Shown: piece by piece, positions 1-63,287 of the stretch
Layout: each line of letters starts with the position of its first letter
Position numbering within the stretch: the stretch's first letter is position 1
Source: a virus
Taxonomy: Duplodnaviria > Caudoviricetes
Length of the DNA stretch: 63,287 nucleotides
Virus record (IMG/VR): IMGVR_UViG_3300042868_006184
Span: 1 to 63,287 of that record
Strand: one strand, 5' to 3'
Program-made: the position numbers and the translations under genes
The notes under the pieces: generated by a model
What the model was told of the DNA's origin: nothing
Database searches by the model: none
Seen by the model: the letters and a program-made list of their open reading frames with translations, nothing else

Positions 1-127
1 CTATTGATTATCAATAAGTTAAGATATTAATGCAAAATATATTCGCAGGAAAGTTGCAATTAAAGAAAAAGTTTATATCTTTGTATCACCAAAGCAATTA
101 CGCAATGGGTAAATTAAATAATTATGA
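1..127 (+). repeat. Left terminal inverted repeat (127 bp, perfect)
   Basis: 1-127 is the exact reverse complement of 63161-63287; identity ends one base after the ATG of each terminal gene. Confidence 0.97.
9..123 (+). promoter_or_regulatory. Early promoter: IHF-consensus site, Bacteroidota -7 element and conserved leader hairpin
   Basis: TATCAATAAGTTA (WATCAAnnnnTTR) at 9-21; TATCTTTG at 76-83; leader CCAAAGCAATTACGCAATGG. Confidence 0.7.
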
Positions 128-513
128 AAATTCAATTAGAACAAAACGAATCAGAGGAATACTTTTACAATGCACTTTGCAATGGACTTAGCTACATTAG
201 TGACTATGGTCTTGCTCTTGACTTTGATAAAGGAGCATACAAAGATGCTAAAGAAAGCCTTGTAGCTAAACAAAAAGATACTTGCTTTGAGGACGTACTT
301 ATGGAATTGCTTAGAATGGGTGGTACTCTAACAATGATTGATGAAGAAGGTGAAGGAGATATGACTAAATCAATCACAATCAAAGAAGTACACGAAAGAG
401 TGGCTCAAACTCCTTTTAGTCACCTTGTAAACATGGTAGATGGTAATGACGATGCAGAAACGGCTGACGTTATTCTTCAAACAGTTTTCTTTCAAGAAAT
501 AGTATTCGGATAA
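124..513 (+). CDS. Hypothetical early phage protein
   Basis: 129-aa acidic ORF ending DAETADVILQTVFFQEIVFG, a C-terminus type seen in phage early proteins. Confidence 0.7.
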   Translation: MKIQLEQNESEEYFYNALCNGLSYISDYGLALDFDKGAYKDAKESLVAKQKDTCFEDVLMELLRMGGTLTMIDEEGEGDMTKSITIKEVHERVAQTPFSHLVNMVDGNDDAETADVILQTVFFQEIVFG

Positions 514-573
514 CAAAAAATACAGGGATGCGACTTGATACGCATAATTTTTTAAATATAACATAAAAAAATC

Positions 574-813
574 ATGGACTGGAAAAATAGCCTAGACAAA
601 TATCTTACCACCGAACCTCAAGACAATTTTGAGGATTGGTGTGAAGAAGTAGTAAATAGCTTTAGCGATGCGTTTTATACGCAAAATGAAGCATGGATTG
701 AAGAACATAGTGGGCAATGCAATAAATGGCTCAATTCATTGTATAATCGTAACAAGGACGCAAGTGAATCGTCACTAATAATACAACGGGCATTTAATAA
801 TTATGGCAGGTAA
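574..813 (+). CDS. Hypothetical protein
   Basis: 79-aa ORF with A-rich leader. Confidence 0.65.
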   Translation: MDWKNSLDKYLTTEPQDNFEDWCEEVVNSFSDAFYTQNEAWIEEHSGQCNKWLNSLYNRNKDASESSLIIQRAFNNYGR

Positions 814-863
814 CGGACGAGGCTAAACAATCGTTTTAATGTGGTTTATACCTTGTTAACTGC
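806..863. repeat. attC-like imperfect palindrome
   Basis: GCAGGTAAC...GTTAACTGC with inner AGGCTAAAC/GTTTATACCT pairing; GCAGGTAAC recurs at 1701-1709. Confidence 0.45.
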
Positions 864-928
864 TGGTGTGGTTTATTTAGCAGGATTTTGATTTGAAAAC
901 GAATAGAAAATTTAAAAAGTTTTAGAGT

Positions 929-1681
929 ATGAAATATATGGGAAGTAAGGCGAGATTTAGTAAAGAGATTTTGCCGATAATATTAAAAGACAGAACATCC
1001 GAACAATGGTATATTGAGCCATTTGCAGGAGGTATGAACGCAATTTGTGAAGTAGGTGGCAATAGACTTGCTAATGACAAAAATTTGCACCTAATAGCAA
1101 TGTGGAAAGGTTTATCAGAAAATCGTGAAAGACCTACTGAAATATCAAAGGAACTTTATAACAAAGCAAGAACTGAATATAATAACGGAACTAATATAGA
1201 ATTTGACGATTTTATGATTGGGTGGATTGGTTGGATGGGTTCTGCAAATGGTAGATTTTTTGATGGTGGATATTCTGGTAAATCAAATACAAAAATTGGA
1301 ACGGTAAGAGATTACATTAAGGAAGCAATAAGTAATATTAAAAAGCAATTACCAAAGATGATAGGCGTTCAATTTGAGAACAAAGATTATACTGAATTGG
1401 AAATACCCGCAAACAGTATTATTTATTGCGACATTCCATATCAAGGAACTAAACAATATTCCACATCAAAAGACTTTAATCATTCAAATTTTTGGATTTG
1501 GTGCAGAGAAAAGGCAAAACAAGGACACACAATTTTCGTAAGTGAATATGAAGCACCTACTGACTTTGAATGTGTTTGGCAAACGGAAGCAAAATCTTCT
1601 TTATCGGCAAATGGTGTGATAGGTGGAAACAAGGTGAGTGTGGAAAAACTTTTTAAATTTTCTCCCACAAATGCTAATTAG
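929..1681 (+). CDS. Dam-like (D12 class) DNA adenine methyltransferase
   Basis: KYMGSK, EPFAGG SAM-binding motif, YCDIPY catalytic motif, FVSEY. Confidence 0.9.
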   Translation: MKYMGSKARFSKEILPIILKDRTSEQWYIEPFAGGMNAICEVGGNRLANDKNLHLIAMWKGLSENRERPTEISKELYNKARTEYNNGTNIEFDDFMIGWIGWMGSANGRFFDGGYSGKSNTKIGTVRDYIKEAISNIKKQLPKMIGVQFENKDYTELEIPANSIIYCDIPYQGTKQYSTSKDFNHSNFWIWCREKAKQGHTIFVSEYEAPTDFECVWQTEAKSSLSANGVIGGNKVSVEKLFKFSPTNAN

Positions 1682-1750
1682 AAGCACTATCGTAGCACTT
1701 GCAGGTAACTACCTATCTCCAAAAATTACTCACAAAGCAAAAATAAACAC

Positions 1751-2317
1751 ATGGAAAGCATAGAACCAATAGTCAGTATAATTATTCTAAAAAATAGAGA
1801 GAATGAGAATATAAGCCATTGTTATAGTAGCATGAATGTTGTTCAAAATAGTAACAGGTTTGAGTTTAACGAAGATAAAAAAGTAATTGATGAAGTATGT
1901 GGGATTCATGTAAATGTCAAGGAATGCACCATTAAAACGCTATTAAGCACTTTACTTGAATGCCAAACTAGATATGCTTGTATTATAAAATCAAATGTGT
2001 TGGTGGAGGATAATTTTTTAACTGAAATGTTATTTCACTATGAGAATATCAAGAACTCTGGTATCGTATATTTGCTTGAAGATATGAAAGAACACGAAAT
2101 TACTCCCATGCCAAACAATGATGATGAATTTACTCCTTTGCTTTTAGGTATCAATAGTGGTGCAATTAAAAGAGATATTTTCTTCTTTAGAACGTATGTT
2201 GTTCACGAATTAGAAAATAGGGATTGCGATACTATCATTGATAATATCTTCAAATATTGTGTTAATAATGGGAGATTCATCTATGCAATTACAAGCAGTT
2301 TTATACTTAAAAAGTAG
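1751..2317 (+). CDS. Hypothetical protein, possibly a degenerate GT-A glycosyltransferase
   Basis: VSIIIL N-terminal strand and YACIIKSNVLVEDNFL resemble a GT2 core lacking DxD. Confidence 0.4.
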   Translation: MESIEPIVSIIILKNRENENISHCYSSMNVVQNSNRFEFNEDKKVIDEVCGIHVNVKECTIKTLLSTLLECQTRYACIIKSNVLVEDNFLTEMLFHYENIKNSGIVYLLEDMKEHEITPMPNNDDEFTPLLLGINSGAIKRDIFFFRTYVVHELENRDCDTIIDNIFKYCVNNGRFIYAITSSFILKK

Positions 2318-2352
2318 GTAATTTTAGTATGTTAATAACTTTATATAAAATA

Positions 2353-2426
2353 AAAGTTGTAATTAAATAAAAAGATATTATATTTGTATCACCAAAGCAA
2401 TTCAGCGATGGTTAAATTAAATAAAA
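2353..2426 (+). promoter_or_regulatory. Internal copy of the early promoter/leader
   Basis: TATATTTG 2379-2386 followed by TATCACCAAAGCAATTCAGCGATGG, homologous to the terminal repeat. Confidence 0.75.
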
Positions 2427-2606
2427 ATGAAAGCAACAAATTGGATTCCAAAACCTAGCGACTTAGTTAGATGGGAAGGTAAAATTTTTAAAGTTGTTAG
2501 TATTGATTTCGGAGGTAAGTGTAGAATCAAACAATTTACAACTACAAAAAGAATTGGCAAGACATTTACAGATATTGATGTATCTGAACTTAAAAAAGTG
2601 AGTTAA
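2427..2606 (+). CDS. Small beta-rich hypothetical protein (59 aa, not in ORF track)
   Basis: MKATNWIPKPSDLVRWEGKIFKVV...ELKKVS*, directly after the repeated promoter. Confidence 0.65.
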   Translation: MKATNWIPKPSDLVRWEGKIFKVVSIDFGGKCRIKQFTTTKRIGKTFTDIDVSELKKVS

Positions 2607-2635
2607 AAATTTTAAAAATAACTAAATTATAAATT

Positions 2636-2908
2636 ATGACAAAAATACTCCAAACAACAATCGTAAACGATAACGATGTTCAGATTATCGTAGATTTTGA
2701 AGCTACTCAAAACTATAATGAAATTGAGTATCCAGATGAGCAACCGAACAGCATGGAAATGACCTATATTTATAGAATCCTTCGTGTATCGTTGGTAATG
2801 GGTAAGAATACCTTAGATATTACCAACAAATGCAAGGATACAGACTTTAGGGAGTTCCTACATGAGCAGATTGATATAGATATTCACGACTTGTTTGAAC
2901 CTAGATAA
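2636..2908 (+). CDS. Hypothetical protein
   Basis: 90-aa ORF in operon. Confidence 0.6.
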   Translation: MTKILQTTIVNDNDVQIIVDFEATQNYNEIEYPDEQPNSMEMTYIYRILRVSLVMGKNTLDITNKCKDTDFREFLHEQIDIDIHDLFEPR

Positions 2909-2916
2909 TTGATAGC

Positions 2917-3138
2917 ATGAAGAAACTACTTTATAGCAAGATAATTAAATTACTTAGCGAAAACAATTTAGTGCAGGATGCTATCATGGATTCACTCCAA
3001 CAATCAAAGTTTATAATATCAAAAGATTCACTTTATAGCACTTTGCGAGAGATGGTAAGAAAGAACCTTATTCAGAGGTTAGATAGTCCATTAGGCTTTA
3101 AAAATAACATTTATTATATCACAAAAAAAACCAATTAA
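2917..3138 (+). CDS. Small winged-helix-like protein
   Basis: SKDSLYSTLREMVRKNLIQR...YYIT fits a wHTH pattern. Confidence 0.55.
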   Translation: MKKLLYSKIIKLLSENNLVQDAIMDSLQQSKFIISKDSLYSTLREMVRKNLIQRLDSPLGFKNNIYYITKKTN

Positions 3139-3144
3139 AAAATT

Positions 3145-4101
3145 ATGGCAAAATCACAAGAGAGCAATGCTCCAGCGAAAGCACAAGAAACGCAAACAAC
3201 ACAAGTTGCAAATCCAAATACCAAAATGTCAAATTTAGGTGTAAAAGACTTATTTAGTCAGCCAATGATTAAAGCAAAGTTTTCGGAGTTATTAGGCAAA
3301 AGAGCAAGTCAGTTTATGACAAGTGTATTACAAATCGTAGCAAGTAACGATATGCTAAAAAATGCAGATGCAGTTACTATCTTTAATGCCTCGTTAATGA
3401 GTGCAACACTAGACCTACCAATTAACAACAATTTAGGCTTTGCTTATATCGTTCCATTCAATAATCGTCAAAAGGATGGCAATTTTAAAGTAGAAGCATC
3501 GTTTCAGATAGGTTATAAAGGATTCAAGCAATTAGCAATTAGAAGTGGGCAATATCTTAGCTTGGATTCAAAGCCAGTGTTTGAGGGACAAAAAATTCAA
3601 GACAACACGTTCTTGGGTTATCACTTTGATTGGTCAGCTAAAACAAGCGATAAAATCGTAGGATATGCAAGTAATTTCGTATTACACAATGGATTTGAAA
3701 GTACATTCTATATGGATTTCGCAGATGTAGAAGCACACGCAAAGAAGTATTCTCAAAGTTACAAAAAAGGATATGGCTTTTGGGCAGATGGATTCGATAA
3801 AATGGCTTTAAAAACTGTTACCAAGCTACATTTGAATAGTGGTGAAGCACCTTTGTCAATAGAGATGCAAACAGCGATAGAAAGCGACTTATCAATCGTT
3901 AGAGAGGATGGTGCAATCACTTACCCAGATAATGAACATAAATTGCCATCAATTGCAGAGGTTTCAGCAGATAAAGAGAAAGCAAGGGTTATAGAGCATA
4001 TAAACTCACTTACAACTATTGAGCAACTTCAAGCATTTAGAGATACGGCAAAAGCCAATGGATGCGAAACTGAATTAAACGACAAAATTTTATCAATCTA
4101 A
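3145..4101 (+). CDS. recT: RecT/Bet-family single-strand annealing recombinase
   Basis: ATLDLPINNNLGFAYIVPF, FQIGYKGFKQLAIRSGQY, MALKTVTK. Confidence 0.92.
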   Translation: MAKSQESNAPAKAQETQTTQVANPNTKMSNLGVKDLFSQPMIKAKFSELLGKRASQFMTSVLQIVASNDMLKNADAVTIFNASLMSATLDLPINNNLGFAYIVPFNNRQKDGNFKVEASFQIGYKGFKQLAIRSGQYLSLDSKPVFEGQKIQDNTFLGYHFDWSAKTSDKIVGYASNFVLHNGFESTFYMDFADVEAHAKKYSQSYKKGYGFWADGFDKMALKTVTKLHLNSGEAPLSIEMQTAIESDLSIVREDGAITYPDNEHKLPSIAEVSADKEKARVIEHINSLTTIEQLQAFRDTAKANGCETELNDKILSI

Positions 4102-4116
4102 TAAATAAAAATAATC

Positions 4117-4398
4117 ATGCAAGTAAATAAAATAGCACTAACAAAAAGTCTAAAAGTATTAAGAGCAATTAAGCACCCACTAAGACAACAAATTATAAAC
4201 AAAATAGAAAGCGAAGGTTCAATAAATGTCACTCAATTGATAGCATCATTTGATTTAGTGCAGTCGGTTGTTTCACAACAACTAGCTATACTTAGAAATG
4301 CAGAACTTGTTATTGCAAAAAGAGATGGTAAGCAAGTATTCTACTCAATAAACTTAGAGAGAATAGAATTAATCAATAACTTAATTAGCCAATTTTAA
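4117..4398 (+). CDS. ArsR/SmtB-family HTH regulator
   Basis: LRAIKHPLRQQI...QSVVSQQLAILRNAELV...RDGKQVFYSI. Confidence 0.9.
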   Translation: MQVNKIALTKSLKVLRAIKHPLRQQIINKIESEGSINVTQLIASFDLVQSVVSQQLAILRNAELVIAKRDGKQVFYSINLERIELINNLISQF

Positions 4399-4403
4399 TT
4401 ATC

Positions 4404-5120
4404 ATGCCAAGCGAAATATTGTTTCGTGCATCCAAAGTAGGTGCATTAACGACTAATCCTAAAAGTGTTGAGGACAAAAAAGCAAATAACCTTTCAGAAG
4501 GTGCTAAGACGTTTGTAGAAGAGGTTTGGTTGCAAAAGAATCATAATTATAGAGAAGTAGTGGTTACAGACCAAATGATTAAAGGAAACGAGGGTGAGCA
4601 GGATGCTATGGACTTAATTCTTAAAGTACGCAAAGATGGTATCTTTAGAGAGAAGTACAAGGGTGAGCAGTTATACAACAAGTTTGTGACAGGCAATCCA
4701 GATATAGTAATTCCACAAATCAAAGTTGTTGAGGATACAAAATGTTCTTTTACCATCAAAACATTCATGTCTTCTGAAATGAAAGTTATTTACGAATGGC
4801 AATTACGTTCTTATATGTCTTTACTTCGTGATAATGGAATTGATGTCGATACCGCTCGTTTAATGTATTGCTTAGTTCAAACACCTCAAAGAGTTATTGA
4901 GGAAGAGAAAAAGCGTTACTACTTTAAGTTCGGATGCGATGAAGATAATCAAGATTACATTGATATTTGCAAACAAATTGACCTTAACCATAACATTGAC
5001 CACATACCTTTAGAAAAGCGTTTAAAGACCTTTGAAATCAAGCATGACGAGGAGAAAATTAAGTTGTTGGAAGCAAAGATTTGGAAGGCAAGGGAGTATT
5101 ATGATACAATAAGTTTATAA
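4404..5120 (+). CDS. YqaJ/lambda-exonuclease-like nuclease (RecT partner)
   Basis: FRAS, KGNEGE, TGNPDI, EDTKCS, YEWQLRSYM PD-(D/E)xK pattern; next to recT. Confidence 0.8.
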   Translation: MPSEILFRASKVGALTTNPKSVEDKKANNLSEGAKTFVEEVWLQKNHNYREVVVTDQMIKGNEGEQDAMDLILKVRKDGIFREKYKGEQLYNKFVTGNPDIVIPQIKVVEDTKCSFTIKTFMSSEMKVIYEWQLRSYMSLLRDNGIDVDTARLMYCLVQTPQRVIEEEKKRYYFKFGCDEDNQDYIDICKQIDLNHNIDHIPLEKRLKTFEIKHDEEKIKLLEAKIWKAREYYDTISL

Positions 5121-5125
5121 AACAA

Positions 5126-5254
5126 TATAGGTGTGTCCAAACATTACAGAAAATAAGCGAAGAATAAGTATGTCAGCAGAGTAATGATGTGGTAATTTCT
5201 ATGAAGCCAATGATTTTAATACTTTCTTGTTGGTGGAGAACAAGCACACTTATA
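5126..5254 (+). ncRNA. Candidate structured intergenic RNA
   Basis: TATAGGTGTG pairs with CACACTTATA and encloses CATTAC/GTAATG and CTTGTT/AACAAG stems in a 200-bp non-coding gap. Confidence 0.35.
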
Positions 5255-5322
5255 AATTTATTATGTGTCAAAGCATATAAAATAGCAATTATCAATCAAA
5301 TCATATTTAAAAACATATAAAA

Positions 5323-5541
5323 ATGGAAAAGCAAACAGCAGTAGAATGGTTAGAAATGCAGATAGTTAAACTTGAAAAAGATTATGCTATCCCACATAAA
5401 ATTTATAAGTTATGCGAACAAGCCAAAGAAATGGAAAAAAAACAGATAATAGATGCCGTATATGATGGTATGGGAACAAATTTTGACCCTAACATGGGTA
5501 GAGCAAGACAATATTACAATCAAAAATATAAACAAGACTAA
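5323..5541 (+). CDS. Small phage hypothetical protein
   Basis: KQTAVEWL...QAKEMEKKQIIDA pattern, common in Bacteroidota phages. Confidence 0.75.
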   Translation: MEKQTAVEWLEMQIVKLEKDYAIPHKIYKLCEQAKEMEKKQIIDAVYDGMGTNFDPNMGRARQYYNQKYKQD

Positions 5542-5542
5542 G

Positions 5543-5839
5543 ATGCAAAAGATATACATAAGTGGTAAGATTACTGGCATGGTCGATGAAGCAAGAGTTT
5601 TATTCGACAAAGCAGAAATTAAACTTAAAGAGATGGGGTTTCATCCTATCAATCCAATGAATTTACCAGATAATCACGATAAAAAATGGACTTCATATCT
5701 AAAAGTATGTATCAAGGCTATGTGTGATTGCGATTCTATTTATATGCTTGAAAATTGGAGAATGAGTAAGGGTGCAGGTTTAGAATATTTTTTAGCGAAA
5801 AAACTTAACATGGATATTATCTATGAATCTCAAAAGTAA
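5543..5839 (+). CDS. DUF4406 / nucleoside deoxyribosyltransferase-like protein
   Basis: KIYISGKITG, PINP, CDSIYMLENWRMSKGAGLE; start moved to ATG 5543. Confidence 0.85.
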   Translation: MQKIYISGKITGMVDEARVLFDKAEIKLKEMGFHPINPMNLPDNHDKKWTSYLKVCIKAMCDCDSIYMLENWRMSKGAGLEYFLAKKLNMDIIYESQK

Positions 5840-6056
5840 AACCAATATACACTTCCTTCAGCACTTATTATTTAGACTTCATTATAGGTTATTTCTCATA
5901 GGAACAAACAAAGCAAACAAGAGTGACTACGAAATTAATGAGGATGAAATTACAAAAATGAAAACAATAGTTGAAATAAGTAAGTGCGAAAACGAATTGA
6001 TTAAGCAAAAAGTTATATTTTTGTCACAGATTAAATCAATAAAAAGTGAAGATTAA
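5823..6056 (+). CDS. Hypothetical protein
   Basis: Overlapping operon ORF. Confidence 0.5.
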   Translation: MNLKSKTNIHFLQHLLFRLHYRLFLIGTNKANKSDYEINEDEITKMKTIVEISKCENELIKQKVIFLSQIKSIKSED

Positions 6057-6249
6057 GTGTGTAAGGCAAATAGCAATGATAGATATAACTAAGGAGTTAA
6101 GGAGATGTCAAAAAAGAACTCAATATGCAATAGATGGGGTGAAATACTTTGAATATTGGAATCTTAATGCAAAGGATGTTTTTACAAAAAAACAAGCAAA
6201 ATTGAATAGATTACTTAAAATAAACGTATTAAATTATCAAAAGAAATAG
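6046..6249 (+). CDS. Hypothetical protein
   Basis: Operon ORF. Confidence 0.45.
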   Translation: MKIKCVRQIAMIDITKELRRCQKRTQYAIDGVKYFEYWNLNAKDVFTKKQAKLNRLLKINVLNYQKK

Positions 6250-6251
6250 AG

Positions 6252-6539
6252 ATGGAAACCTTTGAAGCAACAAAAGAAAAATTAACAGAATTTATTGCAA
6301 ACACAATACTTGCTCAAAGTGGTAATGTTGAAAAGCCAAACTTTACTAATAGGCACTTTATGAATACTATAATTATCTTCCAAAACGCATTGATGGATAA
6401 GATGTATGATAATCAAAACTACGATGATATGGATATTGAAGACCGCTTAAAGATGGTTGAAACTTGTGGTAACGAATTAAGAAAATTGATACATACCTAT
6501 ACAGGATTAGATACACATAAAATAGAAGATTTCCTTTAA
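6252..6539 (+). CDS. Hypothetical protein
   Basis: 95-aa ORF ending LRKLIHTYTGLDTH. Confidence 0.65.
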   Translation: METFEATKEKLTEFIANTILAQSGNVEKPNFTNRHFMNTIIIFQNALMDKMYDNQNYDDMDIEDRLKMVETCGNELRKLIHTYTGLDTHKIEDFL

Positions 6540-6559
6540 ACATTAATAAATTAACAATT

Positions 6560-7273
6560 ATGAAATTAGCAGTATTAATACCTACCTACCAGCGTTCAGA
6601 TGGCAAAACACCTTTCTACTTAAAAAGAGCCATTGATTCAGTAATGGAACAACACCACGAAGACTTCAAAATATTTGTTATTGGTGATAGATACGAGAAT
6701 AATTTGGAATTTGAATCCATATTAAGCCAATACGACAAAGATAAACTTGAATATATCAATTTGCCTATTGCATTAGAAAGAGATGCTTACGGACACAATA
6801 AACTAGCTTTATGGAACTATGGAGGGGTTAATGCAAATAACGTAGGAGTTGAAATGATACTCAAACAAGGATTAAAGTATGTATGCCATTTAGACCATGA
6901 CGATAGATGGGCAAAACGACACCTAAAAGCTATTAATGATTGCATAGAAAGTACAGGTGCAGACTTTATATGCACTAAATCAACTTACAAAGATGTAGGA
7001 ACATTGCCACAATTGTACACAGATAAAAAGTTTGTAAAGATTAGTCCACGTCCAGAAACATTGATTCATTCAAGCACTTGCATAAACTTTGAAACGATAC
7101 ATTTTAGATATAGGGATTTGTTTACCGAAAGAGGTAGTGTAGGTATGCCTAGCGATGCTGATATGTGGTTGCGAATAGGTGCTTATGTAGATATTCTCCC
7201 ACAAATAAATGCCTACATGGTAAATGAGGTTACTTGTATGCACGATGAAGAGGGATTTGAACGATTAAAATAA
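6560..7273 (+). CDS. GT2-family glycosyltransferase
   Basis: AVLIPTYQR, RAIDSV, VCHLDHDD (DxD), DADMW. Confidence 0.88.
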   Translation: MKLAVLIPTYQRSDGKTPFYLKRAIDSVMEQHHEDFKIFVIGDRYENNLEFESILSQYDKDKLEYINLPIALERDAYGHNKLALWNYGGVNANNVGVEMILKQGLKYVCHLDHDDRWAKRHLKAINDCIESTGADFICTKSTYKDVGTLPQLYTDKKFVKISPRPETLIHSSTCINFETIHFRYRDLFTERGSVGMPSDADMWLRIGAYVDILPQINAYMVNEVTCMHDEEGFERLK

Positions 7274-7300
7274 TAAATATTAAAAAAAAACTTAAAAATT

Positions 7301-7540
7301 ATGTTAGAAGAAAAAAAACAATCAGAAGTAAGAAAGTCGTGGGAATACGAAAATGGAGTTCCTACTAACTTTAAAGTTACAACAGTAGACAAAGAATATG
7401 ATTTTGTGCATCCAGATAAAGTGAAGGAAATTGTTAGTAGATTTGAGAAAAGAATACTTGATTTAGAACAAAGCATAGCCTTTCAAAAAGCTACTTTAAA
7501 CAAAATAAATAGATTGATTTCAGACACTAATCCTTTCTAA
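7301..7540 (+). CDS. Hypothetical protein
   Basis: 79-aa ORF with coiled-coil C-terminus. Confidence 0.6.
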   Translation: MLEEKKQSEVRKSWEYENGVPTNFKVTTVDKEYDFVHPDKVKEIVSRFEKRILDLEQSIAFQKATLNKINRLISDTNPF

Positions 7541-7545
7541 AAGCC

Positions 7546-8106
7546 ATGAGAAAATATAACATAAAAAGGCTTAGATTCCTTCAAGAGAACGAATGGAAGT
7601 GTAGTTGCATAACTCTAGTGGGAACATATATTATTAACTTGAATCAAATGGGTATTTATAGTTTATTAGAACCAATGCACAATTTTAATATAGGCAATTT
7701 TGATGAATTGTTTGAGGCAAAAGACAAAGCACAAGAACATTTTGAAAACCTGCTAATGCCATATCTTCAAGAAGTACAAGACAAAAACCATTTAGATATT
7801 CATTATCATGCAAACGAATGGATAAAAAATATACATGAGATAGAGATTGCCAGAGAACGATTGATAAGAGAAACAAACCTTGAATGGACTAGCGAATATG
7901 TAGTACAAGCAATACAAATGTTCGTCAAAAACTTAGTTTCAGAGGGTGATACAAATAAAACCCTTGTTGACTTTAGAAAATATTTTTATAACTTTACAAA
8001 ATATAGAATTAATAATGCTTCCACAAATAGTAAAAAAGGAAAAGGAACAAATGACACTCGCAATAGCGAACAAAGATTGCAAGATGCTTTTCAAATGTTT
8101 GACTAA
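7546..8106 (+). CDS. Hypothetical protein, C-terminus resembles a phage replication initiator tail
   Basis: DFRKYFYNF followed by a basic tail; lies upstream of a loader-like gene. Confidence 0.4.
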   Translation: MRKYNIKRLRFLQENEWKCSCITLVGTYIINLNQMGIYSLLEPMHNFNIGNFDELFEAKDKAQEHFENLLMPYLQEVQDKNHLDIHYHANEWIKNIHEIEIARERLIRETNLEWTSEYVVQAIQMFVKNLVSEGDTNKTLVDFRKYFYNFTKYRINNASTNSKKGKGTNDTRNSEQRLQDAFQMFD

Positions 8107-8677
8107 CATTGAAATAACAGGAACAACAACCCTAGACCAAGTTAGATTAATGAAAACAGAACCATTAACCTCAATGATTGTTAAAAAACAAGATGGTACG
8201 GCAGACAAAAAAGGTTGTTACACAATGATTTATCTTTGTTTGGAGAATATATTTCAACATTTCGGAGAAGATACCACAAATGATGCTTTAAAAAGCCAGT
8301 TAAAGAGTGCATCGATAACTATTTATAGCGAATATTACTATATGAAAATTGCCGAGTGGAGTTATTTTATGCAGAAAGCAAAAGCATTAAAGTTTGGTGA
8401 GAATAAATTGTATGGTAAATTGACTATTGCCACCATTATATCGTGGTTATTGGATTATAGTTCGCAAATGGATGAAGTTATTGTCAATTCTCAATACTTA
8501 GAACATGATAAAAATACACATAGTGAGAAAGTGCCACAAATTGAACGTGTAAAAGATAAAAATGATAAAGAGGTTTTGCTTCGTGAAAATATGGCAAAAG
8601 CTATGAGTGGTGATTTTCGTAGCCATGAGGAGAAGTTGGCAGATTTTAAACAAAAAATATCGAACAATGAAATCTAA
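8051..8677 (+). CDS. Putative replication accessory protein (DUF6633/helicase-loader-like)
   Basis: IYSEYYYMKIAEW...KFG..LYGKLTIATIISWL pattern of Bacteroidota phages; start uncertain. Confidence 0.5.
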   Translation: MTLAIANKDCKMLFKCLTNIEITGTTTLDQVRLMKTEPLTSMIVKKQDGTADKKGCYTMIYLCLENIFQHFGEDTTNDALKSQLKSASITIYSEYYYMKIAEWSYFMQKAKALKFGENKLYGKLTIATIISWLLDYSSQMDEVIVNSQYLEHDKNTHSEKVPQIERVKDKNDKEVLLRENMAKAMSGDFRSHEEKLADFKQKISNNEI

Positions 8678-8751
8678 AATGCCTTTAATAGTAGAAGCGT
8701 TTGTAATAGCATTCTTTCTATACCTTTTAATTCAAATAATCTTTATTTTAA

Positions 8752-8774
8752 TATAAAAAACATTATGTACGGAG
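8752..8774 (+). repeat. 23-bp direct repeat, copy 1 (copy 2 at 9513-9535)
   Basis: TATAAAAAACATTATGTACGGAG is identical at the starts of the MTase and VRR-NUC genes. Confidence 0.9.
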
Positions 8775-9517
8775 GCAAAAAAGAAATATTAATAGGTGAT
8801 TGTTTGGAACTTATGAAGGATATACAAACAGCAAGTATTGATATGATACTTTGTGATTTGCCTTATGGGACTACTCAAAACAAATGGGATAGCGTGATTG
8901 ATTTGAACTTACTTTGGGAGCAATACAAACGGATTATAAAAGAAAATGGAGCAATAGTTTTAACAGCACAAACACCATTTGATAAAGTGCTTGGTTGTTC
9001 TAATTTAGAAATGCTAAAATATGAATGGATTTGGAGAAAAAGCAGACCAACAGGACATTTAAACGCCAATAAGATGCCTATGAAAGCACACGAAAATATT
9101 TTAGTGTTTTATAAAAAACCACCGACTTTTAACAAGCAAATGACAATAGGGAAACCTAACCACGTAAAAGATGGAAGCATAAGAAAATCAAAAGCAACTA
9201 ATAATAATTACGGACATTTTGAAAATGTGGTGCAAAAAGCAACTAACCTTAAAAACCCAATAACGGTTTTAGAGTTTTCACAACAAGACCCAAATAAGAT
9301 TTTACACCCAACTCAAAAACCAATTGATTTAATGGAGTATTTTATTAATACTTACACAAATGAAAATGATTTGGTACTTGATAATTGTGCTGGAAGTGGA
9401 ACAACTGCAATAGCTTGTTTGAATACAAATAGGCAATTTATTGTAATGGAACAAGAACAAAAGTATTACAACATAATTTTGAAGAGGGTAGCAGATTTTA
9501 ATAACAAAGAATTATAA
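8765..9517 (+). CDS. Beta-class N4/N6 DNA methyltransferase
   Basis: GDCLELM, CDLPYG, HPTQKP, LDNCAGSGTT. Confidence 0.93.
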   Translation: MYGGKKEILIGDCLELMKDIQTASIDMILCDLPYGTTQNKWDSVIDLNLLWEQYKRIIKENGAIVLTAQTPFDKVLGCSNLEMLKYEWIWRKSRPTGHLNANKMPMKAHENILVFYKKPPTFNKQMTIGKPNHVKDGSIRKSKATNNNYGHFENVVQKATNLKNPITVLEFSQQDPNKILHPTQKPIDLMEYFINTYTNENDLVLDNCAGSGTTAIACLNTNRQFIVMEQEQKYYNIILKRVADFNNKEL

Positions 9518-9525
9518 AAAACATT

Positions 9526-10005
9526 ATGTACGGAGCAGATTCATCAAACCCATTCTACAAATATCTTACTAGAGAGGATAAAGAACACGTCATGGTTGTT
9601 AATTACATGAAGTCAAGGCATCCAGAAGTAATTTGTTTCCATGTTCCAAACGAGGGTACAAAAAGCAACTTTGAAAGGTACAAATATTCAATTATGGGTG
9701 CATTGAGTGGTGTTAGTGATTTCGTTATATTAAAGCCAAAATATGTTCTTAAAAGAGATTTAGGAGGTGAGCAATATAGAGAATTGATATATCATGGTAT
9801 GTTAATCGAACTTAAAGCACCATCAGAAAAGAGAGTAGTAATGCAAGGTAAGAACGCTGGTAAGGTTCGTAAAATAGCAGAGGGTAAGATGTCAGACCAT
9901 CAAATTGAGTTTCTTGAAAGGTGCAATAAAGAGAAATATTATGGTATATGTTGCGTAGGTTTTGAAAATGCAGTCAAAGAAATTGAAGGATTTTTAAGTA
10001 AATAA
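9526..10005 (+). CDS. VRR-NUC-family nuclease
   Basis: FHVPNEG, GVSDF, IELK, SDHQIEFL. Confidence 0.8.
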   Translation: MYGADSSNPFYKYLTREDKEHVMVVNYMKSRHPEVICFHVPNEGTKSNFERYKYSIMGALSGVSDFVILKPKYVLKRDLGGEQYRELIYHGMLIELKAPSEKRVVMQGKNAGKVRKIAEGKMSDHQIEFLERCNKEKYYGICCVGFENAVKEIEGFLSK

Positions 10006-10029
10006 AAAGTTGTAAAATAACAAATTAGG

Positions 10030-10039
10030 TTATATTTGC
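10030..10039 (+). promoter_or_regulatory. Bacteroidota -7 promoter element for the polyvalent-protein block
   Basis: TATATTTG 17 bp upstream of the ATG at 10056. Confidence 0.6.
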
Positions 10040-10055
10040 AACATAATTTACAAAA

Positions 10056-13000
10056 ATGGGCAATATTTCATCTAATTCAAAAGGAATGTATAAGGGTAAA
10101 AGTCATGCACAAGGTGGAATACCTGTTGTTGTTGATGGCAATACTAACGTAGAAATAGAAGGAAACGAGTATCATTTATGTAGAGATGCAATGTCAAGTG
10201 CCAAGATATATTCGTTCAAAAACAAATCAAACAAAGAAATTTTAGATAGCATATACTCTTCAGAAGGGTGTAAATTCGTGCAAGGAATCGCTAATAGTGG
10301 CGATTTTATTGTTTGTAAGCTAGTTGTGTTAGATGACACAAAAAGAACTATTACAGGTACAGTTAAAAGCATAATTGATACAATGCAAAGCGAGAAGAGT
10401 TGTAATGTTAGTGAGGGTGGTAATAAAATGGAGAAAGGTGGTGGTATTAAAAGCGAATGGCTAATAGATGGCAAAGATGCTACTTTTGAAGACTTTAAAG
10501 AAATATACCAACGTCAAATGTCAGAACAAATATTCAATTTTAACCCTAAAAAAGTAGAATATTTTGGTAGTAATGAACAGAATATTAGAGCAGTTGAAGA
10601 CTATAAAAGTAGAGCTACTATCTATAACAAAAAAGGAGAGTTAAAGAGATTCTATATGGAATCTATTATACGAAAGGCTTTTAATGACTTCTCACTTGTG
10701 AAATTTGGAAATGCTTTTAGAAAACATATTGACACATCTTTTCAACCAAAAGGTAAAGAACTAAACAATATGAAGTGGTCTGAATTAGCTGGGTACATTA
10801 TTGGGGATAATGGTTACTATATTTCCAAAGAAGATGACTTTAGGGGTTTTGCGAAACAGTTAGGAATACAAATTCCAGAAAAAGAAGTTGTCGAAAATGA
10901 ATCAGATAAAATGGAGAAAGGTGGTTCAATTGACGAACACAAAGAAACCTACCAAAAATGGAAGTCTTTAGTCAACATGAGCAAAAGTGAATTAGAAGAT
11001 TTTTATAATAGTCAAGAGGGCAAAGATGCTGGATTAAGCGACAAAGAATCAAACGATTTAGGAATTAGTAATGGTAGAGAATCTGCTCGTTGGATAATGA
11101 GAATGAAAGATACTCCTGTTTCCGATTGGACACCTAAAATGTGGGAATGGGCAAATAAGCAAATATCTTTTATCTCTCGAATGAGTGGCAATAAAGGTAG
11201 CTTGTATGACGATAAAGGCAATAAAACAAGGAAACATACATCTTTGCTAATTTGGGGGCATAATCCAAAGAAAATGGGTAATGGTGGTGAGATTAAAGAC
11301 CTTATCCTATCCAAAAAGATTGAGTTGAACTTTTATAGAACTACTCCAGACCATGCTTTAGAATACGGAATTGAAGCTAAAAATCCTTTGTACTTAAAGA
11401 ATTTTCATGTTACCAAAACTGAAAGACTAAAAGGTATAGGCAAAATGATGTTGAAATATCTTGACGATTATGCTATTGAAAATGGAAACGATGTTATATT
11501 TGGATATATTAACCAAAAAGCTACTTTCAGTAAAAACAAAGAAACCAATTTTAACGATACCCAATTAATCAAATATTGGTTACACGATAATGGTTATGCA
11601 ATCAATGATGACGATAATAACTTTCATAAGGTTGTAGGTGCTAAAATGAAACAAGGTGGTGAAGTTATTACATACAGAAACAAGTTTAACAAAAAGTATG
11701 GTTTTGACTTAAATGAAAGCCATAGCCTTGAAGAAATTGCAAAATTGACTATCTTAAAACTATCTGCATTACAAGATATTTACAATAAAGGTATTGGTGC
11801 ATATAAAACTAATCCAGAAAGTGTCAGACCTAATGTTAAATCAAAAGAACAATGGGCAATGGCAAGGGTTTATTCTGCTGTAATGGGAGGTAAAGCGTCA
11901 AAAGTAGATGCTAATGAATTGGAGCGTGGAAAAATGGCTGATGGGGGTGAAGTATCTGATATTTCTAAAGTATATAGTTCTTCATCAAGATTTAAGCCGA
12001 GTGAAACTATCGTATTTAATCCACCTCTTATTGGGACTAATGGTGCGAAATTAACCGCTTACACATGGGCATATGAGATGACCATGAAACCAAACTACGA
12101 AGGCGAATTGGTAGGGAAGCGTGTTTCTGATTGGACTCAAGCGGATAGTAGTGCAGAAACTGGTAGAGATATAGTTCACAAATACACAATTGAATTGCCT
12201 AATGGAAATATAAAAGTTGTTAGTAGCGAATCCGTTCCTATTTTATTAGGTTTTGAAGATAGAAGTCAAGCAAAGGTTTTTGGTAATTTAGCAACAGCAT
12301 CTAAAACACTTGCAAAGCAACAAATGAAACTAGCTATCATGGAGGCTCAAAAGAAAGAATATGATGATTTGAAAGAGAAATTCACTAAAGAACCAAAGCC
12401 AAATATAAGGATAGCCACAACTGAAGAATTGCCTTATATATACCGAAAAAAGATAGATAGAAATGAACTTATTCAATATACATTTTTTACTATGGGTGAT
12501 GTTACTCAATCTCAATACAACCAAGCAATATATAAGGACGGAAAAACAATATTTATTCCTTCTGAAAGACCATCACAATCTACAATAAATGATTTGACAT
12601 CAAGTTGGATAGACAAAAGGGTAAAAGAAGCAGGTGGCGAATACCCAAGAGAATTGTATGACCTTAAAAATAGAGTTGAAAGACAAAAGCGTAAAGTAGA
12701 ACAAATGCTTAATCCTAAAATGGAGGATGGTGGGGAAATTGATAATTTCAAAATGGTTTCATTTCCAGAAGATAAGAATTATAAATATTATGTAGTTGAT
12801 GAAGACGAGGATAATTATTTAACGGTTCAAGAAGATATGTATCATAAATGGAAAAACGCAAATAAAATAGAAAGAGCAGAATATTATTCGGAATGGATTC
12901 CAAAAGAAGATATGGTTGACACAATGGAAGATGGAGGTGAAATAGATAACATTTTTGAATTATCAATTTACAATGTAATTGCAGGTGGCAACAATGATAG

Positions 13001-16000
13001 CGACACTCTTTACTATGGAACTAATTTAAAAGATGCAGAAGATAAGTATGATTATTCAGATTTAGATGATTTATCAGAATCAGACCAATTTAATGGTGGA
13101 TTGATTGAATTACAGAAACAAACAAATACCTATAAATTCGTTTATGAATTAGACAAAGAATACAATGAAGAAATTTCAGACTACCCAATTGAAGAATATT
13201 ATGAAGATAGAAAATACTACAAATTAGTTGAGGAAGGTGAGTTTGAAACAATAAAGGAAAAACAAATTGTTGGTACAAATGAGGTAGAATCAGAAAATAA
13301 AAACAAAGCGATTGATTTACTCGATGAAGTAGTTTCTATTTTTAAGAAAAAATACCCAAGATATACTAATGCTGGTTATATTGTAAAAAATAGCCATTAC
13401 TTTTTAATACCTATTGATGATACCGATAAGACTATTGAGTTAAGAGTATCAGACCATTCTCCAAATTTTAGAAATATTGATGCCAATGCCAATGAAATTT
13501 TATTTACTGAACTTGTTAAAATAGGAGAAGAGCCTAAAAAAGTTGATAGGACAAATGAGGATAATTATGATGTTAAGGCATTAAACGAAAATTATGTTGA
13601 ATATCAACAAATAAAGCCTAAAAATAGAGTTGCATTAATAAATTGTGTCATTTATTATGGTAAAGATGAAACTTATAAAAAGTTTGATAAAAACACAGAA
13701 TATAATGTAATTACAGAATATTTTGACTTAGATAATTACGATTATGATGTTAGTGATATTGTTGAAAAAATAGATGAATTGATTGAAGATGAAATTTATC
13801 AGTTTGAAAATGGCAAAAATGAAGTTAATGTTTTTCAAGATGGTGGCAATATTCCAAATTCCAATATCGAATTACTTGCACCGAATGGCAATAAGTCTAA
13901 TCTAAATCACGAACAATGGCATATAGTAAGAACTCCTGCTTTTAAACAATGGTTTGGTGACTGGGAGAAACTTGCAATGGCGAAAATTAAAGATTCTGCT
14001 ATGGATGAAGTCACTTTGGCTAATATATCTAAGGACGTTTCGAAAATAGTTGATGAAAATGGTGAGCCGTTAGTTTGTAATCATTCTTCGAGAGAAAAAG
14101 ATATTGATATTTTTTATGGTGGAAGAATATTTCGGACTAAATCAAATGAAGTAAAACCAATATGGTTTACATATAAACAAGGGAATGTTTATGCAGAGGA
14201 TGAAGATATTTTTCAGTATCAATCATTTTTGAACATTAGGAATTTATTTGATTATTCAAATCAAAAAGATGTAAGTGAATTGAGTGATTACTTTTTTCAA
14301 AATAACGACAAAAAATTGCCCGATTATGATTTTGATATGGATTGGGAAGCACAAGAACAATTTAATTTACCTGCATATATATATGAAATGGGCTATGATG
14401 GGTATAAATTTACTGATGAATATTCCATAGTAATTTTCAATTCAAACCAAATCAAACTTGCAGATGGAACTAACACTACTTTTGATGGGAACAATGACGA
14501 TATAAGGTATAAGGTTGGTGGCAAATTAAAAAAGGGCGAGGTAGAAGATGAACATAAGTTAAATGACGTAATAGTGTACCACGAAAAAAATGGAAATTGG
14601 TTTATACCTAAAAATAATATTTATGCGTGGTTATATGATGTAGAAGATGCTCCTGCAAAATTAAAGAGTAAAGAGTTTGATTATATATTTTTCCCATCAA
14701 CTCCAAGTTTGTCTATGGCTTTTCAAAAAGGGTATGTTCCACCATTGTTGAGAATATGGACACCTAAATACCAAAAAGAAACTAAGGGCAGTAAGAACTT
14801 AATGGGAATAGTACAAGCGTGGTATGACGAAGATAAAAAAAAGCTTTATGTCGAAATGATGACCACAAATCCGAAGCATAGGCGAAAAGGTATAAATGGT
14901 CATATTATTAAAGAAATAAGAGAAATGCTTGGATTGACAAAAGACGATGTAATATTTGACAAACCTACCGATATGGGTAAATCATTTATGAAGGCTGGAA
15001 AGTTTGAAGATGGTGGCGAGGTTTCTTCAAGCGAATATCTTAATGTTTTGCAAAAGCTAGGTATTACGGAAGAAGAACGAGAAAATTGGAGAGAATTGCA
15101 TAAGGTAAATCAAAAGCAGATAAGAAACGACAAAGTAAAGGAATCAGCAGAGAAACTTAAAAATGGTACAATACAGCAAAGTGAATATTTAAAAGTAGTA
15201 GCAAAGGAGCAACCTATTAAGTTATTTACAGAAGTGCCTAAATTACCTACTCCCAAAGAAATAATTTGTGCAGTAAATTCAAATATGGTCGCAAAAGGAA
15301 TAGTTGGATATACTAAGCACATAGAAGATGGCACTAATGTAGCATCAAGACTTGATATACCTGCATACGAAAATTACGATACTTGGGTTGTTTCAATACA
15401 CGATGGAATAACAGAAAAAATTATTACCTATGGTCAAACTGCATATTTAAAAAATGTAGAATTTAAGACGTTTCCAAAAACGGCATTAAATATTGCAACT
15501 GGTTCTGCTAAATCTACAATTGGGAGAATGTATGGAACATGGGAAAATAAATCTCCAGAAGATGTTCGAAACATGGCAGTTAAATATATGAATGACCCTA
15601 ATTGGGTGCAAATAGGTATGAATCCTTTTAGACATAGTTGGTTTTACGATAAGAATGATAGTATGCCTTTAATTTCAGCTAAAGAGGTTATTCAAGTTGG
15701 AGCATTAGTACTTGCTAAGAATCCAGTTAAGACAACACCCTACAACGATATGTTTATTGCTGATAGGAGAAACCCAAGTATAAAATTTAAGCAAGGTGGT
15801 GAAATTAAAACGGCTTTAAAAGAAGTTGAAAGTGCAAGAAGTGTAAAATATTGGATGCAACCAGAGTTTCCTGCTGAAAGTAACCGATATGAACAAAAGG
15901 GCAAACCAGATTCATTTGTGAAAATTTATGATGAAAAATACAACGGTGATACTATACTTGCTTATAATAAAAGAGGTAATCTTGTAGGCTTATTCAGTAT

Positions 16001-16598
16001 ATCAAAAGGCGGTAAAGAACAAGGAGCATTTAAAATAGTTGTTCGTGAAGATTCTATGAATAAAGGATGGGGTAAAAAGTTACTTGACGAAGCAGAAAAG
16101 CAAGGTATTGATATTGTAGGCAATATAAAACATAACTCGTTTTCTTTTAGTGGTAGAAACTTGCTAAGAAGTTGGTTGGAAAAGAAAATGGAAAGCAAAA
16201 TGAAAGATGGAGGGGAGATAAAAAAAGAAAATAAGGGTGGAGATTGTTATGTGTCGGCAGGTAATATTGTAATTAAGGATTATAATAACATAGACTTTAT
16301 GGGTACTCCTTATTTAATTCATGCAGAGGTAACAGGTCAAGGTGCAATTTCTGGTATTAAATACGGACACGCTTGGATTGAAGATGATGTTTTAGTTTAC
16401 GATTATTCAAACGGAAGGAAATTAGAGATTCCGAAAGACTTTTATTATGCAATTGGAAATATCAAAACATCAAACCCTAAAAAATATCGAAAGTACACTT
16501 TTTTAGAAGCAAAACGAAAAATGGTCAAAACTGGAAATTATGGTTGCTGGGATTTAGACGTTCAGTTTGAAGATGGAGGGCAAATAATTAATAACTAA
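10056..16598 (+). CDS. Giant polyvalent protein A (DUF3140-like, 3 GNAT-like, QWAMARVYS domain, ART-PolyVal-like, C-terminal Cys-His peptidase-like), with domains separated by 13 [MFY]xxGG motifs
   Basis: VNMS..EL...SLLIWGHNP; ERLKGIG, RRKGIN and NKGWGKKL acetyl-CoA loops; FKQWFGD..SKIVDENGEPLV..NQIK; GDCY..GHAWIE. Confidence 0.75.
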   Translation: MGNISSNSKGMYKGKSHAQGGIPVVVDGNTNVEIEGNEYHLCRDAMSSAKIYSFKNKSNKEILDSIYSSEGCKFVQGIANSGDFIVCKLVVLDDTKRTITGTVKSIIDTMQSEKSCNVSEGGNKMEKGGGIKSEWLIDGKDATFEDFKEIYQRQMSEQIFNFNPKKVEYFGSNEQNIRAVEDYKSRATIYNKKGELKRFYMESIIRKAFNDFSLVKFGNAFRKHIDTSFQPKGKELNNMKWSELAGYIIGDNGYYISKEDDFRGFAKQLGIQIPEKEVVENESDKMEKGGSIDEHKETYQKWKSLVNMSKSELEDFYNSQEGKDAGLSDKESNDLGISNGRESARWIMRMKDTPVSDWTPKMWEWANKQISFISRMSGNKGSLYDDKGNKTRKHTSLLIWGHNPKKMGNGGEIKDLILSKKIELNFYRTTPDHALEYGIEAKNPLYLKNFHVTKTERLKGIGKMMLKYLDDYAIENGNDVIFGYINQKATFSKNKETNFNDTQLIKYWLHDNGYAINDDDNNFHKVVGAKMKQGGEVITYRNKFNKKYGFDLNESHSLEEIAKLTILKLSALQDIYNKGIGAYKTNPESVRPNVKSKEQWAMARVYSAVMGGKASKVDANELERGKMADGGEVSDISKVYSSSSRFKPSETIVFNPPLIGTNGAKLTAYTWAYEMTMKPNYEGELVGKRVSDWTQADSSAETGRDIVHKYTIELPNGNIKVVSSESVPILLGFEDRSQAKVFGNLATASKTLAKQQMKLAIMEAQKKEYDDLKEKFTKEPKPNIRIATTEELPYIYRKKIDRNELIQYTFFTMGDVTQSQYNQAIYKDGKTIFIPSERPSQSTINDLTSSWIDKRVKEAGGEYPRELYDLKNRVERQKRKVEQMLNPKMEDGGEIDNFKMVSFPEDKNYKYYVVDEDEDNYLTVQEDMYHKWKNANKIERAEYYSEWIPKEDMVDTMEDGGEIDNIFELSIYNVIAGGNNDSDTLYYGTNLKDAEDKYDYSDLDDLSESDQFNGGLIELQKQTNTYKFVYELDKEYNEEISDYPIEEYYEDRKYYKLVEEGEFETIKEKQIVGTNEVESENKNKAIDLLDEVVSIFKKKYPRYTNAGYIVKNSHYFLIPIDDTDKTIELRVSDHSPNFRNIDANANEILFTELVKIGEEPKKVDRTNEDNYDVKALNENYVEYQQIKPKNRVALINCVIYYGKDETYKKFDKNTEYNVITEYFDLDNYDYDVSDIVEKIDELIEDEIYQFENGKNEVNVFQDGGNIPNSNIELLAPNGNKSNLNHEQWHIVRTPAFKQWFGDWEKLAMAKIKDSAMDEVTLANISKDVSKIVDENGEPLVCNHSSREKDIDIFYGGRIFRTKSNEVKPIWFTYKQGNVYAEDEDIFQYQSFLNIRNLFDYSNQKDVSELSDYFFQNNDKKLPDYDFDMDWEAQEQFNLPAYIYEMGYDGYKFTDEYSIVIFNSNQIKLADGTNTTFDGNNDDIRYKVGGKLKKGEVEDEHKLNDVIVYHEKNGNWFIPKNNIYAWLYDVEDAPAKLKSKEFDYIFFPSTPSLSMAFQKGYVPPLLRIWTPKYQKETKGSKNLMGIVQAWYDEDKKKLYVEMMTTNPKHRRKGINGHIIKEIREMLGLTKDDVIFDKPTDMGKSFMKAGKFEDGGEVSSSEYLNVLQKLGITEEERENWRELHKVNQKQIRNDKVKESAEKLKNGTIQQSEYLKVVAKEQPIKLFTEVPKLPTPKEIICAVNSNMVAKGIVGYTKHIEDGTNVASRLDIPAYENYDTWVVSIHDGITEKIITYGQTAYLKNVEFKTFPKTALNIATGSAKSTIGRMYGTWENKSPEDVRNMAVKYMNDPNWVQIGMNPFRHSWFYDKNDSMPLISAKEVIQVGALVLAKNPVKTTPYNDMFIADRRNPSIKFKQGGEIKTALKEVESARSVKYWMQPEFPAESNRYEQKGKPDSFVKIYDEKYNGDTILAYNKRGNLVGLFSISKGGKEQGAFKIVVREDSMNKGWGKKLLDEAEKQGIDIVGNIKHNSFSFSGRNLLRSWLEKKMESKMKDGGEIKKENKGGDCYVSAGNIVIKDYNNIDFMGTPYLIHAEVTGQGAISGIKYGHAWIEDDVLVYDYSNGRKLEIPKDFYYAIGNIKTSNPKKYRKYTFLEAKRKMVKTGNYGCWDLDVQFEDGGQIINN

Positions 16599-16613
16599 AA
16601 ATATAAAACAAGA

Positions 16614-19600
16614 ATGACACCAAACGATGAATACCAAAAAGCTAAATATAATTTAGAAGAGGCTGAAAAGTTACAAGAAAGAATGAAGACAGTAAATGCA
16701 ATTATTCGTTCTAAAAAGAATGTAACAGAACGATTAATTAGCGAGGCTGGTTTGTCTGAATCAAATGCAATGCAAATACAAGAGAAAGATTTTGCAGGAA
16801 GAGTAGGGTTTTCAACATATAAGCTAACAAATAACAACGCCAATATATCTAGGTTAAGAGAAAGAGTTAATATGCTTAGTGATAAACTTGAAAGTGCAGA
16901 AAAGGGTAACGAAACTTATACTTTTAGCGAAATAGGTGGTGGTGGTACAATAGAAATCAATTACGATATTGATAGAGTACAGTTGTTGTTTCCTAATGGA
17001 AGAGTGGATAATGAAGTTTATAAGCTATTAAGAAAGAATGGATATGTCTATTCTCCTACAAATAAAGCGTTCCAAAGGAAGATAACACCACAGGCAATAA
17101 GTAATGCAATTTACTTGACAAAAGCTACCAGAGGTGAAGTTGCTGAACAAAGAGATGTTTCATTATCTAATTTAACAGATGCAGACCGCCAAAATATGCT
17201 AGAAAATAAGAAATTTAGTTATGTAACTGGCAGTTTATATAATGCACTACCTCCTTCTTTTAAGGAATATACTGGAGCAAAAACATTTGAATTGGTATAT
17301 TTTAGCACTAATAGGGAAAATGTAAAAGATGCAATAAAAAGATACTTTAAAGAGAATATGCCTATTGTCGATATAGAAAAAATGACAATTAATGTATATA
17401 CACAAACATATATTAGAGAATCAAAATTATTGTATAAACGAGGTGATTTTATGCCATCTAATACCGAACCTAATGTTTTATTAAGATTAAAAAACGAAAT
17501 TAATTCATATCAAAATATGAGTGATAGGGTTGACAAAGAAGAACCAAAAGCAGAAACGCCATTTTTTACTGAAATTGGTAGTGATGGTTATGATAGCAGA
17601 GTAGATAATAATGAAATGGATTATGACGCAGAAGAGGAGGTTTTAAAAGACTTACAAAAATATTCTTCTCCTAAAAAATATAACTCCGAAATTGAAGTAG
17701 GGCAAAGGTATTACGATAATCGTTATGCGGATTATTATACTATTGAAAAAATGACGGAAGTAATTAGTGGTGGCGATGTTAACGCAACATTGAAATATGA
17801 TAAAGGTGCAACAAGAACAGAAAGTGGGGATTTTATCTTGTATCATATAGACGCAAAGCAACATAGTCTATCTAAAGAAGAGCCAAAAGAAACCATTGAA
17901 ACAATAGAACCAAATAGTTCAGATGAATTTGACGAAATTATTATGGCAAATATTGACCCTAAAGATGACTGGATTGGCAATTTGGTGAAGGAACGTGACG
18001 TAAAACAACAAATTTACAAACAATTAAGTGGTGATGAGCAGGAAAAAGAAGCAGAAACAAATAGAATTTTCTATCTTTATGCTGAAAAGAATAAAAATAA
18101 TCGAGAATTACACGAAATGAACAATAAAAACTTTGAAGAGATTAAAAGATTAAAGAAAGAAATTGCCAATGGTGAAAGGCTTATGTCTAATATAAACTTT
18201 AGTGGTGATGTAACAAATGAAATAAATAGATGGAAAAAGCAATTAGCAGAATTAGAAGGAAAAGAAAATTCAAATAGTGGCAAAATTCCTGCAAAACTTA
18301 TTACCTTACAAATAAGGGACGATAGAACTACTCAACAAAAATATACCGATTATGATTACGATGGGGCGAATGATAAAATGCGTTGGATACTTGACAATAA
18401 AAAGTTTTCAGACCTTAATTACAATATCCAATTTGAGGATGGAGAAACTTTAAGTGGCGTAATTGATTGCGAACCTAGAGAGTTTTTTGATGGAGTTTCT
18501 AATCCACTAACTCGCCACTTGAATACATTTTGGGGCAATGTAGCTAAAGGTAAAGGTGCGTTCATTGGAGCAGAAGAAACGCAACAAGCAAAAGACCTTA
18601 TTGAAAAATATGATTTAGGTGAAGTTAAAGTAGGTGCATCACAAATAGAACCAAAAGCCAAAGAATTAGTAAAACTTCCTCAATCAATTATTAATCTAAT
18701 TGACTATTTGAACAAAGAAGATGATGCTAAGAAAAAAGCAGAAAGATGGAATGAACAAAGAGGGTTATTGTTGCCAAAACTTGGTCGAACTTTATGGCAA
18801 ATTGTAATGAATGTTCCTTATATTGAGGTACAAAGAAGTGGTGATGAATCAAGAGTACATTTTTCTGGAAATGACCTTTTAAGAGCAATAGACAAAGTAT
18901 ATAAAGAAAACGATGTTGAGTTTGACCAATATGATTATGGTACAACTTCCGAACAACCAAAAGCTAAAGAATCAAAACCATTTGGATTAACAACTATTGA
19001 ATATCTTGATAGTGGCAAAACTGTTACTTGGGGAACAAAAACAAGAAGAGGTAGAGAAACCGTAATAGGCAAAAGTAATTCAGATATTAATGAGGAAATA
19101 GAAAGCCTAAAAGAATATATTGTAATTGGAGAAATTGAACTAAAAAAAGCACAAGAACAATATGATAAAGTAAAAGGAATGGGTAGTCCAACAATGTATA
19201 AAAATGTTGCTGATGCTCTTTCTCATTTAAAAATGATTGAAAGAACGCTCTATGTAAATAAAAACATATTGCTTCCGTTTTTTGAAAAAAATATTGGAGA
19301 AGGAGAAGAAAAATCCGACTATCAAAAAGAACTAGATAGGCAAGTTAATGAAGGTGAAATAGAAGATGATAGTCAAGGAATAAGCCTATATCATTTAGCA
19401 AAGAATATTGAAGAAACTACAAATAACCAATTTAAAGGTATTCATCACAACTATAAAAATCAATATGTCTTAAACAAGGCTATTGAGGAATTATTAATGA
19501 CAAAAGATAATAATTATAGTTCAGAAGAGAAAGTATTTATTCGTAAATACTCTGGTTATGGTGGATTAGATAAGTATGGTAAAGGAGGCAAAGGTTCTTT

Positions 19601-20222
19601 CTTTGAATTTTATACGCCAACCGAAATCATTGAACGTATGTGGGGATTAGCTTACAAATATGGATATGATAATGGTTCTGTTTTAGAAACTTCAGTTGGA
19701 ACAGGTGAGTTTTTTAGATATGCACCGAAAGATGCAAGATTAGTAGGTTATGAAATAAGCGAATATTCGGGCAAAATTTGTAAAATACTTTATCCAACAG
19801 CAGAAATAAACATACAGCCTTTTGAGAAAACATTTATCAAAAACAATTATACTATAAAAGGTAGATTAGACGATTTGGAGAAGTTTAGCCTAGTAATTGG
19901 CAATCCTCCTTATGGTGATTTTTCAAAAGTAGAAAGCCGTTATATGTCTGGTATGGGTGAAAAGGATTATACACACGCAAGAAATTATGTCGAATATTTC
20001 ATAAGAAGAGGTATGGACTTATTGGAATCGGGAGGTTTGTTAGTTTTTATCGTTGGAGCAAGTTTACAAAATGGAGGCACAATGTTCTTAGATTCTGGTA
20101 TGTCACCAGTAAAAAAATGGCTTTCTGAAAATTGCACTTTAGAAACAGCATATAGATTACCCGATTCAGTATTTGAAAGAACAGGAGTTACGGCAGACAT
20201 CATTGTATTAAAGAAAAACTAA
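16614..20222 (+). CDS. Polyvalent protein with C-terminal DarB-type N6-adenine methyltransferase
   Basis: N-terminal LTNNNANISR...RVQLLF..AFQR domain; C-terminal YSGYGGL, EFYTP, LETSVGTGEF, IGNPPYG. Confidence 0.8.
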   Translation: MTPNDEYQKAKYNLEEAEKLQERMKTVNAIIRSKKNVTERLISEAGLSESNAMQIQEKDFAGRVGFSTYKLTNNNANISRLRERVNMLSDKLESAEKGNETYTFSEIGGGGTIEINYDIDRVQLLFPNGRVDNEVYKLLRKNGYVYSPTNKAFQRKITPQAISNAIYLTKATRGEVAEQRDVSLSNLTDADRQNMLENKKFSYVTGSLYNALPPSFKEYTGAKTFELVYFSTNRENVKDAIKRYFKENMPIVDIEKMTINVYTQTYIRESKLLYKRGDFMPSNTEPNVLLRLKNEINSYQNMSDRVDKEEPKAETPFFTEIGSDGYDSRVDNNEMDYDAEEEVLKDLQKYSSPKKYNSEIEVGQRYYDNRYADYYTIEKMTEVISGGDVNATLKYDKGATRTESGDFILYHIDAKQHSLSKEEPKETIETIEPNSSDEFDEIIMANIDPKDDWIGNLVKERDVKQQIYKQLSGDEQEKEAETNRIFYLYAEKNKNNRELHEMNNKNFEEIKRLKKEIANGERLMSNINFSGDVTNEINRWKKQLAELEGKENSNSGKIPAKLITLQIRDDRTTQQKYTDYDYDGANDKMRWILDNKKFSDLNYNIQFEDGETLSGVIDCEPREFFDGVSNPLTRHLNTFWGNVAKGKGAFIGAEETQQAKDLIEKYDLGEVKVGASQIEPKAKELVKLPQSIINLIDYLNKEDDAKKKAERWNEQRGLLLPKLGRTLWQIVMNVPYIEVQRSGDESRVHFSGNDLLRAIDKVYKENDVEFDQYDYGTTSEQPKAKESKPFGLTTIEYLDSGKTVTWGTKTRRGRETVIGKSNSDINEEIESLKEYIVIGEIELKKAQEQYDKVKGMGSPTMYKNVADALSHLKMIERTLYVNKNILLPFFEKNIGEGEEKSDYQKELDRQVNEGEIEDDSQGISLYHLAKNIEETTNNQFKGIHHNYKNQYVLNKAIEELLMTKDNNYSSEEKVFIRKYSGYGGLDKYGKGGKGSFFEFYTPTEIIERMWGLAYKYGYDNGSVLETSVGTGEFFRYAPKDARLVGYEISEYSGKICKILYPTAEINIQPFEKTFIKNNYTIKGRLDDLEKFSLVIGNPPYGDFSKVESRYMSGMGEKDYTHARNYVEYFIRRGMDLLESGGLLVFIVGASLQNGGTMFLDSGMSPVKKWLSENCTLETAYRLPDSVFERTGVTADIIVLKKN

Positions 20223-20234
20223 ATAAAAAACATC

Positions 20235-20468
20235 ATGGAAAAAATTAAAATTTTAATTGAACAAGTAAGGCAATCAGCAGAAAAAGAACTTGAATTTTGC
20301 AATGTAATTGATACTCCTAATGTTTGTGCTATCATACATAGTAGCGAAACAAACAAGAAAAAAGTAATTGATTTAATTGTTCAATATGTAGGTAAAAATG
20401 GTATGTCTATTGGAGAAGCTATAAACTATATCGAAAGGGATAATAACCCTAATTCAAACAACTATTAA
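20235..20468 (+). CDS. Hypothetical protein
   Basis: 77-aa ORF between the MTase and helicase genes. Confidence 0.6.
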   Translation: MEKIKILIEQVRQSAEKELEFCNVIDTPNVCAIIHSSETNKKKVIDLIVQYVGKNGMSIGEAINYIERDNNPNSNNY

Positions 20469-20469
20469 A

Positions 20470-23400
20470 ATGACTGAACAAATTAATCAAAAATACCCAA
20501 TAGGGTATAGGTCTAGCTTTCTTAAAACTCCTATTGCTTATGGTAAAAACATAACATTAGAGATGCCTAATAATGAAAAGTACAAAGGGCAATTTGTAGT
20601 TGTTGAACTAGATAATATTTTAGCTAGTCATAATGAGCGTAGTTATTCAACAACAGAGGGGTATCCGCTTGATGCAAATGGCGAAAATGTTAATGATAGA
20701 AACTATCAAGGAGATAAAGCTAGTCAAAATGCAATATCTAATATTGCACAAAATTTATCGCCAAGCAGATTAATTACAACAAGTCGTACTCCTTCTGGTA
20801 CGCCAATTATTTCAGTCGATGGAATAGTCGTAAGTGGCAACAATAGGGTAATGAGTATTAAACTTGCAGTAGTTGATTTTCCTAATGGATATAAAGAATA
20901 TTGTGATTTCCTTAAAGAAGAAATAGATGCTTTTGGCTTTGAAAACATGACAAGTTATAATGGGGAATATACAGTTACAAATAGAGATAATGTAACCATA
21001 AAATTCAATCATCCTGTACTTGTTCGTATAAACTATGATTTTCCTGCATACAACACGTTAGAGTTATCAAAATATAATAAAGATAATAAGAAGTCGGAAC
21101 GTCCAATCGACAAAGCACTTAAATTAGGTAAAATATTAGAAAGTTCAAAAACTTGTACAACTATTATTTCTGACATCGTTGGTAGATATGAAACATTCAG
21201 CGAGTTTTATGCTAATAGAAATGACCAAAACGAAATAAAAAATACTTTGGTAGATTGCAATATACTTACTAAACAAGAATTACCATCATATTATACCGAA
21301 CTAGGATTTACAGAACAGGGCAAAGAATTGATAGAAAATTTACTAGCAGGATTGGTTCTTTCAAAAGATGCACTAATAACATCAAATGAAGGAGGTGCAA
21401 GGAAATTTAGACAAACAATAATTACGAGTTTGCCAATATTAACGGCAAACAAATCTTTGCCAGAAAATAGCCTTAATGATGCTTTAAACGAGGCTTTAAT
21501 TATGGAAGGTGCAATGAGTTCAAACAACATACCTTTTATTGACTATGTAGGGCAAATTGATATGTTTGGAGTAGTTATAAGTGAAGAGGGTAAGTTCTTA
21601 AATAGACTTCTTGCTTCTGGTAGAAACAACTTTAAACGCTCAATAGAAGCATATAATCAAAGTGTTTTAGATAATCAAGGAGAAAGCCTTTTTGGAGAAA
21701 AACCATCAAAAGAAGAGATATTTACAGTTCATATAAAAAATAAGATAGATAAAGAAGATAGATTATTGATAGAAAATTCAGTCAAAAAATTAAAACAAAA
21801 TAACGTAATGGACAAAGAACCAAGCATTATAACATCAAAAGAAAGCCTAAAAACAAACCCATTTACTAATGGAAACTTTTTTGCTTCAAATCCAGATAAT
21901 ATATTAGCAGAAACAAAAGAATCTGTCGATAGGTGGAAAAAGCCAATTATTACATATAAAGGAACTATTGCCAATGTTCAAAGAATAGATGTACCACTAA
22001 CACAAATTGTTTTTACACCAGAAACAACAAATCCAATAGTAAGCATTGTTGAAGAATCCGTAGAGGAAGCAACGGACACTAATACGCAAGTAATTGAGAA
22101 TTTAGGTAATGCAAAAAAAGGAAGCGATAAAGAAGTTCAAAAAAAGACTGTAAGAAAAGCAAAAGCAAAAAAAGAAAAGAATGCAGTAGCAGTAGAAGAA
22201 TTGATAGACGAATATAGCGTAAGAGAAGTTTACGATATGCTTAATCCAGAAGTATCTATTGAAGAATTGCGTGTATTTATGTGGTGGAAAAACAAAAGTG
22301 GCTCACCTATATTAAGCAAGGAATGGCTTTCATTAACCGAAATGACAGAAAATGAATTATATAATGATAGCGATTTAGTTTATAGTTGGATTGAACAAGG
22401 TTTGTTATATTATTTTGATGGAGAACTTTTACCTGCATATCTTTATTTAGCAGAAAATATTTATGATAAAAAGAATAGACTTCAAGTGGTAGAAGTTAAA
22501 TCAGAAGATGGTGAAGAAACTACTTCTCGTTCTGGTGCTGATGCTGATTACATAATAAGAAAGTATGGTCAAAAAGTTTACGACAACCAATTAAAAGCGT
22601 TAGAAGATGTATTTAAGGTTAAATACAATAATAGGTTATTAATTAAAGGTGAAAAAACAAAAGATGGAGAGGAATTGATTATTAATCCTGTATCTAAGTT
22701 TGCAAAAGAATTTATGATAAAATCTCTTGTAGAGGGAAATCCTTTTATGTGGAAAAGAATTACAGCAGGAGGAAATAAAAGATATGGCAAACCCGATTTT
22801 TTAGAAATTAAATATGACAAAAATGATAAGCACCTATTTAAAGAATTAAGTTTGACAGATGCCTTTTGTTATTGGTTACGAACTGACGATACTATCCAAT
22901 ATAAAAGAGGAATGAACTATGCAGATATTATTAGAATTTACATTCAGTCTGGAAACCAACCAAGCACTTCTGCTGTAAAGGTGGAAGGTGTATATTCGCC
23001 TATTCAAATGGCTATAAAAAAGAAAGAAACTGCCGAATGGGAAAGATTAAAAAGTAGAGCAAAAGAAGAAGGTGATAGATTATTTTTGGTGTTTTTAGAT
23101 AAGCAATTAACATTAAATGATAAAGTTGCTATTGAAACTAAATGGAATAGAGTATTTAATGGCTATGTAAAGATAAATTATAATAAAGTACCTGTTGCTT
23201 TCCCATGTAATAAATACGATATGGGCAAACCAATGGAAATTAAACCAGAAAAACGTGAAGCGGTTGCATTTACTTTTAGCGAAGGAAGTGGATTGTTGGC
23301 TTATGATGTAGGAGTAGGTAAAACGCCATCTGCAATATTTACAATTTGTCAATTCTTAGAAACAAAAAAATGTCTTAGACCATTGCTAATTGTTCCAAAT

Positions 23401-26400
23401 CAAACATACAAACAATGGATTGCTGAATTTAAGAAATTTGCAAACCATGTTAGAATAAATGAATTTTATAATTTATCAACAGGTTATTTTGAAGATTGGC
23501 AAGACGTGAATGGCGTTACTAAAATGGTTGCCGAAGGTTCAGTTTCAATTATGACTTATGAGGGGATGCTAAAAATAGGATTCAATGACGATACGGTAAC
23601 TAGAATAAAGCCACAAATATCTGATATTTTAAAACAACAGACAAAATCTGATGATTCTAATAAAAAACAAGATGCAAACGCAGAAAAATTAGAAAGCAAG
23701 ATTGAAGAAATGATTGGCAAATTACTTGCTAAAACGACTACAAATATTGAAGATTTAGGGTTTGACTTTTTATTGTTTGACGAAGCACACGCTTGTAAAA
23801 AAGTATTTACTAATGTGGCAGGTGAAAAAGAAGAAAATTTAGGCAACTCTGGTAAAGAAACAAAAGCTATTGTAAAATATAAAATTCAAAGTGGAGAACC
23901 ATCTAGTAGAGGTGTTAAAGCATTTATGCTTTGCCAATATATACAGACAACATTTAAAGGCAATACGCTACTTTTAACAGCAACACCGTTTACAAATAGT
24001 CCCTTAGAGGTTTATTCAATGTTGGCTATGATAGGATATAATAAACTAAAAACGCTTGGATTAGACAATTTAAACGTGTTTTTCGATACTTATGTTGCTA
24101 CATCATACGAAATGATTATTAACTCTAAATTAAAGCCAGAACGTAGACAGGTTATTCTTGGTTTTAATAATTTAGTATCTCTTCAGACATTGATTCGTAG
24201 ATTTATGAACTATAAAACTGGTGAAGAGGTAAAAGTACCACGTCCAAATAAGATAGTGTTACCATTAAAAACTAAATTAGTCGATGGCTTATTGATTAAT
24301 TTGCCAGAAGACGAACAAGTTAATACCATTTTGCCATTATCTCCTCTACAATCACAATTTATGAATGATGTTATGGAATATGCAAACGGGAATATTAGCG
24401 AAGAAGAAATGTGTAGTGGAGGTGGGTTATTTGAAGAAACGGATGGAGATACAGCTAGAGCAGAAGGTATTGAGATTGACGAAGATTCAATGACTAATGA
24501 AGAAAGGGTTGGTGTAAGATTATTAAAAGCAATGGCTCATGGTAGAAATCTTGCATTAAGTCCTTACATATTTAAGTGTTCAGGATTAGGTAGACCGACA
24601 GCACAACAATACATAGAAACATCAAATAAGTTAAGTTATGTGATGGAATGTATAAAAACAATAAAAGAATATCATAAAAAAGAAGGTACTCCTATGTCTG
24701 GAGTAGTTATTTATATGGATAGAGGAGTTGAATATTTTAATTTGATTAGAGAATATTTAATAACAAATGTTGGTTTTGAAAAACATGAAGTTGGTGTAAT
24801 ATCTGCAAAATTAATAACTCCTGTTCCCTCTGGAATACCAAAAGATGAACAAAAAGAGTATGTAAAAAATCTATTTTTAGGTGAGAGATTTAACGAATCA
24901 ACATTAGAAATGGAAAAACTTTCGGATGATGAAAGATGCAAAATTTTAATTGGCTCTTCTACTATTAAAGAAGGTATTAACCTGCAAAAACATTCATCAA
25001 CATTGTTTAATTGTTGGATAGATTGGAATCCAACAGACATACAGCAGTTAGAGGGAAGGATATATCGTCAAGGAAATAAATTTAATACAGTAAGAATAGT
25101 CAATCCATTAATGATTAATAGCATAGATATTTTTATGTTCCAAAAATTAGAGGAGAAAACAAATCGTATAAACGATATATGGTCAAATGAAGGTAAAACA
25201 AACGTACTTCATACAGAAGAGTTTAATCCAAAAGACTTAAAATATTCGCTAATTAAGGATGCTTATATTCTTGCCGAAATGGAATTGTTGGAAATAGCAG
25301 AAACTATAAATGAAGATATTGTTGATGCAGAAAACAAGATTAAAAGGAATGAAAGGATTAAATCTTATGACTATACATTAAAACTTAGAGAAAAAGATTT
25401 AGAAAAAAGAGTTGAGATGTATAGACCATTGGCAGAAGGTCAACCCAAAAGAAGCATTGAAACATTGATAAGATTATATCAAGATGTTTTAAGAAATCAA
25501 ATGGATGGTCAAGGCAAAAAAATGGAAACAGAATGGAGGCAAGATAAAAAGAAAAGGGAGGAAGGATATTATTCTAATTTTGAACCAGAACATAAGCAAT
25601 TTTGGTTTGACGATTTTAATTATGCTAATCGTGGAATGGTTCACGAAACAAGGAACTACTTAATACCAAACGGAATTACTATTGAAACACTTGACGATTA
25701 TACCAAAAAAATAGAGAATGACATTATAAAGTTAAAAGAACAAAAACAATTGCTTTCTTCTGAAGATGCCATCAAAATTAAGGCGAATCAAATTAATGAT
25801 GAAAGAGTAGCAAATAACATAGTTGAAAGAACATTACCAGAAGTTGTAAATGATTTCACAAAATTAAATTATTTGCTTAGTGATACTAAGATTACAGCAA
25901 CAGACAAATCAATAGAAGTGCCTACAATACAATGCCCTCCTTTAGATGGCGAAGGTAAGGTAAGAATAGACGAAGAAGGGTTGGTTTTGCTTGGTAGATG
26001 TATAGATAATGATGCAGATACAAAAAGACTACATACTAACGAGGCAGGTGAATACACAGAAGAGAGAATGAAATTACATGAATACATCATTCATGACATG
26101 ACTTCAAAAACAATATGTATTCCACAAGAAAAAGGTCACCCAATAGCTGTTTTAATGGGAGGTGCGCCAGGAAGTGGTAAGTCTACATACATTAAGAAAA
26201 ATGCAAAATATTTAGAAAGCGACAAGATATGGAAGGTCGATGCAGATGCAGTAAGAGAATACCTACCAGAATATGAAGGTTGGAATAGTCCATCAACACA
26301 TCAAGAATCGAGGGATATTGTTAACGAACTTATTAGCACTTTTGACAAACCATGTAAGCATGACTTGTTGTATGATGGCACTATGAGTAATTCATCAAAA

Positions 26401-26880
26401 TACATATCTTTAATTAAGGAATTAAAGAGGATTGGATATTTGGTATTTATTATCTATATGGATGTGCCAAAAGAGGTGAGCATTCAAAGAGCAATGAATA
26501 GATATAGAAATTATAGTGGTGGCAAGATTAAATATGGTCGTTATGTGCCTATGTCAGTTATTGACGATTTCTACAAAACAGGTAAAGAAGGGTTGGATGA
26601 GATAAAAAAATCAGTAGATGGATATGTTGTTGTTGATTCATTAACTGAAAAGATTATCGAAAAAGGAGGTATTCCATTACCTAAAGATAGATATTACGAA
26701 AATATGGTTAATGATAGTCCTAAAACTGAATACAAAGAAGAATCAATATCAGATGATAAACGAAGGGTACTTGAAGCTATTGAAACTATTGAGGGATTGT
26801 TGGGTATTGTTGATGGAAAAGATTTGATTAAACTCCAAAAAAGAAAAAGCAGTTTAGAAGAATTAGTTGACATATTATAA
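20470..26880 (+). CDS. Polyvalent protein: ddrB/ParB-like domain, SNF2 helicase and zeta-toxin-like P-loop kinase
   Basis: GTPII..DGIVVSGNNR; YDVGVGKT, DEAH, LTATP, EGINLQ, QLEGRIYRQGN; GGAPGSGKS..DAD..YDGT. Confidence 0.85.
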   Translation: MTEQINQKYPIGYRSSFLKTPIAYGKNITLEMPNNEKYKGQFVVVELDNILASHNERSYSTTEGYPLDANGENVNDRNYQGDKASQNAISNIAQNLSPSRLITTSRTPSGTPIISVDGIVVSGNNRVMSIKLAVVDFPNGYKEYCDFLKEEIDAFGFENMTSYNGEYTVTNRDNVTIKFNHPVLVRINYDFPAYNTLELSKYNKDNKKSERPIDKALKLGKILESSKTCTTIISDIVGRYETFSEFYANRNDQNEIKNTLVDCNILTKQELPSYYTELGFTEQGKELIENLLAGLVLSKDALITSNEGGARKFRQTIITSLPILTANKSLPENSLNDALNEALIMEGAMSSNNIPFIDYVGQIDMFGVVISEEGKFLNRLLASGRNNFKRSIEAYNQSVLDNQGESLFGEKPSKEEIFTVHIKNKIDKEDRLLIENSVKKLKQNNVMDKEPSIITSKESLKTNPFTNGNFFASNPDNILAETKESVDRWKKPIITYKGTIANVQRIDVPLTQIVFTPETTNPIVSIVEESVEEATDTNTQVIENLGNAKKGSDKEVQKKTVRKAKAKKEKNAVAVEELIDEYSVREVYDMLNPEVSIEELRVFMWWKNKSGSPILSKEWLSLTEMTENELYNDSDLVYSWIEQGLLYYFDGELLPAYLYLAENIYDKKNRLQVVEVKSEDGEETTSRSGADADYIIRKYGQKVYDNQLKALEDVFKVKYNNRLLIKGEKTKDGEELIINPVSKFAKEFMIKSLVEGNPFMWKRITAGGNKRYGKPDFLEIKYDKNDKHLFKELSLTDAFCYWLRTDDTIQYKRGMNYADIIRIYIQSGNQPSTSAVKVEGVYSPIQMAIKKKETAEWERLKSRAKEEGDRLFLVFLDKQLTLNDKVAIETKWNRVFNGYVKINYNKVPVAFPCNKYDMGKPMEIKPEKREAVAFTFSEGSGLLAYDVGVGKTPSAIFTICQFLETKKCLRPLLIVPNQTYKQWIAEFKKFANHVRINEFYNLSTGYFEDWQDVNGVTKMVAEGSVSIMTYEGMLKIGFNDDTVTRIKPQISDILKQQTKSDDSNKKQDANAEKLESKIEEMIGKLLAKTTTNIEDLGFDFLLFDEAHACKKVFTNVAGEKEENLGNSGKETKAIVKYKIQSGEPSSRGVKAFMLCQYIQTTFKGNTLLLTATPFTNSPLEVYSMLAMIGYNKLKTLGLDNLNVFFDTYVATSYEMIINSKLKPERRQVILGFNNLVSLQTLIRRFMNYKTGEEVKVPRPNKIVLPLKTKLVDGLLINLPEDEQVNTILPLSPLQSQFMNDVMEYANGNISEEEMCSGGGLFEETDGDTARAEGIEIDEDSMTNEERVGVRLLKAMAHGRNLALSPYIFKCSGLGRPTAQQYIETSNKLSYVMECIKTIKEYHKKEGTPMSGVVIYMDRGVEYFNLIREYLITNVGFEKHEVGVISAKLITPVPSGIPKDEQKEYVKNLFLGERFNESTLEMEKLSDDERCKILIGSSTIKEGINLQKHSSTLFNCWIDWNPTDIQQLEGRIYRQGNKFNTVRIVNPLMINSIDIFMFQKLEEKTNRINDIWSNEGKTNVLHTEEFNPKDLKYSLIKDAYILAEMELLEIAETINEDIVDAENKIKRNERIKSYDYTLKLREKDLEKRVEMYRPLAEGQPKRSIETLIRLYQDVLRNQMDGQGKKMETEWRQDKKKREEGYYSNFEPEHKQFWFDDFNYANRGMVHETRNYLIPNGITIETLDDYTKKIENDIIKLKEQKQLLSSEDAIKIKANQINDERVANNIVERTLPEVVNDFTKLNYLLSDTKITATDKSIEVPTIQCPPLDGEGKVRIDEEGLVLLGRCIDNDADTKRLHTNEAGEYTEERMKLHEYIIHDMTSKTICIPQEKGHPIAVLMGGAPGSGKSTYIKKNAKYLESDKIWKVDADAVREYLPEYEGWNSPSTHQESRDIVNELISTFDKPCKHDLLYDGTMSNSSKYISLIKELKRIGYLVFIIYMDVPKEVSIQRAMNRYRNYSGGKIKYGRYVPMSVIDDFYKTGKEGLDEIKKSVDGYVVVDSLTEKIIEKGGIPLPKDRYYENMVNDSPKTEYKEESISDDKRRVLEAIETIEGLLGIVDGKDLIKLQKRKSSLEELVDIL

Positions 26881-26955
26881 TATTTGTATAAAAACTATTT
26901 AAAAAACAAACAATTCGCAAATCTTTACTAAATTTGCGACAAAACAAAAAAATCA

Positions 26956-29900
26956 ATGAAAAATAACTACAATAAAAAAGCAAATGTAACAAATGACATG
27001 AGGGGTGAAGATTCCGATGACTATGGAACTTTTGAGATTTACAAAAATGGAGGTAATATTGAGGTTAAAGTTGTAAATAGCGACAAACAATATAATGAGA
27101 AACAATACGATTGGATTTTAGGTGATAAGGATAAGGATAGTGTTGCTAACGCAGACGATGTAAAACCTCTTGACAAAAATATAAAGGAGCGTATAGACGA
27201 ACCAACTATTACAACTGGAATAAAGAATTTAATATCATTAAAGAAATCTTTGGATAGCACAATGTATTCATTCATTGAAGACCTTAAAAATGTTGCTCCA
27301 AACAATAGCAAGATTTATGCTCGGACAAAAACACCTTATAGTGTACTTGATAAGTTAATCAAAAAGCGACTTTCAACTATTACAGATTTGATTGGAACAA
27401 CTATTGTTACAAATGATAAAAAGGAATTAGATGCTATAAAGAATTATGTTGAATCTGGTAAAATTGGTAAGGTTGTCGAGATGGAAGATATGTACGAAAA
27501 ACCAAAACAAGGTTATAGAGCGTATCATTTTTTGATTGAAAGAAATGGAATGACGATTGAATTGCAGGTAAAAACAAAACGTCAAAAAGCGTTAAACGAA
27601 TTAAGTCACGAACCATACAAATTAGGTAAATTAAATTCAACAGTAAACCTTAAAATGACAGAATTGGCAAATCGTGCTGATGAAGGTGATAAGAATGCTA
27701 TAAAAGAATATAATGACTTTATGAATCAACCAAATGTAGAGAAACTATTTTATGCAGATGGACAAATGATGGCTAAAGGAGGCACATTGACCAAATCACA
27801 ATTAAAGCACTTTAAAGAATGGATGGAAGATGGTAATGTTAGTAAAAACAACGATGGTACATATTCTACACAAGATGCTCAATTTAGTAACAAATTGAAA
27901 GACTTTAACGAACTTAAAAAGTATTTTAAAAGAGAATTTGCTATTGATGAATATGCTGATGGTGGTGGAGTAGATGATATTCAAAAGAAAATAGAGTACG
28001 CAAAAACGCTAAAAGTGGGTGACGAATTTAGCTATAAAGATTCTGGTAGATTACGACCAACAAAAGATATAGTTTACTATATATTTAATGATGACCCAAT
28101 TAATTTTATTGGCATCAAAGAAAGAGATGAAGACGATAGAAGCTATGTGGAAAAAGTCCAAACAATCAAAATATTTGTTCCAGAGAAAGATAGCGATACC
28201 AAAATGGCAAATGGTGGGAGCGTAAGTAAAAGAGGAGGTAATTTTAATGTAGGTGATAAAGTAATGGTTGACGATAGTGGTTACATCAAGTCTTTTCAAG
28301 GATTTGACTTATCGAAACCAGCTACTATTTTGACTAAAAATAAAGTAAAAACAAGTCAAGGTATTAAATATTCTTATAGTATTGAGTTGGCAGATGGCAG
28401 AAAACCATTTAATAATGCGATGGAAAATAAATTAACTTTAGCAGATACATATTATGCTAAAGGTGGCGAAGTAAATAATCCAAGTAAAAAAGAAATGCTT
28501 AATTATTTGAATATGTATTTTGATAATTATTCAGAATTAAGAACAATAGCTGTTGAAGAAGACAATATATTGACAAGAAAAATGTTAAATTCATTAGATG
28601 ACGAATTATTGGAATTGGCTTATGAAGATGCAAAATATGAAATAAAAGCAGATACACAATATGCTGATGGTGGTAAAATGGCAAAAGGTGGAGGAGTTAA
28701 AAAAAGAATAGTAGTTGTATGGGATGAGGGCTATGGCAAAGTTATTAACGATTTGTACAATCAATGGAATAACGTTAAAACTCAAGTGCAATATGACAAA
28801 TGGGTTAGTAAAGTTAAAGAAACCAAATTTGGTACTTATGGAAATATACCATTTGAAGAGGTTTTGGAAAAGTTTGATTTCGATAACGCACCTATCAATA
28901 GTTTCCATCTAAAAACCTTCAAAGTCGAACTTAAAAATGCTTTGAATAAATACGAAGATGGCGGTTTAATGGATTCACAACAAGGCATTGACTTGTTTGA
29001 AGACTACGAAAATATCCCAGCAAATGTTCAATCTATTTTAGATAACCATGAAGATGCTTTTATGGATGGTGATTACAAAGAATTGCAGAAAGCATTAACT
29101 CAATTAAAGAAAATAGGGTACACTTTTGAATATGACTTAGACGGTCAAGCATACGACTTACGTCCAATAGGAACTAAAGGTAAAAGTGAAATGGAAGAAT
29201 ATGAAGAGGGAACAGAAGCATTCAAACAAGGCGGTAATGTAGATAGTTCTGTAACAAAACTAAATAAATTGGGTATTAGAACTTCAGATGAATTTGGAGA
29301 TGAATTTAGGGATTTCCTTGACGATTTAGAAGAAAAAAATGATGGAGAATATATTGGTTATAGATTAGATTTACCAAATAATGAATTAACGCTCATACAA
29401 GAAAAAGCAACTAAAACAGTTTCAATATTAGACTATTCAGAATTTCCTAAAGATAAAACATGGAGAATAGAAAAACATTCAATTATACATTACAAAGAAG
29501 GCGGTTCAATGACAAACAAAAATCAAACAACAATGACACAAGAACACATAGACAAATTTGTACGAGGTGCAAATAGTACAGATGAAACAGCAAGAGAAAT
29601 TAGCACTAGAAAGCTAAAAGAAGCAGGACTTGACAAAAATGGTAAGCCTCTTGAAAGCAAACTATCAAAACCTAAAACTTCAAAAAAAGTAAAAGTAACT
29701 CCAATGGAAAAATTGGATAAAGAAACAAAAACCTCTATGGAGGATTATTTTGATAAATCAAAAGAAGATGCAGAAGATGATGAAGGCAAGACTTTAATAA
29801 GTTACGATGAATTTAACAAAATGTGGAATACTATGCCACATGATACATTTCTTTTTTGGGTAGGTTGGGACACATATAGCTATAACGAGTTTGAAGTAAT

Positions 29901-30339
29901 GGGAGATGGTGATTTCAAAAAAGGAATTGAGAAATTTTATAAAGACTATAAAGTGCTTGTAGATTTTCAAATTGATGGAAGTGATAAAACATATAGAATT
30001 GATATTAGGAAAAGTTCTAAACCTACTACATCAGAAAAAAAAGCAAAGGCAACTAACACTTCTAAAGCACCAATGACAGACAGCAAAGAAACAGAAGACG
30101 AATATTGTAAAAGAATTATAGCTGAAGCAAGAGCAAGAAAATTAAAAGCTAAAAAAATTGCTAAAAAATCTGCAAACAAACCAGCAGTTACAAAAGCGAC
30201 TGAAAGAGTTGAAAGAACGCATGAATCTATTGAAAAGCAAATTGAAACAGGTAAATTAAAAAAGGAACAAATTGAAAAAATTATCGCAGAAACAGAAGAT
30301 TTATTAAGAATGTTAAAAAAAGCATTAAAATCTTTGTAA
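26956..30339 (+). CDS. Polyvalent protein B with RelA/SpoT-type nucleotidyltransferase domain and 10 [MFY]xxGG motifs
   Basis: ARTKTPYSVLDK, TDLIG, GYRAYH, IELQVKT; Lys-rich C-terminus. Confidence 0.75.
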   Translation: MKNNYNKKANVTNDMRGEDSDDYGTFEIYKNGGNIEVKVVNSDKQYNEKQYDWILGDKDKDSVANADDVKPLDKNIKERIDEPTITTGIKNLISLKKSLDSTMYSFIEDLKNVAPNNSKIYARTKTPYSVLDKLIKKRLSTITDLIGTTIVTNDKKELDAIKNYVESGKIGKVVEMEDMYEKPKQGYRAYHFLIERNGMTIELQVKTKRQKALNELSHEPYKLGKLNSTVNLKMTELANRADEGDKNAIKEYNDFMNQPNVEKLFYADGQMMAKGGTLTKSQLKHFKEWMEDGNVSKNNDGTYSTQDAQFSNKLKDFNELKKYFKREFAIDEYADGGGVDDIQKKIEYAKTLKVGDEFSYKDSGRLRPTKDIVYYIFNDDPINFIGIKERDEDDRSYVEKVQTIKIFVPEKDSDTKMANGGSVSKRGGNFNVGDKVMVDDSGYIKSFQGFDLSKPATILTKNKVKTSQGIKYSYSIELADGRKPFNNAMENKLTLADTYYAKGGEVNNPSKKEMLNYLNMYFDNYSELRTIAVEEDNILTRKMLNSLDDELLELAYEDAKYEIKADTQYADGGKMAKGGGVKKRIVVVWDEGYGKVINDLYNQWNNVKTQVQYDKWVSKVKETKFGTYGNIPFEEVLEKFDFDNAPINSFHLKTFKVELKNALNKYEDGGLMDSQQGIDLFEDYENIPANVQSILDNHEDAFMDGDYKELQKALTQLKKIGYTFEYDLDGQAYDLRPIGTKGKSEMEEYEEGTEAFKQGGNVDSSVTKLNKLGIRTSDEFGDEFRDFLDDLEEKNDGEYIGYRLDLPNNELTLIQEKATKTVSILDYSEFPKDKTWRIEKHSIIHYKEGGSMTNKNQTTMTQEHIDKFVRGANSTDETAREISTRKLKEAGLDKNGKPLESKLSKPKTSKKVKVTPMEKLDKETKTSMEDYFDKSKEDAEDDEGKTLISYDEFNKMWNTMPHDTFLFWVGWDTYSYNEFEVMGDGDFKKGIEKFYKDYKVLVDFQIDGSDKTYRIDIRKSSKPTTSEKKAKATNTSKAPMTDSKETEDEYCKRIIAEARARKLKAKKIAKKSANKPAVTKATERVERTHESIEKQIETGKLKKEQIEKIIAETEDLLRMLKKALKSL

Positions 30340-30355
30340 ATTTGCACAATCACAT

Positions 30356-30427
30356 TGCCCTTTCGTCTAACTGGCAGGACAAATGTTTTTGGTACATTGA
30401 ATCGAAGTTCAAATCTTTGAGGGGCAA
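30356..30427 (+). tRNA. tRNA-Gln(UUG)
   Basis: Acceptor TGCCCTT/AGGGGCA, anticodon stem AATGT/ACATT with loop TTTTGGT, T-loop TTCAAAT; CCA not encoded; TAAATTTG promoter element just upstream. Confidence 0.9.
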
Positions 30428-30476
30428 CAATTTTTAAACACATAAAAAATATTAATTAACCTAAAAAAAAATAATA

Positions 30477-30971
30477 ATGTACGCTTACGAAAAATTAATG
30501 CAAGAATACAACTTGAAAGAATCTGACCTTACAAAAAAAGCAAAAGTAGCAATAACAGCTATCAAAAATATTGAGAAATCATTGGTAAGGCAGAAAGGTA
30601 AATCCAACTTTAAAGGTATGTCTGATGAAACAAGAGAAAAGATTGAAGTAAACGACCAATTTGCTGTTGATGAAATAGAAATGATGATGGATAATGATGA
30701 TGATGATTCCAATGCAGACAATCAAAAAAAAGAAACAATAGTTACCCTTACCGAAGAAGAAAAGAAAGGAAACGAAATCGAAAGTGAGTTAAAAAAACTA
30801 GTTGAAAGCAATAAACTTTCATATAGCATTGACGAACTTAGAAACCTTGCACCAACTACTTATGAAGAGATTTGGGATAACTACGAAGATGACGAAGAAA
30901 ATGGTGTAGGAACGTCTAATTTTAAAATCATGGAAGATTCAAACAATTTATTTACAGTAACAAAAAAATAA
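30477..30971 (+). CDS. Acidic hypothetical protein
   Basis: 164-aa ORF. Confidence 0.65.
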   Translation: MYAYEKLMQEYNLKESDLTKKAKVAITAIKNIEKSLVRQKGKSNFKGMSDETREKIEVNDQFAVDEIEMMMDNDDDDSNADNQKKETIVTLTEEEKKGNEIESELKKLVESNKLSYSIDELRNLAPTTYEEIWDNYEDDEENGVGTSNFKIMEDSNNLFTVTKK

Positions 30972-30977
30972 CATATT

Positions 30978-31133
30978 ATGGCATTTAAAACATTCCCAAC
31001 AAAAAATCTATCTAACTCTAATGGAGGTGGAGGTATATTTGGAACATTAATTATCATAGCTGGAGTATTAGGCTTAGGCTATCTTTTCAAAACCCAAGTC
31101 CTAGACAAAAAAGATACGGACGATAAAAAGTAA
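30978..31133 (+). CDS. Small single-TM membrane protein (51 aa, not in ORF track)
   Basis: MAFKTFPTKNLSNSNGGGGIFGTLIIIAGVLGLGYLFK... Confidence 0.7.
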   Translation: MAFKTFPTKNLSNSNGGGGIFGTLIIIAGVLGLGYLFKTQVLDKKDTDDKK

Positions 31134-31139
31134 AACACC

Positions 31140-31337
31140 ATGACTTTAGGAAACGAACTTAAACAAAATACTACTCTAATTATTGCCCTTGCTACGTTTG
31201 GAGGACTTATCTTAGGTTGTATGACGTTCTTTAATAGTAGAGAGCATATAAAGATGCAAAAAGAGGTTCTTGCAATTGATAAGCAAATGAAGGAACTTCA
31301 GCTAGATAGAGAGAAGAAAGCTAGTTTGATAAAATAA
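31140..31337 (+). CDS. Small TM plus coiled-coil protein
   Basis: LIIALATFGGLILGCMTFF then coiled coil. Confidence 0.65.
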   Translation: MTLGNELKQNTTLIIALATFGGLILGCMTFFNSREHIKMQKEVLAIDKQMKELQLDREKKASLIK

Positions 31338-31339
31338 GT

Positions 31340-32074
31340 ATGTTTCCTAAAGTCTTAATATCCTCACCTACTGCATCTGCCAAAAACTATTGCTTTGATA
31401 AATTCATTTTGAATATATCGAAGTTTACTTACCCTAATTTTGAGGTTGTTTTATTCGATAATACCCTTGACAAAGGAGAGAATGTAGAATACCTTAATAA
31501 TCGTTTCTATGAATTGTTCGGTCATAATAAATGGTTCAAAGCAATAAAGACTAATTGTGATAGTCGTTCTGTAATTGAGAGAATGGCACAAAGCCATAAT
31601 GATTTAGTAAATTATGCCAAAGAAAATAACTATCCACTAATACTACATTTAGAAACGGACGTAATGCCACCTAGTGACGTTATAGAGCGTTTATTTGTAC
31701 AAAGAAAGCAAGTTATAGGTTCTGTCTATTATCGTGACGAGGGACTATGGAGAAAGCCAATGATTCAGCAAAGATTAGAGATAGCACCACGCAATATCAA
31801 AACATACAATTTAGAACCTAATGAAGATGCTACATTTTTGGATGGTACGACTAAATTAGTTGCTCATGTAGGATTAGGATGCGTCTTGATGCAAACAAGG
31901 ATATTTATAAATCTAAAATTTAGGTTTATTGAAAATATAGATATGCACCCAGATAGCTATTTTGCAGAGGATTGTTTTAGAAACAACATACCTATCTATT
32001 GTGATACGTCAATTATATGCGAACATGATAATAAGAATTGGCTTGACGTTTATAGGAGTATGAACAAGAACTAA
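31340..32074 (+). CDS. GT-A fold glycosyltransferase
   Basis: VVLFDN, HLETDV, GLGCVL, DSYF, CEH. Confidence 0.82.
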   Translation: MFPKVLISSPTASAKNYCFDKFILNISKFTYPNFEVVLFDNTLDKGENVEYLNNRFYELFGHNKWFKAIKTNCDSRSVIERMAQSHNDLVNYAKENNYPLILHLETDVMPPSDVIERLFVQRKQVIGSVYYRDEGLWRKPMIQQRLEIAPRNIKTYNLEPNEDATFLDGTTKLVAHVGLGCVLMQTRIFINLKFRFIENIDMHPDSYFAEDCFRNNIPIYCDTSIICEHDNKNWLDVYRSMNKN

Positions 32075-32166
32075 TTTTATACTAAATGGTATAATACCTT
32101 ATCGTATAATATCGCATCATATCGTATTAAATTGCTTTCATATTCTGTTACAGATAGTGTTTCCAT

Positions 32167-32334
32167 TTATTTTACTATTATTAAATCTTCTTTTAAATAT
32201 CTTTTATTTGATGGTGTTTCGCTTATATGGTAAGCGATGAATGATTTTGATTTTGGAGGATTTACATCAAATACAGCAGTAATAGTATGTATTTTTTTAT
32301 ATCCTTTAATTTTAACTTTAGTACCTTTTTTCAT
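32167..32334 (-). CDS. Small hypothetical protein (55 aa, not in ORF track)
   Basis: MKKGTKVKIKG...EDLIIVK*. Confidence 0.5.
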   Translation of the reverse strand: MKKGTKVKIKGYKKIHTITAVFDVNPPKSKSFIAYHISETPSNKRYLKEDLIIVK

Positions 32335-32375
32335 TTTTTTTAATTTTTAATGTTAATAATTATCAAATATACTAA

Positions 32376-32819
32376 TTAAATTGCTTTCATTTGTTGCTTT
32401 ATTTCATAGATATTTTTCAACTGCTTATACAACTCCAGTTTAACCTGTAAATTCGTTTCAGCAATAGTAAAATTCATGTTCTTTAAAACCTTATCTACTA
32501 CATCATTTGTTGGTGCAATACCTTTAGCATGGATTAAATACTTATCGAAATTCTCATTCATTTCCTTTTCATCCAAAGCAAGTTGTTTCATGTAAGTATC
32601 AAAGTATTTTTGCTTTTCAAGAATTATCTTTTCAAGTGTTTGAATCTTGTTCTTTGTTTCGATAGCTAAAATATCCTCTTGCACATCTTCTAAGCATCTA
32701 TATTTTTGCTCCTTATTGCGTTTCCTATCTAAGAAAAAAACAACCTCATTTTGAAGTTTAAGCAATTCTTTATGTGTTTTTATGCTATTTTCTAGTGTTT
32801 CTCTATATGGGTGATTCAT
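32376..32819 (-). CDS. Coiled-coil hypothetical protein
   Basis: 147-aa ORF. Confidence 0.6.
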   Translation of the reverse strand: MNHPYRETLENSIKTHKELLKLQNEVVFFLDRKRNKEQKYRCLEDVQEDILAIETKNKIQTLEKIILEKQKYFDTYMKQLALDEKEMNENFDKYLIHAKGIAPTNDVVDKVLKNMNFTIAETNLQVKLELYKQLKNIYEIKQQMKAI

Positions 32820-32959
32820 AGTGATTATTTATCTTTTAAAAGTTTAATTATCTCAACAATAGTTGCACAAAGAACAAAAATAATAAGAATAACAGAAAAT
32901 CCTATTGCCAATGATTCTTTAGGGTATTTATGTACTATTTCTATTAATTTTATCATAGT

Positions 32960-33328
32960 TTAAGGCAACATTTCCATTTGAATAAGTGAACAAACTGTGT
33001 ACCATTTCTTAACAGTTTGATTAATTGGTGGCTTTGTACCTTCAAAAGAAGCAACGTAGAATTTAACATTAACTTTATCTTCTACACAAAATTTATTCGT
33101 TATAGCAAAATAGCAATCTTTCTTAATTGATATGTAGATATGTCTTTTCCTTTGTCTTCCACTTACAAGTATTACCCAGCAATGCTTTTCTCCTTCACCA
33201 AACTCTAAGATAGTTCCTTTAATTTGGTTAAATTCTGTTTGTGATTCGTTCTTATTGAAACTTACTGATGTTTCAGCTATTATATCCTCGCTTATATTGT
33301 AGTTTGGTTCGTTTAATTCGTCTTGCAT
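32960..33328 (-). CDS. Possible OB-fold / SSB-like (DUF3127-like) protein
   Basis: IKGTILE...DKVNVKFYVAS...KWYT; start placed after the TATGTTTG promoter element. Confidence 0.5.
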   Translation of the reverse strand: MQDELNEPNYNISEDIIAETSVSFNKNESQTEFNQIKGTILEFGEGEKHCWVILVSGRQRKRHIYISIKKDCYFAITNKFCVEDKVNVKFYVASFEGTKPPINQTVKKWYTVCSLIQMEMLP

Positions 33329-33472
33329 ACATTTTATTTTTGCAAACATACAAAAATTAATACGCAAATTTAATTTGTTTTTTGTGATTATTTGTGTTTA
33401 TATTTGCAACGATTAAAAAACGTATGTCATAAATTATATCATAATGAAACCCATTTTATTTATGAAAACAAT

Positions 33473-33901
33473 ATGCCTAAAGGCTCAAACGATGTAAGAA
33501 ACATACTTACAGCAGTAATCAATGCGTGTGAAATAAACGACACAAAAGATGTAATAGATGCCTTAAATGGCTTATCTAACAACGAAAAAGACTCTACTTC
33601 TAAGATAACCTCCGATTTAATTATTGAGCATGTATGCTTAGAATATCAAATCTCAAAGAAAACACTAATCCATTCTACGGCTAGAGGTCATATAAACCAA
33701 GCCAAAAAGCAAGTTTGTTGTTTAATGAATCAACTATTAAATTCTAGTACAAGACGTACTGGAAAGGTATTGCTATGTGATGCCAATACAGTTAGTCGAG
33801 CATTAAAATACCAACGTGAATTGTCTATTAAGATACCAGAGGAGGTTCTATTTAAGCAAACTAATGAGAAATTATTCAATAAAATTAACCAATTAAAATA
33901 A
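33473..33901 (+). CDS. DnaA domain IV-like HTH protein
   Basis: IIEHVCLEYQISKKTL..RGHINQAK...TGKVL..NTVSRA; divergent TATATTTG promoter element near 33400. Confidence 0.55.
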   Translation: MPKGSNDVRNILTAVINACEINDTKDVIDALNGLSNNEKDSTSKITSDLIIEHVCLEYQISKKTLIHSTARGHINQAKKQVCCLMNQLLNSSTRRTGKVLLCDANTVSRALKYQRELSIKIPEEVLFKQTNEKLFNKINQLK

Positions 33902-33905
33902 AACT

Positions 33906-34367
33906 ATGTTACAAGAACACAAAGACTACATTGAAAAAATGATTTTTGGGAATGAAATTGACGATACCCTACCTGCTATTGCAACTATGTTAGAGCAAAT
34001 TGTCACTAAAAAGAAACCTACATTCGATAGTAATGGATTGAGTTATGATTTGGACTTTTTAGAAGAAGTATCCTATGGTATTTTAGTTCTACCAATAGAT
34101 ATTCAGTCACATTTTGTAGATGAACAAACAAAGATGTTAGTAGATAATAACCAATTAACAATGGAAGACGATTTAAGCGAAGATATTATTGGTAGTGAAA
34201 GCATAGCAAGGCAACTAGACGAAAACCTCGTAAACGCTACTTCTATTGGCAATATAGCCTATGTATATGAATACACTAAGGATGAAAGAACAAAAGAGAT
34301 AGCAAAGCAATGGATAACAGCGTTTGCAGAACAATTAATGATTAAATTTAGTAAAAACAATAATTAA
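33906..34367 (+). CDS. Hypothetical protein
   Basis: 153-aa acidic ORF. Confidence 0.6.
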   Translation: MLQEHKDYIEKMIFGNEIDDTLPAIATMLEQIVTKKKPTFDSNGLSYDLDFLEEVSYGILVLPIDIQSHFVDEQTKMLVDNNQLTMEDDLSEDIIGSESIARQLDENLVNATSIGNIAYVYEYTKDERTKEIAKQWITAFAEQLMIKFSKNNN

Positions 34368-34384
34368 CAAATAAATTAACAAAA

Positions 34385-35470
34385 ATGGCTAACGCAATTT
34401 ATAAAAAGGAACATGGTAGACCAACCTATTTAGAAAATAAAATGGTTAAGGATATTGAGGATAAAAGAAGCAAAAACCCTAGTTCTTACAACTATGGTAC
34501 GGCAACAACAAAAGACGAATTACAAAAGATACATACCAACTATGTGTTGGCAGAGGAAACGGAGATAATTAGCGAAACAAAGAATCCATCTAGTGAAGAT
34601 AATAGTTATAGCGATATGGACGATATTAGTGACCCACATAATGAATCAGCACCACAGATTCGTGACTACGTTAAAGAAGAAGGATTTAGTAGAGATGGCA
34701 ATAATGACAAAAAGGTTATTACTAACGACTTTGCACAACCAACAAACTTTAAAGAAGCGTATAATTTGCCAGATGATGACGATATAGAGGATGACTACAA
34801 ACCAAAAGACAAAGGAAATGATAAGTCTACTAATAATTCTAGTGATAAGAGTTCTACTAAAAGAAAAGAATCGGTTAATCCAGATTTTGATGACATGTCA
34901 CCTTCTGCTCAAAAGAAAGAAACCAAAGAGTTTGCCAAAATATTAGTAGATGGTGGTTGTGCTATTTTAGAACAAGGGATTGTTTGGTACACTACAAAAG
35001 ACTTTACCGATTCTAAATTGATACAAATGTCACTTGATGGTGAGATTGATTTGGACTTATTAATAAGCCTTGATAGTAGACAACAAGCAACTGTTCGTGA
35101 GTTCTTTAATCAAATGGAGGTTAGTGTTAAAGAGGGTGCAAAATTTACTGACGAATACAAAGAAAGCCTTACACGTTCACTTTATAAGGTGATGCTAGAA
35201 AAGGGTATTGCACCTACTCCTATGCAAAGTTTATTGGCAAATATAGGTAAAGGACTTTTTGAGAAATTTGGCTTAATCGTAGCTACAAAAATACAAGCAA
35301 ATAGCGTATTACAACAATTAAAAGAAATGAAAATAAATAGTGGTGATTATAATGTAAATCGTGCAACAGATAGCAATGAACAACCATTAACGGCAGAAGG
35401 AGTAGAGGAATTGTTCAAGGAAGAGGAAAGTAATCAATCAGCACCAACAAATGATGAAGGCGAGGAATAA
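34385..35470 (+). CDS. Acidic protein upstream of the packaging ATPase (possible packaging accessory)
   Basis: Disordered acidic N-half, helical amphipathic C-half; call rests on position. Confidence 0.45.
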   Translation: MANAIYKKEHGRPTYLENKMVKDIEDKRSKNPSSYNYGTATTKDELQKIHTNYVLAEETEIISETKNPSSEDNSYSDMDDISDPHNESAPQIRDYVKEEGFSRDGNNDKKVITNDFAQPTNFKEAYNLPDDDDIEDDYKPKDKGNDKSTNNSSDKSSTKRKESVNPDFDDMSPSAQKKETKEFAKILVDGGCAILEQGIVWYTTKDFTDSKLIQMSLDGEIDLDLLISLDSRQQATVREFFNQMEVSVKEGAKFTDEYKESLTRSLYKVMLEKGIAPTPMQSLLANIGKGLFEKFGLIVATKIQANSVLQQLKEMKINSGDYNVNRATDSNEQPLTAEGVEELFKEEESNQSAPTNDEGEE

Positions 35471-35511
35471 TTAATTAATTAAGTTTATATTTGTAAGAGA
35501 ATTTTTAAAAA

Positions 35512-36372
35512 ATGGCTGAAACAAAAGAAAATATACCCGAAATAAAGCAAAGAGAGGCTGGTATGACCTTGTGTGTAGGTGCGCAGGGTGTTGGTAAAAC
35601 TTACTTACACATGTACGTTATTCGTGACTATGTTAGAGATAAGATAGAAAGCAAGGTTAAAGGTAGAAAGTGTTTAATATTTGACACTAATGGCGAGTTC
35701 ACACAAAAGCAGTTTGAGGAGAATGGAATACCTAATTTCCCTATACAAACGATAAAGATGCGAGATATTGAAGCATGGGGATTAAGCAATAGAGTAGAAT
35801 GTCGTAGAGTAGATGCAAAAGCATTAAGCATAGACGAAAAGATAAAATGTGTAAGTTATATCATTAACAAATATCGTGATGGTATGTTGGTATTAGAGGA
35901 TATAAATACCTATATTTTAAGTGTTACTCACATGGGCGATATTATTAGTGGTCTTGTAAATTTACGTCATAGAGGGGTGGATATTCTTATTTCATACCAA
36001 GATTTTAGAGCAGTAGAGCCTAGAATATTTTCAAATAGTAGATGGTTTAGATTTCACTATCAATCTGTTGACGTAATGGAGGTTAAAGCAAAGATACCTA
36101 ACGTAGAGTTATGTTCTATTGCTCAAATAATTGTCAATAACAAGTATTTTAACGATGACATACGATTCTATCTATATGTTTATAAGAACATAAATAAGGT
36201 ACGAGGTAAGTTCTCAAAGGATGAATTTTATGTAGCCTGTAAAGAGTATCTTAATGGTTCAAGAAGTCTGATTAAGACATTGATGAATCGTAAGAAAATT
36301 AGTGAAGAAGAGGCAATAAAATTTCAAAGTGATTTATACTATAAGATGTATTATGGTAACGACAACAAATAA
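35512..36372 (+). CDS. FtsK/HerA-superfamily genome packaging ATPase (A32/P9-like)
   Basis: Walker A GAQGVGKT, LIFD strand, Walker B LVLED, Arg-finger LRHRG, sensor ISYQ; 286 aa with no nuclease domain. Confidence 0.8.
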   Translation: MAETKENIPEIKQREAGMTLCVGAQGVGKTYLHMYVIRDYVRDKIESKVKGRKCLIFDTNGEFTQKQFEENGIPNFPIQTIKMRDIEAWGLSNRVECRRVDAKALSIDEKIKCVSYIINKYRDGMLVLEDINTYILSVTHMGDIISGLVNLRHRGVDILISYQDFRAVEPRIFSNSRWFRFHYQSVDVMEVKAKIPNVELCSIAQIIVNNKYFNDDIRFYLYVYKNINKVRGKFSKDEFYVACKEYLNGSRSLIKTLMNRKKISEEEAIKFQSDLYYKMYYGNDNK

Positions 36373-36381
36373 AATACTATA

Positions 36382-36765
36382 ATGATAACATATTTAAGAG
36401 AACAACATTTACATAATTTACAACTAAAGATTAACGATTTACGTCCAGAGTATAAAGGTAAAATTAGTGATGGCTACCATACGTTTGATGAATTGTACGA
36501 ACATAGAATTACACTATATATAGCACTATGCAAATCTTTAAGAATGGAAGAAGATATTTGGAAATCTAAACAACATTCAGATGGCAGTCGTATTGAGGGT
36601 TGGTTTATCTTAGGTATTAATAAAGAAGAAGGCAAACAAATTACTTATCATTTACCATTATCGAAATGGGATGAATGTAATTTTGCAACAACATTAGCAA
36701 CAGCACCTAGCTTTGATGGACATAATTCAAATGATGTTTTAGAACGATTAAAAAATTTATTATGA
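36382..36765 (+). CDS. Conserved phage protein (DGYHTF.ELY.HR / xDGH family)
   Basis: SDGYHTFDELYEHR, GWFILGI, QITYH, FDGH. Confidence 0.75.
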   Translation: MITYLREQHLHNLQLKINDLRPEYKGKISDGYHTFDELYEHRITLYIALCKSLRMEEDIWKSKQHSDGSRIEGWFILGINKEEGKQITYHLPLSKWDECNFATTLATAPSFDGHNSNDVLERLKNLL

Positions 36766-37391
36766 CAAATCCACACGATATAACCAAAGCCTTTGAGCAA
36801 AGACTTAGCGACTATACAAACGCACCTTACGTTGTTTGCGTAGATAATCAAAGCAATGCTTTATTTTTAGCACTCACATACGTTGGAATTAAAGGCAAAG
36901 AAATTTCTATACCCTCACATACATACCCAAGTGTTCCTGCTGAAATAATACACGCTGGTGGTAAGGTTAAGTTTCTTAACTCTTCTCCTATCTTACAAGG
37001 TGAATATCAATTAGGCGATACAATAGTTTGGGATAGTGCATTACGTTTTACTGCTGATATGTACCAAAAAGGAATGATGCAATGTATATCGTTCACAGGT
37101 GCATACAAGCACTTAAAATTAGGTAAAGGTGGTGCAATACTAACTGACGATAAAAATGCCTATGAGTGGTTTAAAAAAGCAAGGTTTAGTGGACGTTCAG
37201 AATGTAGCTACCACGAAGATAATTTTGACGATAATCCTGTTTTAGGTTGGAACTTTTATATGCCTGTTGAAACCTCTGCAAGAGGATTACACATGATGCC
37301 ACAATTTTATACCCACGATGGACGAAAGAAACATAATTTAGATTTATCACTACCTTATCCAAATTTGAGTACCTTTGATATTTATAAATAA
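36762..37391 (+). CDS. Short DegT/DnrJ/EryC1-family PLP aminotransferase
   Basis: NALFLAL, PSHTYPSV, DSA, SFTGAYKHLKLGKGGAIL with catalytic Lys; only 209 aa. Confidence 0.8.
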   Translation: MTNPHDITKAFEQRLSDYTNAPYVVCVDNQSNALFLALTYVGIKGKEISIPSHTYPSVPAEIIHAGGKVKFLNSSPILQGEYQLGDTIVWDSALRFTADMYQKGMMQCISFTGAYKHLKLGKGGAILTDDKNAYEWFKKARFSGRSECSYHEDNFDDNPVLGWNFYMPVETSARGLHMMPQFYTHDGRKKHNLDLSLPYPNLSTFDIYK

Positions 37392-37396
37392 TTATT

Positions 37397-38620
37397 ATGA
37401 AGTCAAAGTATGCTATTTACGATGAAGAAATTAAGCGAATATTTTTATCGAATCCAAATTTTGATACAGAATACACAAAGGTTGCCCAATTAATATTAAA
37501 AACTAAACAAACAGCACCTCAAAATGCTGATGTAAACGCTTTAAAAGTATATGTTCGTAGGAATAAAAAACGTATCTTAGATTTAAACGAGGGTATTTAT
37601 AATGCTACTGATGAATTAGATGTTGCCTTCACCTCTGCAAAGAATCTATGGATAAAAACAAAACGTAAGGATGGTGGTGTAAGTGGCTTTATTGTTAATC
37701 CTAACTATGTAGCACCAGAAGAAAAGCAAATTAAAGATATTGACTTTGAAAGTATTTTTAATGGCAAAATAAAGCCAATAGAAGTAATATCAAATTGCAT
37801 AAATGAGGGGTTGTTTGATAGATTAGTATATACCGATGTGCATATAGGTATGAATGTAAATCCAGATGGATATAGCCTTTATGGTGGTAAGTGGGATGAG
37901 CATGAGATAGAAGAAAGGCTGACAATGATAGTTAGTCATGTAGTTAATAATAAAAAGTCTGAAACACTATATATTGATGAGTTAGGGGACTTTATGGATG
38001 GTTGGGATGCACAAACTGTAAGGAAAGGACATGAGTTACCACAAAATATGGATAATCAAAAAGCCTATGATGTAGGTGTTAGCTTTAAGATTAGAATGAT
38101 TGACGAGTTGGTAAAACACTATAAGAATATCATTTGCAATAATATCTGTAATGATAATCATGCTGGTGCATTTGGATATGTGGTCAATAGTGCATTTAAG
38201 ACTATTATCGAATTGAAGTATAGCAATGTGAAGGTAAATAATTTGCGTAAATTTATTAACCATTATTCTTTTGGTAATTATACTTTTATTCTTACTCATG
38301 GAAAGGATGCCAAGAATTTAAAGTTTGGTTTCAAAGCAAAATTAGATATTGTTGCTATGGAGAAAATTGATAATTACATCAAAGAACATTATCTTTACAA
38401 GGAGAATGTAGTTATTGAATTTAGCAAAGGAGATAGCCATCAATATGTGTTTGATAATAGTACAAGTCAAACATATAGCTATTGTAGTTATCCTGCATTA
38501 AGTCCAAGTAGTGAATGGGTGCAGACTAATTTTAAAAAGGGTATAAGTGGTTTTGTGTTCTTTAATTTTTACGAGGATAGAAAGGTGTTACAAGAGTATT
38601 TTTTCAAGTGGAAAAACTAA
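37397..38620 (+). CDS. Calcineurin-like metallophosphoesterase
   Basis: TDVHIG, LGDFMDG, NDNH, THG, GDSH. Confidence 0.8.
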   Translation: MKSKYAIYDEEIKRIFLSNPNFDTEYTKVAQLILKTKQTAPQNADVNALKVYVRRNKKRILDLNEGIYNATDELDVAFTSAKNLWIKTKRKDGGVSGFIVNPNYVAPEEKQIKDIDFESIFNGKIKPIEVISNCINEGLFDRLVYTDVHIGMNVNPDGYSLYGGKWDEHEIEERLTMIVSHVVNNKKSETLYIDELGDFMDGWDAQTVRKGHELPQNMDNQKAYDVGVSFKIRMIDELVKHYKNIICNNICNDNHAGAFGYVVNSAFKTIIELKYSNVKVNNLRKFINHYSFGNYTFILTHGKDAKNLKFGFKAKLDIVAMEKIDNYIKEHYLYKENVVIEFSKGDSHQYVFDNSTSQTYSYCSYPALSPSSEWVQTNFKKGISGFVFFNFYEDRKVLQEYFFKWKN

Positions 38621-38661
38621 AAAATGCTTACATTTACAATTAATAAAAAAGAAATAAGTAT

Positions 38662-39273
38662 ATGTATAATTTACCAGCACTTCCTTATGAATATTCAGCA
38701 TTAGAGCCATATATTGATGCTAAAACTATGTTTATTCACTACAACAAACACTTTAAAACCTATTTAGATAACCTAAACGCTAAGTTAAGTGAAGAAAACA
38801 TACAACAACAAAGCATTGAAAATCTTATTAAAAACATATCTTTTTATTCAGAAGATGTAAGAAATAATGGTGGTGGTTATTATAATCATCTTTTATTTTG
38901 GAAAATGCTAATGCCTTTTGATGAAATGGATATAAACAAGCCTCCAACATTAGTAGAGAATATAATTAAAAGAGATTTTGGTAGCCTAGCTAATTTTAAA
39001 AAACAGATTGTGGCACAAGCAAAAAAAAGGTTTGGGTCGGGTTGGATATGGTGGATTATTTTACCTTCTGGAAAAACCGAAATAGTCAATACGGCAAATC
39101 AAGATAACCCTCAAATGTTTTATTCGTGTACAATCCTTCTTGGTATTGATGTATGGGAACACGCTTATTATTTAAAATATCAATCCGAAAGGGTAAAGTA
39201 TGTGGAAAACATTTTTAATGTAATTAATTGGAACTATCCTTATAAAATATTAAATAAATATTATAAAAAGTAG
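38662..39273 (+). CDS. sod: Fe/Mn superoxide dismutase
   Basis: LPALPY..ALEP, HYNKH, NHLLFW, FGSGW, DVWEHAYY. Confidence 0.96.
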   Translation: MYNLPALPYEYSALEPYIDAKTMFIHYNKHFKTYLDNLNAKLSEENIQQQSIENLIKNISFYSEDVRNNGGGYYNHLLFWKMLMPFDEMDINKPPTLVENIIKRDFGSLANFKKQIVAQAKKRFGSGWIWWIILPSGKTEIVNTANQDNPQMFYSCTILLGIDVWEHAYYLKYQSERVKYVENIFNVINWNYPYKILNKYYKK

Positions 39274-39317
39274 GCTATTGAAATTTTTGATTCACTAACC
39301 AATAAAAACTAATAAAT

Positions 39318-39521
39318 ATGGAAGATAAAAAAATCATTAAAAGTAAATTTGGTTTAACAGATAACGAAATCAAAGCACTTTTAAAAGAACAAAAAATAAA
39401 GGATAAAGATTTTTATAAAGCGTTAGGCATAAATACTTGTATGATAATAAATGGAGAAACGATTACATACCATACCGACATTGATAGAGCATTAAGATTA
39501 ATAACAAATAAAAATAAATAA
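39318..39521 (+). CDS. Hypothetical protein
   Basis: 67-aa ORF. Confidence 0.6.
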   Translation: MEDKKIIKSKFGLTDNEIKALLKEQKIKDKDFYKALGINTCMIINGETITYHTDIDRALRLITNKNK

Positions 39522-39527
39522 ACAAAC

Positions 39528-40301
39528 ATGAAAAAACACTTAGTAGTCCTATTCGTCTATAATAACATAGAACACGTTAAAACTTGCTTTGAATCGCTTT
39601 ATTTAGATGAAGTAGACTATTTCATAGTTGAGAACAAAAGTCCTAATAGCAAAGAGATAGAAGAGTATTTTAAAGACAAAAGACTTGTTGGTCATATTTG
39701 TTTTGAAGAAAATATATCAGCTACGGCAGTAAACATTTTTATCAAAGATTATTTTGAAACAATGCGTGAATATGAATACGTTTCTATTAGCGATGGAGAT
39801 ATTTATGTTAGTGATGCTAGAGCAACTTACAAAGAGATAATTGATAATTTAGATAGAGAGCCAAGTGCATTTGTTTCTTCGGTAGATTTATGGTTAGGCA
39901 ATCATTATGAAAACGAAAGCAAAGTGAGTGGAACAAATCATTTAGACTGGTATATGCAACACACTACAAACGTAGATGGGTATAAGTTAGGTGCTACTGC
40001 CTGTCATCTATTAACAGTAAAAAATCAAAGATTAGATATTTTACAAGATATTCATTTCATTGATACAATACTTTACAATAAGGTTATGAATATGGGTGGT
40101 CGTTGGATTTCAACATTAAGAAATTTAGCCTATCATTTAACGTGGGATTTGTATGTAGAAGGTAATGAGTATTACGAATTTAAGAAAGCAACTTACCCTC
40201 AAATATGGGATGAGAAAGAGCCTTGCGATTATGATGTATTAGTGCCTAGAGGTATTATGAAAGCAAGTGAAGGAGTGTTTAATAAGTTCTTTAAAGTTTA
40301 A
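39528..40301 (+). CDS. GT2-like glycosyltransferase
   Basis: VYNN..HVKTCFESL, IVENKS, ISDGD, YHLTW. Confidence 0.75.
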   Translation: MKKHLVVLFVYNNIEHVKTCFESLYLDEVDYFIVENKSPNSKEIEEYFKDKRLVGHICFEENISATAVNIFIKDYFETMREYEYVSISDGDIYVSDARATYKEIIDNLDREPSAFVSSVDLWLGNHYENESKVSGTNHLDWYMQHTTNVDGYKLGATACHLLTVKNQRLDILQDIHFIDTILYNKVMNMGGRWISTLRNLAYHLTWDLYVEGNEYYEFKKATYPQIWDEKEPCDYDVLVPRGIMKASEGVFNKFFKV

Positions 40302-40346
40302 ATATAAAAATCTCGCCAAGCAATAAATAGTTATAAGAGAATTTTT

Positions 40347-40380
40347 AAGCCATCTAGCGTAAGTTAGGTGGCTTTTTTTA
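40347..40380 (+). terminator. Intrinsic terminator
   Basis: AAGCCATCTA-loop-TAGGTGGCTT followed by a T tract. Confidence 0.85.
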
Positions 40381-40479
40381 GTTACACAATAACCTTTATA
40401 TATAAACGATTACAACAAATAGTTACACATAGTGTAACACTTAAATGAACCAATCATTTTTGTTTCTTATATAATTTTG
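40381..40479 (+). promoter_or_regulatory. Structural-module promoter with palindromic operator
   Basis: GTTACAC-ATA-GTGTAAC at 40422-40438, extra GTTACAC at 40381, TAATTTTG at 40472. Confidence 0.55.
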
Positions 40480-40515
40480 TTTCGTAAAAAGATTATTCAC
40501 CTAAAAACATAAGCT

Positions 40516-40653
40516 ATGAAATTATTCTCAAAAGAAAATGGAATCGCATTTGTTGTTACACTTACTGCCGTAATGGTAGGTTTAGCTGTACACCAAGTAT
40601 ATGTTGCACCAATGCTCGTTAAAAAAGCATCTGCAACTCCAGTAGGAAAATAA
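40516..40653 (+). CDS. Small membrane protein (45 aa, not in ORF track)
   Basis: MKLFSKENGIAFVVTLTAVMVGLAVHQVYVAPMLVKK... Confidence 0.7.
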   Translation: MKLFSKENGIAFVVTLTAVMVGLAVHQVYVAPMLVKKASATPVGK

Positions 40654-40812
40654 TCAAGGAAAACATGTTACTTCCTATTGATGAAATGGCACTTACTTAT
40701 ATAGTAATGTACGCTTAGTAATTGATAAAGTCGTTCTAGGAATGGCAGTAACGTAAAAGCAAAACAAAACAGGAACTAAACAATTTTTAAAACAAAACAA
40801 AATTTCAATAAA

Positions 40813-41553
40813 ATGAATAACAAAGAAAAAGAATTGCATGATGCAATTGCTCGTACAGAGAGATTCTCTGGCTACGATGGTTACGATAGTTATGAGAGTG
40901 CAGAAGGCGATATGGGAATGTTCGATTCGGACGATTTCAATAACTTCGATGCTGACTACTCTAACGCAGGTGGAAACAAAGCACAAGAAACATCTGACCC
41001 TTATATCTTACAGTATGTTAACTCAACTACTGCTGACGTAACGGCTATTTTATTTGGTGCGAATGATTACGCACAATCTACTAACTTTGGTAATCCTACT
41101 GCCGTAACAATTACTTCTCTTCAAGGAGGTACTTATGGTCGTATGTTGAACCAGTCTAGCACTAAGGCATTTAAAATTGGTGAGTTCAGATTTATTTCTT
41201 CTACTGCATCTCAATTGAGCCAAACTTTAACCCAAAACATCGTTGATGCGAATGGTTTAGTTGCTCAAAAACCATTGAACATGGCTGTGTTAAAAGACAT
41301 CTACCAATATTCAACAGATACTATTGTAGTGAAAAAAGTTGTTACTATTGATGGTAATACTTTCTTTACTTTCCCATTGAAAGCATCTGCTACTTTGGTA
41401 ATTGCAATGTATCCTACTCAAATCGTTTCTGCTCGTAGACGTCTTAATGGCGGTCCGTCTATTGGAAGCGTAAGAGTACCTAGAATTGATGGACAAAACA
41501 CTTCTCCAGTGATTATCCAAACAAATCAAGGTGTTAGAGGTATTAACGGATAG
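40813..41553 (+). CDS. Candidate major capsid protein (single jelly-roll-like) with acidic N-terminal extension
   Basis: ~145-aa beta-rich core; first large gene of the structural module; own strong terminator; paralog of 48260-49222. Confidence 0.5.
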   Translation: MNNKEKELHDAIARTERFSGYDGYDSYESAEGDMGMFDSDDFNNFDADYSNAGGNKAQETSDPYILQYVNSTTADVTAILFGANDYAQSTNFGNPTAVTITSLQGGTYGRMLNQSSTKAFKIGEFRFISSTASQLSQTLTQNIVDANGLVAQKPLNMAVLKDIYQYSTDTIVVKKVVTIDGNTFFTFPLKASATLVIAMYPTQIVSARRRLNGGPSIGSVRVPRIDGQNTSPVIIQTNQGVRGING

Positions 41554-41587
41554 TATTCTTTAAGAATCTGTCACAATCACAACTATT

Positions 41588-41621
41588 AGGGGCAAAGGTT
41601 CACGCCTTTGCCCTTTTTTTT
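41588..41621 (+). terminator. Strong intrinsic terminator
   Basis: AGGGGCAAAGG-TTCACG-CCTTTGCCCTT followed by a T tract. Confidence 0.92.
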
Positions 41622-41636
41622 AAACAATAATTTTAA

Positions 41637-42125
41637 ATGGGTAGCAATAAAAAAAGAGGTCAAGTTTTAATGAGAACAATAGCTTTAGGTTCAACTAATG
41701 AAGCAAGGAAATTGTTACTTGAAAAAAACGTAGAACCTGCTACAAATTTACCAGACCTAGAGTATAAGTTGGCTTTGTTATACCAATCCACTCCTAATAA
41801 AACGGAGATTGAAAAGGAACTAGCAAATATTCACCCTCACAAAGATTTTATCTTAAAATATTTGTCACCAAAAGAAGTAGATAAGCAAGTGCCAATGAAC
41901 AATGAAGCAGAAAATAAGATAGTGGCAATGGCAACAGATAGCAAAACATCTAGTTGCGAAGGCAATCCTAATTGTACTTGCAACAAATCAAATATCAATG
42001 GTGATTATTTAAACGTAGGAGGTGAAACACAAAATAGTCAAACCAGCCGTAATCAAGTATATATGCTAGGCTTTGTAAGTATAGTCGCAATATTTGGAAT
42101 GGCTTTAATATACAAACAAAAATAA
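41637..42125 (+). CDS. C-terminally anchored virion membrane protein
   Basis: C-terminal TM plus YKQK; SNING/YLNVGG motif. Confidence 0.65.
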   Translation: MGSNKKRGQVLMRTIALGSTNEARKLLLEKNVEPATNLPDLEYKLALLYQSTPNKTEIEKELANIHPHKDFILKYLSPKEVDKQVPMNNEAENKIVAMATDSKTSSCEGNPNCTCNKSNINGDYLNVGGETQNSQTSRNQVYMLGFVSIVAIFGMALIYKQK

Positions 42126-42129
42126 AGTT

Positions 42130-42606
42130 ATGATAGAAACCGAATTGATTGAAGATGCCGTAGTATTGATTCCTAACAAGGAACATCAAAATTTTACTGA
42201 AACAGATGAGGTTATTAGTGCAGGAACAAAAATAAGTGGTGATGCCAAAATAGTTAAGGGATTAAGAAGAGGTAAGCCTTATGATTATAGGTTATTTGTA
42301 ACGGACGATAATAAAATAATTTTTTTAAATAAAACCAAAATCAAAACAAATATGGAAACTAGAGAAGTAACATTAGGAGTAGGAGGAGAAAAATCAATTG
42401 TGGTAAATAACACACTACCAAAAACTTTAGGTAGACCTATCGTATTAGGTGCTATTGGTGGTGCATTGGCAGGATATGCTTATTGTAAATACAAAAACCA
42501 TGACATGAAAACAACGGGTATTTATACTCTTGTTGGTGGTGCTATTGGTTATGTAGCTGGTTATCTTTACGAAAACAAAGGACTTTCAATTAAAATCAAT
42601 AAATAA
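42130..42606 (+). CDS. Membrane protein with two Gly-rich C-terminal TMs
   Basis: LGAIGGALAGY, LVGGAIGYVAGY. Confidence 0.65.
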   Translation: MIETELIEDAVVLIPNKEHQNFTETDEVISAGTKISGDAKIVKGLRRGKPYDYRLFVTDDNKIIFLNKTKIKTNMETREVTLGVGGEKSIVVNNTLPKTLGRPIVLGAIGGALAGYAYCKYKNHDMKTTGIYTLVGGAIGYVAGYLYENKGLSIKINK

Positions 42607-42614
42607 CAAACAAC

Positions 42615-43940
42615 ATGAGTAATGTAAGAGTAATTAAACTTGACAATATAAATGGTCAAGAAAACATTCAAGTTTCTTCTTATGAAGATGCTTTTGAAGG
42701 CTATTCAAATGCTAGAGGAGGTCGTAAAAAAGCAAGACAAGATAAAAGATTGCAAAAATTTGCAGATAGAACTGAATTTAAGAAATCTAAGTCAGAAGTA
42801 AGAAGACAAAGGAGAGAAGACCCAGCATTGATGGCAGATAGAGAACGTAGACGTAAGAACGCAGAAAGAGGATTGTTAGGTGTTTTTACTGGAGGTTTGA
42901 GCGAAATTGGTTATAAGGCAAGTAAATCTCGTAAAGCTAGAAAACAAAGAGAGAGAGAAGAAGAAGAAGCAATGCCACAAGAGGTTAGAGAAGAAGCAAC
43001 TATGGGTGAAACAAGTCCAAAGCCACAACCTCCACAATATAATGAGGATTATTCTCAACAAGAGGATAGTGGCTATGTGGATAATAGTCAACAAGAGCAA
43101 GGTTATGATGAACCAAGACCACAAGGTTATGACGATAGAGATGTTCCTAGAGATAATAGTGCTGACAATTATCGTGATGAGCAATTAGAAGATGCAGGAT
43201 ATGATGCAGAACAAAATAATGCAGAGGATATAAGCAATGATGAAAGTGGCTTTAATGAAGAGTATGGTAGCTTGACTGGTATTGATGAAACAAATGTAAC
43301 TTTAGAAGTACAAAAAGTACCTAAGCCTGTTTTAGAAGCAGTAAAGGGTATTCAAGACCACAAAAATCGTATTGCTATTTTAATGTTACAAAAGGAAAAA
43401 GGCAAAACGGAATTACCACAAGTATTTTGCAAGTTTGATGGCGAAGGTGACGATATAGATGCTATGATTAACACATCTAATGAAAGGATTATTGATTTAG
43501 AAGGTAAAGTTGAAAGCTATCAAAATGCTAATGGTGTACAAGCAAAAAGAAATGTAGCCGTTGCAAGACAATATTGCCAAAGAAGAAAAACAAAACCAAC
43601 TTTAGTTAATCCGAAATTAGGTGCAATAATTGAAAGTCAAAGAATTGTTGTTCCTGCAAGAAGAGATGGTGACAATAGACGTTTTAGTAGTGAACAAGCA
43701 CGAGCAAATTTTTTAGCCAAACAAAATCAAAAATCAAGTTTTGATGCAATAGATAGTGATGGTAGAGTTCATCCTAATTATGAAATTGATATTGATGGAA
43801 CGCAAGGCAGAAAATTTGATATTTATTCTAATGCTGATGGAACAAGTGGCAACATGGATATTATTAAGCCTATCGTAATTGGTGCTATTGTTTCTATTGG
43901 TGCTATCTATTTAGTAAACTATTTCAAACTAATCAAGTAA
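42615..43940 (+). CDS. C-terminally anchored protein with basic, acidic and coiled-coil segments
   Basis: YSNARGG, YQNANG, YSNADG; Arg/Lys-rich block; C-terminal TM. Confidence 0.65.
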   Translation: MSNVRVIKLDNINGQENIQVSSYEDAFEGYSNARGGRKKARQDKRLQKFADRTEFKKSKSEVRRQRREDPALMADRERRRKNAERGLLGVFTGGLSEIGYKASKSRKARKQREREEEEAMPQEVREEATMGETSPKPQPPQYNEDYSQQEDSGYVDNSQQEQGYDEPRPQGYDDRDVPRDNSADNYRDEQLEDAGYDAEQNNAEDISNDESGFNEEYGSLTGIDETNVTLEVQKVPKPVLEAVKGIQDHKNRIAILMLQKEKGKTELPQVFCKFDGEGDDIDAMINTSNERIIDLEGKVESYQNANGVQAKRNVAVARQYCQRRKTKPTLVNPKLGAIIESQRIVVPARRDGDNRRFSSEQARANFLAKQNQKSSFDAIDSDGRVHPNYEIDIDGTQGRKFDIYSNADGTSGNMDIIKPIVIGAIVSIGAIYLVNYFKLIK

Positions 43941-43943
43941 GCG

Positions 43944-44570
43944 ATGTTTTATTCTAATCTAACAAGTGCAATAAAAAATAGGGATATATCTACGGCTAAC
44001 AAAGTTATTATGTCGGAGGTTGGTGATTCTATTGTAAATGATAGAGAGAATTTTATTGAGGTTTTAAGGAGTTCTAATATTCATATAGAGGATGGTGCAA
44101 GTGATTCAGATATAGTTAATTCATTTATTGGCGAATTGCCTACTAATGATGACTTAATGGTAAATACTTCATACTATGTAAATCATAAGAATAGCGACCT
44201 TAATTTCGATGGTAGTAGGGATATTGATGGTTTGGGAGTAAAAGCGTGTCACAAGGCTATGAAAATGAATTTTAGTGGATATTCTAATGCAGGTGGATGG
44301 GGTGATTTTGCTAACACACTTGCTCAAACAGGTTCTGGTATCTACCAAGATATTAAGAATAAGAAAAATTATGTTAGCGACACAATTACAAAACAAAAAG
44401 AAGCAAAGAAAGAAATTGTAAACAAGGTATTAGCACAAAGACAAGCACAAGTTGACGCAAAGAATAAGCAAATACTTGACAAACAAAAGACACAAAGAAC
44501 AATGCTTATCGTTGGTAGTGTAGGTATTGTGTTATTATTAGGATTCGCAATTTACAAATTAAACAAATAA
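43944..44570 (+). CDS. C-terminally anchored virion protein
   Basis: YSNAGG, coiled coil, TM plus YKLNK. Confidence 0.65.
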   Translation: MFYSNLTSAIKNRDISTANKVIMSEVGDSIVNDRENFIEVLRSSNIHIEDGASDSDIVNSFIGELPTNDDLMVNTSYYVNHKNSDLNFDGSRDIDGLGVKACHKAMKMNFSGYSNAGGWGDFANTLAQTGSGIYQDIKNKKNYVSDTITKQKEAKKEIVNKVLAQRQAQVDAKNKQILDKQKTQRTMLIVGSVGIVLLLGFAIYKLNK

Positions 44571-44574
44571 GCAA

Positions 44575-45273
44575 ATGAATATCATAACAAATAGACCAAT
44601 TGATACAGTAAATATTGACGATAGTGATGATTTCTATTCTTTAGAAGGCGATTATTCTAATGCTAAGGGTGATAGAAAAATGAAAGCACCTAGAGTAAAA
44701 AAAAGTAAAGAAGAAAAACAAACTATTAAAGATACGAGAAAGTCAACACGTGAAACAAACAAAGCAAAACGACAAAAAGATAAAGTTAATAGTAGATTAA
44801 CAAAAGCTAATGCTAAACTAAAGGCAGGTGCAACACCATTAACAGCAGAAACTCTTCCAAGTAGATTGACTGTATTTAAAGAAAATATAAAGGCTTTATT
44901 TAAACGTAAAAACCCAACAACAGGCAAAGATGAATTTGTGAAGAAAAATGAGAATGGGGTTGAAAGCGTAGTAGACCCTAAAGATATTGAAATGAAAAAC
45001 AATGTTCCGTTTTTAAAAGAAGAAATTAAGGAGGCGATTAATGATGGTGCTACTTTCGTAAGTAATGCAAGTGGATTGGTAGCTGAATATACGGCAGACG
45101 ATGTAATAGCAGTTGAAGATGAGGCAACAGATGACACAGAATATTACAAAAAAAGTGACGTTGAGGGCAATTGGTGGACAAAGCAAAGCACTACAATAAA
45201 GATAGCGATAGTTGGTGGTTCACTTGCACTTGTTGGATTTATAGGATATATGATTTACAAATCAAAAAAATAA
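44575..45273 (+). CDS. C-terminally anchored basic virion protein
   Basis: DDFYSLEGDYSNAKG, Lys/Arg block, TM plus KSKK. Confidence 0.65.
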   Translation: MNIITNRPIDTVNIDDSDDFYSLEGDYSNAKGDRKMKAPRVKKSKEEKQTIKDTRKSTRETNKAKRQKDKVNSRLTKANAKLKAGATPLTAETLPSRLTVFKENIKALFKRKNPTTGKDEFVKKNENGVESVVDPKDIEMKNNVPFLKEEIKEAINDGATFVSNASGLVAEYTADDVIAVEDEATDDTEYYKKSDVEGNWWTKQSTTIKIAIVGGSLALVGFIGYMIYKSKK

Positions 45274-45279
45274 CATAAA

Positions 45280-45621
45280 ATGAAAGTAATAACAAACAGA
45301 GAAATAGAATATTCAAACGCTTGTGGATGTAGTGCCATTGATGGTGATTATTCAAATGGAGAAGGAAAAGGAAAAGAAAAGGTGAAAAATATTGTTAGTG
45401 GCATCAAAGATTCTGGTGCATTAGATTTATTGGGTGGTTTATTTAAAGGCAAAGGCAAGGGTAAGGGTAAGGGTAAAGATGGTGGCAAAATTATTGAAAC
45501 TAACTATACTCCTGCTCCTGCTCAACCAATGGGAATGACAACAACTACAAAGATATTAATAGGTGTAGGAGTTGTAAGTGTTTTAGGTATAGGATATTAT
45601 TTATTTACTAAAAAGAAGTAA
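45280..45621 (+). CDS. C-terminally anchored virion protein
   Basis: YSNACG..DYSNGEG, GK repeat, TM plus KKK. Confidence 0.65.
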   Translation: MKVITNREIEYSNACGCSAIDGDYSNGEGKGKEKVKNIVSGIKDSGALDLLGGLFKGKGKGKGKGKDGGKIIETNYTPAPAQPMGMTTTTKILIGVGVVSVLGIGYYLFTKKK

Positions 45622-45622
45622 G

Positions 45623-46144
45623 ATGGCAGTCGAAAAAGGTCAAAAATATTATAGGGTAAAAGAGAAATTTAGTTGCCCAAAGGTTGTTGCGACACAAAAT
45701 CCAAATAACCCTATGCAGATAAGTAGCTATATGTTTAAACAAGGTCAAGTTATTACAGGTAAAATGATATTTGTAGATGGCAAACCTAGTTTCTTATTTG
45801 TTAATGGAATGTATCATGTACCTTTGAGTAAGATTCAAGAGATTCAATTAAAAAACATTGATGGTGTAAGTGGCAAAGTAAGTAACGCTACTGGTGACCC
45901 TATAAATGGCAATGCACCAGCAGGAACTGTTAAGAAAATTGAAATTAAAGATAATCCTAATGCAAAGTATTTAGATGCTATTGTTATTGGTGCGGTTATT
46001 GGTTTTGGAGTAACTTATTTTGCTGAAAAGAAGGGATGGTTGCCAGAAGACCAACCGAATAACAGATATTATGGCATGGGTATAGGTGCTATTGCTCTTA
46101 CATATTTGGCTTATAGATTAAAAACTAAAAACGTAGTAAAATAA
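45623..46144 (+). CDS. Two-TM membrane protein
   Basis: VSNATG; two C-terminal hydrophobic helices. Confidence 0.6.
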   Translation: MAVEKGQKYYRVKEKFSCPKVVATQNPNNPMQISSYMFKQGQVITGKMIFVDGKPSFLFVNGMYHVPLSKIQEIQLKNIDGVSGKVSNATGDPINGNAPAGTVKKIEIKDNPNAKYLDAIVIGAVIGFGVTYFAEKKGWLPEDQPNNRYYGMGIGAIALTYLAYRLKTKNVVK

Positions 46145-46145
46145 C

Positions 46146-46616
46146 ATGGTAACAGTAACAACAAAACAACATATTATTGAAGATAACAATTATTCTAATT
46201 GTTGTGGATATAGTTCTTTAGATGGTGATTATTCAAACTTAGATGCTAATAGCACAATAGATGAGGTTAAAAGATTTCAATCTTGGCTTTATGCTAATAA
46301 AGAAATTAAGTTACTTGGTGGCAAATTTGATTCAGATACAAGTAGCAATTATCAAAAATATGGTAATGAGTACGAAACTACTTATAACAAGGATTTTGTA
46401 AAAACTAATGCCGAATTTGATAGTGGTGTAAATAATCCAGTAACAGGAGTTAAGGGTGGTGGTACTTTTAAGGAAACAGTAATTGTTACAAAAAAGAATC
46501 CAATTGGAGATGCTACCAAAAAGAAAAAAGGAATGTCGGACACAGCAAAGATATTAATAGGACTAGGTATTGCTTTGGTTCTTGGAACAACTATTTATTT
46601 TATAGCTAAAAAATAA
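46146..46616 (+). CDS. C-terminally anchored protein with degenerate peptidoglycan-binding-like segment
   Basis: YSNCCG, YSNLDA, VKRFQSWL...GKFDSDT, TM plus KK. Confidence 0.55.
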   Translation: MVTVTTKQHIIEDNNYSNCCGYSSLDGDYSNLDANSTIDEVKRFQSWLYANKEIKLLGGKFDSDTSSNYQKYGNEYETTYNKDFVKTNAEFDSGVNNPVTGVKGGGTFKETVIVTKKNPIGDATKKKKGMSDTAKILIGLGIALVLGTTIYFIAKK

Positions 46617-46620
46617 TAAC

Positions 46621-47025
46621 ATGATTGATGTAATAAATTCAATACCCGTTCAGTCTAGTCAGTCTGCTGATTGGATTCAATGGCACAAAGCATTAAAAAG
46701 TCGCTTTGGTAAATTAGAGGCAAACCAATTGTTTTTAAAGGCATGGGGATTTAGAGGAACATCAAAATCTAATACTGGTGAATTACGTTCATACATGAAA
46801 GATAATGGAGTTACTTTAGATACTAATGTGTTTGGCAAAGCAAAGGATATTCAAAATAGCGTTTTTGATACGATTGGTGGGGTATTAAAGGTTAGTACGG
46901 CAGTTACAACAGGTATCATGGTATTAGGTATTGTTGGTATAGGCTATATTATTTACAAAGTTGTTTCTCCTTCTGATAATCTTACAAGGGTTGTTGTTGC
47001 TGGAACATCATTAAAAAAAATGTAA
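46621..47025 (+). CDS. Membrane protein
   Basis: TM GIMVLGIVGIGYIIY. Confidence 0.6.
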   Translation: MIDVINSIPVQSSQSADWIQWHKALKSRFGKLEANQLFLKAWGFRGTSKSNTGELRSYMKDNGVTLDTNVFGKAKDIQNSVFDTIGGVLKVSTAVTTGIMVLGIVGIGYIIYKVVSPSDNLTRVVVAGTSLKKM

Positions 47026-47029
47026 GAAA

Positions 47030-47461
47030 ATGAAACTAACAACAAACGAAAAAATAATTTATGGTGTAGGTCTTGGCTTAGTTGCTTTGACTGTCTATAT
47101 AGTTATCAATAGAAAAAGAAAGGCAAAAGAAATTAAAGCAATCAATGACATCTTAGATAGCAAGGTGGCTGACCCTAATAAGGATGGTGGTCAAGTAATT
47201 ATACAAAAAAGCGTTTATGATAAATTGCCAGATGGTAAGTTTCCTTTAAAATTCAAAGATATATCAAAAAAAGTATATGATTTACAAAAAGCATTAAATG
47301 TAAAATATAATTTATCAATAGACCAAGATGGTAAATTTGGACAATCTACTGCTTCTGCTTTATGTAAACATTATTTTGGCAGTTGCTTTACCGATGTTCA
47401 AAGTAGATTGTACGAGATAACCAATAACCAATTAACTGAAATTAAAGCTAGAAATAACTAA
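47030..47461 (+). CDS. N-anchored protein with peptidoglycan-binding (PG_binding_1-like) domain
   Basis: VYDLQKALN...IDQDGKFGQSTASAL. Confidence 0.75.
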   Translation: MKLTTNEKIIYGVGLGLVALTVYIVINRKRKAKEIKAINDILDSKVADPNKDGGQVIIQKSVYDKLPDGKFPLKFKDISKKVYDLQKALNVKYNLSIDQDGKFGQSTASALCKHYFGSCFTDVQSRLYEITNNQLTEIKARNN

Positions 47462-48243
47462 TGGTACAACATCTTTGGCAATCAAATAACGAAACGGCTA
47501 CTATCTTTATTACCATTAAAACTAATGGCAAAAAGAAGTTATGCGTGTTTGCAGAAGATTTACAGAAGAAGAATAGCTATTATGCTAATAGAGAGGTTAT
47601 TGTTGATGGAACAAGAACTATATTCATGTCGTTTCCAATAACTCCTAAGAACGTAACTATTGGTGCTATAAACATGGCTGATTTTAATGACAAAGATATT
47701 CAAATGAGTTTTGATATTCAACCATTAAAACAATACGCTACATGGATGGATGAGCAAACTAGAGAATTTGTTGAGTTGGCTTTACCTTTTTGTCAAATAA
47801 GTGGATTTATCAATCCAAGTCCTAATGGCACTCTTTATACTTCTAAGCAAGGCAATATCAATATTAAGTATTTTCCTGTAATAAAGGACAAAGGAAAGCC
47901 TATAAGCACACCAGCGAGAATAGGACACAATACAGGTACTATGGAGGTTGCAAAATATTGTTTTGATAAATATACAATTCCTATGAGATTTATGATTTTA
48001 TGTCACGAATTTTCGCATAAATATCGTAATCCAAAAATGAATTTAGATATTTCTAATGAGTTTGGTGCAGACTTAAATGGCTTGTATATCTACTTAGGTA
48101 TGGGTTTTAGTAAGATAGATGCTATTTGTGTGTTTGCTAATGTTTTTTTGAAAGCACAAACTGACCAAAATATTTATCGAATGAGGAAAATAAATGAGTA
48201 TATTTCACGCTTTGAAAGGCAAGAGTATGCTAAGTTGGTTTAA
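47461..48243 (+). CDS. Zincin metallopeptidase (candidate maturation protease)
   Basis: ILCHEFSH (HExxH) followed by EFGAD; located in the structural module. Confidence 0.7.
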   Translation: MVQHLWQSNNETATIFITIKTNGKKKLCVFAEDLQKKNSYYANREVIVDGTRTIFMSFPITPKNVTIGAINMADFNDKDIQMSFDIQPLKQYATWMDEQTREFVELALPFCQISGFINPSPNGTLYTSKQGNINIKYFPVIKDKGKPISTPARIGHNTGTMEVAKYCFDKYTIPMRFMILCHEFSHKYRNPKMNLDISNEFGADLNGLYIYLGMGFSKIDAICVFANVFLKAQTDQNIYRMRKINEYISRFERQEYAKLV

Positions 48244-48259
48244 CGATTAAAAACTTATA

Positions 48260-49222
48260 ATGATGGAAGTGAATGTAGGGAGTGAAGATATGAAAATACT
48301 ATACGACTTCGTAAATGAGAAGCCTAAAAAAAAGGTGGAAAATTACGACTTAGACGTATTCGACAATAGGAGGTCAGATTATGCACCTGCCCGTTATGAG
48401 GAGGATGAATGGCTTGGGAAACAAAAGGAGGAGAAGCCAGAATTTCTTGTCGATGATTTCGATTTTTCCGATATAAAGGGAGATTTGAAAGGTTCTTTGA
48501 AAAAAATTAAGAAGCGTAGAGCATTAAAAAACTTCGGAGTTAAGAAAAGTGCTACCATTGTTGCCAAAGAGGGTGTTATAAGAACGACTAACAAGATAAT
48601 TATTCCTAAAGATAGAAAGATAATCATTGAGGGAGTAGAGAATTTCATTACACAAGCAGACGAAAAATATAAGCAAATAGGTTACTATAAGGGCAATAAA
48701 CTAAAAGAGTTAATATTAATATTCAATAACGATTCTACTTTAGATTTTACTGTTGACTTATTTAGTCCTAGCTTTATAAACGACTACATGGTAAGTAATA
48801 CTGGCGATATTAACAACAAAATTGATGTTGAGGGTAGGAGTGTAACTTATAGAGATTTGGTTGCTTATATGTGTGGTGGAAATAGCACTTATATCCATAA
48901 TGGACGATTTGTTTTTGAAGGTTCAAACATATCAAATCAAGCGTCACAGCCATTGACTTTTAACAATAGAAATATAGAAGGAGATGCCAATATTCACCCT
49001 ATTAATCCAAGACAATTTATTGATATATACCAATACCAAAGTAACATTGTTTTAATTGACATTGATAGTGCATTGAATAGACCTTTTATACCAGATGGAT
49101 TGGATTCTTTACAATATAAGGTTTTGGCAGGTATGACCGTTACTTTCTGTTTTTATTTTGAAATCATTAAGTTGAAAGAGTTTTTTTATAACGAAGCAAG
49201 AAAAAGTAAAATTTTATTATAA
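48260..49222 (+). CDS. Paralog of the capsid candidate (second/minor capsid or vertex protein)
   Basis: Collinear with 40813: LILIFNNDST/YILQYVNSTT, VTYRDL/GTYGRM, SQPLT/SQTLT, DIYQYQSNIV/DIYQYSTDTIV. Confidence 0.5.
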   Translation: MMEVNVGSEDMKILYDFVNEKPKKKVENYDLDVFDNRRSDYAPARYEEDEWLGKQKEEKPEFLVDDFDFSDIKGDLKGSLKKIKKRRALKNFGVKKSATIVAKEGVIRTTNKIIIPKDRKIIIEGVENFITQADEKYKQIGYYKGNKLKELILIFNNDSTLDFTVDLFSPSFINDYMVSNTGDINNKIDVEGRSVTYRDLVAYMCGGNSTYIHNGRFVFEGSNISNQASQPLTFNNRNIEGDANIHPINPRQFIDIYQYQSNIVLIDIDSALNRPFIPDGLDSLQYKVLAGMTVTFCFYFEIIKLKEFFYNEARKSKILL

Positions 49223-50034
49223 TGCCAGAATTATTTTCAACAAAATACGCAAACAATAGTAGGACGATTAGTGGTACTTCAAACGTCATAAACAAAGATG
49301 ATACTATATTGCTTTGTGATACAACAAGTGGTGCAGTAGCGGTTACTATTGGTGAGATACCAAACGGATTTTGGGACACTAACTACAAATTGTATATAAG
49401 TGATTATTCTAACAATGCTGGAACGAATAACATAACTATAAATGCACCAAGTGGTTTTACTATTAACAATGCAAGTTCTTTGGTTATATCGACAAATGGT
49501 GGCTCTGTTTTAATACAAATTGCGTCAAGTACGGCTTATGTAGGTAATTTAAACTATTGTTGCAATACCAAGCAGATAAGTTTTTATGAGGCTAATGCTA
49601 TTTTGACCGATATTATATTGCCTATTGATAACAATAAGAACAATTTATTAGCTAGTCTTTTGCTTACCATTACAGGTGAAACAAGCACATTGGGTGAGCG
49701 TTACATAATAAACACTAACTTAAATAGATTTCGTTTTACAATAAGTCCTACGGCAAATAATGGAACTATGTATTTAGTGTCAATTGTAACAAACGAACTT
49801 GATGTGGTGCAAGAAACAAATAGACAAGCAATACTTATTTTCAATGGCTACGCTTCTTCTGGTAACAATAATTCATTGATGTTGAATTGGATGCCAGTAA
49901 CTCCATTGAAGGTGGGGTGGAAAATAAAAACATATATCAATGTTGCTAGTATAGGCAATGATGTTGAGGTTAAATTTGAAAATACTTCAACTGCATTTAG
50001 TCAATGCTACGCAACAAGAACAAAACTTTTATAG
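49222..50034 (+). CDS. Spike/fibre protein 1
   Basis: N-terminal DD.LL.DT.SG..T domain shared with 54249 and 54973; beta-rich C-terminus. Confidence 0.65.
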   Translation: MPELFSTKYANNSRTISGTSNVINKDDTILLCDTTSGAVAVTIGEIPNGFWDTNYKLYISDYSNNAGTNNITINAPSGFTINNASSLVISTNGGSVLIQIASSTAYVGNLNYCCNTKQISFYEANAILTDIILPIDNNKNNLLASLLLTITGETSTLGERYIINTNLNRFRFTISPTANNGTMYLVSIVTNELDVVQETNRQAILIFNGYASSGNNNSLMLNWMPVTPLKVGWKIKTYINVASIGNDVEVKFENTSTAFSQCYATRTKLL

Positions 50035-50075
50035 GAACTAAACAATTTTTTTTAACAAACAAAAACAACAAACAA

Positions 50076-50303
50076 ATGGAACTAATTAACAGAAATGTGA
50101 GAAACATTCAAGCAAACCCATTAGCGTTTTTAGGTGGTGGTATCGCAGGATACTATGCTACATCTAAATTTATTAATGCGGACAACATGTGGTACAAATT
50201 AGGTGGTGCATTGTTAGGTGGTGTAATCGTTACGATGGTTGCTTCTTCTATGCAAGGTACAAAAGCCCAAATGGACACAAAGGCTATAATCGTAAAGAAA
50301 TAA
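50076..50303 (+). CDS. Gly-zipper two-TM membrane protein
   Basis: FLGGGIAGY, LGGALLGG; start moved to ATG 50076. Confidence 0.65.
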   Translation: MELINRNVRNIQANPLAFLGGGIAGYYATSKFINADNMWYKLGGALLGGVIVTMVASSMQGTKAQMDTKAIIVKK

Positions 50304-50307
50304 GCCA

Positions 50308-50817
50308 ATGACACCACAAACAAAAAAAGTCGTGGTAATAACTATATCCCTGCTTTCATTAGCGGGGTTAAGTTATTTTGCTTACACTTACTTTAAAAAG
50401 AAAAAAGAAGAGGATGTTTTACCAACACCTTCAGATACTATACCAACACCAACAACAACAACAACAAGTGGTACTACAAATACTCTACCACCAATTAATG
50501 TAGAAAATGCTACAAGTGGATTAAAACCTTTAAGTAATGCAGAGATAGTTGGGGCAACTAAAGGATTCCAAAATTGGATGGATGCTTTCAATCCAAATTG
50601 GTTAGTTGGACGTAGTGATAAAAAGCAAAATTTGAATAAAGATATATCTTTAGGCTATGGAAAATTTGGTTCACAGACTAAAAAAGCTATTTCTAATTTA
50701 TCAAATGCAAAAGGATTTGCTAGTTATCTATTAAAAAATGGATACAATGTTAATAGTTTAAAAAGAATTGCTATGTGGTTAAGTACACAAGGTGTTAATT
50801 TCCCAATGGCAGTATAA
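50308..50817 (+). CDS. N-anchored protein with Thr/Pro linker and PG-binding-like domain
   Basis: TM, PTPTTTT linker, FQNWM...GKFGSQTKKA. Confidence 0.55.
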   Translation: MTPQTKKVVVITISLLSLAGLSYFAYTYFKKKKEEDVLPTPSDTIPTPTTTTTSGTTNTLPPINVENATSGLKPLSNAEIVGATKGFQNWMDAFNPNWLVGRSDKKQNLNKDISLGYGKFGSQTKKAISNLSNAKGFASYLLKNGYNVNSLKRIAMWLSTQGVNFPMAV

Positions 50818-50827
50818 AAAAAATAAA

Positions 50828-51391
50828 ATGACTAGAGAAGAGTTTAAGAGATTAGTTCCAAGTAACCCATCGTTGGCAGATAGATATTATCAGCCTATTA
50901 AAGATACTATGAATAAATTTAATATTGACACTCCTTTACGACAAAGTCATTTTGTTGCACAATTACTACATGAAACGGGCAATTTGCAATATAACCAAGA
51001 AATTGCTAGTGGTAAAGCATACGAGGGTAGAAAAGACTTAGGCAATACAAGTGTTGGTGATGGAGTAAAATACAAGGGAAGAGGCTTGTTTCAACTTACA
51101 GGCAAAGCAAATTATAAAGCCTTTGGTGATTATATTGGAGTTGACTTGTTAAAGAATCCAGAGTTGGTTGCTAATGACCCAAAAATAAGTTCATTGGTAG
51201 CAGGATGGTTTTGGAATGCAAAAGGATTGAATAGAAAGGCAGACAATGATGATGTTCTTTCTGTAACTAAAAGTATTAATGGAGGCTTAAATGGATTAGC
51301 AGATAGGGTTAATAAATTAAAAAATGCCAAAGCCGTTATTACTGAACCTTATTATTTGGACTTAGGATTTATGAAGATTAAATTAAACTAA
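50828..51391 (+). CDS. GH19-family endolysin
   Basis: HFVAQLLHET, YEGRKDLGN, YKGRGLFQLTGKANY, INGGLNG. Confidence 0.92.
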   Translation: MTREEFKRLVPSNPSLADRYYQPIKDTMNKFNIDTPLRQSHFVAQLLHETGNLQYNQEIASGKAYEGRKDLGNTSVGDGVKYKGRGLFQLTGKANYKAFGDYIGVDLLKNPELVANDPKISSLVAGWFWNAKGLNRKADNDDVLSVTKSINGGLNGLADRVNKLKNAKAVITEPYYLDLGFMKIKLN

Positions 51392-51394
51392 ACC

Positions 51395-52024
51395 ATGAAA
51401 AGCACAATAGATTGGATATACGATAAAAAATGGTGGTTTTTAGGTGGTGTCGTATTAATCGGAGGTGTTTTAATTTATGTAAATAGAGATAAAGAAAAAG
51501 CTATGGCAAAAGAATTATTTGGAGGGCAAAAATGGTTTGACGAAAGTCTTAAATGGTATCGTGATAATAACACGAAAGGTATCGTGAGTAAACTTCATCC
51601 TCAATTTAGAGAAAAAGTAAAAGAGTTCTTTTCAAGAGTAGAAAAAGAGTTAGGTTTACAAATGTACGCAACAAGTGGTTATAGGACTTTTGAAGAACAA
51701 GCGATTTTAAAACGTAATAATAAGAATAATGCAGAGGCAGGATTTTCAGACCATAACTATGGTTTTGCTATTGACGTGAATGTTATTGACCCTAAAACAG
51801 GCAAAATAATCCTAAAGAAGGCAAATACTTCAAAAGATTGGGAAAATTCTGGAGTAGTTAAAATTGCAAAAGAAATGGGATTTAAGTGGGGAGGTGGAGG
51901 TGCTTTTGGTTCGTATCATGACCCTGTTCATTTTTATGAGAATCCAAAAGGTCTAAGTACAGCAAGTATGAGGGAATTACATAATTCGGGAAAAATTGAT
52001 AGCAATGGCTATGTTATAGTTTAA
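51395..52024 (+). CDS. M15-family peptidoglycan peptidase with N-terminal TM
   Basis: SGYRTFEEQ, SDHNYGFAIDV, WGG, DPVHF. Confidence 0.9.
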   Translation: MKSTIDWIYDKKWWFLGGVVLIGGVLIYVNRDKEKAMAKELFGGQKWFDESLKWYRDNNTKGIVSKLHPQFREKVKEFFSRVEKELGLQMYATSGYRTFEEQAILKRNNKNNAEAGFSDHNYGFAIDVNVIDPKTGKIILKKANTSKDWENSGVVKIAKEMGFKWGGGGAFGSYHDPVHFYENPKGLSTASMRELHNSGKIDSNGYVIV

Positions 52025-52034
52025 AAGAAAAAAA

Positions 52035-52673
52035 ATGACATTAGAAGAATTAAAAAAACTTGTTAAACCTGCATTGGCAGAAAAATATTATCAGCCATTG
52101 GTTGATACTATGAAGAAGTATAATATTAATACTCCTTTAAGAATGCAACATTTTTTAGCACAAGTTTTACATGAGAGTGGAGGTTTCCAATTTACAAAAG
52201 AACGAGGTAATGATGCTTATTTCAATAAATATGAGGGTAGAGCAAGTTTAGGTAATACGCAAGTTGGTGATGGTAAAAAATTTAAGGGAAGAGGTCTTAT
52301 CCAATTAACAGGTAGGGCAAACTATCAAAAGTTTAAAGAAGATAGTGGCATAGATGTAATAGCGAATCCAGACTTAGTGTCAGATGACCCAAAATTATCG
52401 GCATTAGTATCTGGTTACTTTTGGAATAGTAGAAACTTAAATGCTTTGGCAGATAAAGACGATGTAAAGGGGATTACTAAAAAAATAAATGGTGGCTATA
52501 ATGGTCTTGCAGAAAGACAAAGCTACTTAGCAAAAGCAAAAAGCATAGTTAGTGGATTAGTGGATACGGCAACCGAAACTGTAAAAAAAAACCCTATAAT
52601 AATAGCTAGTCTAACATTTGGAATAATAATAACATCATATATATTTTACAAAACAATAACTAAAAACAAATAA
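52035..52673 (+). CDS. GH19-family muramidase with C-terminal TM anchor
   Basis: HFLAQVLHES, GRGLIQLTGRANY, INGGYNG; TM IIIASLTFGIIITSYIFY. Confidence 0.92.
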   Translation: MTLEELKKLVKPALAEKYYQPLVDTMKKYNINTPLRMQHFLAQVLHESGGFQFTKERGNDAYFNKYEGRASLGNTQVGDGKKFKGRGLIQLTGRANYQKFKEDSGIDVIANPDLVSDDPKLSALVSGYFWNSRNLNALADKDDVKGITKKINGGYNGLAERQSYLAKAKSIVSGLVDTATETVKKNPIIIASLTFGIIITSYIFYKTITKNK

Positions 52674-52678
52674 AAAAA

Positions 52679-53167
52679 ATGGCACAAAAATCCGATTTGT
52701 ATTCAACTAACAATTTTGTTGTTACAACTGCTTCAACAGACATTAACGAAAAGTTAAACGAGCCTTATGGTGATAGTAATTTCTCATGGGCAAGTGGAGA
52801 AGGTTCAGACGATGATTTTTACTCTTTAGAGGGTGATTATTCAAACGCTAAAGGCGATAAAAAAAGTAAAAATAAGGCTGGTGGCTATGCAGATAGAAGA
52901 GATAAACGTGTAGAATCTGTTGCTAAAGCAAGAGAGGCTAAAGCACAAGCTAAACTTGAAGAGGCAAAAGCAAAAGGAGAATTGGCAAAACAAAGTGGCA
53001 AAGACGATGGTACTACTGCTTTGTTGTCACAAAATTTAACTCCTACTGATGTATCTTTAGCTGATACAGGAATGCCTTCTAAAAATATAATGATAGGTGT
53101 GGGAGTAGTAGCCTTATTAGGTATAGCATACTTTGGCTTTGGTAAACAATTAGGAATAAGAAAATAA
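52679..53167 (+). CDS. C-terminally anchored virion protein
   Basis: DDFYSLEGDYSNAKG identical to that in 44575; C-terminal TM. Confidence 0.65.
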   Translation: MAQKSDLYSTNNFVVTTASTDINEKLNEPYGDSNFSWASGEGSDDDFYSLEGDYSNAKGDKKSKNKAGGYADRRDKRVESVAKAREAKAQAKLEEAKAKGELAKQSGKDDGTTALLSQNLTPTDVSLADTGMPSKNIMIGVGVVALLGIAYFGFGKQLGIRK

Positions 53168-53173
53168 AATAAC

Positions 53174-53362
53174 ATGAAAAAGTTAAAAAATACAACGACA
53201 AACAAATTGCTTGTTATTGGTGGAACTGTTGCATTAACATCAGCTATTGGCTATTATGTAGGAAAGAAAAATGGTGATGAAAAAACACTAATGTACGCTG
53301 GTGCTTTTGTTGGCTTACTTATATCGCAAGGAATAGTTACTAACGTAGTCGATTTGAAATAA
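53174..53362 (+). CDS. Small two-TM protein
   Basis: Two hydrophobic helices. Confidence 0.6.
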   Translation: MKKLKNTTTNKLLVIGGTVALTSAIGYYVGKKNGDEKTLMYAGAFVGLLISQGIVTNVVDLK

Positions 53363-53363
53363 T

Positions 53364-53873
53364 ATGGAGTTAAGCAATAAAAATATAGCAATTGGCTTAG
53401 GTATTATTGGTGCTGGTGTTGGTGCTTTTTTGTACTATCAATACTTGCAACTTATGAAATACGTTATTAAGGTAAAAGGCATAAGTGTAAGAAGGTTAGG
53501 CTTAAAAGACATAAACTTTGATATATTTCTTAATTTTAGAAACGAATCAGATGTCAAGATAGATATTATTGAGCAAAAGCATAAAGTATATATAAACGAT
53601 ATAGAAATATCAAATATTCTAAATTACAATACCAATATTATTCAACCTAATTCAACGTCTGTAATAGGCTTTAATGTATCTATTGACCCTACAAAGATAT
53701 TGAACATCTTAAAGGTTAATTATATGGAGTTATTGGCAGACCCTAACAAAGTTACTTTATTGATTGATATGAATTTTAAAGTTAGGTTATATTTCTTTAA
53801 TGTAAACATCAATTATGGTTATACGATTGGCTTAAAAGATTTGATTGAACTAGCAAAAAAACCTAAACAATAA
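53364..53873 (+). CDS. LEA_2/WHy-like domain membrane protein
   Basis: N-terminal TM; LNFRNESDVKIDI...VYIND...IQPNSTS pattern. Confidence 0.65.
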   Translation: MELSNKNIAIGLGIIGAGVGAFLYYQYLQLMKYVIKVKGISVRRLGLKDINFDIFLNFRNESDVKIDIIEQKHKVYINDIEISNILNYNTNIIQPNSTSVIGFNVSIDPTKILNILKVNYMELLADPNKVTLLIDMNFKVRLYFFNVNINYGYTIGLKDLIELAKKPKQ

Positions 53874-53918
53874 AATTAATTTTAGTAGTTTTGTAATTCA
53901 TCAAAAAAAATATAAATT

Positions 53919-54236
53919 ATGAGTGGTTTTAGAGATTTTTTAGGCAAAGCAATGGAGAGTGTCGCAGAGAATATAATGACACCAGAGAAGTTAGAAGAGG
54001 TATTGACAAGTCACATTACTAATATCTTGACTAACATAAAAAATGGTGATGTAGAGGGTTTTTCTTTTGATAATACAAGAGATTTTTATGTGACGATATT
54101 ACCTTCAGATAAGGCAAGTGGAGAGGGGTTAGATTTTGATTTTGTTTTGCATGGCAGAGATAGTAAAACGAATGAGATTATACCATTAAAAAAACTATCA
54201 AAAAAACGAATAGCACGAATGTGTAAACAACAATAA
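53919..54236 (+). CDS. Hypothetical protein
   Basis: 105-aa ORF after a TAGTTTTG promoter element. Confidence 0.6.
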   Translation: MSGFRDFLGKAMESVAENIMTPEKLEEVLTSHITNILTNIKNGDVEGFSFDNTRDFYVTILPSDKASGEGLDFDFVLHGRDSKTNEIIPLKKLSKKRIARMCKQQ

Positions 54237-54248
54237 AAAAAACAAAAC

Positions 54249-54968
54249 ATGAACACTACAACAACATTAAATACAAAATACATTGGTGGATTCGGAATAA
54301 TCTATTTAGTTGATTGCAAAGACGATATAATTAACGTAGATACCTCGCAAGGTGCTTGTACAATTATTTTGCCTAATATAATTCAGAATGGATTAAATTC
54401 TATACCTAAGTCATTTTTTATTAATGATATAACAAATAAAGCTGAGACAAGTAATATTACAATTCTTCCAACACCAACTGACGTAGTTAATTCAGCTACC
54501 TCGTTTGTAATATCTAACAATGGTGGTACTGTAATTTGTAGTCCATCTTCTGCTAATGAATGGTTTATAAATTCTGCAATACCTACTGGAATGATTAGTG
54601 CATTTAGTAATGGATGGATTGATTATAGTTCTATATCTACTGTAACTGGTTGGGCTGCTTTACCTGCTCCTACAAAACAAATATTTTATAAAATTATTGA
54701 CAACAATAAGACATTACTTATCAATTTTGCAATTGGTGGCACATCAAATAGTGCAACAACAAATTTTACTTTACCTGCAACTCCTTTAGCTGGTATTACA
54801 GGTCGAGATTTAATTACTTGTGTAAATGCTGGACTTAATACCGTTGGTAGATTTGCTTATAGTTCTGCATCAAACATAATATCTTTTGTTCAAGATAATA
54901 GTGGTACACCATTTACTGCGGCAGGTACTAAACAAATCTATGGAACTATCATAATACCTATCGGATAA
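54249..54968 (+). CDS. Spike/fibre protein 2
   Basis: Shared N-terminal anchor domain; C-terminal beta-sandwich (FTLP motif). Confidence 0.7.
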   Translation: MNTTTTLNTKYIGGFGIIYLVDCKDDIINVDTSQGACTIILPNIIQNGLNSIPKSFFINDITNKAETSNITILPTPTDVVNSATSFVISNNGGTVICSPSSANEWFINSAIPTGMISAFSNGWIDYSSISTVTGWAALPAPTKQIFYKIIDNNKTLLINFAIGGTSNSATTNFTLPATPLAGITGRDLITCVNAGLNTVGRFAYSSASNIISFVQDNSGTPFTAAGTKQIYGTIIIPIG

Positions 54969-54972
54969 CTAA

Positions 54973-57189
54973 ATGCTATCTACGAATCCACATAATACTA
55001 AGTATCTAAGTGGCACTCAAACATATAATTTGAATTGCCAAGATGACGTATTAAATGTAGATACTTCTAGTGGATTAATTACTATCGTTTTACCAAACAT
55101 TATAAATAATGGTTTAGATTCTATTCCAAAGAGATTCTATGTTAATGATGTTGGTGGCTATGCTAGTGTCAATGGCATAACAATAGTATGTTTACAAGGA
55201 AATAGCGTTAATGGTAGTACGTCACTTATTTTATCGACAAACGATATAAGTGCAGAGTTGTTTCAATCTTCAAATACGGAATGGTTTGTTAGCAAGTCAA
55301 GTAGTGGTGGTGGTGGTGGAACAACTATAACCGTTGTTGCCAATTATAGTGCTTTGCCTAGTCCATCAACTGCAATGGGTCAATTCTATTGGTGTAGTGC
55401 ATCACAAGGCACTAAATGGCTTCCTTATTCATTAGGTGGTACATACTATCCTTTAGGACTTTATTACTCAAATGGTGTAACGTGGGAGTTCTTAGAAGTT
55501 CCTTATCAAAGTACACAAGCACAAGTAGATGCTGGAACAAACACAGATACTTTTGTAACTCCTAATACCTTTTCAAATGCAAGTAAATGGCTTACAAAAG
55601 AGGATATAGCAAATAAGTCTAGTTCATATACTCTTAGTTCTACGACTACCTATGCAAATACAAAAGCATTGGTGGATGGATTAGCTACAAAGCAAAATAT
55701 AATTACTCCACAACCATTTTCTAAGACAGATGACGTAAATGTAACCGCAACGCTTGGTGGTTCTTTTGCTACTGCTTTACTTAACGCAATGTCAATTACG
55801 CTTGGATGGACAGGCATACTTTCTATTGCTAGAGGTGGAACGGGATTAGGTTCTTTAGGTTCTGCATTACAATCCATTAGGGTAAATTCTTTAGCAACTG
55901 GATTAGAATATTTCACTCCTGCAAATACTTCTCCTCTTACAACTAAGGGTGATTTATATACATACGACACAACGAATACAAGATTGCCCGTAGGACTTGA
56001 CACGCAAGTTTTGTTGGCAGATAGTTCGACAACAACAGGATTAAAATGGGGAACAAATAGTGCTTCCACTCCTTTAGGTTATTATGGTGCTTGGCAAGAT
56101 GATATTACACAAACTGCTTTAGCAAATAACACAGGTTATCCAATGAAGTTTAGGATAGCAGATATTCCTCCTAACGGCATATCTATTGTTAGTGATAGTC
56201 AAATAACTTTTGCAAATACTGGCATATATAATATTCAATTTAGTTCACAATTTCAAAATTTAGATAATAGTCCGCAAGACGTTACTATTTGGTTAAGGTT
56301 AAATGGAGTAGATGTTGTTGGAAGTGCTGGTAATATAGGCTTAGAGGCAAGAAAAAACATAACAGACCCTTATCATACTATTGCATCATGGAATTATTTA
56401 TTAAGTGTAGTGGCAGGACAATATTATGAATTAGTTTGGAGTACAACAGATTATGTAAACGTAACTATGCCTTTTTATCCAGCAGGTTCTCCTCCTCCTT
56501 CATGTGCATCGGTTATATTAACTGTTACTCAACAAAGTGGTATAATGGCTGGTACGGGAATAACATCTATTAATTCACTAACGGGAGCAACACAAACAAT
56601 GGTAGCAGGAACAAGTGGAACGGACTTTGTTGTTAGTTCTCTTGGCACTACTCATACATTTAATTTACCTACCGCATCGGCTACTAATAGAGGTGCTTTA
56701 TCTACTACCGATTGGAGTGCATTTAATGGCAAGTTAGGTACTACCTTGGCAACAGGTAAAATATTCTTAGGTGTTGGTGGTGTCGCTACTGCTTCATCGA
56801 ATCCAAGAGCAATTTTAAATACAATGCTTGGCACATCTGTAGTTTTATCTACTACTATTTATTTTCTTCCTGCTTCTACTGGTGCTGGTAGTACTACTAG
56901 TGAAAGCGCAAGGACTTATTACTTAACCAATGATTGTACTTTAGGTAGATTATTAGTGGCTACTGCGGGTACGCAAAGTAGTACAGGTTCAGCTGTTCTA
57001 ACTATTAGACATAATGGTGTATCAAGTGGTATTTCAATAACTATTGCAGCAGGGTCAGCAATAGGTACTTTTACTGATTATGTAAATACAAGAACTTGTG
57101 CAGTAGGAGATGGTATTTCAATTCAAATAGTCAATAATGCAACAACAAATAGTGCTAACTTTAGACAAATAACTTTTAACATATTCTAA
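54973..57189 (+). CDS. Long fibre / receptor-binding protein 3
   Basis: Shared N-domain; ARGGTG and TTKGDL..RLPVG..QVL.ADS fibre motifs; C1q/BclA-like GIYNIQFS segment. Confidence 0.75.
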   Translation: MLSTNPHNTKYLSGTQTYNLNCQDDVLNVDTSSGLITIVLPNIINNGLDSIPKRFYVNDVGGYASVNGITIVCLQGNSVNGSTSLILSTNDISAELFQSSNTEWFVSKSSSGGGGGTTITVVANYSALPSPSTAMGQFYWCSASQGTKWLPYSLGGTYYPLGLYYSNGVTWEFLEVPYQSTQAQVDAGTNTDTFVTPNTFSNASKWLTKEDIANKSSSYTLSSTTTYANTKALVDGLATKQNIITPQPFSKTDDVNVTATLGGSFATALLNAMSITLGWTGILSIARGGTGLGSLGSALQSIRVNSLATGLEYFTPANTSPLTTKGDLYTYDTTNTRLPVGLDTQVLLADSSTTTGLKWGTNSASTPLGYYGAWQDDITQTALANNTGYPMKFRIADIPPNGISIVSDSQITFANTGIYNIQFSSQFQNLDNSPQDVTIWLRLNGVDVVGSAGNIGLEARKNITDPYHTIASWNYLLSVVAGQYYELVWSTTDYVNVTMPFYPAGSPPPSCASVILTVTQQSGIMAGTGITSINSLTGATQTMVAGTSGTDFVVSSLGTTHTFNLPTASATNRGALSTTDWSAFNGKLGTTLATGKIFLGVGGVATASSNPRAILNTMLGTSVVLSTTIYFLPASTGAGSTTSESARTYYLTNDCTLGRLLVATAGTQSSTGSAVLTIRHNGVSSGISITIAAGSAIGTFTDYVNTRTCAVGDGISIQIVNNATTNSANFRQITFNIF

Positions 57190-57416
57190 TGACATACAAA
57201 TATTATTCAAGTCAAGATGGTATATACCACATGGAAATTGAAATAGAAAGTGGTTCTATTGGTATGTGCTTAGACCCTAATGATAGCGAACATTCTCAAA
57301 TTATAAATGCTATTGGTACAAGTGAAGAAAAGGCATTAAAATACGCTACTTATTTATCCAATGGAGGATGCAATTACTTTGATTTAACTGAAATTCTAAA
57401 AACTATAAACACATGA
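57189..57416 (+). CDS. Hypothetical protein (possible fibre chaperone)
   Basis: Translationally coupled to the fibre gene. Confidence 0.5.
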   Translation: MTYKYYSSQDGIYHMEIEIESGSIGMCLDPNDSEHSQIINAIGTSEEKALKYATYLSNGGCNYFDLTEILKTINT

Positions 57417-57970
57417 ACATTACGAGATTATTTATCTACTTGGTTCTAGCATTTATGCTATCATTAATTTATTCATGTAGCACTACAAAGCAATGTGAAA
57501 GAAACGTCAAAAAGGCTATTGCTTGTGGACTTATTAAGGATTCTATATCTTATAGGGTAACGACAAAAGATTCTTTGGTATTTATCAAAGGTGACAATAT
57601 AGAAACTCACGACACGTTGACAAAGTATGTTGAATGTCCAGATGGTAAGAAACCTATATTTCATGCTCATACATCTACTACGAGAAAAAATAATTCTACG
57701 TCTACTACAACTATTGATACTAATGGCAAAATAACTATTGAATGTGATTGTGCTGATTCTATATTGAAATTTCAAGCAATAATTACAGAAAAGGATAGAT
57801 TTATTTCAACAATTAACACTATAAATACAAAGCAATTAACACATTGGCAACGCTTTAAGAAGGATTTTAAATTATTTCTGTCATCTTTTGTTTTAGGGAT
57901 GTTATTCATGTTTCTACTGCCTTATATTTACAAGCTAACTAAACCACTAATAAAAACACTTTTTGTCTAA
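57413..57970 (+). CDS. Unimolecular spanin-like lipoprotein
   Basis: Signal peptide with lipobox LIYS-C, beta-rich middle, C-terminal TM. Confidence 0.65.
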   Translation: MNITRLFIYLVLAFMLSLIYSCSTTKQCERNVKKAIACGLIKDSISYRVTTKDSLVFIKGDNIETHDTLTKYVECPDGKKPIFHAHTSTTRKNNSTSTTTIDTNGKITIECDCADSILKFQAIITEKDRFISTINTINTKQLTHWQRFKKDFKLFLSSFVLGMLFMFLLPYIYKLTKPLIKTLFV

Positions 57971-57987
57971 AAATAACACACGAAACT

Positions 57988-58353
57988 ATGGAATTGAACG
58001 TAAGACCTATATCTGATTCACTAATTGCCTTTATAAGCAAATATTCATCAATAATAATTTTGTCGATTGTGGTAGCAGTAGTAGAGATGTACTATGCAAT
58101 AAAGAATGATGAAACATTGTCTTATACCTATGTGATTATGTTAGGTATGGCGAGTATATTTGTTGGTGTAGGTATTGGTTATTCGATAGGTCATAATTAT
58201 GGCTTAAACGCAGGATTATACGCTTGTGCTATTACTACTTATTGTGGTAAGGAGTTTATCATTTTAATGATTCAGAAAAGAACGGAGATTGTAGATAAAA
58301 TTGTAAGTTATATTCAAAAATTAGTAACTAAAAAAACTAAAATAAATGACTAA
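57988..58353 (+). CDS. Holin-like membrane protein
   Basis: About 3 TMs and a basic C-terminus. Confidence 0.55.
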   Translation: MELNVRPISDSLIAFISKYSSIIILSIVVAVVEMYYAIKNDETLSYTYVIMLGMASIFVGVGIGYSIGHNYGLNAGLYACAITTYCGKEFIILMIQKRTEIVDKIVSYIQKLVTKKTKIND

Positions 58354-58723
58354 CCTAACAAAGAAAAAATTTAGCAAATCTTTATATGTAACTGGTATTA
58401 TCTTAGCTTGTTTGTCTTCTTTTGTGGTAAGCAATGGAGTTCCTTTTCTACATGGTCAACAAGTCATTGTGTTAGGAGGTGTTATTGGCTTTTTTAGTGC
58501 TATCAATACGACATGGTATCAATACATAACAGAATCAATACCTAGAAAGGTAGCTATGTATTCTATTTTGATTGCGATAGTATCTTCTTTTGGTGCTTTG
58601 AATGAGTTTATATCTCTTATTCCATTAGACGAACCTACGAGCAAATCTTTGACGTGGCTTGTTTCTTTATTTGCTTTGATATTCCAAGTGTGGAGTAAGA
58701 TGAAGTATGTACCTAAAAAGTAG
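58346..58723 (+). CDS. Four-TM membrane protein (holin/antiholin-like)
   Basis: 4 hydrophobic segments; last gene of the + strand arm. Confidence 0.5.
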   Translation: MTNLTKKKFSKSLYVTGIILACLSSFVVSNGVPFLHGQQVIVLGGVIGFFSAINTTWYQYITESIPRKVAMYSILIAIVSSFGALNEFISLIPLDEPTSKSLTWLVSLFALIFQVWSKMKYVPKK

Positions 58724-58726
58724 GGT

Positions 58727-58747
58727 ATACGCTACTTTATAGCGTGG
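58727..58747. terminator. Hairpin at the convergence point of the two arms
   Basis: ACGCTA-CTTTA-TAGCGT between convergent genes; no clear U tract. Confidence 0.35.
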
Positions 58748-58756
58748 ATTAGGTAG

Positions 58757-59170
58757 TTATATGCCATTAATCAAATCAGCAACTTTTTTCCAATCCTCAG
58801 TTGATGCTATGCTTTTGTTTTTATATAATTCACGCAAACCATTTAAAGCATTATTTACCCTGTCTTTTTTAGAATTAGAAGATGTTTTTATTTCTATTGG
58901 CAATCTATCTGTTAAATCCCATTCTATTGAAGTTCGACCCGTAATACTACATTTCCTATTTCCAACTTCATAAATAACTCCAAGATTTCTTAATTCAGTA
59001 AATCTTGTGGCTTCTTGTTTCTCAACATTCATAGTCGAATATACCTCTCTTGCTGTTGATGGCTTACCCATTTTTAATAAAGATGTATAAACTGCTAATC
59101 TTTGTTTTGAAAGCAACCCCTCTGCTTTTATTTGATTATAACACTCAATTGATGTTTGTCTTGTATTCAC
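58757..59170 (-). CDS. Winged-helix phage protein
   Basis: TSIECYNQI...TAREV...RFTELRNLGVI...RKCSITGR. Confidence 0.7.
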   Translation of the reverse strand: MNTRQTSIECYNQIKAEGLLSKQRLAVYTSLLKMGKPSTAREVYSTMNVEKQEATRFTELRNLGVIYEVGNRKCSITGRTSIEWDLTDRLPIEIKTSSNSKKDRVNNALNGLRELYKNKSIASTEDWKKVADLINGI

Positions 59171-59189
59171 TTATTTAAGTTTTAGATTG

Positions 59190-59648
59190 TTATATATGCC
59201 TTTCATTATAATCGTTCCAGTAATCAGCCAATAAATTATTTGTCCTATTGTTTTCAACCATATCAATCATTTTATCTCTCGCATTGATTATAGTGCTATG
59301 GTCTAAAGAAAATAATTTTGAAATATCTGTCAAAGACAAGAATCCATCTTTTTTCTCTCTAGTCTTATTGTCATAGCGTTTATGGTTAAATTCAATCCAA
59401 ATCATATAGATAGCAACATATCTAGGATATAGAAATTTATGCCTTCTAGTTCGCCCTTTAATATCGTTTTTTTGAATTTTAAACTTAGCACATACGCTTT
59501 CAATGATTCCTTCTGGAGTGCAAGTAAATTCGTTTATTATTTTATTCTTGCGACAAAACTCTATCCATTCAACATTGATTTCATTTAGTTCTTTACGCTT
59601 TAACTCTATTAGGTCAAGATAGTATTGTTTTTGTTCGTTTATGGTCAT
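59190..59648 (-). CDS. DnaA domain IV (Bac_DnaA_C)-like HTH protein
   Basis: IIESVC..F.I...DIKGRTR...PRYVAIY...SLTDISKLFSLDHSTIINA. Confidence 0.8.
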   Translation of the reverse strand: MTINEQKQYYLDLIELKRKELNEINVEWIEFCRKNKIINEFTCTPEGIIESVCAKFKIQKNDIKGRTRRHKFLYPRYVAIYMIWIEFNHKRYDNKTREKKDGFLSLTDISKLFSLDHSTIINARDKMIDMVENNRTNNLLADYWNDYNERHI

Positions 59649-59651
59649 GTG

Positions 59652-59957
59652 CTATGAGTTGTTTAAGTTTAACTCCCAAATATGATTAGGAGTATCGTAT
59701 ATTCCGTTTCTTTTCTTTTCTGTCATAACTAGGTGGTTATCCTTTGTTAATTGCGTCATAGCTCTTCTAATTGACGTTATTGGTACTTTAGGGTATAATT
59801 TACTATATTCGGTATTTACGTCAAAAGGTGTCATTCCCTTTCTTTTGTTTTGCAGAAAAATAAGATAGACTTTCTCCTCTTGTGCTTTAGCGTTTCTTTG
59901 TGCTTCTACTAATTTTTTTCCTCGTAGCGAAATTGTGTTGAAGAATGATTTTAACAT
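59652..59957 (-). CDS. Winged-helix phage protein
   Basis: TPFDV...PITSIRRAMTQLTKDNHL...GIYDTPNHIW. Confidence 0.65.
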   Translation of the reverse strand: MLKSFFNTISLRGKKLVEAQRNAKAQEEKVYLIFLQNKRKGMTPFDVNTEYSKLYPKVPITSIRRAMTQLTKDNHLVMTEKKRNGIYDTPNHIWELNLNNS

Positions 59958-59980
59958 TTTTATTTAATTTAATTTATTGA

Positions 59981-61084
59981 TTAATAAGTTTCTAATGTGT
60001 ACTTGTATTCGTTTGATAGATTTTTATGGAGTGTATTGATGAATGCTCCAGCAAGGTTTATATCCCTAAATTTTTTTGCACCTTTACGCTCTGTTGTCAT
60101 TCCAAAGTCTTTCTTTTCTTTGTAAAAGCAAACCTTTACATTTTCAATTTGTGCGGTTATTATATACTTTTTTTTCATCTCTATTGATTTTAATTGATTT
60201 AATAATTGATTAGTCCCATTAGACGTTTCGCTTCTAATACTCTGGCGAGATGGTCGTAATGTGTACGAGGTCTGCTTATATAGTCCAATTCTTGAATACT
60301 AGCCTTGTAGGTAGGTTCTTTTACCTCTTTAAGACTTCTATACTTCAAAGGTGGCATACAAGCCTGTGCTTTTCTTTCTGTTGATTCTTTTGGGTTTACG
60401 AATGTTATGTAGTTCATAATTTTATCTAGCTAAAAGTTGAATAATTAAAAAGTCCAATCTATCGTACTCTAAAGTTACATCGTACATTATACCATCCTTT
60501 ACTACTTTGGTAATATCTAATGTATTTTTGTCGCTATGTTGATTTACTACCTTGTTTAATCTTTGGTAGTTTAATTCTGTAAGGAAAATTGTAATTGAGT
60601 TCATAATTATTTATTATTATTTGGGTTAAAAAACGGGTTTAATACTTGTTGGAAAATTGGGTGCATATTGCTTTCTGCATACTTAGTGGTATCCATTTCC
60701 ACTACTTCACTTAATTGGAAATCTACTATTTGCGTTCCAAATTCTGCAAATATAGTCTTGATGGTTACTCTAGTACCTACTACTTCAACCAATTCTAGCC
60801 ATTGGTCGTTTAGGTTTCTGTAATTTGATTTTGTTTTTATTTTTACTCGCATGATTAATTATTTATTTGTGATTAATAGTTTGTTATAGGTTGTTTTGTA
60901 ATTGAAATAATAACGAACCAGAAATATGTTCACCATTTTCATCCCAAATGTCGCTAGTTCTGTCTTTATCTTTTTTACCTAATCTTTTAAAAGCATCTTC
61001 AAATGAGTGTGCTTTCTTTTTTTGAATACCAAAACCCCAAATGGTTGCGTGTTGAATTGTAAATTCTTTTAATTTATTTTTCAT
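59981..61084 (-). CDS. Run of five small early hypothetical genes (59981-60178, 60199-60417, 60422-60604, 60607-60852, 60884-61084)
   Basis: Tightly packed 60-81 aa ORFs downstream of the repeated early promoter. Confidence 0.6.
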
Positions 61085-61198
61085 CTTGATTTAATTTATC
61101 CCATCGCTGAACTGCTTTGGTAACACAAAGATAAATAAACTTATATTGTAATTGCAAATATATTTTACATTATTTCATAACTAATTGATTTTCAACGA
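61085..61198 (-). promoter_or_regulatory. Second internal copy of the early promoter/leader
   Basis: On the minus strand: AATCAATTAGTTA...TATCTTTG-TGTTACCAAAGCAGTTCAGCGATGGG, homologous to the terminal repeat. Confidence 0.75.
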
Positions 61199-61211
61199 GA
61201 ATAATTTACAT

Positions 61212-61463
61212 TCATTGTGTATATTCAATAGATTTATGACGAATAAATAACCTCTCAATTGGCTCTTCTAATACCAAAGCTATATCAAATGCAAATGCTA
61301 AACTCATGTTTTGTCGCTTATTAGCAATAAAATTGCTTAAATAACTCCTTCCAATACCTGTTCTATCTGCTAATTCTTGTACAATGATTCCTTTCTCTTT
61401 CATTACTGATTTAAGATTGTTACCATACATCTTTGGTAGTGTTTTCTTTACTTTCTTTACCAT
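61212..61463 (-). CDS. XRE/Cro-C1 HTH regulator
   Basis: LKSVMKEKGI..QELADRTGIGRSYLS...IALVL..PIERLF. Confidence 0.88.
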   Translation of the reverse strand: MVKKVKKTLPKMYGNNLKSVMKEKGIIVQELADRTGIGRSYLSNFIANKRQNMSLAFAFDIALVLEEPIERLFIRHKSIEYTQ

Positions 61464-61479
61464 TTCTTTACTCTTTATA

Positions 61480-62118
61480 TTATTTCTTTACTAATTTCAT
61501 TACTGGGTTGCCTACATAAACACCTTTTTCTATTATATTCTTTACAACTACTCCTCCCATGCCTATTGTTACATCATTACAAATGTCTATTCCTTGTTTT
61601 ATTGAAGAGTTTGTTCCTAAGTAAACACAATCACCAATATTCGCATTACCACTTACATTACTCGCTGGTGCTGTTGTAAAGTAATCACCTATAATGCAAT
61701 CATGTCCTATTGTAGTGTTTAAATTTAGGTGAGCGTGTTTACCAATTGTTATATTGCAAGTTAAAATGGTATTAGCAGTAATAATAGAACCTTCACCAAT
61801 CTTTACCCATTTAGACATAATAACGCTTGGATGAATGATAGTGTTGTATGTGGTATTACTAGGAAGGCTATTTACGATTGTTTTTCGTTGTAATGGTTCA
61901 CCTATTGCAATTACGCAAGTATTTGTCAATGGATTAAACAATGATTGTTTAATTACTTCAATGCCCATTATTGTATTTTCTTTGTAATGGTTATCAGAAA
62001 CCATGAAACAAGCAATATCCTCAATTCTATTATTTGTTTTTTCAATCATGTCTATTATACAACATAATACTTCTCTTCCAAATCCTCCTGTACCAAATAT
62101 GCAAATTTTCTTTCTCAT
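61480..62118 (-). CDS. NeuD/PglD-family sugar acetyltransferase
   Basis: IFGTGGFGREV, AIGEP..R, IHPS, hexapeptide repeats, IGHD, VGNP. Confidence 0.92.
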   Translation of the reverse strand: MRKKICIFGTGGFGREVLCCIIDMIEKTNNRIEDIACFMVSDNHYKENTIMGIEVIKQSLFNPLTNTCVIAIGEPLQRKTIVNSLPSNTTYNTIIHPSVIMSKWVKIGEGSIITANTILTCNITIGKHAHLNLNTTIGHDCIIGDYFTTAPASNVSGNANIGDCVYLGTNSSIKQGIDICNDVTIGMGGVVVKNIIEKGVYVGNPVMKLVKK

Positions 62119-62123
62119 TATAA

Positions 62124-62372
62124 TTAATTTAATGATTTTATTACATCCTTAATGGTTTTATACAATAAGTAAGGGAATATTGCCCAACTAAATACAATAA
62201 TTGTAATACAATAAACTCCTAACACAAAATACATTAATTTCTTATTCTTAAATAAATAAGCGTATTCTGGAACAAGTCTGTCAAGTAATGGTAGCATATT
62301 GAAGTAATCATTTGCATAATATAATAAGCAAAGGAATGATGCAATAATCCAGTATTCTAATAATAATGTCAT
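62124..62372 (-). CDS. Two-TM membrane protein
   Basis: Hydrophobic segments. Confidence 0.55.
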   Translation of the reverse strand: MTLLLEYWIIASFLCLLYYANDYFNMLPLLDRLVPEYAYLFKNKKLMYFVLGVYCITIIVFSWAIFPYLLYKTIKDVIKSLN

Positions 62373-62391
62373 AATGTTTGTTTTTTATTGG

Positions 62392-62892
62392 TTAATTAAT
62401 TAAATTAGTAAGATAGTTAAATAGTTCTTTATATCTGGCATCATATAATTTGTTTACAAATCCATTCATTTCTTTCTCATACATTTCAGCCATTCTACTT
62501 CCTTGTTGTTTTGAGTATTCATAATTTGCAATTCTATCGCAGACTTTTACAAATGTTGCAAATGGTGTTTGTTTAATACCTTCATAGTATTTATCATTTG
62601 CTCTTTCCTTTCTCGTCATGCCTTTTTCATTTGTGAGTGCATAAGCCAATTCAGCGACAGATTCATTTGTTTTTTCCTTTACGTCATTATAGGTTTGTCT
62701 GCAATCTTCAATAACATCATGCACCCAACAGGAAGCCAATACATTTTCCTGCATATCTTTCGGTATTAAGTGAATAAATTTTTTAGCTGTATCAAATACC
62801 ATTTGTAAGTGTGTGTCGTAAGGTTTGCCATCATATTTATGTGCCGTTATATTATGGCAATTAATAGCATATTCTTTTGCTTTTCCAATCAT
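62392..62892 (-). CDS. HD-domain (SpoT/Mesh1-like small alarmone hydrolase) protein
   Basis: H...YDGKPY..H, HDVIED, LT, VKVCDRIAN. Confidence 0.85.
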   Translation of the reverse strand: MIGKAKEYAINCHNITAHKYDGKPYDTHLQMVFDTAKKFIHLIPKDMQENVLASCWVHDVIEDCRQTYNDVKEKTNESVAELAYALTNEKGMTRKERANDKYYEGIKQTPFATFVKVCDRIANYEYSKQQGSRMAEMYEKEMNGFVNKLYDARYKELFNYLTNLIN

Positions 62893-62978
62893 AATTATTT
62901 ATTTAGTTGTTAAAAAATTGGAGTTTTAAGGATGCTCCACCCCTGCTTTATTAAATATACGCAATTACTTGTTTCATT

Positions 62979-63164
62979 TTATAATTCTTGTTTAATTTTA
63001 GTTTTATTCATATAAGTTGCCCAATTACTAATCCCTTCAACTGTAATACATTTAAAAGTAACTTTACTTGATTCATAATGTATTTCATCAATAGTTTGTA
63101 ATACTCTAAATTTTTTACTTTTTAATTTTTCACCTACTTTAAAATCTATTGCTATCTTTGTCAT
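62979..63164 (-). CDS. Small early hypothetical protein
   Basis: Starts at the inner edge of the terminal repeat. Confidence 0.65.
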   Translation of the reverse strand: MTKIAIDFKVGEKLKSKKFRVLQTIDEIHYESSKVTFKCITVEGISNWATYMNKTKIKQEL

Positions 63165-63287
63165 AATTATTTAATTTACCCATTGCGTAATTGCTTTGGT
63201 GATACAAAGATATAAACTTTTTCTTTAATTGCAACTTTCCTGCGAATATATTTTGCATTAATATCTTAACTTATTGATAATCAATAG
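63161..63287 (-). repeat. Right terminal inverted repeat
   Basis: Exact reverse complement of 1-127. Confidence 0.97.

Follow-up and report, generated by a model that had tools for sequence, protein, structure and literature searches.

Two giant open reading frames of the window (the whole 63,287-nucleotide stretch of viral DNA that we analyzed) are punctuated by a short peptide, [MFY]-x-x-G-G-x-[IVLM], and the question is what this peptide marks and what reads it. The window is a virus record with 130-nucleotide inverted terminal repeats that also encodes endolysins, RecT, and a jelly-roll protein, and the virus belongs to an abundant uncultured lineage of non-tailed appearance. A region at 35512–36372, which may encode a packaging ATPase of the FtsK/HerA type seen in jelly-roll capsid viruses, matches TrwB_AAD_bind (20.3 bits) and DUF87 (HerA, 19.6 bits), both slightly below the cut-offs.

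Punctuated proteins of the window

ORF A (10056–16598; this and all other ORFs and motif copies given here are on the plus strand) encodes a punctuated protein of 2180 amino acids and 13 modules (the database gene call begins 10 codons downstream), and Pfam names among its modules DUF3140, DUF5824, ART-PolyVal, an L5 gp82-like domain (weak match), and three GNAT-like domains. In the likewise punctuated 1127-amino acid product of ORF D (26956–30339), a RelA_SpoT domain (residues 123–219) is followed by seven modules of 61 to 91 amino acids and a lysine-rich helical tail; besides RelA_SpoT, ORF D has eight modules. By the definition of Iyer et al. 2017 (PMC5512222), both products are polyvalent proteins, a name given there to polypeptides of phages, viruses, and conjugative elements with 2 to 15 unrelated conflict-type domains each. 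Between A and D lie ORF B (16614–20222, 1202 amino acids), which has a C-terminal N6 DNA methylase and serves as an internal control of a giant protein without the motif, and the DarB-like ORF C (20470–26880, 2136 amino acids), which combines ddrB-ParB, an SNF2 helicase, and a Zeta-toxin kinase. As a giant multidomain protein without the motif, ORF C is a second internal control.

A sequence-only reading of this DNA had counted 13 strict copies of the motif in ORF A and 10 in ORF D, and we obtained exactly these numbers. In ORF A the copies start at residues 125 (A1, MEKGGGI, 10428–10448), 286 (A2, MEKGGSI, 10911–10931), 407 (A3, MGNGGEI, 11274–11294), 531 (A4, MKQGGEV, 11646–11666), 627 (A5, MADGGEV, 11934–11954), 889 (A6, MEDGGEI, 12720–12740), 957 (A7, MEDGGEI, 12924–12944), 1260 (A8, FQDGGNI, 13833–13853), 1485 (A9, YKVGGKL, 14508–14528), 1650 (A10, FEDGGEV, 15003–15023), 1911 (A11, FKQGGEI, 15786–15806), 2049 (A12, MKDGGEI, 16200–16220), and 2171 (A13, FEDGGQI, 16566–16586). 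Those of ORF D start at residues 29 (D1, YKNGGNI, 27040–27060, after a 28-amino acid leader and kept in 17 of 17 aligned homologues of the RelA module), 272 (D2, MAKGGTL, 27769–27789), 333 (D3, YADGGGV, 27952–27972), 417 (D4, MANGGSV, 28204–28224), 500 (D5, YAKGGEV, 28453–28473), 569 and 575 (D6 and D7 in tandem, YADGGKMAKGGGV, 28660–28698), 666 (D8, YEDGGLM, 28951–28971), 756 (D9, FKQGGNV, 29221–29241), and 846 (D10, YKEGGSM, 29491–29511). In 2000 residue shuffles, strict matches averaged 0.27 for ORF A (maximum 3) and 0.10 for ORF D (maximum 2). The giant neighbours are nearly free of the motif, as had been claimed, with no strict and one loose match in ORF B (YGKGG) and one match in ORF C (MCSGG), and no other six-frame ORF of at least 60 amino acids in the window has more than 2 loose matches. 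We also found the tandem YADGGKMAKGG in ORF D and the copy at the C-terminus of ORF A (FEDGGQIINN, with 5 residues between the Gly-Gly and the stop), both of which had been noticed before.

Conservation at module borders and exchange of modules

Among the matches listed, at least 4 copies of the motif were present in 118 of 119 homologues of ORF D and at least 5 in 108 of 119 homologues of ORF A. Motif density in the latter was 0.51 per 100 amino acids vs 0.063 after shuffling, the shuffled value having been measured on 40 of the 119 listed homologues. The consensus of the homologues is K-[YMF]-A-K-G-G-x-[VITLM]. Of the 1952 GG dipeptides in ORF D homologues, 1256 are preceded by Y, M, or F at a distance of three residues (513 Y, 432 M, and 311 F), a place where L (91), V (43), and I (14) are rare. 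Across 1247 motif instances, Ala occupies the second position, directly after Y/M/F, in 61%, and V, I, T, L, and M jointly account for 90% of the residues two places past the GG; after [MFY]A[KDNESQ]G the second Gly follows in 634 of 661 cases. A pattern of this specificity speaks for a protein that recognises it. Around 811 isolated copies, hydrophobicity dips solely at positions −4 to −1, +5, and +7 to +9. The earlier arguments for a docking tag, drawn from tandem and terminal copies, extend to the homologues: 130 of 1137 spacings between copies are shorter than 10 amino acids, and among 124 proteins 5 have a motif no more than 10 residues from the C-terminus and 6 have one that starts inside the first 10 residues.

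The sequence-only reading had placed the copies at domain borders, and this was borne out by five Pfam domains that are each enclosed by two adjacent copies: DUF3140 (302–397), DUF5824 (532–620), ART-PolyVal (approximately 1333–1476), and GNAT (1934–2018) in ORF A, and the RelA_SpoT domain of ORF D. The motif stands at equivalent module borders in hundreds of related viral proteins. Homologues swap modules precisely at the motif, as shown by the ends of BLAST alignments and by the changing neighbours of modules cut at the motif. In 159 BLAST alignments to ORF D, 56% of the alignment ends fell within 10 amino acids of a motif copy vs 17% of random points. Cutting 121 proteins at their motifs yielded 1094 modules, which fall into 490 families including 328 singletons; in module-to-module BLAST, 84% of 13,675 pairs covered at least 70% of both modules, and one family of 44 members had 33 distinct left and 32 distinct right neighbour families. 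In addition, the homologues P0006 and P0050 start with MALTKSQLK where ORF D has MMAKGG-TLTKSQLK, which indicates that a natural module start lies directly past the GG. Altogether, the motif is a protein-level selected signal at module borders. A release of about 20 separate effectors had also been envisaged; the number agrees with the modules of at least 35 amino acids (13 in A and 9 in D), and their release as separate proteins is something that we infer.

Candidate readers of the motif

The motif probably marks where the strings of modules are cut or docked. Tentatively, we take it for a proteolytic site of a virus-encoded enzyme, for which the window offers a candidate. A and D each string together, in a single polypeptide, unrelated modules for acting against the host or taking it over, with [YMF]-A-K-G-G-x-[VITLM] bounding each exchangeable module. 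According to this proposal, the protease would read approximately 7 residues and cut after the Gly-Gly, and each string would thereby be divided into a set of small individual effectors. The enzyme would be the conserved M48-like zinc metalloprotease of the lineage, and the N-terminal arm of the jelly-roll protein may be trimmed by it as well. The cut, its position, and the enzyme that makes it are inferred; A and D may travel in the virion and enter the host along with the DNA, a feature of polyvalent proteins. We found no published cleavage at this motif.

The candidate processing protease (47461–48243, plus strand, 260 amino acids) joins an N-terminal beta-sandwich to an M48-like zinc-peptidase domain, and all 44 aligned sequences of the family share its HExxH (H182, E183, and H186) and E200. 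The model (pLDDT 91) has helices at 173–189 and 200–213, the second of which carries E200 as the third-ligand Glu, and the best structural match of residues 116–254 is E. coli BepA (M48; Z 8.6, rmsd 4.5, 119 aligned residues), a Z value barely above the level that unrelated models can reach. Three more M48 proteins matched the same residues (3c37 with Z 6.9, Ste24p with 6.2, and ZMPSTE24 with 6.1), all four Z values being middling. Like the M48 enzymes BepA, HtpX, and Ste24, the candidate has HExxH and a downstream Glu; unlike them, it has the extra beta-sandwich, and it lacks membrane segments of the Ste24 or HtpX type. Pfam assigned it to no family at E up to 0.1, Peptidase_M48 (PF01435) had no match in the window, and a profile of the 44 sequences had no match among PDB sequences. 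The protease has 2163 homologues (database clusters) in metagenomes and was found in 10 of 11 related records (5 of 5 in one set, 4 of 5 in another, where the record without it is rated 50% complete, and G007), all of them with punctuated strings. Because this co-occurrence lies inside one lineage, shared descent confounds the link between protease and strings.

The jelly-roll protein (40813–41553, plus strand, 246 amino acids, conserved) is, judging from its model, probably a capsid or penton protein, and its disordered N-terminal arm ends with YSNAGG right before the barrel. With the model (pLDDT 85), nearly all top rows of Foldseek were picornavirus or tymovirus coat proteins (E 1e-3 to 1e-2), and VIA-align gave a PR772 chain as the best match (Z 6.2), with further jelly rolls of viruses ranking next; the protein is represented by 1255 database clusters. 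A-[DSNGTKE]-G occurs within 26 amino acids before the barrel in 60 of 105 family members (shuffled mean 19.5, maximum 31), and [FYM]-A-x-G in the disordered arm of 28 of 105 vs a shuffled mean of 5.7. This arm motif is degenerate, being mostly A-x-G without the second Gly, and [MFY]xxGG is present in merely 12 of 105.

Other proteases were considered. The sequence-only reading had pointed to the adenoviral and asfarviral type, a comparison that was not supported: the Pfam models for clan CE proteases, Peptidase_C5 (PF00770) and Peptidase_C48 (PF02902), matched nothing in the window with E values as high as 10 allowed, although a divergent member may be present, and the hydrophobic residue of our motif stands one place further from the GG than in the adenain consensus. 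No Pfam peptidase domain lies inside the strings of 39 scanned homologues (in which 13 families matched) or in A or D. The last module of ORF A (residues 2054–2170, 16215–16565) carries a Cys...His...Asp signature (GDCY ... GHAWIEDD) and is possibly a cysteine peptidase of transglutaminase-like type. Searches of Pfam and of PDB sequences had no match for it, its neighbours in the ESM Atlas include a cluster auto-named 'McjB C-terminal domain-containing' (a lead only), and gp61 of Mycobacterium phage Barnyard is a homologue that stands alone. This module is missing from 5 of 5 related records, and it is no general partner of the motif. A double-glycine leader system with a C39 peptidase was rejected: the sole PF03412 match (37286–37504) scored 14.7 bits against a cut-off of 22 and has three internal stops.

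Tandem and terminal copies count against simple cleavage, a cut at the end of a protein being one that would release nothing useful, and they fit a realistic, if doubtful, possibility, namely that the motif is an uncleaved multivalent tag for docking or loading. Each copy would then bind a loading chaperone or a site in the virion (shell, membrane, or packaged genome); the string would be packed and delivered intact, with tighter binding the more copies it has. The close spacings and the copies at the extreme N- and C-termini, including the last one of ORF A, agree with such a tag, and the selectivity for Y, M, and F also suits a binding pocket. Further support comes from outside the lineage. 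An unbiased DNA-pattern scan of IMG/VR revealed small lysine-rich proteins (median 24% Lys) made almost entirely of tandem KKKG-[MY]AKGG-x-[VMA] units, with 7 to 11 tandem copies each and 5.6 motif copies per 100 amino acids, in the structural gene modules of HTVC023P-like tailed phages. Weaker versions occur in 2 cultured relatives, phage DSL-LC04 and Planktothrix phage Pag-Yong1. The protease family was found in merely 1 of 14 records with tandem-repeat proteins (1 of the 4 rated at least 90% complete), from which it follows that the M48-like protease cannot be the general reader of the motif; the presence of small tandem-motif proteins in unrelated tailed phages without this protease fits a multivalent tag. 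However, our search pattern fixed positions one to five of the tandem-repeat motif and left only the two after the GG independent (the second being M in 29%, V in 24%, and A in 23%), so that part of the resemblance could stem from convergent low complexity. Moreover, a single pocket common to jelly-roll and HK97-type shells is unlikely, and the window copies are often flanked by acidic residues (MEDGGEI and FEDGGEV), for which binding of lysines to DNA is no explanation. Cleavage and docking could also be combined: one peptide would be a portable virion cargo code common to unrelated jelly-roll and HK97-type lineages, which loads the cargo and cuts it where a matching protease exists. We consider this unlikely; if true, tandem-repeat proteins would give many small cationic genome-condensing peptides and the strings sets of mini-effectors.

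It is improbable that the motif has no reader and acts as a compact hinge in which a hydrophobic residue on either side caps a Gly-Gly turn and neighbouring folds are insulated from each other; such a hinge would persist because cassettes travel with their linker. The junction is indeed short, with a normal sequence composition again within 4 to 9 residues, a strand-like GGxIEVKVV (invariant in 17 of 17) begins after GG-x in the RelA module, and modules move as units with the motif included. Yet capping should tolerate the Leu, Ile, and Val that are rare at the first position, flexibility poorly explains the Ala preference and the near-absolute second Gly, and the two adjacent giant multidomain proteins manage without the motif. 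It seems distinctly improbable that a host factor reads the motif, whether a widespread protease (for instance an M48 housekeeping enzyme) or some other conserved machinery, with processing or engagement of the strings only after their entry into the cell or synthesis in it. A universal reader would suit the range of motif-bearing viruses, which span a G+C content of 0.33 to 0.62 and differing capsid types and among whose records no common viral protease was found. Against it, motif-rich proteins are nearly missing from cellular genomes (185,579 species genomes gave 79 pattern matches, merely 2 of them in an ORF with at least 3 copies), no host protein with the same signal was seen, and we know of no host protease with this specificity. 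Finally, the DNA-level recombination joint that the sequence-only reading had suggested is very improbable: although cassettes do swap at the motif and a few pairs of copies share 15 to 20 nucleotides, synonymous variation between copies in all four Gly codons (GGT 27, GGC 8, GGA 6, and GGG 5) makes such a joint unlikely, the 21-nucleotide cores average 59% identity with a median exact shared run of 6 nucleotides, and the protein-level motif persists across genomes with a G+C content of 31% to 39% and also outside this range.

Known systems and meaning of the motif

The maturation proteases of adenoviruses and asfarviruses, which have jelly-roll capsids, cut at a hydrophobic residue plus Gly-Gly, and in adenovirus small basic DNA-condensing precursors are cut at several Gly-Gly sites. 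The consensus of adenain has the hydrophobic residue at P4, whereas our motif would have Y/M/F at P5 and mostly Ala at P4; adenain and pS273R are clan CE cysteine proteases and our candidate is a metalloprotease. Short Gly-containing peptides also take cargo into shells in the case of the T4 internal-protein targeting sequence, which doubles as a cut site, and of the encapsulin cargo-loading peptides. These peptides occur once per cargo at one terminus, whereas the proteins here contain internal copies, as many as 20 or more each.

Polyvalent proteins are thought to be a main route by which phages and plasmids deliver counter-defence enzymes, and the motif bears on the handling of a single chain with ten or twenty unrelated modules. 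Iyer et al. 2017 (PMC5512222) propose that the domains are released by a zincin-like peptidase, predicted as a built-in MPTase that is common but not obligatory in these proteins; in our case none of the 39 scanned homologues has one and the candidate is a separate M48-like gene. The families that their account assigns to the class are represented by ddrB-ParB (ORF C), ART-PolyVal (ORF A), and LPD11 (homologues), here accompanied by RelA_SpoT, GNAT, Zeta toxin, SNF2, and N6 methylase, and, unlike in the proteins described there, many modules are just 55 to 95 amino acids long (PMC5512222). The main text of that article does not describe a conserved junction peptide, the words 'linker' and 'glycine' being absent from it (PMC5512222).

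The presence of the same peptide in small proteins of tailed phages suggests a more general viral signal, so far undescribed. The motif is a marker for a large uncultured virus lineage of non-tailed appearance, with the protease and the jelly-roll protein as its two hallmark proteins, and provides a computational rule for splitting polyvalent proteins into functional units. If the reading as a shared virion cargo code is true, the motif could be a punctuation mark with which thousands of uncharacterised anti-defence modules could be read from metagenomes.

A seven-residue motif in two of four giant proteins

The window (63,287 bases in one virus record, G+C 31%, inverted terminal repeats of 130 nt) carries its genes on the + strand up to approximately 58 kb, and four giant ORFs lie side by side on that strand: A (10056–16598, 2180 aa), B (16614–20222, 1202 aa), C (20470–26880, 2136 aa) and D (26956–30339, 1127 aa). 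Pfam recognized DUF3140, DUF5824, ART-PolyVal, a weak L5-gp82-like match and 3 GNAT-like stretches in A, an N6 DNA methylase in B, ddrB-ParB, an SNF2 helicase and a Zeta toxin in C, and RelA_SpoT in D. These domain families are those of the polyvalent proteins described by Iyer et al. 2017 (PMC5512222), which combine unrelated conflict domains in one polypeptide. A regular-expression count of [MFY]xxGGx[IVLM] gave 13 copies in A and 10 in D, exactly the numbers of the sequence-only reading, and also confirmed two special cases that it described, the tandem YADGGKMAKGG and a copy lying just five residues before the end of A. Shuffling each protein 2000 times produced a mean of 0.27 copies for A (maximum 3) and 0.10 for D (maximum 2). 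The near-absence of the motif from the large neighbours was borne out as well, with 0 strict copies in B and 1 in C, and none of the remaining ORFs (at least 60 aa, all frames) had more than 2 loose matches. B and C, which are just as large and likewise have several domains, provide an internal control: this virus does not use the motif as a linker in general. The N-terminal module of A (residues 1–125; 10056–10430) carries a variant copy with His in first place (KSHAQGGIPVVV); this module had no match in Pfam or among 50,697 cultured-phage records.

A homologue search with D returned 210 proteins at E ≤0.001, of which 120 are listed, 119 of them non-self. The listed homologues other than D itself cover only 6–50% of D, and 118 of these 119 contain at least 4 [MFY]xxGG. 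The consensus of 1247 instances from D homologues is K-[YMF]-A-K-G-G-x-[VITLM], with Ala in 61% at the second motif position, Lys in 40% at the third, and V, I, T, L or M jointly in 90% two residues past Gly-Gly. Three residues ahead of Gly-Gly, Y, M or F was found in 1256 of 1952 dipeptides, and Leu (91), Val (43) and Ile (14) were rare. The residue following [MFY]A[KDNESQ]G was Gly in 634 of 661 cases. The search with A yielded 408 proteins (120 listed, 119 non-self); at least 5 copies occur in 108 of the 119, and motif density was 0.51 per 100 aa versus 0.063 after shuffling, the shuffled value being measured on 40 of the 119. Seven of the 119 have at most 2 copies, among them four proteins of 3100–3400 aa that share a module with A and are not punctuated. 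Some homologues of A, including P0434, P0446, P0447, P0480, P0483 and P0497, are encoded on long contigs of 102–287 kb. Internal translation starts at the motif Met were ruled out, since Tyr or Phe comes first in 65% of copies. A literature search with motif peptides returned no relevant paper.

Module borders and exchange

As had been claimed, each Pfam domain of A and D lies between two neighbouring copies. Homology also breaks at the motif: 56% of the ends of 159 BLAST alignments to D fell within 10 aa of a copy, compared with 17% of random points, and the same test for A, on 12 alignments only, gave 50% versus 12%. Cutting after each [MFYL]xxGG then split 121 proteins into 1094 modules of at least 35 aa. 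These gave 13,675 significant module-to-module pairs, with at least 70% of both partners covered in 84% of them, and grouped into 490 families, with 328 singletons. The suspected swapping of cassettes at motifs was seen in the recurrent families, which change neighbours (a family of 44 has 33 left and 32 right neighbour families). Single A modules matched stand-alone or differently fused genes of cultured phages, and the aligned ranges of A end near motifs (e.g., 1645–1921, 1237–1485 and 2062–2165); protein D and the DNA of 30000–50000 had no match among the 50,697 phage records. With a median copy spacing of 67 aa, many modules amount to very small proteins. The junctions are short, with hydrophobicity dipping only at positions -4 to -1, +5 and +7 to +9 around 811 isolated copies. 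All four Gly codons are used across the 23 copies of the window, and the exact nucleotide run common to two copies has a median of 6 nt, which together indicate that selection acts on the protein.

Some strings, as we call giant proteins whose modules are bounded by copies, have recognizable ends. The homologous proteins P0009, P0018, P0019 and P0020, as well as P0022 and P0026, keep a conserved short tail past the last motif (...GGEIGENNSGWGLKFLKW or ...GG.VGAMTASERLKSVMKKRKK, up to the stop), and such tails may be signals in their own right. The strings at IMG/VR loci L003 (8915–13762) and L007 (6375–9668) conserve a lysine-rich region at the N-terminus (GRRVS.K...NQYG...GRVYYE.R.NR.DR) as well as the C-terminal end (AKEIRK.GE.W.DAVKR), and their inner modules differ; these ends may carry a delivery function. 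L003 additionally repeats an unstructured segment of 50 aa (TLPTPFGQAGLVGETG...YNPAYPTPHG) with motifs on both sides.

Possible cleavage or tagging, and candidate enzymes

The strict preference for Tyr, Met and Phe over Leu, Ile and Val, together with the Ala and a second Gly that is almost invariable, points to a protein that reads the peptide and disfavours a passive hinge. Our tentative interpretation is that the motif is a cleavage site. Processing is the best fit for a seven-residue signal between unrelated small modules in a lineage that shares a putative protease gene, situated in the late region, and likewise for a homologue that starts just past the Gly-Gly ('MALTKSQLK' compared with 'MMAKGG-TLTKSQLK' in D). 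The strings would be processed at the motif, and the candidate enzyme would be the lineage-wide protein of 260 aa (47461–48243).

The 260-aa protein contains HExxH and a Glu 18 residues past the first His, invariant in 44 aligned sequences. In its confidently predicted structure (pLDDT 91, pTM 0.90), an N-terminal beta-sandwich precedes a sheet-plus-helices domain, which is matched best by E. coli BepA (Z 8.6, rmsd 4.5, 119 aligned residues); three further M48 entries match the same region with Z 6.1–6.9. The Foldseek list was dominated by the beta-sandwich, and the catalytic domain surfaced only with the wide structural aligner. No sequence model recognized the protein, neither in Pfam nor in a search of PDB sequences with the protease profile. 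Its family has 2163 members at E ≤0.001 in a 5.8-billion-protein set. The protein is encoded in all 5 related records found via the RelA module and in 4 of 5 further records found via a different small module (the one missing it is rated 50% complete), and its gene lies in the late region amid small membrane proteins. A complex prediction pairing it with 40 residues of D that include the tandem motif scored 0.00 without controls and is evidence in neither direction. Other enzymes were also considered. Pfam found no peptidase built into the strings of 39 scanned homologues, and the clan CE, C39 and M48 models gave nothing usable on the window. The last module of A (residues 2054–2170) has a GDCY ... 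GHAWIEDD signature, and its ESM Atlas neighbours include a cluster auto-named after the McjB lasso-peptide protease, which is a lead only; a PDB sequence search with this module returned no match. This Cys/His module was ruled out as the general protease, since it is missing from 5 of 5 related records and is therefore probably just another cassette.

The main rival explanation, which we consider somewhat less likely, takes the motif for a multivalent tag that stays uncleaved. In its favour are the tandem copies (spacings below 10 aa in 130 of 1137 cases), the copies at the very ends of proteins and the pure tandem-repeat proteins in phages lacking the M48-like enzyme. The latter came from a module-independent scan of IMG/VR for MAKGG followed by AKGG 55–65 codons on, which matched at least 120 stretches. 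Among the 80 loci listed, 63 have an ORF with at least 4 copies (53 of the 63 are at most 250 aa long; median Lys 24%, 5.6 copies per 100 aa), and the small ones are nearly all tandem units such as KKKG-MAKGG-KV. The search pattern imposes the first five positions of the motif, and the two past Gly-Gly are independent; the second of these is M in 29%, V in 24% and A in 23%. G+C spans 0.33 to 0.62 across the 80 loci. The genes sit in structural gene modules of tailed phages, and 22 of the 80 loci encode a capsid homologue 69–73% identical to those of Pelagibacter phages HTVC023P and HTVC027P and phage DSL-LC04. The M48-like family turned up in only 1 of 14 larger records examined from the scan (1 of the 4 that are rated at least 90% complete); the sole positive, G007, also holds a punctuated string. 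The cleavage and tag readings need not exclude each other. In T4 one peptide both targets proteins to the capsid and is cut, and in adenovirus small basic core-protein precursors are cut at several Gly-Gly sites.

Within L036–L115, the loci L041, L065, L069, L070, L078, L087, L113 and others encode lysine-rich proteins of approximately 100–170 aa with 7–11 tandem KKKG-[MY]AKGG-x-[VMA] units; some of these proteins also contain conserved inserts, for example DPKTGK.IP.FA.DGKGK. In HTVC023P-like tailed phages, such tandem-repeat genes are flanked by those for the capsid and the adaptor. Two cultured relatives have weaker versions: a 75-aa protein with three copies in phage DSL-LC04, and a 308-aa protein ending ...YAKGGAVKRERYASGG... 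in Planktothrix phage Pag-Yong1. A search of the 50,697 cultured-phage records with a tandem-repeat protein gave no match, an outcome for which the low-complexity filter is probably responsible. The pattern matched 79 stretches in 185,579 bacterial and archaeal genomes, only 2 of them with an ORF of at least 3 copies, so motif-rich proteins are essentially viral. Small pattern-match contigs were ruled out as microviruses (Phage_F in 0 of 20, the control search being silent too); CheckV rates them 7–12% complete, and they are thus fragments.

As for earlier work, polyvalent proteins are known, and the main text of Iyer et al. 2017 already proposes their processing by zincin-like peptidases (PMC5512222). 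That main text has no mention of a conserved junction peptide, with 0 occurrences each of 'linker' and 'glycine'. It was the only relevant paper in our literature search on polyvalent-protein proteolysis, virion and linker motif.

The virus lineage

A conserved stretch of the RelA module led to 11 IMG/VR loci, and five records (G001–G005; 48–84 kb, 2 of the 5 rated 100% complete) were examined whole. Each record has the motif concentrated in 1–3 large ORFs (as many as 20 copies within 1600 aa), with none in other large ORFs and only single stray matches in the remainder of the genome. By BLAST, the window shares only a handful of proteins with the 84-kb G004: an acidic protein (34385–35470) with an AT-hook-like tail in relatives, an ATPase (35512–36372) with sub-threshold TrwB and HerA matches, a beta-rich protein of 246 aa (40813–41553), a small membrane-anchored protein (46606–47022, 139-aa ORF) and the 260-aa protein. 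PHROG and Pfam scans of 39 of the 44 ORFs of at least 150 aa outside the giants (17 with both libraries), plus ORF 46606–47022, gave no confident match to a portal, terminase or HK97-type capsid. The only matches in this category were two weak PHROG ones, to a terminase large subunit on the ATPase ORF (E 3e-4) and to a head scaffolding protein on 44575–45273 (E 7e-3). Two endolysins in the window indicate that the host is a bacterium.

In a library of 1.8 billion proteins, the family of the 246-aa protein makes up 1255 clusters (50% identity). Its model (pLDDT 85) shows a disordered arm at residues 21–52 followed by a beta-barrel. Coat proteins of picornaviruses and tymoviruses fill nearly all the top Foldseek rows (E 1e-3 to 1e-2), and the wide structural aligner ranked a PR772 chain first (Z 6.2), with further viral jelly rolls, including phiCjT23, FLiP and PBCV-1, after it; a PDB sequence search with the jelly-roll profile found no match. 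Because the structural scores are weak, we call the modelled protein only a probable jelly-roll virion protein. In the 26 residues ahead of the barrel, A-[DSNGTKE]-G occurs in 60 of 105 members (shuffled mean 19.5, maximum 31), [FYM]-A-x-G in 28 (shuffled mean 5.7) and the full [MFY]xxGG in only 12, and the copy in the window's own protein reads YSNAGG. The likeness of the arm to the junction motif is real but partial.

The conserved 361-aa protein at 34385–35470 was ruled out as a capsid protein, being acidic and proline-rich and ending in an AT-hook-like RGRPRKK in relatives. Its gene is directly upstream of that of the ATPase, and the protein may serve as a scaffold or a terminal protein, or be bound to the genome. 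A 5345-aa open frame in G004 (C1:51940–67974; L014–L015) consists nearly entirely of collagen-like Gly-x-y triplets (GSS/GTS/GAN) and probably encodes a giant fibre; owing to this composition, the opposite strand and a second + frame also contain long open frames. Several relatives encode a CobS/MoxR-kind AAA+ ATPase and a partner of 518–555 aa, 1–2 genes upstream of the string (L007 68–3147, L010 11564–14487); no homologue of this pair was recognized in the window. The window also has a complete Fe/Mn superoxide dismutase gene at 38662–39273 (Sod_Fe_N E 9e-26; Sod_Fe_C E 8e-33), adjoining an SbcD-like exonuclease (37397–38620), and, 2.35 kb in from its left end, an internal copy of a portion of the terminal repeat (78 nt, 2353–2430 versus 63161–63238, 85% complementary). 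CheckV rates the window 19% complete despite its terminal repeats.

Together with G001–G005, G007, G036, G037, G039 and G040, the window seems to represent a large uncultured lineage with genomes of 48–85 kb. Its members have inverted terminal repeats, the probable jelly-roll virion protein and an FtsK/HerA-like ATPase. If truly non-tailed, these viruses would exceed the known bacterial jelly-roll viruses several-fold in genome size.
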